Shown: piece by piece, positions 1 through 64,000 of the stretch
Layout of the letters: every line of letters starts with the position of its first letter
Numbering within the stretch: the stretch's first letter is position 1
Assembly (NCBI GenBank): GCA_965240325.2
Contig: OZ251227.1
Span: forward strand, 744,001 to 808,000
Direction of reading: 5' to 3'
DNA length: 64,000 nt
Origin: Rebecca billardiae RCC1528
Taxonomy: Eukaryota; Protista; Haptophyta
The notes under the pieces: model-generated
The model's input: only the letters and a program-made list of their open reading frames with translations
Told to the model about the DNA's origin: nothing
Database searches by the model: none
Made by a program: the position numbers and the translations under genes

Positions 1-507
1 AGCTTCGTCGCCGGAGCCGACCCCATCTTCCTCGCGTTTGCGCCGGGCGCGAGCCAGGGCCTCGGCCTCGGGCAGGGGCGCGTCGTCAAGCTTGGCGGCG
101 CCGTGGTGCACACGATGCATGGCTGCGCACCGTCGCCCGTCGCGCGCATCGCGGGCGAGCAGGTGCGCACGCACCACGTCAAGGTCGACTGCGGCATGGG
201 AAGGCCGGCGGAGTGGCCTGCCCGCATGGCCGGCGGCGGCGCGGCGGCTGGGCCGACGGGCCTGCCGTTCGTGCAGCTCGTCGTCGGCGATAGCCAGTGC
301 CTGCCGGCCGACGCGCCCTTCCCCGCGGCGGCCACGTTCGTCGTGGACGCGCAGGCGAGTGCCCTCTTCGAGTACACACGGCATGCCGCCATGGCACCCG
401 GGCTGGCGAGGGCGATGGGGGCTGAGATCGGTGATGGTGTGACGCTGGCGGAGCCCGATCCGGCAGCCCTCCAGGCCATGCGCGACGGCCTGATCAACCG
501 CCTCTGA
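1..507 (+). CDS. 3' part of a host gene of unknown function, truncated by the window start
   Basis: Frame 1 is open from base 1 to TGA at 505-507 with GC3-rich codons (SFVAGADPIFLAF...AMRDGLINRL), followed by AT-rich sequence. Confidence 0.6.
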   Translation, partial: SFVAGADPIFLAFAPGASQGLGLGQGRVVKLGGAVVHTMHGCAPSPVARIAGEQVRTHHVKVDCGMGRPAEWPARMAGGGAAAGPTGLPFVQLVVGDSQCLPADAPFPAAATFVVDAQASALFEYTRHAAMAPGLARAMGAEIGDGVTLAEPDPAALQAMRDGLINRL

Positions 508-574
508 GCTACTGAGACATTGCGACGATATGAATAAATAATACTGTTATTCAATAAGACGGTGACGATTAACA

Positions 575-577
<3 letters not shown>

Positions 578-645
<68 letters not shown>
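578..645. repeat. (TA)n microsatellite
   Basis: Directly visible. Confidence 0.95.
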
Positions 646-922
646 TAACGACGTGGTGATGCAACGTCGCAGGCGTCAAAGTCAGCAAGCTGTAGCAGCA
701 TCAGATCGAGCAGCAGAGTCAAACACTCAAACACCAGGATCAGCGCTCCTCGCCGTCGTCCCCCCCCCCCTCGTAGTCGCCCATCACTCCATCGCCGTGA
801 GCGGAAGCTCGACGCACCGTCTGGCGTCGACGCGCGCGCGCCACCGCGGTGGTCGCGGTGCCACGCGTCGTCAGCCGTCGTCTCGAAGTAGTCGTCGTAT
901 GCAGCGCCCCCGCGGGCGCGTG

Positions 923-3900
923 CATTGCGTCAATCTGAGGTGGGCCGAAACGAGTGTTTGGCAGACGTCGAGGAAAAAACATGGCCGCCCCTGATTGGCT
1001 GAGGCTTTAACACCCTTCAATAGCGCTCGAGAGCGCAAGATTCCCGTAATAGGGAGGTCCGCAGGGACTCTTCAATCTTCCCATCGTCGCGCTTCGAGGA
1101 CCAGCTCCAGCTCCGCCTTCCGACCGAGCCACCGAGGGGAGGTGAAGCTGGCGCCCTGGCCTTTCCCGGTCGAACACCTGCTCGCTACTACAGCTCGGGC
1201 TGCGGTCCGAACACGGCGTGGCAGAATGGCGCCAAGCAGTAAGGTGATGGACGCGGCTGGGCGTTGACCGTTGCCCAAGACCGGCGGGTGCTGCGCGGTA
1301 AATTGCTCGTGCGCGGCGGGCCGGTCAGTTGGAGTCCGCGCTCCGCAGCGCGGAGCACGTGAAGCGAACAGAGTGTCCGCAGCCACAGATGCGGTGGTCA
1401 GCTCATGCAGGTTCGTGATCAACCAGTTCTCGCGCGGCCATCAACACCGCCACGCCCTGCCCCTGATCATCTCGTCGCTCGAGAACCCGCGCGAGCGGGA
1501 AATGGATGGGTCGGGCATGGCGGGCATCGAGTCCTACCTCTTCTTGCAGTGCTCCCTGCAGCCGCAGTCACTGCTCGACAGCATGGGTGGTGCAGTCAGG
1601 TCGGGAGCACCGTCAGAGCCCATTGCCTTGCCAAGGCTGGTGTACTTTGACCGAAGCCACTTCTGCGCGGAGGCGGCTGGTGACGCCATCATTGCCAATC
1701 GCGCCGGCCGCGAGTCACATTCAACACCGACGACGAGGCGAGGCGCGGAAGAAGCTGCGGTGGCTGCTGCTGTACAGGTCCGGGGTGCCCAAGACTAGGG
1801 CGATAACGGCCATCCTACGGTGCTGCCCGGTGAGAACGTGCTCCGATGATCATCCGATGATCATAGTGTCTGTGCGCCGCGCCGACAGGCACCCCCGCCG
1901 CGGCACTATTCTCGTGCAGTGCTGCCCGGCGGTGAGAACGTGCTCTGATAATCATGATAGCAGTCTGCGTCTGTGCGCCGCCGGGCACCGCCACTTTTCC
2001 CGTGCAGCGTCGAGCTAGTGGTTTTTAGATCCGTGCGCCCACGACGTAGTGCGCTGGCGTCGGGCTCCGCGCGACGGCCACGGCTGAGGCACCCAGAATA
2101 GCGGGCTCATCCGATTCGATCCTCACTCATACGTCGATCATCGGAGTCACTTCGATCTTCCGTTTCAATCACCATGCATGCCGTAGTCGTATAGTCGTGT
2201 ATATTCCTGACAGGCTCATCAGCGCCTGCGGCCCTACGGTTTAAAAGTGAATAATATCGTACGTAGTACTGGGGCAGGGCACCCGGCGCGGAGTGACTCG
2301 GCGCGTGTGCCGTGACCGGCGGCGGCCCGCGGCGTCACGGCGTGCCTCACCCGGCGCGCGTGCCGACCGGCGGCGGCCCGCGGCGTCACGGCGTGCCTCG
2401 CATGGCATCAGATTCAGACAGCAGCAGACTAAATACGGTGACTCTGCTGCAGTGTAAGGCGGTTCTCCGCCACGCTGATCGAGTGATCGAGCACGTGCTT
2501 GCTTCCCGGCGAGCGGCGCGGGCGGCGGCGACGTGATCATAATCACATCACAGTGTCTAGTAGTGTCAGCAGCTATACTGACGATTACTGTCGTCTCGTC
2601 ATACTGTAGTACGCAGCTCGTCAGTCAACGCCTGCTGGCGGCTCGTCAGTCGACGCCTGCTGGCGGCGCTCACCACGACTCACACCAGGCTTACTTGCGA
2701 CGATTGGCATCAGCATAGTAGATCAATCATGCAGCGTCGGAGTTCGTCACTACGTCGACGCGGCCGGGGACTCGGACAGCCGCCATAACTACATTGTTGT
2801 TAGACTTACTCGGCGGAGTCAGAGTCGTCGGAGACTAAAGTTACGGCGGCCGGACGCACTCATCAGTGTCGATCGACAATTGACGACATCCCGGACCATA
2901 TCAACGGCGCGGCCCGCGCGGGCAGCACGGTCTGACTAAAGAGGTCATCGTCATCAGACTCAGCAGCCTCGGACGGCACGACGCAGTAGACGGCCACGGG
3001 GACGCCGCGGCCGCGCTGATGCTGCAAGTAGCGTAGTATATGTGATGATGTAGAAAACGAGCCGTTGCGCTCGTCAAAAGTCCGAGGGCGAGGCCACCGC
3101 GCCCGCGGGACCGGCGTCGACCGCAGATCAGGTGTCGTCGGACAGCTGACTGACGGCGGCGGCGTGGCCGGCGCAGGCGTCGCCCGGCCGCGGCCTTGGC
3201 CCGCGCAGTCATTGACGGCACTCGGTCCCGTGGCATCCGAAGGCAGTGTCACAGACCATGATGGCGGCATACATCCGCGAGTCACACCCGCGGCCCCGCC
3301 GCCGTCCGCGTCCGCGCGCCGATGATGGCGGTCTGGCCGCGCGCGACACGGTCGTTCTTCTCCGGCGGATCCCAATCATGCTGCGGTGGAGGCGGCGACG
3401 GAGGCGGTTCGAAGCCGCGTCTGCCAGCGTGGAAGCGCGGGGCGGCGCTGCGGCAGAAGGTGGCTGCGCCACTCCAGCTGCCGCCCAATGCGCCGTGGAT
3501 ATGCACGCGCGCTCCTTATGTGCGCAGTCGCGGGCGAGGCTCACCGCCGAGCCGGGTAAGCACCCTCCGCCTACTTGACTGTCGGCCTGTCGACATGCTC
3601 TGCACGAGGACCCCGCGCCTTGCGCGCAGATGGCCAGCAGGCACACCGTTCCATCACCGATCACGGCGCCGCTGCTTGAGTGGCGAGCGCGAGCGCGACC
3701 GACAGCGCCGGCGCGCCGGGCCTGCGCCGTTCTGATGCCGCATGCAGCGCATGCGCTGCCACCAGCGAGGCCGTGGCGGGCTGCGATTGCCGCGCTCCAG
3801 CCGCCGCTGCACGCGGCACGGATGGCACAGCACGTGCCTCCACATAGTGGTCGTGGCTGACGGTAGCCGCCTCGTCGGCCTGTGGCGTCGGCGTCCTCAA

Positions 3901-5146
3901 GTCCGCCTGCCGCAGTCGGCCTGCAGCAGCGGGCAGCGGAGAGGGTGTGGTGCAGCGCAGCGGTGACCGAGACGGAGAGGGCCACGCAGCCGGGCGCAGA
4001 TAAGCATGGGTTGGACGCTCCCTTCGCCACGCTCATGAACGACGACCTGCAACATCCCGCTGGCACTCAACGCCATCAAGGAAGCGTGAGCGCTCTCGTC
4101 TGACGAAATCGCGCAAAAGTGTTCCTCTGATACGCCGGACTCGTCGTCGCCCCCCGGCCAAGGGCCGTAAGGGCACTCAACCCCCAGTGCGAAAGGCTCG
4201 GAGGTTGGGGGGGGTCTGTTTGTCTCTGTGGCCTGCGTCGCCGCCCGGCGTGCTTCGGTTCTCCCTCTCGCCACGGGCGGCGATGCCGAACCCGGACGGC
4301 TCGCCGCTGAGCGGCGCGGGTCGAGGCTCTCCTGGCACCCGTGTGAGTCCGCGAGGCTCGCCTCTTTCGCCTCTCGGCCCGTGCAATCGGCCGTTGCCAA
4401 CGCGGCGCGCGAGCTCACTCGTGCCGTGCGCGCCAGCAGCAAACGGAGCGCTCGGGCTGCCTGCACCGGGCACGCAGGGGCAAGCGTGGGCGTGCGCTGC
4501 GCCAGGCAGCGCGCAGCCGGCTGCGCGCGCGCTGCGCCTCGACAGTAACCTCGGCCATGTCCGCCTGACTCACTTCCGTTCCCGGCGGTCGGCCGCTCGA
4601 CTCACGTCGCGCGTCGTGGCCTCAGCCGAGCCTGCGCTCGCCGCCCACGTGCGCAGTCGCCGCCGCGCTCGCCGCGGGGCCGCTCGCCCCCACCTCCGCC
4701 TCCACCTCCGCCTCGCCATCAGCACTGTCCGCCTCGCCCGCCGCGCGCCGCCCGCCGCGGCGCCCCGTCATGCCCGCACCGGCCGCACCCGGCTCGCCTC
4801 CCACGTCTTCGGCTGGCAGGCCACTCGCGGATGCGAGCACAACAGACCCCCCCCAACCTCCGCACTGGGGGTTGGGTGCCCTTACGGCCCTTGCCCCGGC
4901 CTCCTCCCTGCAGGATCTACGGCTTTGGACGTGTGTGCCTTTGGCCTCTTTCGCTGACATGATTAGTGCTTTCGCGAGACTCTGATTCCAACCTGCTCAG
5001 TTTTCATTGTCTTTCATGGGACTTTACTCAAAATGTGGGTGACATGGTTCACTCGTTTCGGCCAATGGGAGCACTGCTTTCGTGATTTTCGAGAGCCTCC
5101 CTTTTTCGCGAACACTCGTTTCGCCCCACAAGAAATTAACGCAATG
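923..5146 (-). mobile_element. Non-autonomous TIR DNA element, family A, copy 1 (inverted relative to copies 2 and 3; carries a nested P-like MITE)
   Basis: Ends CATTGCGTCAATCTGAGGTGGGCCGAAACGAGTGTT ... AACACTCGTTTCGCCCCACAAGAAATTAACGCAATG (imperfect TIR). Near-identical reverse complement of 23212-26696 and 60435-63919. No transposase ORF recognised. Confidence 0.85.
4159..4893. mobile_element. P-element-like MITE (735 bp) nested in family A copy 1
   Basis: TIR CAAGGGCCGTAAGGGCACYCAACCCCCAGTGCG...; 7-bp TSD CCCCGGC at 4152-4158 and 4894-4900. The empty site is visible in copies 2 and 3. Confidence 0.9.
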
Positions 5147-5294
5147 GCCCCCGGGCGCACGTGCGCCATGCGCGCGCGGGCGATGAGCATCTTGGCCTGG
5201 CCACGCAGGCAGCGCATGCCCAGCTCGCGCCGCATGGTGCCGAGCAGCGCGCGCTCGGCGGCGGCGGGCGGGGCGCGAGGGCGCGCTGAGGCGC

Positions 5295-5317
5295 ATATAT
5301 ATATATATATATATATA
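5295..5317. repeat. (TA)n microsatellite
   Basis: Directly visible. Confidence 0.9.
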
Positions 5318-6132
5318 CACAGTGAACAAAAACGGGATTATCGTTACCGTAACCCGTCCGACACGAGCCGATTTTCGGGGAAATTCTCGCGCGGGCCGCA
5401 CGAGCGCACATACGACGCTACGGTGGTCGCGCAGGCGCCTGGCGAGTGCCCCAGGCATGGGACTGCAACATCCCACCCAGCCTCCCCATCCCTCCGCCCC
5501 TCTCTGCCTCGCCGGGTTGCACGCGGCTGGCCGGTCACGTAGCTCGTGGTGAGCCATTCGTGAGCGTGGAGCCCTGCTGCTCAGTGCGGCGATGCAGCGA
5601 GGCGAAGCGGCGCGTAAGATGGCGCATCTTACTCCGAATGCAGTCTGCTGCCAGCACAGCCGCCCTCGCCGGAGTGCCTGGTCGTCACCTTCGTTGTGTG
5701 CACCTGTCGCGCGCTGCTGTGAACAAGCGAAGTCTCAGGCCTCCCCGGAGCCATTCAAACACGCTCGTCCTCGACGAGGCGTGCGCGAGGCACCGCGCGA
5801 GCGCGGGAGCGGCTCTTCCTAGCATACTCCTGCACGGCCATCCACCTCGCCACAGCCTGCCATGTCACACTCCTCCCCGCACGCAGTGCTCGCATGCCGC
5901 GTGCAAGTCGGTCGACTGACCTGGTAGGAGGGTGCACAGAAATATTCGACTGCGAGGAGACGGCAGCGAGCCCACGCGCGCGGCGCCGTCCCACGCTTCA
6001 TTGTGCTGTTCTAGACCAGTCGCGCGCCCGCGGCACCGCGCCCGCCATCTCCGCGTCGCGTGCCAGTCCACGCCGCGCGCGTGGCTCTCGACGTGTGCGT
6101 CGAGGGCGTCGTGCGTCGGATTCGTACCCGCA

Positions 6133-6430
6133 TGTATTCAACAAATACGACAAATCGCCGAGCTGAACGCACGTCGTCGCGCGATGTCATGGTCGCGCTG
6201 TGTGGCGTCGCTCGCCGCAGGAAATTCGGTACGCGACGAGAGCACGGCGCACGCGCACGGCGCGGCGTGGGAGGCGGGGTGGTGGTGTCCTCGAGCCATC
6301 CCGCCCGCGCCGCGGTGCGCCAGCCACCACCTCGCCGCGCCGTGGCCCATGCCGCGTTGCAGGTGTCGACCAGACCGACCTTGCCGCCCAAAAGAGGGCC
6401 GCACCAGAAATTCTGTATTTGTTGAATACA
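6133..6430. mobile_element. Possible ~300-bp MITE
   Basis: Perfect 16-bp AT-rich inverted repeat TGTATTCAACAAATAC / GTATTTGTTGAATACA around a GC-rich interior; no clear TSD. Confidence 0.4.
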
Positions 6431-6874
6431 GACTTACCCACGTGCCCGCGATGCGGCGGCGCCCATGGCGGCGGCGTGGCGCGGCGGCGGCGGCGCGGGC
6501 AGCCTGACGGGCCAGATAGGGCGCGCCAGGTCGGGGCGATCGTGATGGGATGGTTCCATACGCATCAGTGCGTGCTCCTGTGCATCTCAAGAGCGCGCTG
6601 GGCGCCCTCTCTCGCGCCTATGCCCATCCCGCGCGGTCTGAGAAGCCTCCCGGTTTGGCCATTGTCGTGCCGTGCTCGGTCGTGGCTGCCCGGCGGGTCG
6701 GAGAGGTCGAGGCGAGCCGGGTCGTTCGCGACGGGACGATTTAAAAGGCCGCAATCTCGCGCGTGCAAATCTGAAATCTCAAATCTCATCGTCGCCGTTT
6801 CGAGACACGCTGTTGCGCACACGCTGTGCGACTTCACGCCCTCTTCGCGACCGTTCCACGGGACGCGCGTGCTC

Positions 6875-7951
6875 ATGACGCTCATCCGCCGTGACTCGTT
6901 CTCGCGCATCCGGCGGGGCAACGCGACGTACGCCCCGCAGGACTCGCCGCCTGTCACCAAATCTTCACCTGCCGCGGAGGCTGGCACGGCGGCGGCAGAG
7001 GAGGGCATGAAGGCGCACCTCGTGCGCCGCACAAGCTTTGGCCGAGTGCGGAGGGCAGGCCGCCTGCCCACGGCGCAGCCATCCGTCAAGCCGTCGGACC
7101 AGCCATCTCAGACCTCCGAGGTTGCACCAAACGCTGATCGGACGGACGCCTCAAGCACCTCGTCCGATGACGGGCGCGCGTCGGATGAGACGCCAGTCCC
7201 CGGGCCTGTGCCGCCCGTGCCGCCAGGGTCGTCCGCAGGAGTGCAGGCGGAGGAGGACGAGAGCTCGGAGGACGAGTACGAGGATGACTTCGAGGACATC
7301 GAGGAGGAAGAGTGGGTCCCCCTGGACGAGGTGGAGGAGCAAGTGCGCCTCGCGCTCGACGAGCAGAAGGCTGCGCACGCCGCTGAGCTGGAGCAGCTGC
7401 GGGCTGAGCTGGCGCGCGCCCAGAAGGCTGCGGCCGGTGCGGCCACGCGCGAGGGCCCGAGCCGCGCCGAGCTCGTCCGCGCCGTACGCGAGGCGACGAC
7501 CGCGGAGCTCGGGGCGGCCGTGGCGGCTGCGCGCAGCGCGGCCATCGCCGAGGCGGCGCGTGTCGACGCCCTGCGCGAGGAGCTGGCTGCCGCGCGCGCG
7601 AGCGCTGCCGCCGAGGCCGCGCGCGCGGACGCACTGCGTGCGGAGCTGGACTCCATCACGCGCGCGCGCGATGCGTCCGCGCGCGCGCTCCGCTCGGTCC
7701 TCGGCCCCGATGCGGACGCTGCCGTCGATCAGGAGTTTGTCGACGCGCCCCTCAGCCTCATGCTTCCAGCTGGCATGCTCGATGGCCCGCGATGCGGCGT
7801 GTGTGAGCGCGCTCGGGGCGGCGCGTGCATGTGTCACAGTGGCGAGCGCAGCCACTGCGACGAGCCAACGAGCCCGCGCACGCCACAGCCGTCGTCTCCA
7901 CGGGCGCGCACAACGGCTTTTGGCGAGGTCCTGTCGAGCGATGCCGCCTGA
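6875..7951 (+). CDS. Hypothetical protein: Ser/Pro-rich N-terminus, acidic tract, Ala-rich coiled coil, C-terminal Cys cluster
   Basis: ATG at 6875 lies in the 6200-7951 ORF. Motifs EEDESSEDEYEDDFEDIEEEE, heptad-like AELEQLRAELARA, and CGVC..CMCH. Confidence 0.65.
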   Translation: MTLIRRDSFSRIRRGNATYAPQDSPPVTKSSPAAEAGTAAAEEGMKAHLVRRTSFGRVRRAGRLPTAQPSVKPSDQPSQTSEVAPNADRTDASSTSSDDGRASDETPVPGPVPPVPPGSSAGVQAEEDESSEDEYEDDFEDIEEEEWVPLDEVEEQVRLALDEQKAAHAAELEQLRAELARAQKAAAGAATREGPSRAELVRAVREATTAELGAAVAAARSAAIAEAARVDALREELAAARASAAAEAARADALRAELDSITRARDASARALRSVLGPDADAAVDQEFVDAPLSLMLPAGMLDGPRCGVCERARGGACMCHSGERSHCDEPTSPRTPQPSSPRARTTAFGEVLSSDAA

Positions 7952-8312
7952 GCGCAGGCCAAATAATCCGCAGCGTCCGGTACCGGTTATAAGTCATTCT
8001 AGATTTCTAGCCCCCCCGCGGCGCCCCCGCCGGCCCCTGCGCCCACTCGGCCCAGTACAGGCTCTATCTGACTGACTGACTCTACAGGAAATCTGATCGA
8101 TCTACATACAGGTGAATCGCTGATGATCATCTGGAATCGATCTGATGCCAAGAGCGTCGGACCGTGAGACCGAGTCCGAGTCTGGCGTCTTATGCTCGCG
8201 AGACTCACGTCGACTCACGCGTCGAGAGTCGAGTACTCCGGGACTCCGGACTGTCACTGTCACTGGGGCCGGGGACAGGCGGACTCAGGCCCCACCGGCC
8301 GCGCCGGCGGCA

Positions 8313-9620
8313 TCAGTTGCTGCTGTCGTTGCATTCCGGCGACGACGACTGTGCTGCGGCGCGACGCTGGACGGCTGCGCTGGACCCGTGTGCAGCTTGA
8401 GCCGTGCTGCGGCTGCCAACGCCGACGGTGCTCGCGCTGGCATCGCCACCATGATCATTGCCGCGATGGCCATTGAGCGACAACGCACCGGACACTGCGG
8501 GGTCGGCTGCTGATGCGGGTGACGATTCGCCAGAGCGCCCACCGTAGCCGAGCTTGTCCAGAGTGTCCGCGTCGATGTGCTCGCGGAGCTCGTCTTCGAA
8601 GCCGCTCGTCCCAAAGATGCGCACCTTCTTGGCCGTCCGCTCGGAGAGTACCGTCTCGACGGCGCGCCACACGAGCGCGAAGAAGGGCGGCGCGTTCACG
8701 ACGACCAGCTTGAGAGCGGACTCGGGGTAGTAGTTGATGGCGATCGAGAGCACCTGGCGCACGAGCGCGATGCCGCGCCGACCGTCGTACGAGAGCACGA
8801 CCGCGAGCGCCAGCCCGGACAAGTCCTTCACCTGAAGGTTCTGCACCAGCCGGCCGTGCCGCTCCGACTCGCGGTCCATCCAGAGGCAGCGCAGCTCGAA
8901 GAAGTGGCGGAAGAAGTCGTGCAGCCGCTCGGGCCCGAGCTCGCGGAAGACGGCGGCGACGTCCGCGCGGCCGATGTTGTCGCGGGAGATCAGGTGCCCA
9001 TCGCGCGTGCGCCCAACGAGCAGCGTCGTCGGGTAGAAGCGCGAGAGCAGCTCGCCGTGCGGCAGCGCCTCGACCGCGAGCGGAAGCTCCACGACAGCGT
9101 CGCGCACGTCGTCCATCGCGTGCTCCGCGCGCCAGCGCAGCATGCGGCGGTACTGCGCGAGCGCCTCGTCCACCGAGCCATACCCGCGCACGAAACGGAG
9201 GATTCGGATCTCACTCGAGCACTCGGGCGAGCGAACATCTACGAGCAGGTCCGCCGAAGCCGAACGGATCGCGTCGATGGCAGCACGCTCCTCAGCCGAG
9301 GCAAGCGGTTGCGTCTCGCCCGGCGGCAGCTCTGCGAATGCGAGCCCTGCAATCCCATCCGGCAGGGTGGGAGCTGGCCCAGCATCGGCAGGGAGCTGCT
9401 GGGGGGTGTCGCTGCCGCCGGTGTCCATGCCACCAGAACTGCCGCGTGGGATGCTCGCGGCAGTGCGCCCGGCACTCACGACGGTCGGGCGCGCCTGTGA
9501 GGCGTGCTGGGCAAACCGTAGGCTGACGACCACAAGCGTCGCAAGCGCGAGGCTGAGCACCACGTGCGCCGGCGGCGGATGACTCCCCTGCTCGAGGGTG
9601 TCCGCCGATGCCGCAGCCAT
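8313..9620 (-). CDS. CRAL-TRIO / Sec14-like lipid-binding protein with an N-terminal hydrophobic segment
   Basis: ILRFVRG..RRMLRWR (CRAL-TRIO N), GRTRDGH, DLSGL, NYYPESALKLVVVNAPPFFALVW, LSERTAKKVRI, YGG. Confidence 0.9.
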   Translation of the reverse strand: MAAASADTLEQGSHPPPAHVVLSLALATLVVVSLRFAQHASQARPTVVSAGRTAASIPRGSSGGMDTGGSDTPQQLPADAGPAPTLPDGIAGLAFAELPPGETQPLASAEERAAIDAIRSASADLLVDVRSPECSSEIRILRFVRGYGSVDEALAQYRRMLRWRAEHAMDDVRDAVVELPLAVEALPHGELLSRFYPTTLLVGRTRDGHLISRDNIGRADVAAVFRELGPERLHDFFRHFFELRCLWMDRESERHGRLVQNLQVKDLSGLALAVVLSYDGRRGIALVRQVLSIAINYYPESALKLVVVNAPPFFALVWRAVETVLSERTAKKVRIFGTSGFEDELREHIDADTLDKLGYGGRSGESSPASAADPAVSGALSLNGHRGNDHGGDASASTVGVGSRSTAQAAHGSSAAVQRRAAAQSSSPECNDSSN

Positions 9621-10269
9621 GCGCGAGGCCCACGAGCGCTTGACAAAATCGTCGTCTCAAATCTGCCAAGGCGGGAGATGGGGATTGGGGAGCCGCCGAA
9701 ACGTTTTTACGGCTACAGTATGGTATATTGTACCAGGTATCTCCAGTCCTGCTTGAATCTGCTCGATCGTCGTCGGGACTTCGAATTCGATCGCCCACGC
9801 CGAGGGCAGAGGGCTGCGCGCCGGCCGCCGGGGCGCCGCGCCCGGCGGCCCGGGACCGGCCTGCCGGGCTACGCGATGCGGGGCGGCTTACCCCCATACT
9901 ACTACAGAGTACAGACGGAGTGTGCCAGAGCTCGAAGCAGTCCGGAAGCTGCGAGTACGACTGAGGCGAGTGCGAGGCGCAATCCGAGTATCACTATCAG
10001 TATTCAGTAATCCCGGAGGCCGGACACCGACATCCGTCGGCTTATCTTAATCTGGGCATCCGCCCGCATCGAGCTGCCAGTGCATGTCGTCAGCGCTGCT
10101 GGCAAGTGGTGGCCACGATGGTGACGATGCCGACGACGAGGAGCACGCCGTCACCCACGGTTAACATCATGCGCGAAGGAAGGGGGCGAGAGGCCGAGCT
10201 GCAGCTGCGACGCACGCACCGTCCGACACTGACAGCCAAGGCATGATCCGACGGCAAGATGGCAAAGGA

Positions 10270-11181
10270 TCAGTCCACCTTGCCCATCGCCACCCCCGCC
10301 TGTACGGCACGCGCGACGCAGAGGTCGAGCGACCTCTGCATACGGCTCTCGCACATCGCACAGAGCGCAGCTGCGTCCATCTCCGGCTTTTCGACGTGCG
10401 CGTTCCAGTCCTCGACAGCGAAGACGTCCGCAATAATGGTCGACGGGAGACCGCCCATCTGAGCAGCGGGTGGCCAAAACACGTGGTTCCCGTACATGGT
10501 GAGACCGAATATGGGGACGCCGAGCTCCGCAATCATTTGGAAAGTGCCTCGCCGGAACGACAGCAACTTCGTCGGGTCCTTGCGATTGATGCCCCCCTCT
10601 GGACAGAAGGCGAGCACACCGCCGCCCGCCAGGTGCGCGCGCACGGTCTGCGTCACCTTGGCCTGCCTCTCCTTGTCGACGGAGAAGGAGTTGTTGTCCG
10701 TCTCGCGCACGAAGTAGACGGGCAGGTGTCCGAGCCGCGTGAAGACGCCGCCGAGCACGGGCACGCTGAACAGGCTGCTCTTCATCAGGGTGCGCGTGCG
10801 CTCGATCACGCGGAACGGCGTGAGCGCAGAGAAGAGGAAGCCGTCCATGTACGACGTGTGGTTGACCATGACGACGGCGCCACGCTTCATGGCCTCGTTG
10901 GGGATGACGCGGATCCAGTCCTCATTCGAAGGGGCGTTGTCGAGCGAGGCCCACGGGCAGAGCTTAAACACGATGCAGAAGAGCAGGTGGCATATGCGCT
11001 CGCTCCACTCAAACTTCCCTCGCTTCGACGGGACGACGAGGTGCACCACGGGCAGCGTGACGGTGAGCGTCATCACGAGCCAGAAGAAGCACAGGCCGAA
11101 CCAGACTTGCTTGAAGAACAAGGCGAGCACCAAGCACACTCCACCGCCTGCGAGGGACGAGGCGGCGAGCAGCGACATCAT
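10270..11181 (-). CDS. 1-acyl-sn-glycerol-3-phosphate acyltransferase (PlsC/LPAAT family)
   Basis: NHTSYMD (HX4D) and FCPEGG motifs, FRRGTF, N-terminal TM segments. Start placed at ATG 11181 (MMSLLA). Confidence 0.9.
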
Positions 11182-11445
11182 GGCGGCCACCACGTGCGTC
11201 CCTTTCGAAGCTTGCAAGCTGCCACTGCCGACCGTGCCCCCGCGCGGGTCCGGAGTTCCAGAGTGGCTCGATCCGGTCGAGCCACAGCCAGCGCGCAATA
11301 TACGGCCCGCCATTCGCAAACCTGCGCCAGGAAGTCCGGTGCTGAGCAACCTTTGGGCCGCAAGCGGACCAGATCTCTGCGCAGGGCTCGTGGCAGCCGA
11401 GCACCTCGCGCCCTCGAGCCGAGCAGCGCCGAGGCACTCGCGCCG

Positions 11446-12036
11446 ATGAGGCCACCTATGGGCGGTGGATTCCGGGGCCGAGGCGGGGGCGACCGTGGCG
11501 GCCGCGGAGGTGGCGGCCGCGGAGGAGGTCGCGGCTTTGGCGGCCGGGGTGGCTTCCGTGACGAGGGCCCGCCCGACTCGGTGATCGAGTTTGGCAACTT
11601 CATGCACGCCTGCGAAGGGGACATGGTGGTGAAGCACACGATCGAGAAGGTCCCGTACTTCAACGCGCCCATCTACCTCCAGAACAAGTCGCAGATCGGC
11701 AAGGTCGACGAGATCCTGGGCCAGATCACCGAGGCGTTCTCGAGTGTCAAGCCGTCGGACGGCATCGTGGCGTCCTCGTTCAAGCCGGGTGACAAGCTGT
11801 ACATCAACCCGGAGAAGCTGCTGCCGCTCCAGCGCTTCCTGCCCCAGCCCAAAGGGGCGGGCGGCGGTGCGCGTGGCGGGAGGGGTGGCGGTCGTGGCGG
11901 CGGCCGTGGTGGTGGCCGCGGACGGGGTGGCTTCTCGCCCGGCGGGCGTGGCGGTGGCCGCTTCGGCGGCGGCGGGCGTGGTGGTGGGCGCGGCGGTGGG
12001 CGTGGCTTCTCGCCGCGCGGCCGCGGGCGTGGATGA
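11446..12036 (+). CDS. GAR1: H/ACA snoRNP subunit GAR1
   Basis: RGG-rich ends flank the core [21 protein letters not shown]...[24 protein letters not shown]...[10 protein letters not shown]. Confidence 0.97.
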
Positions 12037-13142
12037 GTGTCGGCAAGTTGTTGGCCCGCGTCGATCTCGGCTGACGTCGCGGGTTCAAGCTCCCATGTAC
12101 CTCCACACAGGATCGTGCTCGGGCGCGGAGGAAGGGCAACGCGCGCAGGGCGACACATCGCGGGTGATCCAAAAGCGGGCGGGGTGCTGCTGCAGCTCGT
12201 CCGTCAATCGTCGCGGCCGTAGTGTGGCTCCCGCGCACGGACCTGCTTTTGGTGGCCGCATGCACGGCGTGCGTGCAAGTGGTGCCGAGGGCGAAGAAGT
12301 ACTGACGACTGTGAGGTCAACCGCATGGCTGAGCCGAACTGGGAGACCGAGACTCGGAGAGCGTGGAGAGACCGAGACTGGCGACTGGCATCGACTGATT
12401 GGTCGACGGCGCGCGGGGCATGGTCCACCGCCGGCATCACGGGCGTCAGGCGCCGTTCATGCGTCGTCCTGCTGCGCCGTCGCGGGGTCGGCTCGGGACT
12501 CAGCTGGTTGGCCTGCGGGTCCGAGCGGGTCACGGCACCGCTCGATCACTCTGTCTGTCACTCCCAGTCCGCTCGGCCCACCGACGGCGGAGTCGGACTC
12601 ACCGGTGTCGCGGTCATCTGACAGTCGTCGTAGTCTGTCGAGCCACGCCAGACGAGGACTGACTAGCTATACTACTACTCCGGCGTCGTACGGCGGCGTC
12701 ACAGCACTCCGTGCAGCTTAGTCAGTGCAGTCGTGGCATGCGTGCGACGCCAGCCAATACGGTCGTCGCCTAATATAGCTGTGAATAACTCGTCCCCGGG
12801 GGCGCTTGTAACTACAGTACCCCCGTGGGTCGGCCGGTCAAAGTCGGAGACTCGCGTCGGAGAGTGACTACGCACTCACTACGCCGGCGCGGCGAGAATC
12901 GGACGTCACCGCTCGTCGTCAGCTGATGTCGCAGAGCAGCCTACTGACTGCTATACTGCTACGCACTACTAGTAAGTGCTGCTACTTTTCACAGTATGAT
13001 TGATAGTAAGCGCGCCCGGGCTGGCCGTGCCTGTGGTGCTCACCAGCGCCCAGCACCCGAGCACCGCCAGACGAGATGAGATCGCATTGATCGGGCGCCG
13101 ATCATCGCCATCGGTCGTCAGTCTCAGCCTCATTCTCAAGCG

Positions 13143-13291
13143 GGGACGTGACAATGATATATCTGTCAATCTGAGAATAGAACTGATGTGAACACCACGT
13201 CAGTGTGACAGACAGTGTCAGCCTCGCTTATACTTAGCAGGGACGTGACAATGATCTGTCAATCTGAGAATAACATCACTGATAAACACCA
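13143..13291. repeat. Diverged ~52-bp direct repeat, 2 copies
   Basis: GGGACGTGACAATGAT..CTGTCAATCTGAGAATA...ACTGAT..AACACCA at about 13143 and 13240. Confidence 0.7.
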
Positions 13292-14281
13292 ACAGACGTT
13301 GATCTGCCAAGCCGTCCTCGGAGCGCGCTCCTCCGAAGGCCGAATAACTCGTCCAAGTTGCCCCCCCAACCCCCCGGAGTGGCACGCAGTGTCACTCCGA
13401 ATCACCGACTACCGAGTGGAAGCCCGACGCGCCATGCCATCTGTGATCTGGCGTTGACGCGTGGCGTGGCCACCGCGGTGATCGCCACACTGTGCCGCAC
13501 GCCCCCCCCCCCCCTAATAGAATATGAAATTGAGACCGCAGACCGGCGCCCGCGGGCCTCACAATAAGTCACATCGCCGCGTGACTCGGCGGGCCGGCCA
13601 GATGGCACTCTAATCGGGCCGGCCGGTGCCGAATGTGATCACAGATCCGAAGGCCCAGGGGCACGGTGGCTGGTCAGGCTCCGTGTCATTCATTCAGTGA
13701 GCAATCGGATCGGTCGGGCTGAGCTGAAAGCACAGAGTTGACCCAGGCACGAGGCAGAGGCAGGCAGTCGTCGGCCGGGTCAGTCGGTACGCCAGTGCCA
13801 GCCTTCGCGGCCGAGTCGTTTCAACAGCAACACAAGAGCATGATTGTGATGACACCCAGTAGAACCGTCAGTAGCTTGACTGGCATGCACATACTGAACT
13901 CGATGTTAGATAGGCAGACGTACTTGGCGTGCATCGTCCTCGTGTCTGCAGGGTACTTTGTCGCAACTGGCCGTACTCCGAGCGCAGCCTCTGCTCGATC
14001 GAGAGCTGAGGACACGATGCCCGCTTTCGCGATGAGCGTGGCGGACACGACGGCTGCCACGACGCAGCTGGCCAGCAATACGCCAAGGCTCCTAGCAAGA
14101 GGCAACTGCCCTCGACGCTTCCGAGCGGGCACATCTCGCGGATCAGCATCGGGGCAAGGGCCTTGATCGGGGTCTGCTGCCGCCATCTTACAAGTATGAT
14201 ACTGGCAAAGACGTAAGGTACGGTTACTACTGTACGGTACCATAGTGCTGTGCAATCAGTGGCCACCCACGGACGTGGCGG

Positions 14282-15371
14282 CAAGGGTGGTCAGGGTCGC
14301 CGACTCCAGCGGAGTCCGGCGCCGGAGGTTCACCTACAGATTTTTGCAGCGGAGCGGCCGCGCGGGGCCGCCGCCGCTGTGGCGGGCCGCTTGGGGCGTG
14401 CACGGCGTGGGCTCGTGCGGCCGCTGCTGCGCACGCCGAGCGATCTAGCGCGGTCTCGCGGCTTGTTGATGGCCTCGCGCGCCGCAGCGCGCCGCGCGCC
14501 TTGCCTAGCTTCACAGTCTGTCTCGCGCCTCGGCCGCCGTGCACGCATGCGGGGCCAAACCGCAAGCTCGGCGTGCCTCTCAGCCGAGCGTGCACGTGCC
14601 TTGCGCGACGCGACGCGGGCATTGCCGCCGGGCGATGTAGCCGTAGGGTGGGCGCGCGACGTGAAGCCTCGGCGCGGATCGAGAGTGTCTTCAACGTCTC
14701 GGTCAGCTGTCGACAACTGCTGACGCATCAACCACCAACGGACATCACGGTCCTCCGTTGAACGATGGGATATCGCGACGCTGCGACTCGTGAAGACTAG
14801 TCGAGCGTTGTAGTCAAAAATACAAACGCCACTATGACGTGTGTGTGGGCCTTGCGTGACGATGCGACGTGACGATCGCCCCGGCAAGAGAGTCAGTCGT
14901 GCAGCTTTCAGCACTGCTCAACGCACAGACGGTCCACACGCGTACGCGGCATCATTTCATTGTTCTCGATCCGCGCCGAGGCTTCACGTCGCGCGCTCAC
15001 CCTACGGCTACATCGCCCGGCGGCAATGCCCGCGTCGCGTCGCGCAAGGCACGTGCACGCTCGGCTGAGAGGCACGCCGAGCTTGCGGTTTGGCCCCGCA
15101 TGCGTGCACGGCGGCCGAGGCGCGAGACAGGTGAAGCTAGGCAAGGCGCGCGGCGCGCTGCGGCGCGCGAGGCCATCAACAAGCCGCGAGACCGCGCTAG
15201 ATCGCTCGGCGTGGGCAGCAGCGGCCGCACGAGCCCACGCCGTGCACGCCCCAAGCGGCCCGCCACAGCGGCGGCGGCCCCGCGCGGCCGCTCCGCTGCA
15301 AAAATCTGTAGGTGAACCTCCGGCGCCGGACTCCGCTGGAGTCGGCGACCCTGACCACCTGACCACCCTTG
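14282..15371. mobile_element. P-like foldback element (1090 bp, ~400-bp inverted arms)
   Basis: Arms ~14282-14684 and ~14964-15371 are reverse complements. Ends CAAGGGTGGTCAGG...CCTGACCACCCTTG. 7-bp TSD GTGGCGG/GTGGTGG with one mismatch. Confidence 0.85.
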
Positions 15372-16415
15372 GTGGTGGCGGAGTGATGGGGTGGCCTCCA
15401 GATTGACCGGGAAGGGCGCCATGGCGGGGTGAATGCCCGTCCCACCGCGATCTAAGGCCCCAGCGCCACGGCCCGGTCACCGGGGCGTAGCTTAGGCAGG
15501 TCGGCGTCGCCGTACGAGCGCGTGTGCGTGAGTGACAGCTTCCCTTCTGACCTTTCGACCACTCTCACGTTCACGTCCGCGCCTTCGTACGACCGGCGCG
15601 CCGGTGAGGCTTTGCATGGGAAGGATGGGCAAGTAGCGCCCGTGATCACCGTTCTGAAGGCCATACTGTCCTCTGGGGCATGCATTGCGACGGTGTATGC
15701 CTTGCAATGGTCTATCTGACCCTACAAGCCGTGGATCTGACGAGCAATGTTGGCTGCGCGGTAGTCGTGCGACCGCCATCCGACACGGCTGCCGTGCGAA
15801 CACGTTTGGCGTGTGCGCGCCTGTCAACAGCAGGGCGAGCATCGACCGACATGGCTAGCGAGGTGATCAGGGCTGGCTACAACCTTCTCTCGGACCACGT
15901 CACGCCACTTGGCGACCTCGCCACCGCTCAATGCCCGTCCAGAGGCACGGATGTGCCGCACTACCTGGCCAGCCACCGCCAAAGTGGGTGCCACCATCTG
16001 GACCCCCCTGTAGTGGGCCTGACCTGTCGTCGTCGTCGTCGTCCGGAGAGCGGTCGCGGTCGGGGAGCCTTCCTCGTCACTCTACTCGTGACTCGTCCGG
16101 CAGCCAGAGCTCTTACGAGACTGGCAGCCCGACATTGATGCGTGTACTGTATTATCATACGTTGAGTGTTGGCGGCGCGGCATTAGGCATATATGTAGTT
16201 GAGCTGAACCTGCGTCGTCACGGCAGTGACCTACACTTCACAGCAGCACGGTTTGTGGTGGCCATTCTGCCCGTGCATGTGCATGCGAATAACGGTGAAT
16301 GAGTCGGTTGTGCGGCGCGGCCTTGCGCATTTTCTTATTGCCAAGGCCGCCGCGGCGCATAGTCACTGGTCTACACTGAAAATCGACCCGACAGCCGCGT
16401 TATTATTTGACAACG

Positions 16416-16418
<3 letters not shown>

Positions 16419-16510
<92 letters not shown>

Positions 16511-16511
16511 T

Positions 16512-16543
<32 letters not shown>

Positions 16544-16636
16544 TGTATGTATGTATGTATGTATGTATGTATGTATGTATGTATGTATGTATGTATGTAT
16601 GTATGTATGTATGTATGTATGTATGTATGTATATAT
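16419..16636. repeat. Compound (TA)n-(TATG)n microsatellite
   Basis: Directly visible. Confidence 0.95.
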
Positions 16637-17162
16637 GTGGCGTTATTGGCACAATAACCGAGCAGTGTCTATAGGAGCGACACCAAGATCCGGCTCGCTT
16701 GGCATCATCAATCAGCTGTCCGGCCGGGGCCGGCGCCGCCCGGCACACCTTTTCGGCAGCCAATTCCGGTCGGCACCGCCTGCAGGACTTGCTCGGCGAT
16801 TCCTGTGTCATCAAAGGCGACGCTTCGTCTGGCTTCGGCGCGGCTCAGCCCAAGGGACAGGGGCGTCACGACACAGGCGTCGAGCCGGGCAGGGGGGCCA
16901 TGACACCGCACGCTACGCTCTCCTCCGACCACTCATGTGAGTTCGGCACATAGGAGGTGTACGCCCCTCACCCTCATCTAAGTGCTCCGGAAGGCACTCG
17001 GCCGCGGCGGCATCTGCCGTCGCCACCGCGTGACCCAGGGCGAGGCGGTGCTCCATGACCATCCCTGCCCCGCTCCCGTAGGGGGGCAGGGCTGCGGGTG
17101 GCGCACTGCCTGACCTGGTCGGAAGGCGCGGACGCATTCTACAGTGCGTGTCTGCTTGAGCC

Positions 17163-17194
17163 TGACGCCTGCCCGTTGCATGCCCCGACGTTAA

Positions 17195-17243
<49 letters not shown>

Positions 17244-17290
17244 TATATATATGTTTATACATATACATACACACACACACACACACACAC

Positions 17291-17327
<37 letters not shown>

Positions 17328-17600
17328 TAGCCGTCGTCGGCTCGAAGCGCCTGCGGCATCTAGATGCAGCGAGGAGGCTAGGCACAAGCCGGACAGGGCG
17401 GAGACACGCGGCGAGACTTACCAGCAGGCGGGCGTTATCAGTTATGATACATTGTATGGGATTTGTGTTCCTCGGAAACAAAGTGCGAGCGGCAGCCAGC
17501 GCTCGGGCCTGAGCGCGCGGCAGGACGGGCCGCTCGACGCCGACAGACGCGCGGTGTGTTAAATAACGTCGATCGAGTGGTATGCATCGGGCAGGCGTCA
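17163..17600. repeat. Imperfect ~40-bp inverted repeat enclosing (CA)n/(TG)n microsatellites; possible MITE
   Basis: TGACGCCTGCCCGTTGCATGCC at 17163 versus GGTATGCATCGGGCAGGCGTCA ending at 17600. (CA)n at ~17197-17292 is followed by (TG)n to ~17326. Confidence 0.55.
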
Positions 17601-17623
17601 AAGTCAGAATGAGTCACAATATT

Positions 17624-17739
<116 letters not shown>

Positions 17740-18430
17740 TATATGTATATTCAAATAATATAGCACGGGCTACAGACGACGACACGACGGTCCGGTTACG
17801 ACTCGGTGTCTCGCCGAAGCCTGTCGAGTGTCTGTGTCTCGTCACTGTACGTGGCCGTGGGCCGTCAGGGTGACTAGCATAGCTAATAAGAGTAGTTTAA
17901 GGCTAATAATGATAGCAGCTATAGTGCCATTGCCCTGGCGCAGACATTCAGCATCAGTTCGCTCGATCGCTGATGATGGCGCGCGCATACAGTTACCACC
18001 GGAGGCAATAAGATTTGGCGCGCGGCCTTCATCTGATGAACTCCATCACCGGCCTTAATACCGGATAAGTCATATAAGACATCGTCATCATAAGTTCCGC
18101 ATCATCATCATCACTGGAATGGCAGCTACGATTTCATATTATCGCATCGACTTTGACCTGTATGCAGCTTTCACCTTTGACGTCAAAACTCGCGCGCCGC
18201 CGCGTGCCACGCGCCACGCGCCGCACGCCACGCACCACGCGCTGCTCGGTGCTCCTGTTGACGTGTAAGCGCAGGGCACCAGGTCGCAGCCGAGCTCACA
18301 GTCTGCGCACCGGGCGGCGCGCCAGCTAGTGTCGTCGACGAGCACGCGGCGCCATCACAGCGCGCGCCAACGAACAACCCACACGCCGCTCCCGAGAGCA
18401 GCACGCCTGTTGCCCACAACAATCTCCAGT

Positions 18431-20068
18431 TCACGCGTGTTGCGCACGACGCGCCTGCTGCGGCTGCCGTAACAGGCTCCCTCGCGCGGCGGGCGCCGTC
18501 GCGCGCGCCGCGGCCGGCGGGCTGAGCCCGAGCACGAGCCAGAACCAGCCCACGCCCACGCTGGCGCTGAGCGCGACTGCGCCGAAGTAGCCGCTCGGCG
18601 TGCCGTCGTACGCCGCGGTGGCGGCAGCGGACGCGCCGGCCATCGTGATGCACATCATCGTCATCGCCACGCCCTCCGCGGTGCCTGCGACGTGCTCCCA
18701 CTCGCTCAGGTAGAGCGCCTTGGCGGGCGGGTCCCACACGAAGCGCATCGTGTGGAGCACAACGGACGGCAGCGGCACCGCCCACCAGCCGACTGGCGCG
18801 CGGCGCGCGGCGGCGAGCGCGGCGAGCGCGGCGGTGAGCGCGTACGGCACCGTGCCCAGCTGCAGCACATCGAACGCGCGCACGCGCCTGCTCAGCGCGA
18901 GCGCGGCCGCGCTCCCGCCGATGCCGGCGAGGGGGAGGACGGTGAGGACCATCCCCGCGTGCACGGACGAGAGACCGTAGTGAGACATCAGCACCGCCGG
19001 CATCAGCGTGATCTGGACCGCCACGGTGCCCATCGTGAGCGAGACGAACACGCTCAGGCCGACGTACAGCCGCGAGCCAAAGAGCACGCGCACGTCCGCG
19101 CAGCGGGCCGGCCGGCGCGCGCCCCGCGCCTCCTCGCCTTCGCCTTGCGCGGAGGCGGAGGACGTCATCGAGGAGGCGGAGGCGGAGGCGCCTGCAGCTC
19201 CCGGCGCGGCCGTCTCGCCGGCAGCGAGCGAGCCGGCCGGCGGCGGCATGGCCGCGTCGCTCACCGACCGCGAGTCGCTGCGACTCGCCCGCTGCGCTGC
19301 GCTCAGGAGGCCGTGCGCGGGCGCAGTCTCCGGCAGGGCGATCAGCGCCAGCGGCAGCACGGCCGCCACGACGGCGCCGAGGAGGACGAAGACGGCGCGC
19401 CAGCCAAGCGTGCTGCCCACCGCCGAGCCGATCAGCGGCGCGAGGACGACCAGTACGGAGCGCGCCACACCTATCGTCGCGTTCACGCGCGAGCGTTCGG
19501 CGACGCTGTCGAGCATGTCGCGAGCTATCGTGCGCGCAAACACCTGCGCTCCCTGGCCGGTGCATTGCAGCGCGCGCCCGACGACGAGCCACGTGACCGT
19601 GGGCGCGCACGCGCATATCACCGAGCCGGAGACGAAGATGCCAAGCGCGGCAATCAGCGGCCCTCGCCGGCCGAGCGCATCGCTGATCGCGCCGGTGCCA
19701 AGCGTCGCGAGCGCGGCCACAATCCATCCGATCTGGAGTGTGCGCGAGACCTCCGCGAACGAGCAGTCCAAGTCGCGCATGATCGCCAGCATATTCGGCG
19801 TGTACATGTCGGTCATCACAGGCCCGAGCGCATCGGTGACCGTGATGATCCCCCACACCGCCCACGGGAGTGGCGTTCGCGCTTGCGGCTCCATCGCCAG
19901 CCCTCGGATGCATAGGAAGCATGTGTACGGCGAGCGCGGCGGTGCTGACATGGGCGAGCCGGTGAGGAGCGCCTCGAGCTCTTCCATCTCGTCGCCTTCG
20001 ACGACCGTCGGCGCCACCGTCGAGCCCTCCGCGAGCGGCACCACCTTGACGGGGGCTCCGGAGGCCAT
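18431..20068 (-). CDS. MFS transporter, DHA1 (Bcr/CflA-like) family; intact paralog
   Basis: TDMYTP (motif D-like), GAISDALGRRGPL (motif A), GRALQCTG, APLIGSAV, LPET, about 12 hydrophobic segments. Confidence 0.9.
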   Translation of the reverse strand: MASGAPVKVVPLAEGSTVAPTVVEGDEMEELEALLTGSPMSAPPRSPYTCFLCIRGLAMEPQARTPLPWAVWGIITVTDALGPVMTDMYTPNMLAIMRDLDCSFAEVSRTLQIGWIVAALATLGTGAISDALGRRGPLIAALGIFVSGSVICACAPTVTWLVVGRALQCTGQGAQVFARTIARDMLDSVAERSRVNATIGVARSVLVVLAPLIGSAVGSTLGWRAVFVLLGAVVAAVLPLALIALPETAPAHGLLSAAQRASRSDSRSVSDAAMPPPAGSLAAGETAAPGAAGASASASSMTSSASAQGEGEEARGARRPARCADVRVLFGSRLYVGLSVFVSLTMGTVAVQITLMPAVLMSHYGLSSVHAGMVLTVLPLAGIGGSAAALALSRRVRAFDVLQLGTVPYALTAALAALAAARRAPVGWWAVPLPSVVLHTMRFVWDPPAKALYLSEWEHVAGTAEGVAMTMMCITMAGASAAATAAYDGTPSGYFGAVALSASVGVGWFWLVLGLSPPAAARATAPAARGSLLRQPQQARRAQHA

Positions 20069-20336
20069 GAGCCCCTGCCACTTTTTGAGCCCTGTTTGAG
20101 CCTACTTTGGGCGGCTTGGTGCGAGGTAGTGATTGGCGGGCGCACACAGCGAACGCGTCAGACACGTAGGCGGGGTCGATGAGCCCCACCACCCGCCACG
20201 CGCCAGCCCCGTCCGTCCGCTGTGCGCGCGTGAGCCTCGGTAGCGCGGGGGCGAAGACCCCCGGTCTGATCGAAGGAATCAAGGGGGTAGGACCAAAGGA
20301 CCGCCACGTCTCCTGATTCGTCGGCGGCGGCAGTAG

Positions 20337-21455
20337 CAAGGGTAGTAAGGGTGAGCAACTCCGCTGGCGACAGCCGCGAAGGTCGGCAGCCCTCTGTTTG
20401 CCGCGAGAGGAGCGGAGCGAGTGCTATCAGCGGCGGAGGGCGCTGAGGCCGCGCACGGCGTGAGGCGCGGCGTCGGCCGAGTCGGTCCGCGGAGGATGCA
20501 CGGCGCTCGGCCCGCTGCGCAGCGGCAGTGCGCCTCACTTTGCCCCGAGCGCCGTCCTCCGCGTCGCCTCCTTCCCGCCTTGGAGCAGCACGCATGTGCG
20601 CGCCGCCACCTTGAAGGCGGCACGGGCTTGCTCAGACGACCGCGCGCGCGTGGCGCGCGACTTGGTCGGCTGCGCGCGCGCGCCGCCGCGGTGCGAGGTA
20701 GCGCCGCCGCATGCGCGCGCCGTGCCAGCGCGAGAGCGTGTGCGCGGACCTGAGTGCGACCTCACACACATGTCGAATGCTGCTTGGCATCCGACTTGCG
20801 GACTGACGGGAAGCTGGAAAAGACAGCGGCGTGAGTGTTGGTACCATCGATGCGGAGCCTTAGCGTCCACTTGCATTCGTGCTGAGAAGGAATAGACAAG
20901 ATTAGGCCTTCTCCTGGGTATCCAATGTCACTCAACACCTCGCTGATCGACCCGACGAGTGCCAGCGTGAGGCACAGCAAATCATTCGTGAGAGCAAGCA
21001 GACAAGCGAGCACTACGCTCATGAGATGGCCGTGAGCAAAGGCTCGCGCGGGCACGGCGCGCGCATGCGGCGGCGCTACCTCGCACCGCGGCGGCGCGCG
21101 CGCGCAGCCGACCAAGTCGCGCGCCACGCGCGCGCGGTCGTCTGAGCAAGCCCGTGCCGCCTTCAAGGTGGCGGCGCGCACATGCGTGCTGCTCCAAGGC
21201 GGGAAGGAGGCGACGCGGAGGACGGCGCTCGGGGCAAAGTGAGGCGCACTGCCGCTGCGCAGCGGGCCGAGCGCCGTGCATCCTCCGCGGACCGACTCGG
21301 CCGACGCCGCGCCTCACGCCGTGCGCGGCCTCAGCGCCCTCCGCCGCTGATAGCACTCGCTCCGCTCCTCTCGCGGCAAACAGAGGGCTGCCGACCTTCG
21401 CGGCTGTCGCCAGCGGAGTTGCTCACCCTTTATTTCTTTGCCCTTACTACCCTTG
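20337..21455. mobile_element. P-like foldback element (1119 bp, ~395-bp arms)
   Basis: Ends CAAGGGTAGTAAGGG...CCCTTACTACCCTTG. Perfect 7-bp TSD GCAGTAG at 20330-20336 and 21456-21462. Arms ~20337-20734 and ~21043-21455. Confidence 0.92.
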
Positions 21456-21572
21456 GCAGTAGTGCCCGATCGTCGACTGGGTCTGATTCCCGCTGCGGAG
21501 TTCCAGAGTTATCCGCCGGTGCAACGGGTGAGTGGTTGACGTGCGACGAGCCCATGCTTTGACTACTGGTGT

Positions 21573-22484
21573 GTGCTGAGCGTCTGGGTCGCAGCTGTGG
21601 CCACGCACACCGCTGCTTATGAGATCGCGGCCGCGCAATCATGTAGCACGGACTTATGCAGGCTGAACGAGGATCGCACCGCTCGCGCGCTCGATCGCCC
21701 TGCGGTTCGGTGCATTGCCCGCCCATCGTTGATGCACACAGGGCATTGCACGCGCTACTCGCCCGCGTCCTCGGGCGGAAAGCGAGCAGGGAATGCGTCG
21801 CAGTTCGGGCAGGACTTGCTGCTGCAGCATCTCTACTTTGGAGAGCAGATGCGCTGCGGAACATTTGTCGAGCTCGGCGCGCTCGACGGCATCTCTCATT
21901 CCAACACGTTGCTTTTCGAAGAGCGCGGGTGGCGCGGTTTGTGCATAGAGGCACAACCATGGCAATATAGGCAGCTCACCAAGAACAGGCCGCGCTGCGT
22001 GAACGAGAACGTGGCCGTGAGCGAGGAGCCAGGCAGCGTGTCGTTCACAATCACGTCAGAGGCCAGATTCGACGGCCTCAGCACTCACATCGACCTGGAC
22101 AAGCTGCGCCGGCATGGCGTCACTGTCAAAAAGGTGGTGCAAGTAGAGGCGGTGCCGATGCGGGAGCTACTCGCGCAGAACCTCAGAAAGCATGTGGACC
22201 TGCTTTCCCTCGACGTCGAGGGTGCCGAGTACAACGTGCTGCGCTCGGTCGACTTTGCCGCCACCACATTTGGTGTGCTGCTCGTCGAGCATGCTGATTT
22301 TCCGGATCCAAAGATACTCGAGCTGCTCGAGGGTGTCGGCTACCAGCTGCACGGCATGGTCGGTTTCGACTTCGTGTTTGCCAACAAGTGTCTCTTCCCC
22401 ACCCGCCCGTCGGTTGCGCAGTGGCTCCGAGCACTTCCCCGGTGGGCCGAGGCTGCCATGAAGGTCAAGGTTGACCTGCATTGA
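21573..22484 (+). CDS. FkbM-family (Methyltransf_21) methyltransferase; start uncertain
   Basis: SQFGQD, GTFVELGALDGISHSNTLLFEERGWRGLCIEA, VDLLSLDVEGAE. The nearest ATG (21554) is one base out of frame. Confidence 0.85.
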   Translation: MLSVWVAAVATHTAAYEIAAAQSCSTDLCRLNEDRTARALDRPAVRCIARPSLMHTGHCTRYSPASSGGKRAGNASQFGQDLLLQHLYFGEQMRCGTFVELGALDGISHSNTLLFEERGWRGLCIEAQPWQYRQLTKNRPRCVNENVAVSEEPGSVSFTITSEARFDGLSTHIDLDKLRRHGVTVKKVVQVEAVPMRELLAQNLRKHVDLLSLDVEGAEYNVLRSVDFAATTFGVLLVEHADFPDPKILELLEGVGYQLHGMVGFDFVFANKCLFPTRPSVAQWLRALPRWAEAAMKVKVDLH

Positions 22485-22837
22485 ATTATCAAGCTTTACT
22501 ATTACTAAGAGCAGCCGCGTGCGCAGCACATATACGCGTCCGCTCAACGCTGAGTCCAATCGTCGACTATCTATGTCTATTCACATTCACTCAGTCGCTG
22601 TTAGGCGGCGGCTCCCGGACGCGGTACGGCTCCGCGACGGTCCTTCCCGGCGGCCCCCCAGCTCCATTACGATTTACGTCGTCGTCTTGGCCCCGAGCCG
22701 TGTCCGTGAAGGCGAAGTCAACCCGAAGCGGACCATCAGGTGACCATGGGCAGGTGGCATGCACTTGCAGCAGAGTGACCAGAGTCCCTTCCGACCCCCG
22801 ATTGATGACTTCAACGAGAAATGTCGCATCCCGCGAC

Positions 22838-23042
22838 CACCTCGGGCCTCCCAATCATAGGTTCAGACTCTATTTTTACTATATAATTACCCATCCCTGA
22901 CTCAGATTTCAGCACAGTCCGGGAGCGTTCTGGATACCTGTAGGCTGCTGTATACATATGCGAAAATGGGACCCAGACTGGGTATTTAGTTATATAGAAA
23001 ACAGAGTCTGAACCGCTATGCCTATTGGTTCGGGCCAGGTGC
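22838..23042. repeat. ~200-bp imperfect palindrome, possible Tourist-like MITE relic
   Basis: GGTTCAGACTCTATTTTTACTATATAA (~22860) pairs with TTATATAGAAAACAGAGTCTGAACC (~22990-23014); outer CACCT/GGCC matches. Confidence 0.5.
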
Positions 23043-23211
23043 CGATGAGTGGCTGATTCGATCCATCTGGCCGGCCGTAATACGTCGTCCAAGGGACCGC
23101 CTGGGGTGGTCTAGGAGCTATCGTAGATCATCAGAGGCGGCGATCCCGCCGATTGCAGTGTCAAGATGTAGCGCTTATTAACACTAATCCAGTGACCGGA
23201 CTGGCCACTGG

Positions 23212-26200
23212 CATTGCGTTAATTTCTTGTGGGGCGAAACGAGTGTTCGCGAAAAAGGGAGGCTCTCGAAAATCACGAAAGCAGTGCTCCCATTGGCCGA
23301 AACGAGTGAACCATGTCACCCACATTTTGAGTAAAGTCCCATGAAAGACAATGAAAACTGAGCAGGTTGGAATCAGAGTCTCGCGAAAGCACTAATCATG
23401 TCAGCGAAGCAGAGGCCAAAGGCACACACGTCCAAAGCCGTAGATCCTGCAGGGAGGAGGCCGGGGGGCGACGACGAGTCCGGCGTATCAGAGGAACACT
23501 TTTGCGCGATTTCGTCAGACGAGAGCGCTCACGCTTCCTTGATGGCGTTGAGTGCCAGCGGGATGTTGCAGGTCGTCGTTCATGAGCGTGGCGAAGGGAG
23601 CGTCCAACCCATGCTTATCTGCGCCCGGCTGCGTGGCCCTCTCCGTCTCGGTCACCGCTGCGCTGCACCACACCCTCTCCGCTGCCCGCTGCTGCAGGCC
23701 GACTGCGGCAGGCGGACTTGAGGACGCCGACGCCACAGGCCGACGAGGCGGCTACCGTCAGCCACGACCACTATGTGGAGGCACGTGCTGTGCCATCCGT
23801 GCCGCGTGCAGCGGCGGCTGGAGCGCGGCAATCGCAGCCCGCCACGGCCTCGCTGGTGGCAGCGCATGCGCTGCATGCGGCATCAGAACGGCGCAGGCCC
23901 GGCGCGCCGGCGCTGTCGGTCGCGCTCGCGCTCGCCACTCAAGCAGCGGCGCCGTGATCGGTGATGGAACGGTGTGCCTGCTGGCCATCTGCGCGCAAGG
24001 CGCGGGGTCCTCGTGCAGAGCATGTCGACAGGCCGACAGTCAAGTAGGCGGAGGGTGCTTACCCGGCTCGGCGGTGAGCCTCGCCCGCGACTGCGCACAT
24101 GAGGAGCGCGCGTGCATATCCACGGCGCATTGGGCGGCAGCTGGAGTGGCGCAGCCACATTCTGCCGCAGCGCCGCCCCGCGCTTCCACGCTGGCAGACG
24201 CGGCTTCGAACCGCCTCCGTCGCCGCCTCCACCGCAGCATGATTGGGATCCGCCGGAGAAGAACGACCGTGTCGCGCGCGGCCAGACCGCCATCATCGGC
24301 GCGCGGACGCGGACGGCGGCGGGGCCGCGGGTGTGACTCGCGGATGTATGCCGCCATCATGGTCTGTGACACTGCCTTCGGATGCCACGGGACCGAGTGC
24401 CGTCAATGACTGCGCGGGCCAAGGCCGCGGCCGGGCGACGCCTGCGCCGGCCACGCCGCCGCCGTCAGTCAGCTGTCCGACGACACCTGATCTGCGGTCG
24501 ACGCCGGTCCCGCGGGCGCGGTGGCCTCGCCCTCGGACTTTTGACGAGCGCAACGGCTCGTTTTCTACATCATCACATATACGCTACTTGCAGCATCAGC
24601 GCGGCCGCGGCGTCCCCGTGGCCGTCTACTGCGTCATGCCGTCCGAGGCTGCTGAGTCTGATGACGATGACCTCTTTAGTCAGACCGTGCTGCCCGCGCG
24701 GGCCGCGCCGTTGATATGGTCCGGGATGTCGTCAATTGTCGATCGACACTGATGAGTGCGTCCGGCCGCCGTAACTTTAGTCTCCGACGACTCTGACTCC
24801 GCCGAGTAATTCTAACAACAATGTAGTTATGGCGGCTGTCCGAGTCCCCGGCCGCGTCGACGTAGTGACGAACTCCGACGCTGCATGATTGATCTACTAT
24901 GCTGATGCCAATCGTCGTGAGTGAGCCTGGTGTGAGTCGTGGTGAGCGCCGCCAGCAGGCGTCGACTGACGAGCCGCCAGCAGGCGTTGACTGACGAGCT
25001 GCGTACTACAGTATGACGAGACGACAGTAATCGTCAGTATAGCTGCTGACACTAGACACTGTGATGTGATTATGATCACGTCGCCGCCGCCGCGCCGCTC
25101 GCCGGGAAGCAAGCACGTGCTCGATCACTCGATCAGCGTGGCGGAGAACCGCCTTACACTGCAGCAGAGTCACCGTATTTAGTCTGCTGCTGTCTGAATC
25201 TGATGCCATGCGAGGCACGCCGTGACGCCGCGGGCCGCCGCCGGTCGGCACGCGCGCCGGGTGAGGCACGCCGTGACGCCGCGGGCCGCCGCCGGTCACG
25301 GCACACGCGCCGAGTCACTCCGCGCCGGGTGCCCTGCCCCAGTACTACGTACGATATTATTCACTTTTAAACCGTAGGGCCGCAGGCGCTGATGAGCCTG
25401 TCAGGAATATACACGACTATACGACTACGGCATGCATGGTGATTGAAACGGAAGATCGAAGTGACTCCGATGAGACGTATGAGTGAGGATCGAATCGGAT
25501 GAGCCCGCTATTCTGGGTGCCTCAGGCTGGCAGCCGTGGCCGTCGCGCGGAGCCCGACGCCAGCGCACTACGTCGTGGGCGCACGGATCTAAAAACCACT
25601 AGCTCGACGCTGCACGGGAAAAGTGGCGGTGCCCGGCGGCGCACAGACGCAGACTGCTATCATGATTATCAGAGCACGTTCTCACCGCCGGGCAGCACTG
25701 CACGAGAATAGTGCCGCGGCGGGGGTGCCTGTCGGCGCGGCGCACAGACACTATGATCATCGGATGATCATCGGAGCACGTTCTCACCGGGCAGCACCGT
25801 GGGATGGCCGTTATCGCCCTAGTCTTGGGCACCCCGGACCTGTACAGCAGCAGCCACCGCAGCTTCTTCCGCGCCTCGCCTCGTCGTCGGTGTTGAATGT
25901 GACTCGCGGCCGGCGCGCTTGGCAATGATGGCGTCACCAGCCGCCTCCGCGCAGAAGTGGCTTCGGTCAAAGTACACCAGCCTTGGCAAGGCAATGGGCT
26001 CTGACGGTGCTCCCGACCTGACTGCACCACCCATGCTGTCGAGCAGTGACTGCGGCTGCAGGGAGCACTGCAAGAAGAGGTAGGACTCGATGCCCGCCAT
26101 GCCCGACCCATCCATTTCCCGCTCGCGCGGGTTCTCGAGCGACGAGATGATCAGGGGCAGGGCGTGGCGGTGTTGATGGCCGCGCGAGAACTGGTTGATC

Positions 26201-26696
26201 ACGAACCTGCATGAGCTGACCACCGCATCTGTGGCTGCGGACACTCTGTTCGCTTCACGTGCTCCGCGCTGCGGAGCGCGGACTCCAACTGACCGGCCCG
26301 CCGCGCACGAGCAATTTACCGCGCAGCACCCGCTGGTCTTGGGCAACGGTCAACGCCCAGCCGCGTCCATCACCTTACTGCTTGGCGCCATTCTGCCACG
26401 CCGTGTTCGGACCGCAGCCCGAGCTGTAGTAGCGAGCAGGTGTTCGACCGGGAAAGGCCAGGGCGCCAGCTTCACCTCCCCTCGGTGGCTCGGTCGGAAC
26501 TGGCGGAGCTGGAGCTGGTCCTCGAAGCGCGACGATGGGAAGATTGAAGAGTCCCTGCGGACCTCCCTATTACGGGAATCTTGCGCTCTCGAGCGCTATT
26601 GAAGGGTGTTAAAGCCTCAGCCAATCAGGGGCGGCCATGTTTTTTCCTCGACGTCTGCCAAACACTCGTTTCGGCCCACCTCAGATTAACGCAATG
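23212..26696 (+). mobile_element. Non-autonomous TIR element, family A, copy 2 (3485 bp)
   Basis: CATTGCGTTAAT...ATTAACGCAATG ends, GG on both flanks, near-identical to copies 1 and 3. Confidence 0.88.
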
Positions 26697-26782
26697 GGAA
26701 CCACGGCCTCAGTACTAGTCAGTGGCACTGGCAGAATTTAAATCAATTATAATGACCGCGTTCCGCAGTCCTCTTCCGTCAG

Positions 26783-28127
26783 AACCAACGTAGTTGGGGG
26801 CCCGCGGCGCAGCTGTGCTGTCACCCACGTTGAGCACACAATATACGCGCAGTATCCCAAGGCTCGCAGTCGTCGGGTGAGGACTGAGGTCGGGCCGCGC
26901 GGCGCGCGCGGCCGGCTGGCCGCGTGGTGGGTGGTGCGAGCATTCAGGTGGGGGCAGCAGAGCTTCGCAGGATGCTGATTCGCAGCTGCCAGAGCGTGCG
27001 CACGGCGTCTACCCGGCAACTTGGCGGCCGCTCGCGTCTGAGCGCACAGCGCGCTCCAGCCGCAGGCGCAGAGCACCGTGACTGCCATCGGGTGCCACGG
27101 TTGAACGCGTGGTCGGGCCACAGGCTACTGGTGGGCGCGCAAGCGGTGCCTAGCTGGCCCGCGGCCTCGGTGGCGTCGCGCACCACGCCTCCCGGCCCGC
27201 ACCATCCTTCGGTGCTCGCACCAGACTGGCTCGACAGGGGCACCCGGGTGCGCACATGGGCCCCGGCGAGCCCGCGGCGAGGATCCGCGTTCGCGGGCGC
27301 TTGCGAGGGAATTTCGGGGGTCGGAACCGCTCGGGCGGGACAGTGCCACCTGCCCCGCGAGGCGCGCACCCGCAAATCGCGACACGACACCCCGACTGGC
27401 CGCCGCGTGGCGGCGGCGGGCTAGGCCGTACGGTTTTGCCTCCGCGCCAAAGCAGGCAGGCGGATGCCCGAGCGGCGAGCAGGGCGGTCGGCCGCAGGAG
27501 CCGGGCCGCCTGCGAGCTGAAGGACGAGTTGGCTCCACCTCGGCTTCACGCCGGTGGCCAGCTCGCGCTCGTGCGCCCAGCAGCCCGCCCCCGGGCGTCG
27601 GGGGTCGGCTCGGCGAGGGGCGCGAGGGGGTCGCCTTCGCGACGCCTCGTCTCCCGGATGTACTGTCGTACAAAACGCGGGGATGACACGCGCCGCGCGC
27701 GCCCCCTCCGGCTCCGACTAATACGGATAGCTGCGGCGGGTATTTTTCAATGTCTCGCACTATTGGAGTTGGTTGGACGATTATGTCAACGGTCGTTCTT
27801 GGCATCTTGCGGCGGCGAGGCCATATTATTTTACTATGGTCACACTACATTAACGAGAGTCTACCCACAATTACCCAGCCTGGCACACTTGGGCGTGGGT
27901 TTCGTTGATGATTCCTCTGTTCACTATTCAAGACGGCGGACGCGACCTTTTTCGACGCTAATCCATGTGTAAGGAGGTCTCAAAAAATCGAAACTCGGTC
28001 TCCTCCACTCTGGAAAACACCGCCCAGTCCCTTTTTTCTTTGATCAAAGATCTTTTTGAAACGTGGTTAGGGCCCACGGAGCGGGCTCCACGCTGCGCGT
28101 TCCGCCCTGCACCGCGGGCCATAATAA
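26783..28127 (-). mobile_element. Helentron/DINE-1-like non-autonomous rolling-circle element (putative)
   Basis: Subterminal IRs GGCCCGCGGCGCAG (26799-26812) and CTGCACCGCGGGCC (28107-28120). A partial inverted copy at ~28070-28086 forms a hairpin with one subTIR. Stem-loop CCAAC-GTA-GTTGG (26785-26797) lies just outside the other. Minus-strand TT at both ends. Confidence 0.5.
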
Positions 28128-28459
28128 GTACTACAGTCTTAAATAGTCATCAGTCTACTTATAAGGAGTCTGTCGACTCAGACTGCGCGGGGCATTAGCA
28201 GCCTAATGATTAGCGGCCGCCCGCCGCGATTCGGATCAACGACTATCAAGTTGGCGCGCGGCTGCTAAGTCAGTGAGTCAGTGTCAGTGACAGTGTGACG
28301 ACCGCCGCTGCCAGCCGATCGAGTTCGACTCCGAGTCAAGTCACTCAGTCAGTAGTCACTCAGTGGGCGACCGACGGAACTGTCATCAATGATGATGAGT
28401 GATTATTCGAGGCTGACTCGCGACTCTGACGATCAGCCATTGATTGTCATTGACAATCT

Positions 28460-31092
28460 CACAGTGCAGGATTGGAATTTTCCGTGACGCTTCGGACGGT
28501 CCGCAGCTCGAGTCAGCGAATCCGGTCTCGGCCGGACAGTGGAACTCGGGTGGAAGCCGCGACTTCGCGGCGGACGGAGCCTCAAACGAGCGGTGCCTCG
28601 GCTCGCGGCGCGATCTACTCGGCGAAGACCGACGAGGCTGCTCGCGGGCCCGACTATGCGTCGACGCGGGCTGGGGTCGTCTTCCGCGTGGCGCTGGGCA
28701 AGTTCCTCGCCGCCCTGACGGGTGCTCTCCTTTCGCCCTCACGGCGCGCGCGGTGCGTTTCGCGAGCTTCTTGCATGCACCGCCCGCGGTTGCGCCCGAG
28801 CCTGATGCTTCAGTCGACACGGCAGGTGGCTCGCGCAGGGTGGGATTGTGTGCGGGTGCCGCTGGCGGTGCGTCTCACCCTCCTGAAATTGTGTGGGAGG
28901 CTGTGACATTGCACGCGTACACCCCGCCACGCCCGCGGCCCGCCCGCGCAAACGCCGCGCCGCGCAGTTGTCTTTGACCTCGAGCGAGCCTGAGGCGTGG
29001 AGGCGACCGACGGCGGGGTGCGACTTGCCCACCGACCCGAGCCGCATCACCCAGCGCAGCCTCGCCCGCGACGACGCTTCGCCTGGCTGCCACTGCTCAG
29101 CCGCGTGCAAGGCGGGCTGGGCGACGTCTTTGCCGAGCGCGGCTGCAGCGCAGCACGCGAGAGGCTGGAGCGCCATGACGCGGATGGCGGAGCGGGCTTT
29201 GGGCTGGCTGGCATGAGCCGCCAGGCTGTACCGTCCGCGCAGATCGCGCTCGGCCCGGCCGCAGCCCTCCTGAGCGCGCGCCTCAGAGCTGAGACTGATC
29301 ACGTGCACGCGCACAAGCCACACTGCCGTGGCTGTGTCGAGCAGCTGCGTGTGCTCGAGGCGCGGCGCTCGCACGGGCCACGCGGGCGCAGCGGGTGCGC
29401 GTAGCTGGCGCACGCAGTGCCACGTCCTGCCGCGCCAGTTTGGCGGCCGTCCGCCCCCCCGAGCTCGAGTTCTGCGCGCTTTGCGACGGCGCGGCCGGCC
29501 GCGCCCATCTTCATGCTTGGGCACGCCAGCATGGCCGCCGCCGGGCCTGCTGCGCGCGCCGAAGCTGGAGGGCGGAGGAGGGCGCTGGGCTGCTCCTACG
29601 GCGTGCTGCAGCCCGGGCAGGCTTTTCCGCGGCGCGGCGAGGCCGTCGCGCCTGCTCGCCGCCGTCGAGTCGCCCGTGCTGAGTGACCGTCGGCCGCATG
29701 TGCTCGGCGGCACCGCAGGCAGGCGTCCCATACCAGTGTGCTCGAGCCGCTGCGCGCACCCAAGGCGAGCTGCTCGAGCGGGCTAGGTGGGCCCACGGAG
29801 TGCGCGCAGCTGGCGCACGCAGCCCCGCGTCATGGGGTGTCGGTTTGACGGTCGCCAGCCCCCGTGGGCTCGAGCTCTGTGCGCTTCACCACAGAGGTGC
29901 CGACGGCGCCCCGCGGCGCGCAACGGCGTGGCAGCATGGCCGCCGCCGGCGCCGCCGCACATGCCGCCGCTTACGGGCAGTCGAGAGCTTGGGGCAGCAC
30001 CTACGGCATGCTGCAGCTCGGGCGGGCTCTGCCAGCCTGCTGTGGCGTGATCGCGCATTTTCCAGACCGTCGACTCGCCCGCGCTGCATATTTGTTTGCT
30101 GCGCGTGCTCGACGGCGCCGCTGCTGCCGCTACGGCCGCGCGTTGCTGCGTCGCGAGCGAGCCCGATGCGAGCTGAACGGCGGCGTGCTCATCGCTGCTG
30201 GCGCAGATGGGCGCGTCATGGTGGCCACGCACGATGCTGAGTGCTCGCGCGTGCCAGACGAGGCGCGTGCTCGCGCTGTGGCTCAATGTCCGGCAGTGCG
30301 CGTGGCAGGCCGCAGCTGCTCGACAACAGAACCAGCGGGCAGTGATCGGGCTGCGCGCGCGCAGCTGATGGCGGCGAACGAGCGAGCCCGCACCGCCGCG
30401 CAAGGGCTGGGCGACTGGCGCCGAGGTGGCGCGCACGTCGTCCGCTGCCGTTGGCATCGCGGCGGACGCTTCAAGCTCGTTCGGCCGGCGTGTTTTCTCC
30501 GACGCCCACCTGCGAGCGCTGCCGGCACCGTGCTCGGGCGTCAGTATCGGTGGGCTCGAGCACGCGTGGTGAGGCGCTCGGAGCGGTCGACGGCCATGAT
30601 CGGGCAGCGCACGGTGGGCGCAGGCCACGCGCACGCCAGCGCCCCGCGTGGCGTGGCTTCACGGGGCGCAGCCACCAGGAGACTGTGCTGCGACGAGCTC
30701 GGGCGCGCTCGGGCGCCGCTGCTCTGCATTTTCCCGAAAAATCGGTTTTCGTGCCCTCGACCGGCGGTATGCCGCCGGGGTGGCCGCAGCTGCGCTCGGA
30801 GCAGCGCGCACGGGCACCGCCGTGTGCGCCCGCCCGCTTTCGCCGCCGCCGAGCTCGAGCACAGCGCTGCGCGGGGCTGCGTAATGCCAACGGCGCATGA
30901 TTTTTTGCCCGCGCCGAGCGCGCGTCGGCGCGCGCAGCGCGCTCAGGTGTGGCCTGCTACCAAGGTCTGTGCCACGATTCGACGCGCCTATGGTGCGCCG
31001 AATTTAGGCGCACCGCTTCAGAATTGTCCGATGATTCGACTAGTGGTGCGGACAACTTAAAACGTCACCCTGAGCAGTTTTCCGGCACTGTG
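28460..31092. mobile_element. Non-autonomous CACAGTG-ended DNA transposon (CMC/Transib-like termini), 2633 bp
   Basis: Left CACAGTGCAGGA-N12-GTGACGCTT-N6-GTCCGCA; right (rc) CACAGTGCCGGA-N12-GTGACGTTT-N6-GTCCGCA. CT on both flanks (possible 2-bp TSD). Internal diverged ~410-bp duplication (~29390 and ~29800). Confidence 0.75.
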
Positions 31093-31624
31093 CTGCGACT
31101 CTGTCTCTGAAATCGTGCGACGGCGCAGGACACGGGTTAAGGTACTGGCTCATAGCTACTCACGCTGAGTCACGTACGATCTAACTAGACGCTCCGTTCA
31201 CGAAGTCTGACTGAGTAGTGGCACCGTCGGCACTGAATGCTGAACTGGCTGAGTGTCCGCGACCGAGTCCGGGCATGAACCGCTCCCCCGCTCCGGCGGG
31301 GGAGTTCACACTTCATATATATATATGCCAATCAATAGTCATGCAGCGGGCCGCCGTGCCAGTCAGTGACTCAGTCACAGTGCTGTCATGCCGCGCAATT
31401 TATAATTATTAATAATTATACAGCATATATATATAATAAACTGTGCCCTGGCGGGCGGGGGGCCCGGCGGGCGGGGGTCGGCGGGCCGTGCCAGTGCTGT
31501 CGCAATGTTTCCTCTGCGGGTTCGCGTCTGCTTTCCACATTCGCGCGTGGCCGTGGGTGACGGACAGTCCGACGAGGGCGAGGACCAGTGACACCTGAAG
31601 TTCTCCCACGTGTACACGTCTGTA

Positions 31625-32190
31625 CTATGTGCGCATCAGCGAGGCCCACACCCACGAGGGAATGTGCAGCACGCGGGGCGGGGCGGGTAGGCCGTTGCTC
31701 CGCGCGAGCGCGGGTACGCGCTGTGTGTGCCGCATCTCGACCGCGATGGCGTAATCGAGCGCCTCGCCGCCGACGAAGCCGCCAGAGTAGATCATGTGCA
31801 TGTCCTCCTGCCGCCAGCCGAGAGCGGTCGTCGCGAGGATGCTTGCCGATGTCCGCTCCGGGCATGATGGGCTCGGCGCGGGTCGCGTTGACATCGTACA
31901 CGGCCGCCACGCTGAGCACGAGCGCGTTGACGTTCAGGCGGTCGTCGCTCTTCGCCTCTTCGACAGGTCTGGCGCCCGCGTGTTTGGCGGCACGAGGAGC
32001 TGTTGGTTGTGCGCGCGCGCGCGCACAGCGACAGCGTGTGCCACCCGCGATCGAGAGTGGGCACGAGCTGCTCACGCGGGCACACGAATCGCAGCGCATC
32101 CTTCACAGGCGTGACGACGTCCGCCTCGTCCCGCAGCGCCTGCGCCATGGACGAGGATGGCGCGGCGATGTTGCATGCTCGACGTTTCAT
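31625..32190 (-). pseudogene. Frameshifted coding relic, possibly Ulp1-like protease N-terminal part
   Basis: Coding-like segments in three frames (MAQALRDEAD..; EEAKSDDRLNVNAL..; DMHMIYSGGFVGGEALDYAIAV..LHIPSWVWASL). The family resemblance is weak. Confidence 0.25.
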
Positions 32191-32490
32191 CTCTCCGCGG
32201 ATGGCATCACGGGCTTGTCTGTGTCGCGCTGCGGCGAGGGTCGCCAACTCGCGAAGACGCGGTTGCTGCCACGGTGACAGACCCGGGAGGTGCGTCCGCT
32301 GCGCGTCGTACGCCGTTGGCGCTGCGCTTCCGTCGCATTGGTCACCGTCGACGCCATGCACGCCGGACGTGGGCTTTCGGCTGAGGGACCGCCACTTCGC
32401 GAGCGACAGTCCGGTACGAGTCTCGGACCAGATTGGCAGTAGACAAGCTCGAGTTGAGAGTACGGCGTCGTCAATCTCGCCTGCCTGAGC

Positions 32491-33995
32491 TGTTAAATTC
32501 CCCTTTATAACGGGCTCCGGGTGATCAGACTGGCGGCCGAAGCCTCCAGCCCTACCCTGGCCAGCCCCCAACCAACCACCACCCTCACCCAACCTCAAAC
32601 CACTGACCGATACACCAAGTGCCTTGACACCACTCCGCTGTGGACAGCCCGCCTCCAGAGGGGGCGGGGGTATGCCATTGCCGACAGCATACAAGCCCAA
32701 CACTGTGGGGTGGTCCCAGGTACCAGCAGTGCACTGCCTTGCAATTCGAGATCATCGAGTTTGAGCCGAGTCGGCAGACTGGGCACCCCTTAGGGTGCCC
32801 CAGTGTGGGCAGAGGGCCAGCCACTAGCCGATCCCTGCGCGGGGGAGGGGACGGAGGGGGCTGTCAGCGAGCCCAGTACGGCTGGGCCGGGGTCTGGGCC
32901 ACTGGTCCTGGCAGTGAGGCGCCTGTATTTCACTCGTGCTGCTATGGAGGCAGATGGTGTCATGTCAGACATGTGTGCGATATCGGGCATCAAGTCAGGG
33001 CGTGGGCCGCTGTAGGAGGCAAGCAGAGTGGTGGCGATGGCTAATACGCCTGGGGAGGAGTCGTTTGCGCGCCTCTTTCTGCTGCTCTTTGCAGGGGGTT
33101 GCATACTTCGCTGTGCAGGCTGAGCCTGCCTGCCAGTTGGTGTTAGGATAGGCACATTTGCCTGGCGGGGTGGGCAGTGTCGTTTGGGCGGGGGGCTGTC
33201 TTGCTGAGCTTGACTAGGAGGAGGCAGCCTGCGCCTGGGGGCTGCCAGTGTCTTGGCAGAGCCAGCAGGTGGCTGTGTGGCCTGCTGTCCAGTGTCTGAT
33301 TGTGTAATGCCGTTGTGAGCTCCGTGACCAGTGTGACTGCCCGCAGCAGGATCTGCCTCAATCTCAGGGCCCCCATGTGTCAACACATTGTCCGACGGAC
33401 GCACATCGCGGCGAGCCAGTGGGGTAACATATTGGAGCGGCCATGCCACAAGAGGTGTCAGGTGTGGCAGGCTGCAGAGGCCACGCAATCACCATAGGGA
33501 GGGGGCGAGCACGCTGTAGGGGCCATGCCCGCAAGAGTAGCTGAGGGCGCACGTGGTGACCGCGCGCTATTGGCTGGTGCAGGTTGGCCTGCCCCGCGCC
33601 TGCCTGCCAGCCCTGGCCAGCCTGGGCAGGGGGTTGCTGCTGGATGACAGGTGGCCCCTGTAACTGATTATTCATGGCAATCGCCCCTCCTGGGCCTGCC
33701 TGTGCCTGTGGGGGAGGGGGCTGCCCCCCCTGGTCGTGCCCAGGCGGCGGCCGAAGCTCCCTGGCATGTCGAAGGAGACGCCCTGCCTTTGACAGCTGGG
33801 AGTCCACGTCCTTGCGGGCCTGCATGATGCCTAGCCCTGCCTTCAGTAAGGCCACGTGCATGCTCCTGCCGAGATGCACGTTGCCCCCCACAGTGGTCTT
33901 CAGTGTGCTGGGCACCCTGCCCAAGAGGGCAGCCCCAGAGCACACATGTCGCGCCAAGTTCCATTCTGTGCGTCTCTTATTCTTAGTAAACTGTA
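32491..33995. other. CpG-depleted, TpG/CpA-rich island; probable decayed repeat
   Basis: Abrupt dinucleotide shift relative to CG-rich flanks, short AT-rich borders, ORFs broken by stops. Confidence 0.5.
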
Positions 33996-34064
33996 AGGAA
34001 GGGTTGGCCGGTTGGGGGCAATTTTCACCAGGATCGGGGATCCCGCCCGAGTTCCACGCCGCCC

Positions 34065-34946
34065 ATGAGCACCGAGCACGGATCGCGCGCAGCATGCGCA
34101 CTGATCGTGGCGCTGGCGAAGACGGTGAGCGTGCGGAATCTCTCGCTCGTGGAGCCGACACAGCCGCTGCCCTCGCCCACGCCTGGCTTTGCTGCATACG
34201 CCGCTACCCATGTCGCATCGCTCATCATTCCGTTCATTCTGCTGTTTCGCGTGAGTGCAGCCACGCTGTGGACGGTGGCACTCATCTGCGCGTACCGCGA
34301 TCCAAGTAAGGCGACGATCACGCACCGTGAGCGCAAGGTGGACGTGCGGCATCTCGGCCGCTTCGTCACGTTCACGCTGTGGTGCAACTGCCTGCTCTGT
34401 GCGTACTGGTGGTCGAGCTCCGCTGCCGTGGCGTTGGAGTGGCTCGGGATGGGCGTCCCCACGCGCCTTCATGCGTGCACCCAGGCGCTGTGGGCCGTAT
34501 GCTTCCCGCTCTCGTGGCTGGTGGCGATCGTCGTCTCGTACGTGCTCATCCCTGCCGGCCGCACCACGCAGCCCGAGTGGGTCCGCGTCTGCCTCCAGTG
34601 GCGCGCGCTGGTGTTCCACAACGGTGCCGTACTCGCGTGCACCATCGACTGTGCGCTCGCCCGTCCGCCGATGGCGTGGACGAGCTGGCCACTCGTGCTT
34701 CTTTTCGGCACGACGTACATCGTCTTCTCGTGGCTGCTCTATCAGCGGCTTGGCGTGTACTGTTACTTCTTTCTCGATCCGTACTACCGTTGGGCGCCCC
34801 TCGCCTACCTCGGCCTGCTCGGGCTGACGTGCGGCTGCTCGATGGCGTGCGTCGCCCTCACGGCCTGGCTCGAGCGCGCGAGCTGGCCACTCGCGTGCAA
34901 CGCAGCCGTCCTTGCAGCAGCACTTGCCACATGCACATGGCGCTGA
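34065..34946 (+). CDS. Multi-pass membrane protein, FAR-17a/AIG1-like
   Basis: FVTFTLWCN, LVAIVVSYVLIP, LVFHNG, YCYFFLDP; about 7 hydrophobic segments. Confidence 0.7.
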   Translation: MSTEHGSRAACALIVALAKTVSVRNLSLVEPTQPLPSPTPGFAAYAATHVASLIIPFILLFRVSAATLWTVALICAYRDPSKATITHRERKVDVRHLGRFVTFTLWCNCLLCAYWWSSSAAVALEWLGMGVPTRLHACTQALWAVCFPLSWLVAIVVSYVLIPAGRTTQPEWVRVCLQWRALVFHNGAVLACTIDCALARPPMAWTSWPLVLLFGTTYIVFSWLLYQRLGVYCYFFLDPYYRWAPLAYLGLLGLTCGCSMACVALTAWLERASWPLACNAAVLAAALATCTWR

Positions 34947-36097
34947 GCCGCCAACCGGGTCCGGTGCCAGCCCCCTGACTGTGGTGACGAGCCCAGGCTA
35001 GAGTAGCTAGCATAATAGTGCCCAAACGGCCCAAGTCCTAGCCCTAGCTAGGTCATGCATCGATCATACACCATACTGTCCATACTTCGACCGCTGCACC
35101 TGCGCCATCAGCCCTGCTCACCCTGCTGGCCTGCCGAGATTGAGACGGCGCGTCTGCTTATTGAGCGGCGCGACTCCGAAGACAATCTGAATAAGCTAAA
35201 GAGTCGTGATGCGCGTCACCGTTCCGTGGCGTCGTTCACAGCACGACATTGTCACGACAACGCGGCAGCCATGAGCGCGCGGAGCCGCGCTACGGCGCGG
35301 GCCCGCGAAGCGCTCGCTGCTCGGTCAGGGATCAGTCGGTGCCTGCCGCAGCCGACAGCCGTGAGCCGCGTGCATGCCGCCTCCAGCCATCCAACTGTGC
35401 AGAGTTCGAGCAGAGCGGCAAGTGCGCACGCAGGCGTGCCCGTGAGACGAGCACTGCGGCCGGCACGCCGCACGGGGGAGTCGGGGACGGCAGGTCAGTC
35501 AAAGTGAGGTCAGACCGTCTGTCTGTCGAGTGTCGGCAGGAGGACCAGCCGCTAGCTACCATCACGAACTAGGCTACCAATAGCGGCTGAGACTGCCATC
35601 TGACATCCTGCCCTGCCCCCTCGCCCTCCCAGGCTGGGGCTGGGGCTGGGGGCTGGGGCGTCACAGCAGGTCCAGGTGCGAGGGCCGAGGCGTGCAGCGC
35701 CGCAGGTTTATTTAGATCGCGCTACTGTACAGCAGCTCAAGCTGGGCTCATGCAGATTGTCATGCTTGTCATTGCTCATCGATATATCGCGGAGCGGGCA
35801 CGGTCGCGGGTCGTCGGCGGTGCTTCACTGCTCTGCCATCACACTGCGACAAATAACACCAATGCGTAATGCCGACCGCCGATACACCGTTCGGATCCTG
35901 AACGAAATGTTTAGCACTATAAGTAAGCGGAAAGGGCAATGTGATCAAGGCTCTGGCGTTGAAAGCGCGAGAGTCCGGAGGCGCACCGCACCGTGTAGTT
36001 TGGTAACTCTTTGGACGCTGCTGAGTGCTGAAAGTTTTCCTCGCAGTTTTCCTTGCACCCGCGTTCTGACTCCCGCAATGTAAATCGCACTAGAAAC

Positions 36098-36099
<2 letters not shown>

Positions 36100-36154
<55 letters not shown>
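36100..36154. repeat. (CA)n microsatellite
   Basis: Directly visible. Confidence 0.95.
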
Positions 36155-36157
<3 letters not shown>

Positions 36158-36426
36158 ATTACTACGGGCAGGAAGACCTTGGATTACAACCGCAATCAAA
36201 TATTATCAGCGGAGTGATACAGTCAAATGCATTATCTTTTCACACCTAAAGCCACCCACACAATATCCAGCCGAAATCCTGCCGCGCGCGCATTACATAT
36301 CTTTTTTTGATTTGCGGACTCGCACAATGTGCGCCGCTGCCCATCCCCCGGCTTTCGCTCACGCTCAGCTTTTTGAGTTTGGGGGGGGGGGGGCAATGGA
36401 GGATACGCTGTAGCTAGTATCGCTAG

Positions 36427-36543
<117 letters not shown>

Positions 36544-37502
36544 TGAGAGACTCAGACTGAGCGAGAGTCGGCCCCGTCAGCGCGAAGCACGCACACAGGG
36601 CTGGTGCGGGGTAGGGGGCGCCCAGGCAGCCCGGCATGCCTGTAATCATATCAGCTATATACCGTATACGGGCGCTATATTTAGACTCGCCAGAGTCTAA
36701 CGCCATCACAGTCACTGAGACGACCGTATTACACTGCAGTGGGCAGCAGGTTTATAGCCGCGTTATTTAGCCAGTAGCCACGACGGGACGGACGACTATC
36801 ACGACTAAGTACGTCTAATAAGCAGGTGCCCCTGACGACTCAGACCTTGAGTCGTGAGTCGTCACTGACTACTACTGATGATGAGTAACTACTGAGTACT
36901 GAGTCTGAGTCAGTGAGTGACACTGACAGGCCCTGCCCCTCGCGAGCACTCCAGGTCAGTCGGTCCCGCCGGTCCGACTCGTGACCCGCCAACGGATGCA
37001 GATGGTGACCCGACGAAGCAGGCGGATCTCGTCGTCGCCCGCGCTTCATGGTCAGAGCCATACGTCAACTCATCAAGCAAGCGTCGGGCGCAGCAGGTCA
37101 CGCGTGACACGCGACCACACTCACTCTTGCTGTCACGTACAGCGCCCAACCCAGACCGGCGGTTGCGCACGCAAGTTCGTTGAGCACGCGATACTCACGA
37201 TCAAGGGCCCCACCGGCAACCGTCTCCTGGGGCACACACGTCCGCTGCTGTTTCCAGAGCCAGTTCGGCGCCTGCACCACGCTGCTCTGCGCCCGCGATG
37301 CTCACCGAGTGCCACAACTGCGCAACACGCGCTGCTCCCGTAAGCGCAGGGCACCAGGTCGCAGCCGAGCTCACCTGCGCACCGGGCGGCGCGCCAGCTA
37401 GTGTCGTCGACGAGCACGTGGCGCCATCACAGCGCGCGCCAACGAACAACCCACACGCCGCTCCCGAGAGCAGCACGCCTGTTGCCCACAACAATCTCCA
37501 GT

Positions 37503-38364
37503 TCACGCGTGTTGCGCACGACGCGCCTGCTGCGGCTGCCGTAACAGGCTCCCTCGCGCGGCGGGCGCCGTCGCGCGCGCCGCGGCCGGCGGGCTGAGCC
37601 CGAGCACGAGCCAGAACCAGCTCACGCCCACGCTGGCGCTGAGCGCGACTGCGCCGAAGTAGCCGCTCGGCGTGCCGTCGTACGCCGCGGTGGCGGCAGC
37701 GGACGCGCCGGCCATCGTGATGCACATCATCGTCATCGCCACGCCCTCCGCGGTGCCTGCGACGTGCTCCCACTCGCTCAGGTAGAGCGCCTTGGCGGGC
37801 GGGTCCCACACGAAGCGCATCGTGTGGAGCACAACGGACGGCAGCGGCACCGCCCACCAGCCGACTGGCGCGCGGCGCGCGGCGGCGAGCGCGGCGAGCG
37901 CGGCGGTGAGCGCGTACGGCACCGTGCCCAGCTGCAGCACATCGAACGCGCGCACGCGCCTGCTCAGCGCGAGCGCGGCCGCGCTCCCGCCGATGCCGGC
38001 GAGGGGGAGGACGGTGAGGACCATCCCCGCGTGCACGGACGAGAGACCGTAGTGAGACATCAGCACCGCCGGCATCAGCGTGATCTGGACCGCCACGGTG
38101 CCCATCGTGAGCGAGACGAACACGCTCAGGCCGACGTACAGCCGCGAGCCAAAGAGCACGCGCACGTCCGCGCAGCGGGCCGGCCGGCGCGCGCCCCGCG
38201 CCTCCTCGCCTTCGCCTTGCGCGGAGGCGGAGGACGTCATCGAGGAGGCGGAGGCGGAGGCGCCTGCAGCTCCCGGCGCGGCCGTCTCGCCGGCAGCGAG
38301 CGAGCCGGCCGGCGGCGGCATGGCCGCGTCGCTCACCGACCGCGAGTCGCTGCGACTCGCCCGC
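37503..38364 (-). pseudogene. C-terminal half of the second MFS paralog, separated by the virus insertion
   Basis: Almost identical to 18431-19292; identity stops exactly at the viral TIR. Confidence 0.92.
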
Positions 38365-38424
38365 GTGTGTGGGGGTATACGGTGCCGCCACCCCACCCCG
38401 CCTCCCCAGCTCTCCTCCGAGCCT
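38365..38424 (+). repeat. Left terminal inverted repeat of the virus
   Basis: GTGTGTGGGGGTATACGGTGCCGCCACCCC...CCGAGCCT matches the reverse complement of 57376-57435 at 59/60 positions. Confidence 0.95.
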
Positions 38425-38449
38425 ACGACTCGTCATCCCCGGTTCTCAG

Positions 38450-38727
38450 TCGAGCCACGCCGAGCCACGCCGAGCCACATCGAGCCACGCCGAGCCGCGT
38501 CGAGCCACATCGAGTATACGGTGCCGCCACCCCACCCCGCCTCCCCAGCTCTCCTCCGAGCCTACGACTCGTCATCCCCGGTTCTCAGTCGAGCCACGTC
38601 GAGCCACGCCGAGCCACGTCGAGCCACGTCGAGCCACGCCGAGCCACGCCGAGCCACGTCGAGCCACGTCGAGCCACGCCGAGCCACGCCGAGCCACGTC
38701 GAGCCGCGTCGAGCCACATCGAGCCAC
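38450..38727 (+). repeat. Left subterminal 10-bp tandem arrays (CGAGCCACGY) with an internal re-duplication of the TIR core
   Basis: About 6 units at 38450-38513, TIR core repeated from 38514, about 14 units at 38589-38727. Confidence 0.9.
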
Positions 38728-38907
38728 GACGCCCGCCACCCATCACCACGTCGAGCCTTCGGTGCCACCACCCCACCACCGCCCCACCGCCACCGCCACC
38801 GCCACCCCGCCGCCGCCGCCCCGCCGCCGCCGCCGCCCGCCACGCCGCCGCCGCGTTTATTTCAGCGCAATATAAAATCTTACGCACGTGTATAATACTG
38901 ACCTATC

Positions 38908-39558
38908 ATGCCTTGGCGTGTGACCTGCGAAGCACGCACCGGAGCGCCCGGCTTTGCCGATGACGAGGAATACGAGTCACGCTGGTTCGTGGACCTCACG
39001 GACGCACTCCGCCACTTGATCCACTTCAGCCCCTCGGAGCGCTGGCACTGCGTCCGCCACGCCACGGTACGCTTCGAATACTCAGGCGGTCGGGCATGCA
39101 AATATAGTGACGGCCTGATTTTCTATGGAAACAGCCTCAGGGACCTCGGTGTGAGCGAGCGCACCTTTGACGACGCGTTCGAGCAGGCGCTCGGCATCAA
39201 GCCGGTCACGCTGGAGCGGAAGAACAACGTGTTTGTCCCCATCGACACGAACGCTTCCTCCGGCCGCCATCGCCTCACGCAAGAGACGATCAAGCAAAAG
39301 TCGAGGCGCTTGCTTCCTCCGGAGGAAGAATTGGAGGCGCACAGAGAGGAGAACATCGAGTGCTCCGAATGCAACCGCGAGGTGCCATTCGAGCTCTTCG
39401 CCTTCCGCCGCCGCCGAGGTGGTAGCGTGACGCGCACGATGAACTGCTACGAGTGCCACCTCGAGCAGGTGCGCATCCGCCGGGCGCGCTTCGTGAGCAA
39501 GGGCGCATCCTCGGCGGAGCGCGACGCGCAAATAAAATCGGCGATTCGCATCGCCTAG
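38908..39558 (+). CDS. Viral hypothetical protein with a C-terminal CxxC...CxxC zinc ribbon
   Basis: CSEC...CYEC; AT-rich upstream TATAAAA/TATAATA; biased codon use. Confidence 0.75.
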   Translation: MPWRVTCEARTGAPGFADDEEYESRWFVDLTDALRHLIHFSPSERWHCVRHATVRFEYSGGRACKYSDGLIFYGNSLRDLGVSERTFDDAFEQALGIKPVTLERKNNVFVPIDTNASSGRHRLTQETIKQKSRRLLPPEEELEAHREENIECSECNREVPFELFAFRRRRGGSVTRTMNCYECHLEQVRIRRARFVSKGASSAERDAQIKSAIRIA

Positions 39559-39602
39559 GAAAAATCGGCGGCGCGCATCGCCTAGGGAAAAATCGGCGCG
39601 CG
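39534..39602. promoter_or_regulatory. ~27-bp tandem repeat upstream of the true PolB start
   Basis: AAAATCGGCG..CGCATCGCCTAGG, 2.5 copies. A regulatory role is inferred from position only. Confidence 0.4.
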
Positions 39603-39753
39603 TTATTCTGGCGCCAAATAAAAATGTCAACCACCATCATAACACAAAATCTTCGCTTGTAGTATGATGAACGTTGATGAGCTCATCCGAAATGCCCGCG
39701 CGCGCCTCAACGAGCGCACCCCTCGCATCGAAATTCCGATCACGAGTCGCCTA

Positions 39754-42700
39754 CAGGGGTCTCAACAATTAGCTGTATCTCTGTTTGTGCCACTGGACAG
39801 GCATGTGAGCACTTGATTGCCTGGCTAGATGTGGTCTAGCACAGCCCACTCCCTGACCATTCTGACGAGTGGGTGGCTGCTTGGCCAGCTCTCCATGCTG
39901 GGCTGTGGTGCCATCCAGAGTGCGCATGTGCAGCAGCCCAGGTGGGTGCAGCGAGGGGTGCGGCAGGCAGCAGTGGGTGGTCAGCTTGAAAATCCATGCA
40001 GGCCAGCCACCAGCAGCTGGGCTGCAGAGCTCTTGGCTGCACCAGCCCCACTCCAGCCCCCTCAAGTCGGGTGGCTGGCCACCCTCGGGGTGTGTCAGCG
40101 GGTGCTGCTGCTGGCCTCCCAGTGCAGGGGAGCTGACCCGACAGGTCCTTGCGCAGGTGGGGGTGCGGGATTGGGCACTGTGCCACAGCAGCTGCATCCC
40201 ATGAGCTCCCCCCCAGGTGGCATGCAGCCCACCCTAGGGGGTACCAGATCCACTGCCAAGCACAATTTAGGCCTGGCCTGTGTGGGCACACGGCCCGCGA
40301 CCAGTGACGACAAGCCTGCGGCAGGATCTGGCCAGCTGCGACAGGCTGTACGCCTGCAGCCGTGTGACCTGCTGGTGTGCCCAACTCCAGCCCACGCGCG
40401 CTGGGGCTGACGCGCTGGGTCGAAACCGTCGTGCACGGGCCGTGGGGGCCGCCTGGGTCAGCCCAGGGGGGCAGGGTGAGCAGTGGCGTGCAGCTCAGTC
40501 AGAATGTGACGTTTAATTGTTGAGACCCCTGTGCCAGTAGAACAAGCCAGGCATGGATAGGCACCATGGCTTTGTGGGTGATCCGCCACCATGTTGGTAG
40601 GACGGAATGCAAGCCTGCTTTCGTGCGAGAAGACCTAGATCTTCTGCAGCACACTGCTTTGTTTTGTTCAAGGATTGCTCTCACGGTTGGTGCGAGAGGG
40701 CTACGGCAGGGGTGATTCTGCCCCTGGGGAGGCAGGGGGCAGGGCCTGGCAGTCGTACAACGCCAAGTTGGGCCCATGAGTCCCTGCAGTGCGCTGATTT
40801 GAGCACGGAAACATCCGCCAGGGCTGGTACAGCCATGCCTGGCAACGCCGCCCGAGTGCGGCTGCCATCGCAGGGGTCCATGCGGCGGCTGACTTTGGCA
40901 GCTCGCTGCTGGCGGCTGGAACTCTCGCGCCCGAATCAAGCTCAAAGTCTCGATTCCGACAGGCGTCGGGTCGGCCTTCCGAAGCAGCTTCCGGGCGTGA
41001 TGCGTTCGCTCGACTCGGAAAGGCGTTTTGCGGGCCCGCCGGATTCGCGGGCAAACGCAAACAGTTTGGCCGGCCGCTACCATGCCACCCCGAAAGGTGG
41101 CCGGTGGGCGGCCACTGGCGGGCGCAACTCGCGCGATGGTGAAGCCCACGCTCATTACGTGCCTGATGGTGGCCAAGCCAGGTGGCAAGAAGAGGAGGCA
41201 CCTTGGTCAGCCCGTGACGGTGCTCACAAGCACCAGCTGGCCCTGGCCAGTACACCCCATATGAGGGGCCAAGGCCATCATCACCTACCTCATGCAGATG
41301 CAGGTGTCCACCCCTAAGATGTTGGCACCAAGTTCGGCTTCACTGCCCTGCAATGCAGGGCGTGGCACAAGAAGCAGGCCTGGCGTGTCGTACGCGACCC
41401 GTGCGGGCCGCCCAGGCCGAACGGCAGCCCCTCTTCCATCGCCTAGCCCGAGCCCAGGTGCTACGTCTGCCCTGCGGCCAGTGGGAGCCAGTGGGGTGGC
41501 CCACGGCTGGCTGTGCAGCGCTATGAGCGGTGCCAGACCAGCTAGATAATGGGCAGGATCGGGCCTGGCGTGTCGTACGCGACCCGTACGGGCCGCCCAG
41601 GCCGAACAGCAGCCCCGGTTTCATCACCTAGCCCGAGCCCAGATGCTACGTCTGCCCTGCGACCAGTGGGCGCCAGTGCGGGTGGCCCACGGCTGGCTGT
41701 GCAGCAGCTATGAGCGGTGCCAAACCAGCTAGATGATGGGCAGGATCGGGCCTGGCGTGTCGTACGCGACCCGTACGGGCCGCCTGGGCCGAACGGCAGC
41801 CCCGGTTTCATCACCTAGCCCGAGCCCAGATGCTACGTCTGCCCTGCTGCCAGTGGGCGCCAGTGGGGTGGCCCACGGCTGGCTGTGCAGCCGCTATGAG
41901 CGGTGCCAGACCAGCGAGGTTGCCGGTCAGATCGAGCTGGGCTGGTCCCTAGTGGCATCTTTCACAGGTCTGGCGTGACATGCGCAGCTGCTCTTGCTCA
42001 TAAGAGCCATTGTTGGGCTCCTGCTGAGCCTGGGTGATGATGTGCAAGTGCATCCGACCCCGCACAGGGGTCTCAACAATTAGCTGTATCTCTGTTTGTG
42101 CCACTGGACAGGCATGTGAGCACTTGATTGCCTGGCTAGATGTGGTCTAGCACAGCCCACTCCCTGACCATTCTGACGAGTGGGTGGCTGCTTGGCCAGC
42201 TCTCCATGCTGGGCTGTGGTGCCATCCAGAGTGCGCATGTGCAGCAGCCCAGGTGGGTGCAGCGATGGGTGCGGCAGGCAGCAGTGGGTGGTCAGCTTGA
42301 AAATCCATGCAGGCCAGCCACCAGCAGCTGGGCTGCAGAGCTCTTGGCTGCACCAGCCCCACTCCAGCCCCCTCAAGTCGGGTGGCTGGCCACCCTCGGG
42401 GTGTGTCAGCGGGTGCTGCTGCTGGCCTCCCAGTGCAGGGGAGCTGACCCGACAGGTCCTTGCGCAGGTGGGGGTGCGGGATTGGGCACTGTGCCACAGC
42501 AGCTGCATCCCATGAGCTCCCCCCCAGGTGGCATGCAGCCCACCCTAGGGGGTACCAGATCCACTGCCAAGCACAATTTAGGCCTGGCCTGTGTGGGCAC
42601 ACGGCCCGCGACCAGTGACGACAAGCCTGCGGCAGGATCTGGCCAGCTGCGACAGGCTGTACGCCTGCAGCCGTGTGACCTGCTGGTGTGCCCAACTCCA

Positions 42701-42842
42701 GCCCACGCGCGCTGGGGCTGACGCGCTGGGTCGAAACCGTCGTGCACGGGCCGTGGGGGCCGCCTGGGTCAGCCCAGGGGGGCAGGGTGAGCAGTGGCGT
42801 GCAGCTCAGTCAGAATGTGACGTTTAATTGTTGAGACCCCTG
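39754..42842. mobile_element. Composite Tc1/mariner-type non-autonomous transposon (3089 bp)
   Basis: 18-bp TIR CAGGGGTCTCAACAATTA; TA TSD at 39752-53 and 42843-44; two direct 778-bp MITE units (39754-40531 and 42065-42842). Confidence 0.92.
41377..41915. repeat. ~186-bp tandem repeat, 3 copies, in the composite's cargo
   Basis: GGCCTGGCGTGTCGTACGCGACCCGT recurs at about 41377, 41562 and 41749. Confidence 0.9.
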
Positions 42843-45800
42843 TAGGCGCTACCGCAGCAGCACGCACGAACTCCATCGCGAGAGCATTCCAGTCTCCGCC
42901 GGGCACCCCCAGCTCGACGCCAGCCACCGGCCTCCGCTCCACCAGCCGCTCGCTCAGCCAATACACGCAGGAGCAGCTCGCGCGCATCCGCCAGTTCCAA
43001 GACGCATTCGAGGGCTTCGGCATGAGTGCCCCGCAAGTCCTCGCAGGTATGATTTATCAAGATCCGTGGAGCGGTAAGCGGCGCAAGATCCCCTCCAACG
43101 GCAGACAGCTCGACGCCCTCGCCGAGCGCGTCGCCAGCAAGATTTCCGGCCCCGCGCCCCGCCGCCGCCGCACGCCCGCCCGCCGCGCGCCCGACTGCGA
43201 CCGCGCTGCGAGCCTCCTCCAGCGCTTCACTCGCTCCCAGCTCGCAAACCGCCTGACTGACGCCCAGCGCACGCAACTGGAGGTCGACCGGAACCTCGCC
43301 ATGCTCTCCACGAGCATGCAGGATCGCTATTTTGAGTTCATCGACCGCAAGCGCTTTATCATGCCGCTCAAGTGGATTCTGCACGAGAATCTTGGACTGC
43401 TCCTGGAGCAGCAGCTCAACTACACGCCGAGCCAGCACCACCTCGGAGCGATTCTCCAGACGATTAATGCGACTATTGACGCCCGCCTGCAGGAGATACC
43501 GTACAGTCGCCTCTCGATGCACATTCGACTCGAATCGATATTCGCGCACGCCAAGGTGACGATTAGCAAATCCACCAAGAACGGAAAGGCCGTCGAGACG
43601 TCCGATTTCACCTGGGAGGCGGATCCCTTTGCAGCAACCATGCACGAGGTCGCTCAGCTCAAGACCCGCGAGGAGATTATGCTCCACGCGCGCGCCTTCA
43701 AGAACCAGAACGACAGGTACAATCCGAGCGCTCTCAACAAGGGGTTCTACGAGTTTGGCGTGGTCACCGCAGGCGCGAAGGAGCTCGACAACTCGACGGC
43801 GCGCCTGGTCATCGACAAGGGCAATCCCGAGGACGTGCAGCAGGTCAAGACCAAGGTCGCTGAGATACTCGCGCTCGTCACCTCCACGAGCAACCCGCAG
43901 TACAGCGCGCGGCGATTTGTGGGCCTCCTCAGCTTCGATGTGGACACCTACCCGATCAATGCCGTCCGACAGCAGGGCTCATCCTACGTCAAGCTCCCGC
44001 AGAAGTTTGGCGGCGGGAGCAAGGGCCTGATCAACCCCGTGAACAAGACCGACAACAAGTGCTTCCTGTGGGCGTCGCTCATGCACTTTGCGAACGCAGA
44101 TGGCGCCAAGAAGCAGGAGCGCACCAGCACGCTCAAGCGCTACGAGTCGATGATCACATGGCCGGAGGAGGTCAAGTTTCCGTTCGACTGCACCGACATC
44201 CCGCGCCTCGAGGAGGTCAACCCCACCCTCACCTGGAACGTCTTCTCGCTCGAGCAAGTCAAGCGCACCTCGGAGGATCATCACGAGCATCCCGAAGACA
44301 CGGACGAGTTCAAGTACCCCATCGTACCGATTCACACGACCACGCCGGAGAAGTACCGCGAGCGCACGCTCATCAACATCCTCGCGTACGAGGACCACTA
44401 CGTCTTCGTCAAGGACCTCGACAAGCTCCTCAGCGAGCGTGCGCACAACTGCGCGCACTGCCCCATCTGCACACGTCGCTTCAGGACCAAGGCAATCCGC
44501 GATCAGCACACGGCGAAGTGCAACGCCAATTGGCGCCACCTCTTCCAGCCGTGGACGCTCGAGGAGATTAAGAGCCAGGCGAGGACACCGCAGGAGCTCA
44601 AGCGCACCGAGACAGACATCACCTACTCGCAGGACACCTCAGTGGTGTGGAAGCCGGTGGTGGCGGTGGCCGACTTTGAGGCGGTCAACACGCAAGTCAA
44701 CGGGGAGACGCATCAGAAGGCGCAATCGGTGAGCCTCAAGTTTGACTTCCAGGACGGTATGGACGCCCCTGACATGGATTGCAGCTTCATGGGTCCGGAT
44801 GCGGGCGTGCGGTTTTTGCATGCGCTGCTCGACGCCACCCCCCAAGATCCGCGACGCGTGCTCGCGCTACAAGGACGACTTTTCAAAGGTCACCGCGGCC
44901 GACCGCGAGCACTTTGAGGCGAGCGAGACGTGCCACTTTTGCGGCGAGGCTGCCTTCGCCTCGAGCGCGGAGATTGCTCGCGCCGAAGCGGAGTACGAGC
45001 TCAAGTCGAAACTCGCGCCGGAGGAAAAGGACGAGTTGAAGCGCGCGCTCGAGGAGGTCCGAGCCAAGCGCAAGGTGCTCGACCACTGCCACTGCACGGG
45101 CCTCTACCGGGGTGCGGCGCACTCGCGGTGCAACCTCAAGCACGGCACACCGAGTCTCATCAGCAGCATACCGGTCTACTTCCACAATATGTCATATGAT
45201 AGCCAGCTCATCATGCAGGCGCTCTCCGACGTGAGCGTTCAGGCGCGCATCAAGGAGCACAAGGTCCGCATGAATGCCATGGTGATCAATTCCGAGCGCT
45301 TCAAGACGCTCGAGATCGGGGCCTTCCGAATCCTCGACTCGATGACGTTCCTGGGTGGAAGCTTGGCGGAATCTCTGAAGAATCTGCCCTCAGAGGACAA
45401 GCACTCACTCCGCCGGGCGGCCAACGAGCACGCCGAGCGCTTCGGCAAGGACCCGGATGCGGTCTTCGAGGCCTTCAAGCACAAACAAGTGTTCCCGTAC
45501 GAGTTCGACTGGCATCAGCACCTCGACGAGCCCATCAGCGCAGACCCTCAGCTCTTCGGCTCCAAGCTCTGTGAAGGCTACGGCAAAACCGACGAGGAGC
45601 TGGAAGAGCGCCTGGAGGCTGAGCAAAAGGAGCTCGAGGAGAGCCTGCCCGAGCGCATGAGCCGCCTGCAGGAGGCGACCGGCATCGTCACGTGGCGTGA
45701 TCTCCACGGTCTGTATCTAAGCGTTGACGTCTGTGGGCTCCAAGATTGCATGCGTGCATTCCGCAAGACCTCGATGACCACGTACGGCCTCGATCCGGCG

Positions 45801-47394
45801 TACAGCATATCAAATTCGCAATTCGCGTGGAAGGCCATGCTCAAGCTCACGGGCGTGAGCCTCGAGAGCATCCCCACGAGCGACCTGTACGAGCACGCCG
45901 AGTCCGGGCTCCGCGGAGGCATGTCGATGGCGCGCAACCGCATCGCGCGCGCGAACCACCCGGATCTTCCCGAATTTGATCCCGCCAAAGAATTCTCCGC
46001 GATCCACGACTTTGACGCCAACGCGCTTTATGCCTCGGTGATGTCGTGGAAGCTGCCGACGGGTGGGTATAAGGATGTAGATACGGAGCGCTTTGATGCC
46101 AACGATCCGCGCTACGGCTGGCTCCCGACGCGACCGAATCAGCCGTGCGAGGAGTGGCAGGGTGACGTGGGGGCGCTCGTGACGGTGGACATCGACTACC
46201 CTGACCGCTTGCACGACCTGCACAGCGACTACCCGCTACTCCCCGAGGTGATGGAGGTGCCCGATGAGATGCTCTCGCCTATGCAGCGGGGTAAGCGCGC
46301 CGTCAAGACCACCAAGCTCATTGCGCATCTTGGATCCCGCAAAAACTACACGCTCAACGTCACGATGCTCAAGTTTGCGCTGGCGCAGGGGCTCATCCTC
46401 ACCAAGGTACACCGCGTCGTCGAGTTCGACCAAAGCCCGTGGCTACGCCCGTGGGTGGATCTCAACACGCGGCTGCGCAAGCAGGGCAAGAACGCCTTCG
46501 AGGAGGGGTATTTCAAGCTCATGGTGAACGCGTGCTTCGGCAAGACGATGGAGCGCATCTACCACCACACGCAAGCGCGATTCATTGACAACCGAGCGGC
46601 ATTCACTCGAGCCATGACGAGCCACCGGGCGCTCACCTACAAGCCGATCGCACCCGAGTTTGCGCTCGTGACGATGAGCAAGCGCGAGTACGTGCGTGAC
46701 AAGCCCATCTTCGTGGGCGCCTCGATCCTCGATTTTTCGAAACTGTGGATGTATACGTTCCTGTATAATGTGGTCTACCCCACCTTCGGTCCGAAGAATG
46801 CCCGCCTCCTCGGGACGGATACCGACTCGCTGATTATGAATTTCCGGGCGCCCTCGCACGAGGCCTATTTGGAGAAAATGCTCAGCATCCGCGACGAATG
46901 GCTGGACATGAGCAAATTTCCGGAGGGGCACCCGCTCTTCACGGACGCCAACCGCAAGACGCCTGGCTTTTTCAAGGACGAGCTCGGCGACAATCTGGCG
47001 GTGGCAGTGGCCTTTGTGCGGGCGAAGACCTACTCGATCAAGACGCTCAAGAGCCTCGAGGACGAGCTTGAGGACGTCCACCGAGCCAAGGGCGCCCCCT
47101 CCCGCTGCGTGCAAAATAGCCTCACGCACGACGACTATGAGACGACGATTTTGGAGAGTTCGAGCGTCAGTGCGCAGTACCACGATTTGCAATATAAAAA
47201 TCACAACATAGTTTTCAGCCGACGCGTGAAGAAGGTGCTCGACTGGGTCGACGATAAGGGCTATCATCTCTCGGCCGAGCGCACGATCGCCCTCAATCAC
47301 TGGCGCATCAAGGCCGGCGCCCTCGCAGCGGCGATGGACTAGCGCGTTTTTCTCGGCTCAATTAATTTTCTCACGCGCTAGTAGTAGTAAACAA

Positions 47395-47913
47395 ATGGCC
47401 CCCTGCGATTTTGACGTGTCCGCTCGCCACGATTGTCGCTGTCGCGATTGCCGCGATTACCGCGATTGCCGTGAGATGCGCACCGAGTTCGAGGCCCTCA
47501 AGGAGCGCGTGGTGGCTCTCGAGCGTGTCGTCGTCGCCAAGCCACCCAAGCCGAGCGCGCGCCCCGGGTCGCTCACGGTAGCATCAATAACCGCCATCGA
47601 GAGTCACTTTGGCGGTATCGAAGTGGTCGACGCCATGTTCTTCAACGAGCACTGCGTCGTGGGTAGGCTCAGCGAGCCCTTCGTGAAGGGTCACACTGTA
47701 CCGCAATCGTTCAAAATTACCCGCAAAATTGTCGCTATCAGCGAGGCGTACGGCGAGCCGGGTCGGGCGCCGATATATCAGTCGGCTACGCCAGCAAGCC
47801 TTCGGGACGTGTTGTGGCCGCGCGCACGTCAGCGAGGCGGAGCTTCGCCAAGCGCGCCAAGCGCGCCTCCCGCGGATCAACCGATGTTCGCAGATTCTGA
47901 TGGTGAGGACTGA
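47395..47913 (+). CDS. Viral hypothetical protein (Cys-rich N-terminus, short coiled coil, acidic tail)
   Basis: ORF follows AT-rich TAAACAAATG directly after polB. Confidence 0.7.
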   Translation: MAPCDFDVSARHDCRCRDCRDYRDCREMRTEFEALKERVVALERVVVAKPPKPSARPGSLTVASITAIESHFGGIEVVDAMFFNEHCVVGRLSEPFVKGHTVPQSFKITRKIVAISEAYGEPGRAPIYQSATPASLRDVLWPRARQRGGASPSAPSAPPADQPMFADSDGED

Positions 47914-48019
47914 CTGGTCTGAGCGCCACGCCATCACACAATTTAGATGGGTCAAAAACACTCGAAGGTGCTCGCTCGGAGCGCTTCCGAGACTTTGGCG
48001 GCATGATACTATTTCGATA

Positions 48020-48670
48020 CTATTTTGAGGGGTTCTTTTTGCGAGCGGACGGCCGCGCGGACGGACGCAGTAACCGGATACCCTCGCTGCGAATGCCGGT
48101 GATAGGGCCCGTGAATCGCGCGGTGATGACCTGCGCACGGCGATTGGCGTTCGAACGCGTGGTCACGTTCGCGCCGGCGGGGATGATGTTGTTTTGCTCG
48201 ACGTCCGGGTCGCGCCCGCCTTGGCGCACGACCTTCCCTGCCTTGTCGAACACGTACCATTTTCCATCGACGGGGCGGCGCGCGCGCGTCAGTAGCCGGG
48301 CGACGTTCTCTTCGAGCTTTGCCGGATCGGAAATTTTGCGCCACTCCTTATCGAGCGGCGGCTTGACGAAGCCAAAGCCGGGGTTTGTGAGCGCGAGCAG
48401 GCGCTTCTCGGCGGGGAAGACCAAATTCGGAGACACGACCAAAAACCCGACTAACCTGAACGAATTCCCGGGCTTGGCGTAGGGCATCATATGGCGATAG
48501 CCTTTAAAGGTTCGACTCACAATATTAGCGGTGAGCCCCATTTTGAACAAACGGTTAGAAGTGTCCCACCCCGGAGCAATCACGTACAAGCCTGCCGCCG
48601 GCTTTCCCTCCGGAGTGCGCTTGAGCAAATTGGCGTTTTTCATAGCCATTTGGAATTGCGATGATTTCAT
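48020..48670 (-). CDS. T5orf172 / GIY-YIG-like nuclease-domain protein
   Basis: GLYVI...LFKMGLTANIVSR...AEKRL pattern. Confidence 0.65.
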   Translation of the reverse strand: MKSSQFQMAMKNANLLKRTPEGKPAAGLYVIAPGWDTSNRLFKMGLTANIVSRTFKGYRHMMPYAKPGNSFRLVGFLVVSPNLVFPAEKRLLALTNPGFGFVKPPLDKEWRKISDPAKLEENVARLLTRARRPVDGKWYVFDKAGKVVRQGGRDPDVEQNNIIPAGANVTTRSNANRRAQVITARFTGPITGIRSEGIRLLRPSARPSARKKNPSK

Positions 48671-48679
48671 CTTGGCTTT

Positions 48680-48952
48680 TTAGCTAATTATTACTCCGAT
48701 TTTACTCTCATTCGTAGCGAGCGACTTGGAGTCGCCCCACAGCAAGTGGCGGCTGTAATAGATGCCAGACTCGGGGTCGTCCCAGCCCTTATCGTGGCGA
48801 TGGCGAGCGATCCACGCCGATTTCTTCGCAGGATCGCCATGATCGATGTACGTCGACCCGCCACGCGCGCCAAAGTGGAGCGTCCGACCACCCGGCGAAG
48901 TCAGCATGAATCGCTTGTCTTTGCGCGTAGACCGTTTTAGGCGGCGATTCAT
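48680..48952 (-). CDS. Tlr6F-like (DUF5754) conserved PLV protein
   Basis: STRKDKRFM...TLHFGA..STYIDHGD..KK.AWIARH...YYSRHLLW. Confidence 0.85.
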   Translation of the reverse strand: MNRRLKRSTRKDKRFMLTSPGGRTLHFGARGGSTYIDHGDPAKKSAWIARHRHDKGWDDPESGIYYSRHLLWGDSKSLATNESKIGVIIS

Positions 48953-48984
48953 ATCTCATGCCTTATTAAAGAGGCCCTTTATTA

Positions 48985-51165
48985 ATGTCGTCGATTTTTG
49001 GCGACTCATCGAGCACCTCCGCAGCCATTGATGGATCCGTCCAGGCGCTCGGGACGGGCGCCGTGGCGTGGTCCGGCGTCGTGCGCACCACCATGACCGG
49101 TGAAGGCAGCTTGTCGGCGACCTTTGACCCGGCTTTGCCTGATGGCGAATTGACGCTGCGCTTGGCGGGCGACCGTGATGCTTTCAAAGTGACCAGCGCA
49201 ACCCTGACGCCGACGACCCTGAGCGTCACGTGGACCCGTCAATATCACGATGGAGTCAACCGCGTGTTCGACGAAGAAATCCACCCGTACTTTGATGTGC
49301 TCCTCGACGGCCAAGCAATCACGAGCTTTCCGATTAGCGGGCGGGGCGTGTACTCGCTCGACGGGGCCGTCGTCAATGGCGTCGTAACGCAAAGCTATTT
49401 TCAAAATCCGCTCGTGAATTTCCCGCTAAATGCTGATTTGCTCGACACGGCCGACCGGGGACTCTCCTTGGCTCTGGTCGGGACCACCGCGTTCGGTAAT
49501 GAGGCCGTCGAGGCCGCCGCAGATGGGGTGACGCTCACAGTGGACCACCCGGGCCACCACGACGGGAATTTGACCGTGTGCTGCTACTTGAGGGGCCCAC
49601 CGGCGCTGGGTACTTCCTACGTGCGCCAGGGTAGCGCGATTGCCTTCGCCGAGTGCCGCCTCGAAGCCCCGACCGCAAATACCATGTGCGAGACCTCGCT
49701 CGAATTTACGTCGGCCTCCAACCAGCTCGACGAGGACAACCGTGACCAGTGGAAGTACGTGGCGCTCGTGCAAGATGAGGCAAACACCCAAATATTCGTC
49801 GATCACACATTGGTGCACACCCGCAGCTTGGTAGGCGAGAAGCGGCTCTCTCTGTTTTACCCCACTAAAATCGGCCTCGCCCAATACGGTGCCGCTGCGC
49901 ACCTCGGAGTCTGGCCGAGCGCGCTGGATGCGTCGGAGCGGTTGGCCCACGCGGAATCGTGGCGGGGTGTTGTCGTGAAAAGAACGTGGCTGCTCGACGG
50001 CGACTTGCTCGAGGTCGACGGGGCCGCCGCCGCGCTGCAGCCCACGGCCGGCGATTATTTGATGACGAGTGGCTATCTCGAGATGCAAAGTACTAGCACG
50101 CTGCACCTGGGTCTCAACGAGATGCCCGACATGCTCGGCGGCGACCGCTTCTCGCTGGCGGCATGGGTGTACCGCCCGAACGACCAAGATAGCGTGCGCA
50201 TGTGGCTCCTCGAGGATGGCGTCACCGATTTCACATTCGAAATCATCGCTGGTCAGCTGCGCTCGGAGCTCGGCGCGACGGCGTTCCAGGACTTGGCAGG
50301 ACCGGCACACGGCGGATGGCACCACGTTGCGCAAACGGTGGACGGTACAGTCTCCAAAATCTATATCGATGGCGTGCTCGTGAGTACTGCTGCGCTGCCG
50401 GCCACTTTTACCCCGCTGCTCAGCATCATCGGCCACCGCTTTGCCACCATGCCCGCAGGTGTGCGCCTCTACGCGATGTCGATCGCGCGCGGTATCATCC
50501 ACGTGCCGACGGTGATGAATCTGTACTCACCATTGCCAAGCGGCGTTCATGCGCTGGCGAGTGCCGCATATTTTGGCAGCGTGGTTGATGAGACTGGTAA
50601 TGAGCCCGATCTGGTGCTCACGAATGTCTCGACTGGCAGCGCGGATGGCCACAACTATTTTGAGGCCACTACATCAGGTCCTGGGACTGCTGCAGTGCTC
50701 ACTCCAATATCCGACTGGAGCGGCGATGTGGACCGCGCAATCTCGCTGTGGTACTCATACAATACTGGGATCGTGCAGTCGTGGCTGTGGACAGCAGGAC
50801 CGTATAGCGACTACACCAGCATGCGCGTGCGCGCCACATCCATCCGCGTCGAGGCCTCGGTCTCGGAGGATGCTACTGTCACTCTCACCAGCGCTTGGGC
50901 ACACATCGTGCTCAACATGCCTGCCACTTCCAATGGGAACATGTCGATGTATGTGAATGGCGTAGCGGTCAGTGGATTCGGGAGCACAACCGCAGATCCG
51001 GCGCCCAACATGTCGACGATGGCTCTGTTTCAGCCCAGCGACTACATCCATCACGGTACTGGAGGCAAAATATCATCGTTCCTCTTTTTCAATGGCAAAA
51101 CGCTTTCACAGGAGGAAGTTACCGAGCTGTATGCACTCAATGGCGCCAATCCGTTCGCGGCGTAA
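48985..51165 (+). CDS. LamG/concanavalin-A-like repeat protein; candidate fibre or receptor-binding protein
   Basis: Three repeats of W.(H/Y)(V/I).....(I/M)(Y/F)(V/I)(D/N): WKYVALV..IFVD, WHHVAQTVDG..IYIDG, WAHIVL..MYVNG; also FSLAAWV and LSQEEVTELY. Confidence 0.75.
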   Translation: MSSIFGDSSSTSAAIDGSVQALGTGAVAWSGVVRTTMTGEGSLSATFDPALPDGELTLRLAGDRDAFKVTSATLTPTTLSVTWTRQYHDGVNRVFDEEIHPYFDVLLDGQAITSFPISGRGVYSLDGAVVNGVVTQSYFQNPLVNFPLNADLLDTADRGLSLALVGTTAFGNEAVEAAADGVTLTVDHPGHHDGNLTVCCYLRGPPALGTSYVRQGSAIAFAECRLEAPTANTMCETSLEFTSASNQLDEDNRDQWKYVALVQDEANTQIFVDHTLVHTRSLVGEKRLSLFYPTKIGLAQYGAAAHLGVWPSALDASERLAHAESWRGVVVKRTWLLDGDLLEVDGAAAALQPTAGDYLMTSGYLEMQSTSTLHLGLNEMPDMLGGDRFSLAAWVYRPNDQDSVRMWLLEDGVTDFTFEIIAGQLRSELGATAFQDLAGPAHGGWHHVAQTVDGTVSKIYIDGVLVSTAALPATFTPLLSIIGHRFATMPAGVRLYAMSIARGIIHVPTVMNLYSPLPSGVHALASAAYFGSVVDETGNEPDLVLTNVSTGSADGHNYFEATTSGPGTAAVLTPISDWSGDVDRAISLWYSYNTGIVQSWLWTAGPYSDYTSMRVRATSIRVEASVSEDATVTLTSAWAHIVLNMPATSNGNMSMYVNGVAVSGFGSTTADPAPNMSTMALFQPSDYIHHGTGGKISSFLFFNGKTLSQEEVTELYALNGANPFAA

Positions 51166-51209
51166 AATTCCACGGTACTAGTACCCGTACTGGTACCAGT
51201 ACTGGTAGT

Positions 51210-51845
51210 ATGATACCCACTGTATCGACCGCCGAAGGCGAAGCGCGCGTCGCGAAAGCGGCCTGGGACGCCGGTACCACGCTCGCCCGAGATCGCAAGT
51301 TCCTCATCGAGGCAAGCTATATGAGCAAGGCGGCAGCCCGACCGCACCTAGCCAAGCGCGGGTACCGACTCGATGAGCGCCTGTCGGATGAAGCGGACAA
51401 AGTAGCCGTGCACATCGCGAGCGGTCGGCCCGTCGTACTTTTCCGAGGCTCGGCATCATTCACCGACTGGGCCGTCTCGGACGTCCTGATCGCGCTGGGA
51501 TTGAGCGCCAAGGATCCACGCCACGCGCGCGCGCGCAAGCTGGTGGAGATCGTCAAGCGCAAATACGGGCAGTCCACCGCTGCGGTGGGGCACTCTCTGG
51601 GTGGGCACCTCGCCGAAGAAAGCGGCGCCTCGCAGATTCACACGTCACAAAAAGCGGCCGGTCTAAAAGATATCGGAAAGACTTTACCGAAAAGCCAGTT
51701 CGATACCCGCTCGCCGGGTGATATAGTGAGCGCGCTGTCGGTCACGCAGCGCGGTGGGCGCCGGCAGACCCTCGGGCGCGCCAGCTTTGTGGACGCTCTA
51801 CAGAGCCCAGCGTTGTTTGCCTTGAATCAGCACCGTGCTCGGTAA
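51210..51845 (+). CDS. Class 3 lipase-like alpha/beta hydrolase
   Basis: VVLFRGS..DW..D, GHSLGG nucleophile elbow, DIVS, terminal His. Start at ATG 51210. Confidence 0.88.
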   Translation: MIPTVSTAEGEARVAKAAWDAGTTLARDRKFLIEASYMSKAAARPHLAKRGYRLDERLSDEADKVAVHIASGRPVVLFRGSASFTDWAVSDVLIALGLSAKDPRHARARKLVEIVKRKYGQSTAAVGHSLGGHLAEESGASQIHTSQKAAGLKDIGKTLPKSQFDTRSPGDIVSALSVTQRGGRRQTLGRASFVDALQSPALFALNQHRAR

Positions 51846-51920
51846 TTTTAATCCGCGCTCGGTAATTCACGCTGAGTAATTCTTAGCGCTCGGTAATTCG
51901 CGCTGAGTAATTCTTAGCGC
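51838..51920. terminator. ~31-bp tandem repeat between convergent viral genes; possible 3'-end signal
   Basis: GCTCGGTAATTCRCGCTGAGTAATTCTTAGC, 2 copies plus a partial. Function inferred from position. Confidence 0.35.
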
Positions 51921-52207
51921 AAGTAACGATCCGCCCGGCTGGCAGCCGCGTCCGCGCGTCCGGCGATCTGGCGCCCGCGATTCACCGCTCGCCGCGCGGC
52001 TCCAGTGTAGGGGCTGGCGACGTCGCCGAGGCCCTCCGTACGATCGATTTCATTCAAAAATTGGTTTACGTCGCCGCCGATTTTGTCGACGCACGGCTTC
52101 AGGTGGTGCGCCGCCGAGCTGATGGGGCGGCCGAGTCGACGCGCTGTGTTTGCCAGCCCGCCGAGCCGACAGCGAATGCCTCGCGTGAGCCTGCCAAGAA
52201 ATGACAT
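51914..52207 (-). CDS. Small basic viral protein with an N-terminal amphipathic helix
   Basis: MSFLGRLTRGIR...; immediately downstream of MCP on the same strand. Confidence 0.65.
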   Translation of the reverse strand: MSFLGRLTRGIRCRLGGLANTARRLGRPISSAAHHLKPCVDKIGGDVNQFLNEIDRTEGLGDVASPYTGAARRAVNRGRQIAGRADAAASRADRYLR

Positions 52208-52242
52208 ATCGGTGTATAATTATCATATTTTTTTATTATTTT

Positions 52243-53556
52243 TTACACGGCGAACTGGAGCTGGTTCTGCGCGACCTCCATCATGACGTCGTGCAGGGCC
52301 CACGCATGCCACGTGAACGGCGCACCGTGGTTGCTGTCGGCCTCGAAAATGGCGTGCTCCGTGTCCAGGCGGCGGCCGTCGAAGAGGATGTCGGATTGCG
52401 AGAATGCCGACGTATTGAATGCTATGGCAAAAGCTGAGCTCGCGAAGCGCGCGCCGTTCACTTTGGAGGCGTAGTCGGCGACGCCAAGGGCGTTGAACGC
52501 CCGCACGAGCTCCGCGCGCGTCTCGGCGCCGCCATTCGTCGCGCTGACCGGCTGGTCTGGCACGAGCGTCGAGCCAATGCGCAGCTGCCACTTGGAGATG
52601 GCCGCGCGAGTGCGCAGCGTGACATCGCCCGCGTAAGCATTGCTGTTCGCATCCGGATAGGCGGCGATGATGATCGTATTGACACTCGCGAGGCGGAAGG
52701 GCAGCTGCCAGCTCGTCGCGGTGTTGGGTGATACGGAGTGCTGCGCGTGGAGGTAGCTCATCGACGGAACGTAGAGGTGGTCGAGGCTGCGCGCAATCTT
52801 GGTGTAGGCCGAATCCGAGAGCAGCACCGTGCCCAGCTGCATCTTGACGTCCTGGATCGATGGCATAGCCCCGGGATCAATCGTGTAAACGCCCCAGTCC
52901 TTCGTCTGCGCGAGGTGAATGTCCACGCGGAGGCCTTGGTGCAGCTCGGAGATGGGGATGGCCTTGCCGCAGAGCGCACCGAACACGTACACGAGCGGGA
53001 GGCACACCGTGAGCAAGCCGCTATTCGCGATGAGCGCACCCTTGGGCGCGTTGAGAGCATTGTTGATCGTCGCCTGCGACAGAGTCGCGGCGGTGACATC
53101 ATAATCGGCGCTGCCGAGCATCGAGGCAGTGGAGAAGCACGACGAAGGCCCCGACTGGAAATCCAGCAGGAGATTGTGCAGCAGGCCCGCCTTGCCCGTC
53201 GAGGCGATCATCTGAGAGCCGTGATAGGCGTCGATGCGCTCGATGAGGCTGTAAGCGCTCTGCGAGAGAGTCAGAGAGGTGCCAGAGGTGTTGTTAATCG
53301 TGAATTGAACGACGCTCTGGCTGGGATCCATCATAGCGCCTGGCGTACCCGTAGGCAGATCGAACTGGACCACCTGCCCCGGTGAGAAAGACGACGACGG
53401 CCCGGCATAGACGGTCGTGCGCTTGTACGTAGCGCCAACGGCCACTGGCTTGGGATTCGCAAAGTCGTAATACATCGGCGCCGTCTCCTCCTGCTCGAGC
53501 ACCATCGCCTCGTCCGCGCGAATGTCGTTCTTCATATACCGCCCGGCGTACGCCAT
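52243..53556 (-). CDS. Double jelly-roll major capsid protein (PLV type)
   Basis: 437 aa, beta-rich. SFSPGQVVQFDLP..MDPSQSVVQF, YSLIERI, LRVDIHL, WQLRIGSTLVP. Adjacent to penton and ATPase. Confidence 0.88.
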   Translation of the reverse strand: MAYAGRYMKNDIRADEAMVLEQEETAPMYYDFANPKPVAVGATYKRTTVYAGPSSSFSPGQVVQFDLPTGTPGAMMDPSQSVVQFTINNTSGTSLTLSQSAYSLIERIDAYHGSQMIASTGKAGLLHNLLLDFQSGPSSCFSTASMLGSADYDVTAATLSQATINNALNAPKGALIANSGLLTVCLPLVYVFGALCGKAIPISELHQGLRVDIHLAQTKDWGVYTIDPGAMPSIQDVKMQLGTVLLSDSAYTKIARSLDHLYVPSMSYLHAQHSVSPNTATSWQLPFRLASVNTIIIAAYPDANSNAYAGDVTLRTRAAISKWQLRIGSTLVPDQPVSATNGGAETRAELVRAFNALGVADYASKVNGARFASSAFAIAFNTSAFSQSDILFDGRRLDTEHAIFEADSNHGAPFTWHAWALHDVMMEVAQNQLQFAV

Positions 53557-53593
53557 TTATGTGTGTGTGTTTGGCTCCGACATTTTTTTAAAA

Positions 53594-54355
53594 TTACACA
53601 ACGACAAATTTGAGCACGACCGAGATTTCGGCACCGTTGAGATCCACTTCAGTCATCGTCTCAGAATCGAGGAGGCGCAGATCGAGATTTTGCACTGAGC
53701 GGCGGTTCGTCTCGAGGAGGTCGTCTGTTTGGCTCTGGTAAGCGAGGACTTGGCCGAAAGCAACCGTATTTTGGATGGTGACGAGAATATTGCTCGTCGA
53801 GCCTGAGTTCAAGGTCGAGTCGCGCGACTTTACGTCGAGGCCTTCGCACACGAGGTGGTAGCCGCGCGGAATCAGATCGACCACGGCAGGCGCCTCGATG
53901 CTTCCAGTAGCTGGTACGATGAGATCCGACTGCGCCAGACCCAAGACGCGCGTCGCGGCGGACGAGCCCTTGACCGTGATTGGGTTGGCGCTCGAGTTGG
54001 CAAACGTGAATTTACCGCGCGACGAGTCGAAGGTCGCCGTGAGCGTGGCGTTGACCGGCGAGCCCGCAAAGAGCGTGTCCAGCGCGGTGGCGAGCGAAGT
54101 GGCTGTGTAATTCTTGGGTGGGATTGTCATAGTGGTGTCGCCCCAATTCCCGGCGAGGCCAATCGCGCCATTGGAGGCGTCGACCGCATAACGGCACGAC
54201 GGGAAGCTCACCGACTCGACGGCGACGAGAATGCTCTCATCGTGGGTCGCCATGATCGGATGGCTCAGCGTAAAGTCAGCGGCGCTCGTCATCGTGCGCC
54301 CCAGCGGGAAGCGGTCCGCCTGAGCCGTGTGCAGGTGAAGCCGGTGAGTCGTCAT
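53594..54355 (-). CDS. Minor capsid protein (penton, single jelly roll)
   Basis: FTLSHPI..VESVSFP, IPPKNYT..LATAL, NILVTI, LDLRLLD..VDLNG..SVVLKF. Confidence 0.85.
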   Translation of the reverse strand: MTTHRLHLHTAQADRFPLGRTMTSAADFTLSHPIMATHDESILVAVESVSFPSCRYAVDASNGAIGLAGNWGDTTMTIPPKNYTATSLATALDTLFAGSPVNATLTATFDSSRGKFTFANSSANPITVKGSSAATRVLGLAQSDLIVPATGSIEAPAVVDLIPRGYHLVCEGLDVKSRDSTLNSGSTSNILVTIQNTVAFGQVLAYQSQTDDLLETNRRSVQNLDLRLLDSETMTEVDLNGAEISVVLKFVVV

Positions 54356-54509
54356 TGACAGTGGCGGAGATATTTACGTCGATATTTGGGGCGACGATTG
54401 GGGCGACGATTGCGTCGATGATCTCATCATCCAAGCCAGGACCCATCCGCTTGCGCGCGATGAATCTGGCGGCCGCCTCCCACGAAAAATCAAACATGGC
54501 GGGGTCCAT
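54276..54509 (-). CDS. Small viral hypothetical protein overlapping the penton start
   Basis: ATG preceded by GAAAA; fills the gap upstream of the penton. Confidence 0.4.
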   Translation of the reverse strand: MDPAMFDFSWEAAARFIARKRMGPGLDDEIIDAIVAPIVAPNIDVNISATVNDDSPASPAHGSGGPLPAGAHDDERR

Positions 54510-54556
54510 TTTTCGATCAAAATGGAGTGTCTATTATCTCTAGAACAGATATAAAA

Positions 54557-55018
54557 ATGGACGAGGCACCGCCGCCGCCGCCAGCGCTCGCCGTGCCGAT
54601 CAAGCAGCCCAAAGCACGCACGGCGGCGCAGATCAAAACCACCGAGGTGATGCGCTTGGCCAAGCTGCGAAACACGTACACCGAGTACGCCCAGCGGTAC
54701 GCCAATCTCGCGGCTCAAGAGCAAGCCAAAATCGACGAGTTGAACGCTACTGTGCCAGTGCCAGAGCCCCCGCCAATCAAGCGCATGACCCCACCGCCGC
54801 CGCCGAAGGAGCCCGACGAGGACACGCTGGTGCTCGAAGACGACCAGCCAATCGAGTCTACGCGAGCGCCACCGCCGCCGCCGCGGGCGCCGTCGCGGGC
54901 AGCGCCGAGGGCACCGCCGAGTGCGCCGCCGAGGGCACCGCCGAGGGCACCGCCGAGTGCGCCGCCGAGGGCACCGCCGAGTGCGGCACCGCCGCAAAGA
55001 AAACTGAGGTACATCTAG
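54557..55018 (+). CDS. Pro-rich viral protein with (APPS/APPR) repeats
   Basis: TATAAAAATG start; 12-bp tandem repeats at ~54885-54995. Confidence 0.7.
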   Translation: MDEAPPPPPALAVPIKQPKARTAAQIKTTEVMRLAKLRNTYTEYAQRYANLAAQEQAKIDELNATVPVPEPPPIKRMTPPPPPKEPDEDTLVLEDDQPIESTRAPPPPPRAPSRAAPRAPPSAPPRAPPRAPPSAPPRAPPSAAPPQRKLRYI

Positions 55019-55034
55019 AAAGCTCTATCTAAAA

Positions 55035-55739
55035 ATGCAGATTGCCGAAGAGGCAAATCAAGTCGATCTGAGACTACCGCGCATCACAGCGGACAAGCCG
55101 TTAAAGGTGGGCCTACCAGAGCCGCTGCCCAACCTGACCTTCCACTGGGGCGTGTTTGGCCCGCCACGCAGTGGCAAGTCGAGCCAGGTGGCGGGCTTGA
55201 TCACTGGCCCCTACCGAGGTGTTTTTGGAAATGTTATCTGGTGCGCACCGCAGACATCGATGGACTCGTTCGCAAAGTCGCCGCTGCGCGACCTGGAATT
55301 TGTGTTTACCGAATTTCATGGTGCGGTCCTGAACGAAATCATCGACATTGCCGAGGAGAATGCCGCCGGCGGCCGTCCAACGCTGCTGGTGATTGACGAT
55401 TTCGCGGCCAGCCTGCGCGACGCAAACCTGCAAAAGGCCTACGCCAAAATGGTGCAGAATCGGCGGCACATCCGACTTTCGATCATCGTGATCGCACAAG
55501 GCTATATGAGCGTGCCTCTGAATGTGCGCAAGCTGTTTTCAAACATTACCATGTTTCGCCCGAACAATTCCCGCGAGCTTACCGCGCTGCACTCCGAGCT
55601 CATCCCCATGTCAAAGGTGGACTTTATGGGAGTCTATCACTACATATTCGGAAATGAGCGTCCGCACACGTTCATGTTCATGGACGTTGATGGTGGCATT
55701 TTATATCGAGAGTGGAATCGGTTGCGTATTAAAAATTAA
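55035..55739 (+). CDS. A32/FtsK-HerA family genome-packaging ATPase
   Basis: Walker A GPPRSGKS, Walker B LLVIDD, and RRHIRLSIIVIAQ motif. Confidence 0.95.
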   Translation: MQIAEEANQVDLRLPRITADKPLKVGLPEPLPNLTFHWGVFGPPRSGKSSQVAGLITGPYRGVFGNVIWCAPQTSMDSFAKSPLRDLEFVFTEFHGAVLNEIIDIAEENAAGGRPTLLVIDDFAASLRDANLQKAYAKMVQNRRHIRLSIIVIAQGYMSVPLNVRKLFSNITMFRPNNSRELTALHSELIPMSKVDFMGVYHYIFGNERPHTFMFMDVDGGILYREWNRLRIKN

Positions 55740-55756
55740 TCCGTGCTAGCAGTAAC

Positions 55757-56551
55757 ATGGCGACTGCAGTCCATCACCACACCTTCCGCGACACGGTGCC
55801 AGCGCGAGTGACTCACTTCACGCTGAACGGCACGCCGTATGCCGGCGCCATGCACCACCGTGGCAAGAAAGACGGGTGGTGGTCCGGCTTGCATCCAGGT
55901 CCAAGCTCGCGCAAGCTCGTACACCACAAGAAGCCCATGATATTGCCTGCGCTGGTCACGATCGCCAGGCGAGGCCCACCTACCAAGACCAAGACCAGCT
56001 TTGGGCGCGTCGCCCCCGGCGTGTACGACCTCGGACAGTTCACGACGGACGAGGGTCACTACGATGCGAAGCACCTGAAATTCCCGCAACGCGATGCGAG
56101 CGGTCAGCCGATCTCGCGGCTGGTGGTGCGCTCGCAGCCGGCACCTACTATGACGAGCTCTGACTCCGCCAATCGTCCTGCTGGGAGACCCGCGGCGGCG
56201 CCCGCAACGCCCGCGAAGATCCTCGTGCCCGCGACGCCTTCCCCCGCCGGACCAAGCCGCTCGAGTTCTGTCAGAGTCCCGCCAGTACCGGACTCGTCTG
56301 GGGGTGCATCCGTTGATAATGAATTGCCTGTAGTTAGAAGCTCCACTCGAACTGCCAACAAGAATATTGCCGAAGACAGAATCAATTCATACCTCGATAA
56401 CTTCTTGGCGAGATCTAATCAGCTGGGCTGGACTCCCGAATTTCTAGAGCAGATAATTGCGGCAAATCTAAAGATTAGAGTAAATCTCGTCCGACAAATC
56501 CTGCGAGAGAGGGATGCTGCCGAGGCGCTGGCATCGCTTCGTGGATCTTAA
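55757..56551 (+). CDS. Viral hypothetical protein
   Basis: 264-aa ORF 17 bp after the ATPase; no motif recognised. Confidence 0.7.
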   Translation: MATAVHHHTFRDTVPARVTHFTLNGTPYAGAMHHRGKKDGWWSGLHPGPSSRKLVHHKKPMILPALVTIARRGPPTKTKTSFGRVAPGVYDLGQFTTDEGHYDAKHLKFPQRDASGQPISRLVVRSQPAPTMTSSDSANRPAGRPAAAPATPAKILVPATPSPAGPSRSSSVRVPPVPDSSGGASVDNELPVVRSSTRTANKNIAEDRINSYLDNFLARSNQLGWTPEFLEQIIAANLKIRVNLVRQILRERDAAEALASLRGS

Positions 56552-56570
56552 TGAAATCTTAGTCGCTGTT

Positions 56571-56684
56571 ATGTGGTGTGCTCTGCTGTTTGCGCTTGTA
56601 GTTGGAACTAGCATTGGCCAGTTCATTTGGATTGCGTTCTTGATGCCTGCTCCTAAGGCGATACCGCGGGAGAAGCCTTCTTAG
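56571..56684 (+). CDS. 37-aa predicted single-pass membrane peptide (not in the ORF track)
   Basis: MWCALLFALVVGTSIGQFIWIAFLMPAPKAIPREKPS*, read by hand. Confidence 0.4.
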   Translation: MWCALLFALVVGTSIGQFIWIAFLMPAPKAIPREKPS

Positions 56685-56972
56685 CGGAAGTGGTATACAA
56701 GCACCTTGCCCTTGATGGCCATGCCGCGCACCGCATCGGCTACCTCGAACACAGGCGTATCGTACAGTTTGATGTAGGCCTCAGCATCGAGCAGCTCGAT
56801 GTCGATGAGATCAAAGGTGCGAGTGCGCTGGAGGCGCTTGCTCAGGTAGCCGTCGCGAAGCGTGATGGTCGCTCAGGTACTTACCCGATGGCTTGCGCAC
56901 CTCCGTGCGCCGGCCCTCGTCGAGCCACGTCGAGTCACGGTCGAGCGGGAGCGAGACCGTTGGGGTAACCAT
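56681..56972 (-). pseudogene. Frameshifted small viral gene, possibly ASCH/PUA-like
   Basis: MVTPTVSLPLDRDSTWLDEGRRTEVRKPSGKYLS, then a frame change at ~56872 to TITLRDGYLSKRLQRT...GKVLVYHFR*. Confidence 0.35.
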
Positions 56973-57000
56973 CGTGCGGTGCGTGGCTTCGTGGGGCTCC

Positions 57001-57345
57001 GTGAGCGCGCTTTTCACCTAGGCCGCTTGTCTTTAACTACGAACCGCCACGGGCTTCGTGGGGGGCTTCGTGGGGCTCTGTGAGGGCGCTTTTTCACCTA
57101 GACCGCTTGTCTTTAACTACGAACCGCCACGGGCTTCGTGGGGGCTTCGTGGGGCTCTGTGAGGGCGCTTTTCATGAGGGTCGCTATCCTTTAACTGCAC
57201 ATGAGTCCGGATGCTCAAAAATGAGTTCAGTACGGTGGGGCTTCGTGGGGCTTCGTGGGGCTTCGTGGGGCTTCGTGGGGCGGCTCGGGGCTCGTGGTGG
57301 GATGGTGGCTCGTGGGTCGTCGTGGGTCGTCGTGGGTCGTGGTGG
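57001..57345. repeat. Right subterminal repeats of the virus
   Basis: ~79-bp unit x2.5 (57001, 57080, 57159); 10-bp units GGCTTCGTGG and GTCGTCGTGG. Confidence 0.9.
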
Positions 57346-57375
57346 GGTGGGGTGGCGGCGGCGTGGCGGTGGCGG

Positions 57376-57435
57376 AGGCTCGGAGGAGGGCTGGGGAGGC
57401 GGGGTGGGGTGGCGGCACCGTATACCCCCACACAC
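57376..57435 (-). repeat. Right terminal inverted repeat of the virus
   Basis: Ends ...CACCGTATACCCCCACACAC. Confidence 0.95.
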
Positions 57436-58037
57436 TGCGCTGCGCTCAGGAGGCCGTGCGCGGGCGCAGTCTCCGGCAGGGCGATCAGCGCCAGCGGCAG
57501 CACGGCCGCCACGACGGCGCCGAGGAGGACGAAGACGGCGCGCCAGCCAAGCGTGCTGCCCACCGCCGAGCCGATCAGCGGCGCGAGGACGACCAGTACG
57601 GAGCGCGCCACACCTATCGTCGCGTTCACGCGCGAGCGTTCGGCGACGCTGTCGAGCATGTCGCGAGCTATCGTGCGCGCAAACACCTGCGCTCCCTGGC
57701 CGGTGCATTGCAGCGCGCGCCCGACGACGAGCCACGTGACCGTGGGCGCGCACGCGCATATGACCGAGCCGGAGACGAAGATGCCAAGCGCGGCAATCAG
57801 CGGCCCTCGCCGGCCGAGCGCATCGCTGATCGCGCCGGTGCCAAGCGTCGCGAGCGCGGCCACAATCCATCCGATCTGGAGTGTGCGCGAGACCTCCGCG
57901 AACGAGCAGTCCAAGTCGCGCATGATCGCCAGCACATTCGGCAAGTACATGTCGGTCATCACGGGCCCGAGCGCATCGGTGACCGTGATGATCCCCCACA
58001 CCGCCCACGCGAGCGGCGTGCGCGCTGGGGGCTCCAT
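57436..58037 (-). pseudogene. N-terminal half of the second MFS paralog
   Basis: Matches 19293-19895 (TDMYLP, GAISDALGRR, LPET); the frame reads on into the viral end until the stop at 57117. Confidence 0.9.
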
Positions 58038-58206
58038 CCCGGCATCGCCGGCCCTCGGATGCACGGGAAGGCTGTGTATTGTACGGCGTGCAAGTTCGCG
58101 AGTCGCGGGAGAAGCGAGATTGAGACAACTGTCTTCCGCAGCCGCGCGAGCACACTACACTAGCAAGGCCTTGACACTAGAGTCGCACACGACAACATCG
58201 CTGATG

Positions 58207-59315
58207 CAAGGGAGTCAAGGGTGCCCGCGCCCCAGTGGCGCGCTCGGCGGATGTTGGGATACACCTTTTTGCCCGCGGCCCTGCGGCGGCGGCGGCGATG
58301 GCGTGCTCCGCTGGCGGGGCGAGCGCACGGGGCACGGCGCTGCGGGCGCGGATGTGCCCGCGAAGCCGGCGCGTGCGGACGGGCTGTTGCGGGAGAGCAT
58401 CTGGCGCCCTCCTGCGCCGCGCGACTTGCGCCACGCCTCTTTCGCCTCGGCTCAGAGCAGCGCGCACGCACGCGCCGCCTCAAGGCCAGCCTTGCCGCGC
58501 CGCAGCCGACCGCGCGCGCGCCGTGCGCGGCGTGGTCGGGAAGGAACGGGCGCTGCTGCCGGGCGAGATGGCGACGTCATAGGCGCACGCCATGCCGCCC
58601 CGCCACGCCTTGACGAGAGTGTCGTCGGTCCGTTTGCACGCCTTTTCGACTTGTCACAAATGGTGTGCACTGCCTCGCGGTCGTGACCGTTGTCGGGACG
58701 ATCATTGAGACACAGAACAGTGCCAGACGGGCACGCGGGCTACTCTTACATGAATGTTCATCACCGCGTGGTCATGTAGAAGTGCTGGGTGCGACGCTTT
58801 CCTCGCGCTGATGCTCTTTCATCATCTTCTTCGAGCTCAGGTCTGGCTTCAGGCACGGCAAGAAATCAGCACTCGTCAACAGCTGTGCGGATCCGTTCTC
58901 GTGCTCTTTCGCGGCGCCGCGGGGCGGCATGGCGTGCGCCCATGACGTCGCCATCTCGCCCGGCAGCAGCGCCCGTTCCTTCCCGACCACGCCGCGCACG
59001 GCGCGCGCGCGGTCGGCTGCGGCGCGGCAAGGCTGGCCTTGAGGCGGCGCGTGCGTGCGCGCTGCTCTGAGCCGAGGCGAAAGAGGCGTGGCGCAAGTCG
59101 CGCGTCGCAGGAGGGCGCCCGATACTCTCCCGCAACAGCCCGTCCGCACGCGCCGGCTTCGCGGGCACATCCGCGCCCGCAGCGCCGTGCCCCGTGCGCT
59201 CGCCCCGCCAGCGGAGCACGCCATCGCCGCCGCCGCCGCAGGGCCGCGGGCAAAAAGGTGTATCCCAACATCCGCCGAGCGCGCCACTGGGGCGCGGGCA
59301 CCCTTGACTCCCTTG
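58207..59315. mobile_element. P-like foldback element (1109 bp, ~400-bp arms)
   Basis: Ends CAAGGGAGTCAAGGG...CCCTTGACTCCCTTG. Perfect 7-bp TSD GCTGATG at 58200-58206 and 59316-59322. Confidence 0.92.
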
Positions 59316-59437
59316 GCTGATGGAAAGCAATAAGATCCCAGATCCCCCTTGGCCCGGGCCCCCGCCACCTTGTTTGCTGCCGTGCTTCATATGGGGGTAC
59401 TACCCCATATGGTACTGGAGCTTTCGAGCGTCCTTTG

Positions 59438-60106
59438 ATGCGGCGGCGTTTGTTGGTGAACGGGCACGCTGAGCAAACCCGCGCGATGCGAGCCAAAAAG
59501 CCGACCACACTCGGTGCGACCGCGACGACGGGAGTGGCAGTCGCGTTCACGTGCGCCCTGGCAGCCGCGGTGCTCGATCTGCAAGACCGTTCGAAGTTCT
59601 TTCGCGAACTTGACGCCCACCTGCACTCGGCATCGTCGATCCTGGACTTTGGCGGTGGTCGATGTGAATTAAGCGCGCACATCAATGGGCGCACCAACGT
59701 CACAACTGTCGACATTTACCGCGGCTGCGAGGACGCAGACACCTACGACGGGCGCACGCTTCCCTACGACGACGGATCATTTGATGTGGTCGTGGCGTCC
59801 TTCGTTCTTCACCACATCCCACACCACCGCGACATCGTCCAAGAGCTTCATCGTGTGTCGCGCGGCAGTGTGGTAATCCTCGAGGACAACCCACGGACCC
59901 ACGTGCACTGGGCGCTGACGCGGCTCCACTTTCTATTCTTCGGGCAGCCCATGTCCACCGCCGAGCACGTGAGACCGCCCACCTACTGGCTTCGCCTCTT
60001 AGGCGGGGGCTCCGGCCAAATCGATGGTGCCGTAGTACGGGAGCTGCCAACGGTCAGCTGGCTCAACCCGACGCCGCACGTGCTCATTGCGGTCGACTCG
60101 ACGTGA
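59438..60106 (+). CDS. Class I SAM-dependent methyltransferase (Methyltransf_11-like)
   Basis: ILDFGGGRC, YDGRTLPYDDGSFDVV, VLHHI, ELHRVS. Confidence 0.88.
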   Translation: MRRRLLVNGHAEQTRAMRAKKPTTLGATATTGVAVAFTCALAAAVLDLQDRSKFFRELDAHLHSASSILDFGGGRCELSAHINGRTNVTTVDIYRGCEDADTYDGRTLPYDDGSFDVVVASFVLHHIPHHRDIVQELHRVSRGSVVILEDNPRTHVHWALTRLHFLFFGQPMSTAEHVRPPTYWLRLLGGGSGQIDGAVVRELPTVSWLNPTPHVLIAVDST

Positions 60107-60434
60107 GCTCATTAGGAGACCCGGTGTGCAGGCACCCTGCTCCTGGCAACCAGTGCCACAGCGGGTCAGAGCCGTCAGCCCGACTGGCGTGGCGCCATCC
60201 GGTCGTGCTCATGCCTGCCCGCACACGCGGGCCGCACAGGGCTGCGCGTTGGGGCCAGGCCGGCGGGCCAGCTCCGGTCACTGTCCGGGACGACTGTCAG
60301 CATGATGTGGGTTTCTTCATCTCCTGGGGGGTACGGGGATGGGGGGGGGGTCCCAGCCAATCGAAGCAGGACCAAATACGACTGCTTAGCAATATAGGGG
60401 CCGGGCTCCGGCTTCTGGTCCACCCCCCGCCCGG

Positions 60435-63400
60435 CATTGCGTTAATTTCTTGTGGGGCGAAACGAGTGTTCGCGAAAAAGGGAGGCTCTCGAAAATCACG
60501 AAAGCAGTGCTCCCATTGGCCGAAACGAGTGAACCATGTCACCCACATTTTGAGTAAAGTCCCATGAAAGACAATGAAAACTGAGCAGGTTGGAATCAGA
60601 GTCTCGCGAAAGCACTAATCATGTCAGCGAAGCAGAGGCCAAAGGCACACACGTCCAAAGCCGTAGATCCTGCAGGGAGGAGGCCGGGGGGCGACGACGA
60701 GTCCGGCGTATCAGAGGAACACTTTTGCGCGATTTCGTCAGACGAGAGCGCTCACGCTTCCTTGATGGCGTTGAGTGCCAGCGGGATGTTGCAGGTCGTC
60801 GTTCATGAGCGTGGCGAAGGGAGCGTCCAACCCATGCTTATCTGCGCCCGGCTGCGTGGCCCTCTCCGTCTCGGTCACCGCTGCGCTGCACCACACCCTC
60901 TCCGCTGCCCGCTGCTGCAGGCCGACTGCGGCAGGCGGACTTGAGGACGCCGACGCCACAGGCCGACGAGGCGGCTACCGTCAGCCACGACCACTTTGTG
61001 GAGGCACGTGCTGTGCCATCCGTGCCGCGTGCAGCGGCGGCTGGAGCGCGGCAATCGCAGCCCGCCACGGCCTCGCTGGTGGCAGCGCATGCGCTGCATG
61101 CGGCATCAGAACGGCGCAGGCCCGGCGCGCCGGCGCTGTCGGTTGCGCTCGCGCTCGCCACTCAAGCAGCGGCGCCGTGATCGGTGATGGAACGGTGTGC
61201 CTGCTGGCCATCTGCGCGCAAGGCGCGGGGTCCTCGTGCAGAGCATGTCGACAGGCCGACAGTCAAGTAGGCGGAGGGTGCTTACCCGGCTCGGCGGTGA
61301 GCCTCGCCCGCGACTGCGCACATGAGGAGCGCGCGTGCATATCCACGGCGCATTGGGCGGCAGCTGGAGTGGCGCAGCCACATTCTGCCGCAGCGCCGCC
61401 CCGCGCTTCCACGCTGGCAGACGCGGCTTCGAACCGCCTCCGTCGCCGCCTCCACCGCAGCATGATTGGGATCCGCCGGAGAAGAACGACCGTGTCGCGC
61501 GCGGCCAGACCGCCATCATCGGCGCGCGGACGCGGACGGCGGCGGGGCCGCGGGTGTGACTCGCGGATGTATGCCGCCATCATGGTCTGTGACACTGCCT
61601 TCGGATGCCACGGGACCGAGTGCCGTCAATGACTGCGCGGGCCAAGGCCGCGGCCGGGCGACGCCTGCGCCGGCCACGCCGCCGCCGTCAGTCAGCTGTC
61701 CGACGACACCTGATCTGCGGTCGACGCCGGTCCCGCGGGCGCGGTGGCCTCGCCCTCGGACTTTTGACGAGCGCAACGGCTCGTTTTCTACATCATCACA
61801 TATACGCTACTTGCAGCATCAGCGCGGCCGCGGCGTCCCCGTGGCCGTCTACTGCGTCATGCCGTCCGAGGCTGCTGAGTCTGATGACGATGACCTCTTT
61901 AGTCAGACCGTGCTGCCCGCGCGGGCCGCGCCGTTGATATGGTCCGGGATGTCGTCAATTGTCGATCGACACTGATGAGTGCGTCCGGCCGCCGTAACTT
62001 TAGTCTCCGACGACTCTGACTCCGCCGAGTAATTCTAACAACAATGTAGTTATGGCGGCTGTCCGAGTCCCCGGCCGCGTCGACGTAGTGACGAACTCCG
62101 ACGCTGCATGATTGATCTACTATGCTGATGCCAATCGTCGTGAGTGAGCCTGGTGTGAGTCGTGGTGAGCGCCGCCAGCAGGCGTCGACTGACGAGCCGC
62201 CAGCAGGCGTTGACTGACGAGCTGCGTACTACAGTATGACGAGACGACAGTAATCGTCAGTATAGCTGCTGACACTAGACACTGTGATGTGATTATGATC
62301 ACGTCGCCGCCGCCGCGCCGCTCGCCGGGAAGCAAGCACGTGCTCGATCACTCGATCAGCGTGGCGGAGAACCGCCTTACACTGCAGCAGAGTCACCGTA
62401 TTTAGTCTGCTGCTGTCTGAATCTGATGCCATGCGAGGCACGCCGTGACGCCGCGGGCCGCCGCCGGTCGGCACGCGCGCCGGGTGAGGCACGCCGTGAC
62501 GCCGCGGGCCGCCGCCGGTCACGGCACACGCGCCGAGTCACTCCGCGCCGGGTGCCCTGCCCCAGTACTACGTACGATATTATTCACTTTTAAACCGTAG
62601 GGCCGCAGGCGCTGATGAGCCTGTCAGGAATATACACGACTATACGACTACGGCATGCATGGTGATTGAAACGGAAGATCGAAGTGACTCCGATGAGACG
62701 TATGAGTGAGGATCGAATCGGATGAGCCCGCTATTCTGGGTGCCTCAGGCTGGCAGCCGTGGCCGTCGCGCGGAGCCCGACGCCAGCGCACTACGTCGTG
62801 GGCGCACGGATCTAAAAACCACTAGCTCGACGCTGCACGGGAAAAGTGGCGGTGCCCGGCGGCGCACAGACGCAGACTGCTATCATGATTATCAGAGCAC
62901 GTTCTCACCGCCGGGCAGCACTGCACGAGAATAGTGCCGCGGCGGGGGTGCCTGTCGGCGCGGCGCACAGACACTATGATCATCGGATGATCATCGGAGC
63001 ACGTTCTCACCGGGCAGCACCGTGGGATGGCCGTTATCGCCCTAGTCTTGGGCACCCCGGACCTGTACAGCAGCAGCCACCGCAGCTTCTTCCGCGCCTC
63101 GCCTCGTCGTCGGTGTTGAATGTGACTCGCGGCCGGCGCGCTTGGCAATGATGGCGTCACCAGCCGCCTCCGCGCAGAAGTGGCTTCGGTCAAAGTACAC
63201 CAGCCTTGGCAAGGCAATGGGCTCTGACGGTGCTCCCGACCTGACTGCACCACCCATGCTGTCGAGCAGTGACTGCGGCTGCAGGGAGCACTGCAAGAAG
63301 AGGTAGGACTCGATGCCCGCCATGCCCGACCCATCCATTTCCCGCTCGCGCGGGTTCTCGAGCGACGAGATGATCAGGGGCAGGGCGTGGCGGTGTTGAT

Positions 63401-63919
63401 GGCCGCGCGAGAACTGGTTGATCACGAACCTGCATGAGCTGACCACCGCATCTGTGGCTGCGGACACTCTGTTCGCTTCACGTGCTCCGCGCTGCGGAGC
63501 GCGGACTCCAACTGACCGGCCCGCCGCGCACGAGCAATTTACCGCGCAGCACCCGCTGGTCTTGGGCAACGGTCAACGCCCAGCCGCGTCCATCACCTTA
63601 CTGCTTGGCGCCATTCTGCCACGCCGTGTTCGGACCGCAGCCCGAGCTGTAGTAGCGAGCAGGTGTTCGACCGGGAAAGGCCAGGGCGCCAGCTTCACCT
63701 CCCCTCGGTGGCTCGGTCGGAACTGGCGGAGCTGGAGCTGGTCCTCGAAGCGCGACGATGGGAAGATTGAAGAGTCCCTGCGGACCTCCCTATTACGGGA
63801 ATCTTGCGCTCTCGAGCGCTATTGAAGGGTGTTAAAGCCTCAGCCAATCAGGGGCGGCCATGTTTTTTCCTCGACGTCTGCCAAACACTCGTTTCGGCCC
63901 ACCTCAGATTAACGCAATG
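60435..63919 (+). mobile_element. Non-autonomous TIR element, family A, copy 3 (3485 bp)
   Basis: Almost identical to copy 2 at an offset of 37,223 bp. Confidence 0.88.
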
Positions 63920-64000
63920 GGAACCACGGCCTCAGTACTAGTCAGTGGCACTGGCAGAATTTAAATCAATTATAATGACCGCGTTCCGCAGTCCTCTTCC

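Follow-up and report, generated by a model that had tools for sequence, protein, structure and literature searches.

Footprint-free insertion of a Polinton-like virus with no recognised integrase in a host MFS gene

A Polinton-like virus (PLV) in which no integrase was recognised interrupts an MFS transporter gene of its host, probably an alga, and comparison with a paralog lacking the insertion on the same contig places both junctions to the base. No host base was duplicated, deleted or added as filler. The window, the whole stretch of 64,000 nucleotides that was analysed, contains both the filled and the empty site. We tentatively favour, with a probability of roughly 45%, insertion by a tyrosine recombinase. 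The enzyme would have come in trans from a co-resident related virus, or the element would itself have carried its gene and then lost it. The viral genome would have been linear and primed by a terminal protein, the helper recombinase would recognise its inverted ends, and later decay may have left a dead copy, mobile only with helper functions.

The filled site reads host...CGCCCGC[GTGTGTGGGGG...CCCCCACACAC]TGCGC..., and the paralog reads ...CGCCCGC^TGCGC... at 19292^19293 (codon 259). The flanks match the paralog over 742 bases on the left and 326 bases on the right; beyond the MFS gene the flanks of the two copies diverge. The first-pass annotation had called the insertion scarless, with a 1-bp C overlap as the sole alternative parse, and both statements were borne out: among 49 boundary shifts (-3 to +3 per side) this C was the only duplication consistent with the empty site. 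By chance, 55% of positions in the MFS gene would give an overlap of 1 bp with one viral end or the other, so the parse is uninformative; it would also make the right end one base shorter than the terminal repeat. The target is GC-rich and is not AAATTT. The junction comparison revealed no target site duplication (TSD) of 5-6 bp, and neither a consensus nor a palindrome was found at the site. Zero footprint with symmetric ends rules out ordinary rve integration. Two other readings of the junction were rejected. A two-base serine-type core needs one mismatch (donor CG, target CT) and is the 1-bp C parse again, indistinguishable from chance. Erasure of a TSD through gene conversion by the paralog was rejected by reasoning, as the paralog would agree with either copy of the TSD.

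The junction evidence represents one event in one copy. Among the listed contigs of sequencing run X1 (share 0.09; no RNA run is among those listed) none bridges a virus-host junction, and regions without X1 cover carry no meaning. One X1 contig across the empty site reaches 17 bases to its left, below the 31 bases beyond the site set for empty-site support; it is inseparable from the paralog and supports the empty site weakly.

The element is a Polinton-like virus: it has a major capsid protein (MCP) of the double jelly-roll type, an A32-type packaging ATPase and terminal inverted repeats (TIRs), and its length without the nested element lies within 14-40 kb (Table 1). The MCP model (pLDDT 82) matched PBCV-1 Vp54 in Foldseek (E 6.5e-19). 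Some of the 386 MCP relatives are in Diacronema lutheri and Pavlovales sp., and the identity to the D. lutheri MCP P0008 is 30%. Placed by MCP identity, the capsid appears related to Pavlovales PLVs of the PgVV group; D. lutheri MCPs stand under the PgVV columns, counted by hand, of Table S4 in Bellas 2023. The PF04665 match of the ATPase is below the curated cut-off. The ATPase resembles (E 5e-22) that of L001, a distant PLV cut at one end and the only one returned by a metagenome search, and the L001 ATPase matches PF04665 at E 5e-13. The PF19058-type protein is labelled Tlr6F in Table S6 of PMC12220804. No family match to the probable minor capsid protein was found in Pfam or PHROGs, and Pfam gave no match to an Ulp1-type maturation protease in a search run with no positive control. 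ORF 51210 (ORFs are named by their first position) is presumably lipase-like, from a motif.

Table 1. Features of the element, its insertion site and the intact paralog (positions in the window)
Feature	Position	Strand	Remarks
Intact MFS paralog, 545 aa	18431-20068	-	PF07690 E 7e-25
MFS gene 3' part, interrupted	37503-38364	-	flank match to paralog
Endogenous Polinton-like virus	38365-57435		19,071 bp in all; 15,980 bp once the nested element is excluded
Left TIR	38365-38427	+	46 bp perfect, 63 bp at 97%; GT repeat at start
Left subterminal repeats	38375-38730	+	139-bp tandem duplication and 10-bp repeat arrays
Orphan ORF, 216 aa	38908-39558	+	C-terminal zinc ribbon, adjoins left end
Probable first 30 pPolB codons	39664-39753	+	severed by nested element; assigned by frame
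Nested non-coding mobile element, 3,089 bp	39754-42842		two 780-bp direct repeats around 1.5-kb middle
pPolB N-terminal part	42845-44917	+	resembles the terminal-protein and vOTU region of Maverick pPolBs
pPolB C-terminal part	44799-47342	+	exonuclease with EndoVII-like motif, polymerase; PF03175 E 7e-7
Orphan ORF, 172 aa	47395-47913	+	Cys-rich start, low-complexity end; no family
ORF with GIY-YIG/T5orf172-like motifs, 216 aa	48020-48670	-	convergent behind pPolB
DUF5754 (Tlr6F) protein	48680-48952	-	PF19058 E 3e-16
Laminin-G fibre-like protein, 726 aa	48985-51165	+	PF13385 E 2e-22
Lipase-like protein, 211 aa	51210-51845	+	35% to L001 protein; weak Mbeg1-like match
97-aa ORF	51914-52207	-	no family
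MCP, double jelly-roll	52243-53556	-	
Probable minor capsid protein	53594-54355	-	position and size only
77-aa ORF	54276-54509	-	
Proline-rich 153-aa ORF	54557-55018	+	
A32-type packaging ATPase	55035-55739	+	PF04665 E 2e-4
Orphan ORF, 264 aa	55757-56551	+	44% P/S/A/T/G; no family
Small ORF remnant	56681-56872	-	no start codon
Right subterminal repeats	56984-57350		other 10-bp arrays and 79-bp repeat
Right TIR	57373-57435	-	
MFS gene 5' part, interrupted	57436-58078	-	flank match to paralog

The virus had been described as full-length. Both termini are complete, the TIRs being perfect over 46 bases (61/63 by BLAST), but the copy is not intact: it carries three lesions, the nested element, a frameshift in pPolB and a break in the small ORF at the right end. 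The window holds no further TIR copy besides the internal duplication. Each 780-bp repeat of the nested element has short inverted ends, and the insertion produced a TA duplication or was blunt at T^A. The nested element is CpG-depleted, its reading frames have no Pfam match, and in run X1 it forms a separate contig at higher depth. The second break in pPolB is at the C run 44838-44843, where the X1 contig is one base shorter. Within the small ORF, a related contig has 26 extra bases at 56866. Run X1 yielded 49 contigs over the 19.9-kb stretch, host and nested-element pieces included: 12 at 99% identity or above, 14 at 95-99%, 10 at 90-95% and 13 below 90%. From these several levels of identity, sibling viruses probably exist.

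The N-terminal part of pPolB was matched by tblastn to two Mavericks, L002 (E 1e-7) and L003 (E 2e-4). The two parts join across the frameshift, and the C-terminal part was aligned with P0162. An EndoVII domain, which had been suggested as a possible source of the chromosomal break, proved not to be a separate gene; it is a short motif within the polymerase and occurs also in an unrelated Maverick-type pPolB. ORF 48020 we take, from its motifs, to be GIY-YIG/T5orf172-like. It had no match in Pfam or by phage tblastn, and a PDB sequence search gave nothing relevant. Its slot behind pPolB is that of rve in L002 and L003. A search of prokaryote genomes found nothing.

Pfam gave no match to an rve, tyrosine or serine recombinase family in 150 of the 151 six-frame ORFs of at least 70 aa. 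The rve search was negative in all 150 frames and the rve of L002 found nothing in the window; the positive controls were found in L002 and L003. Tyrosine recombinases had no match in Pfam, PHROGs or NCBIfam. Pfam is known to miss the recombinases of PLVs: Table S6 of PMC12220804 has 0 matches to PF00589 against 249 recombinases by profile search in 706 R. lacustris PLVs. Pfam also failed to detect the element's own capsid. The first-pass annotation had seen neither DDE nor R-H-R-Y motifs; for rve this stands with its positive controls, and a tyrosine recombinase was likewise unseen, but with a library that misses such genes. No intergenic gap in the virus exceeds 130 bp, which leaves no room for a hidden recombinase gene.

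Orphan ORFs 38908, 47395 and 55757 had been put forward as a possible integration gene. None has an integrase signal, and no PHROG integrase family was found for them at E up to 1. Their HxxR motifs have 46, 11 and 7 residues upstream, respectively, and no Tyr 25-45 residues downstream; with too few upstream residues and no Tyr the order R...HxxR...Y is not present in any of the three. HCVRH in ORF 38908 was rejected as a recombinase box for the same spacing. Residues 129-194 of ORF 38908 match phrog_1035 (E 7e-5), like the N-terminus of EndoVII/HNH nucleases; a catalytic part was not seen in the ORF. No homologues of this ORF were found, phage tblastn included; its single-sequence fold is poor (pLDDT 42), with the best Z, 4.1, for the zinc region of Hpy99I. 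ORF 55757 had no match in NCBIfam or by phage tblastn. The best Atlas scores, 0.87 for ORF 38908 and 0.75 for ORF 47395 (against 0.9), are leads only.

Among the routes offered by the first-pass annotation, supply in trans fits best. Absence of a TSD is a mark of recombinase-bearing PLVs in the available text on cryptophyte clusters (PMC12220804) and Oxyrrhis (PMC12721341), and of the integration genes found in PgVV-like PLVs a tyrosine recombinase (Yrec) is the most frequent in the portion consulted of bioRxiv 10.1101/2022.07.28.501842. In Table S6 of PMC12220804, columns counted by eye, 4/9 haptophyte PLVs have Yrec and 0/9 have rve. For integrated PLVs without integrase, supply in trans was proposed in PMC4642659, as far as its available text goes. 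The probable siblings in X1 and the viral ends, intact to the last base as end-directed chemistry predicts, also count for a helper. Loss of a recombinase gene is plausible because the copy has deletions and insertions. Viral contigs contained no close relative (searched by MCP, pPolB, ATPase, lipase, TIR pattern and two MCP alignments), and no sibling with a recombinase was seen; pPolB pair alignment gave three loci, of which two belong to ordinary Mavericks that carry rve. L001 (24% MCP identity, with pPolB) has no integrase in the 14.6 kb up to its cut end. Classical tyrosine recombinases exchange strands over a 6-8 bp overlap. With a donor joined head to head, this chemistry predicts off-centre opening of the genome or a coupling sequence left behind. 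Exactly symmetric ends with a donor-target match of at most 1 bp were observed instead, which counts against a helper: a zero-footprint symmetric junction is a poor fit to staggered recombinase chemistry. Nor is a helper strictly required, since in the sections seen of PMC9356565 no integrase was found within or outside the elements of Chlorodendraceae.

The main rival, which we judge rather unlikely, is capture of the linear genome of the virus by end-joining of the host, at a blunt break in the chromosome and without any integrase; the terminal proteins would have been removed and both ends ligated untrimmed. The symmetric ends, the lack of target homology, consensus or palindrome, the position well inside a coding sequence, at its middle, and the linear genome implied by pPolB agree with it. 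It requires four DNA ends to be joined without loss or gain of a base, though protein would block the 5' ends of the virus. Ends are often trimmed in end-joining captures, and one event cannot display the expected spread of junction types. Integrated integrase-less PLVs without a genomic helper have been reported (PMC9356565, text available in part). A related proposal, also unlikely, is a PgVV-related, pPolB-bearing lineage that never had an integrase, in which terminal-protein-primed ends would be joined bluntly and base-precisely at breaks made by its own GIY-YIG-like nuclease, which occupies the integrase slot, or by the host.

It is improbable that the virus used an unrecognised function of its own, ORF 48020 cutting the target or one of the three orphans being a new or remote recombinase. 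The position of ORF 48020, the gaps in Pfam and the nuclease-associated zinc ribbon of ORF 38908 beside the left end speak for it; against it stand the unfilled motif order and the lack of a PHROG integrase, NCBIfam or Atlas 0.9 match. The GIY-YIG label comes from a motif, and nucleases of this kind cut DNA without joining it.

A DDE enzyme in trans (another element's rve, or a transposase of the Spy type) leaving a 0-1 bp duplication is very unlikely. EMALE virophages at times have TSDs of only 1 bp, and the C parse is consistent with the empty site, but this parse shortens the right repeat and has the chance frequency given above. Spy DNA transposons, in the available text of PMC4482050, are likewise TIR elements inserting without TSD, but they use a DDE transposase, target AAATTT and are not viruses; the absence of rve from the nine haptophyte PLVs also argues against this route. 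An assembly artefact, with a free viral genome or repeat stitched into the host contig, is extremely improbable: no independent read bridges a junction and the MFS gene is duplicated nearby, but two independent junctions coincide exactly at a single phosphodiester of one gene, the flanks of the MFS copies differ beyond the gene, and the host-type CpG-depleted mobile element within the virus argues for residence in the chromosome.

The comparisons that follow draw on the available portions of the cited works. PLVs of Chlorodendraceae (Chase et al. 2022, PMC9356565) and those of Yutin et al. 2015 (PMC4642659) are likewise integrated with neither rve nor Yrec; they share the capsid, the ATPase and in some cases a protein-primed polymerase, and their mechanism is given as unknown or in trans. 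The Chase PLVs differ in having a TVS-group capsid. In the main text of that paper the terms "target site" and "TSD" are absent, and no comparison of filled and empty junctions was seen. PgVV/Gezel PLVs of haptophytes (Roitman et al., bioRxiv 10.1101/2022.07.28.501842) share MCP, ATPase, Tlr6F, lipase-like and GIY-YIG-like genes and TIRs of repeat units, and have relatives in D. lutheri; Gezel differs by Yrec and TVpol-S3H, where the present element has a Maverick-type pPolB and Yrec was not found. Gezel-like PLVA/PLVB of Cymbomonas (PMC10675990) also combine a PgVV-like capsid with pPolB. Mavericks/Polintons (L002, L003; PMC11161782) share the pPolB domain order terminal protein-vOTU-exonuclease-polymerase at 31-32% identity, but have rve directly behind pPolB, TSDs of 5-6 bp and an unrelated capsid group. 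Cryptophyte PLVs (PMC12220804) and Oxyrrhis OmPLV (PMC12721341) share TIR bounds and the lack of a TSD but encode a recombinase. In cryptophyte cluster C1 (PMC12220804) Yrec was detected in 232/298 copies, rve in 2 and neither in about 64; TIR-bounded copies without integrase and TSD are thus already in published sets, unremarked in the text consulted.

The first-pass annotation had inferred an undescribed route. This goes too far, because integrated integrase-less PLVs, with supply in trans proposed (PMC4642659, PMC9356565), and TSD-free PLVs with recombinase (PMC12220804, PMC12721341) appear in the parts of the literature drawn on, so the route need not be new. In the same partial texts, the entry of integrase-less PLVs into chromosomes is stated to be open (PMC9356565), and the precise mechanism is called unknown even with Y-rec (PMC12721341). 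A single dead copy does not reveal the enzyme responsible. What seems novel is the base-resolved, symmetric, zero-footprint junction of an integrase-less PLV, which the near-identical empty paralog made visible; a literature search, mostly outside subscription papers, found no other filled/empty junction for such a virus. If the lineage with blunt joining were real, it would represent a third route of integration beside rve and tyrosine recombinase, and would also account for the integrase-less PLVs of Chlorodendraceae.

An MFS transporter gene (PF07690) is present twice in the window, once intact and once interrupted by the Polinton-like virus (PLV). Compared with the intact copy, the flanks of the insert show zero differences over 742 bases on the left and 326 on the right, and they converge on a single phosphodiester, 19292^19293, in codon 259. 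The insert starts with GTGTGTGGGGG, ends with CCCCCACACAC and has a perfect inverted repeat of 46 bases. Of 49 boundary shifts tested, only the 1-bp C parse gave a duplication agreeing with the empty site, and a 1-bp overlap of this kind would arise by chance at 55% of the positions in the MFS gene. The scarless junction proposed in the first-pass annotation (no duplication, deletion or filler) was thus upheld: in this assembly, which is the basis of the statement, virus and host are joined bluntly, symmetrically and without a footprint.

The split MFS gene now runs into the viral repeat. Since the 3′ half contains an in-frame ATG of its own, the cell could in principle make two half-transporters. 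The fold-back structures adjoining the MFS copies are only ~68% alike, whereas the MFS genes are 96-99.5% alike, a pattern suggesting that the block was duplicated long ago and that the MFS gene was copied or converted recently. Two copies of the 3.5-kb element share the right flank beyond the element, and one copy is inverted and interrupted at 4160-4893. The longest frame of this element that was tested had no Pfam match.

Features of the window and of the viral element
Feature	Position	Detail
Intact MFS copy	18431-20068	PF07690
Second MFS copy		interrupted by 19,071-base insert, 38365-57435
Parts of the split MFS gene	57117-58037 (-); 37503-38321 (-)	
Nested element	39754-42842	3,089 bp; within first part of polymerase gene
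Viral ends	38375-38730; 56908-57350	different 10-bp arrays
Left-end 10-mer, few further copies	56908-56939	direct orientation
3.5-kb element, three copies	923-5146; 23212-26696; 60435-63919	near-identical; CATTGCGTTAAT-type inverted ends
Fold-back structures	14286-15359; 20336-21441; 58207-59315	~400-bp arms, 98-99% identity
A32 ATPase, Tlr6F, laminin-G fibre, lipase-like protein		other viral genes
Minor capsid (probable)		other viral gene

The capsid ORF 52243 has a double jelly-roll fold in the predicted model (pLDDT 82), which matches PBCV-1 Vp54 with a Foldseek E of 6.5e-19. A search at E up to 0.001 gave 386 relatives; among ten that were checked, two have names, Diacronema lutheri and Pavlovales sp. 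CCMP2436. Table S4 of Bellas 2023 (PMC10120064; columns counted by hand) places D. lutheri capsids in its PgVV columns. These relatives, and genes that are rich in GC and poor in introns, point to a haptophyte-like alga as the probable host. The viral polymerase belongs to the Maverick type: it includes the terminal-protein/vOTU region, and its exonuclease contains a motif resembling EndoVII (domain order as in the accessible text of PMC11161782). Because this motif is part of the polymerase exonuclease, the EndoVII domain previously suggested as a possible source of the chromosome break is no separate nuclease. Inside the short terminal repeat the viral ends are unlike, with a 139-bp duplication on the left and a 79-bp repeat on the right; recombination between two types of end may have produced this viral genome.

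Searches for rve (DDE integrase), tyrosine and serine recombinase families gave no match in 150 of 151 six-frame ORFs of at least 70 aa; the one omitted lies in the repeats of the right end. Since Pfam detects rve directly behind pPolB in two Mavericks whose polymerase is of this type, while the Maverick rve used as query matches nothing in the window, rve is lacking in the element. For tyrosine recombinases the Pfam search is weak: in 706 R. lacustris PLVs PF00589 scored 0 versus 249 recombinases by profile search (PMC12220804 Table S6, columns by eye). PHROGs and NCBIfam searches for a recombinase returned nothing. In the three orphan ORFs (38908, 47395, 55757) the H-x-x-R motifs are preceded by just 46, 11 and 7 residues, and no tyrosine follows at the correct distance. 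No intergenic gap in the virus exceeds 130 bases. All three results count against a hidden recombinase. The C-terminal zinc ribbon of ORF 38908 resembles that of EndoVII/HNH proteins. ORF 48020, on the minus strand behind pPolB, occupies the slot of rve in the Mavericks; it has what we take to be GIY-YIG/T5orf172-like motifs, a label that received no support in database searches.

The virus had been described as full-length, a term that does not extend to an intact genome. The nested element consists of two 780-bp direct repeats, each with its own short inverted ends, and was a separate contig of greater depth in X1, the only public sequencing run containing part of the stretch. Its CpG ratio is 0.55 versus 1.26-1.4 for the virus, which without it measures 15,980 bp. 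No coding capacity was found in it. The element (39753-42843) looks composite: the 780-bp units are identical, with inverted ends ACAGGGG...CCCCTGT, and between them lies 1.5 kb with three 186-bp repeats. Its outer flanks parse as a TA duplication; the inner ends of the units suggest that blunt insertion at T^A in CCTAGG is also possible. The polymerase gene is frameshifted at a six-C run (44838-44843) where an X1 contig is one base shorter; the frameshift could reflect either a genuine lesion or a fault in the assembly. At 56866 a related X1 contig carries 26 extra bases, inside a small ORF that has no start in this copy. Given the nested element, the frameshift and the broken ORF, this copy is probably defunct, and the virus that integrated may have had a different set of genes.

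In X1, 49 contigs (8 pieces listed) match the host flank, the nested element and dispersed stretches of the virus, with identities from <90% to >99%, a spread that suggests several related viruses. One contig spans the empty site, with just 17 bases on one side; none of those listed bridges a virus-host junction.

We rank first, at a probability of roughly 0.45, that a tyrosine recombinase supplied in trans, or formerly carried and lost from this copy, would have joined virus to host. This ranking follows from the accessible text of three lines of work: published PLVs without target site duplications (TSDs) are tyrosine-recombinase PLVs (PMC12220804; PMC12721341), such a recombinase is what PLVs of the PgVV group usually carry for integration (bioRxiv 2022.07.28.501842), and a 2015 paper had already put forward supply in trans (PMC4642659). 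One weakness is that no helper recombinase was observed. Tyrosine recombinases perform a staggered exchange with a 6-8 bp overlap, and on a head-to-head donor we infer that this should open off-centre or leave coupling sequence. Neither was seen at the junctions, a further weakness of the recombinase reading. Host end-joining of a linear viral genome is compatible with the junction geometry, but four ends would have to join without loss, and we rank it second, as less likely. Lower still we place an unrecognised integration function of the virus itself. A DDE enzyme acting in trans with a 0-1 bp duplication appears improbable, even though 1-bp TSDs occur rarely in EMALEs (PMC8547959) and Spy is described without a TSD (PMC4482050), both as given in the accessible text. 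An assembly artefact is very unlikely, because both junctions meet exactly at one site and a host-type element lies within the virus.

Integrated PLVs with no detectable integrase are on record, their mechanism being called unknown in the accessible text (PMC9356565; also cited, bioRxiv 2026.07.28.741278); in cryptophyte cluster C1 neither rve nor a tyrosine recombinase was detected in ~64 of 298 PLVs bounded by terminal inverted repeats (PMC12220804). RVE and YR are treated as integration genes in the available parts of a 2026 framework preprint (bioRxiv 2026.06.19.733378) and PMC7805220. Cymbomonas PLVs share the PgVV-like capsid and pPolB, but carry a tyrosine recombinase or DDE enzyme (PMC10675990, accessible text), and the haptophyte row of Table S6 (PMC12220804) gives pPolB in 0 of 9 PLVs. 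A distant metagenomic PLV (L001, 1-14580; 14.6 kb, AT-rich) has related capsid, ATPase and lipase, and its pPolB is of another type; this sequence is cut at one end, and its 11 scanned ORFs gave no integrase match. In the openly accessible literature no comparison of filled and empty sites came to light for a PLV that lacks an integrase; papers behind subscription and the supplements of bioRxiv preprints, outside this search, may bear on the point. The element is real and of a known kind, and it contributes one useful junction, resolved to the base, to the question of how PLVs lacking an integrase enter host chromosomes.
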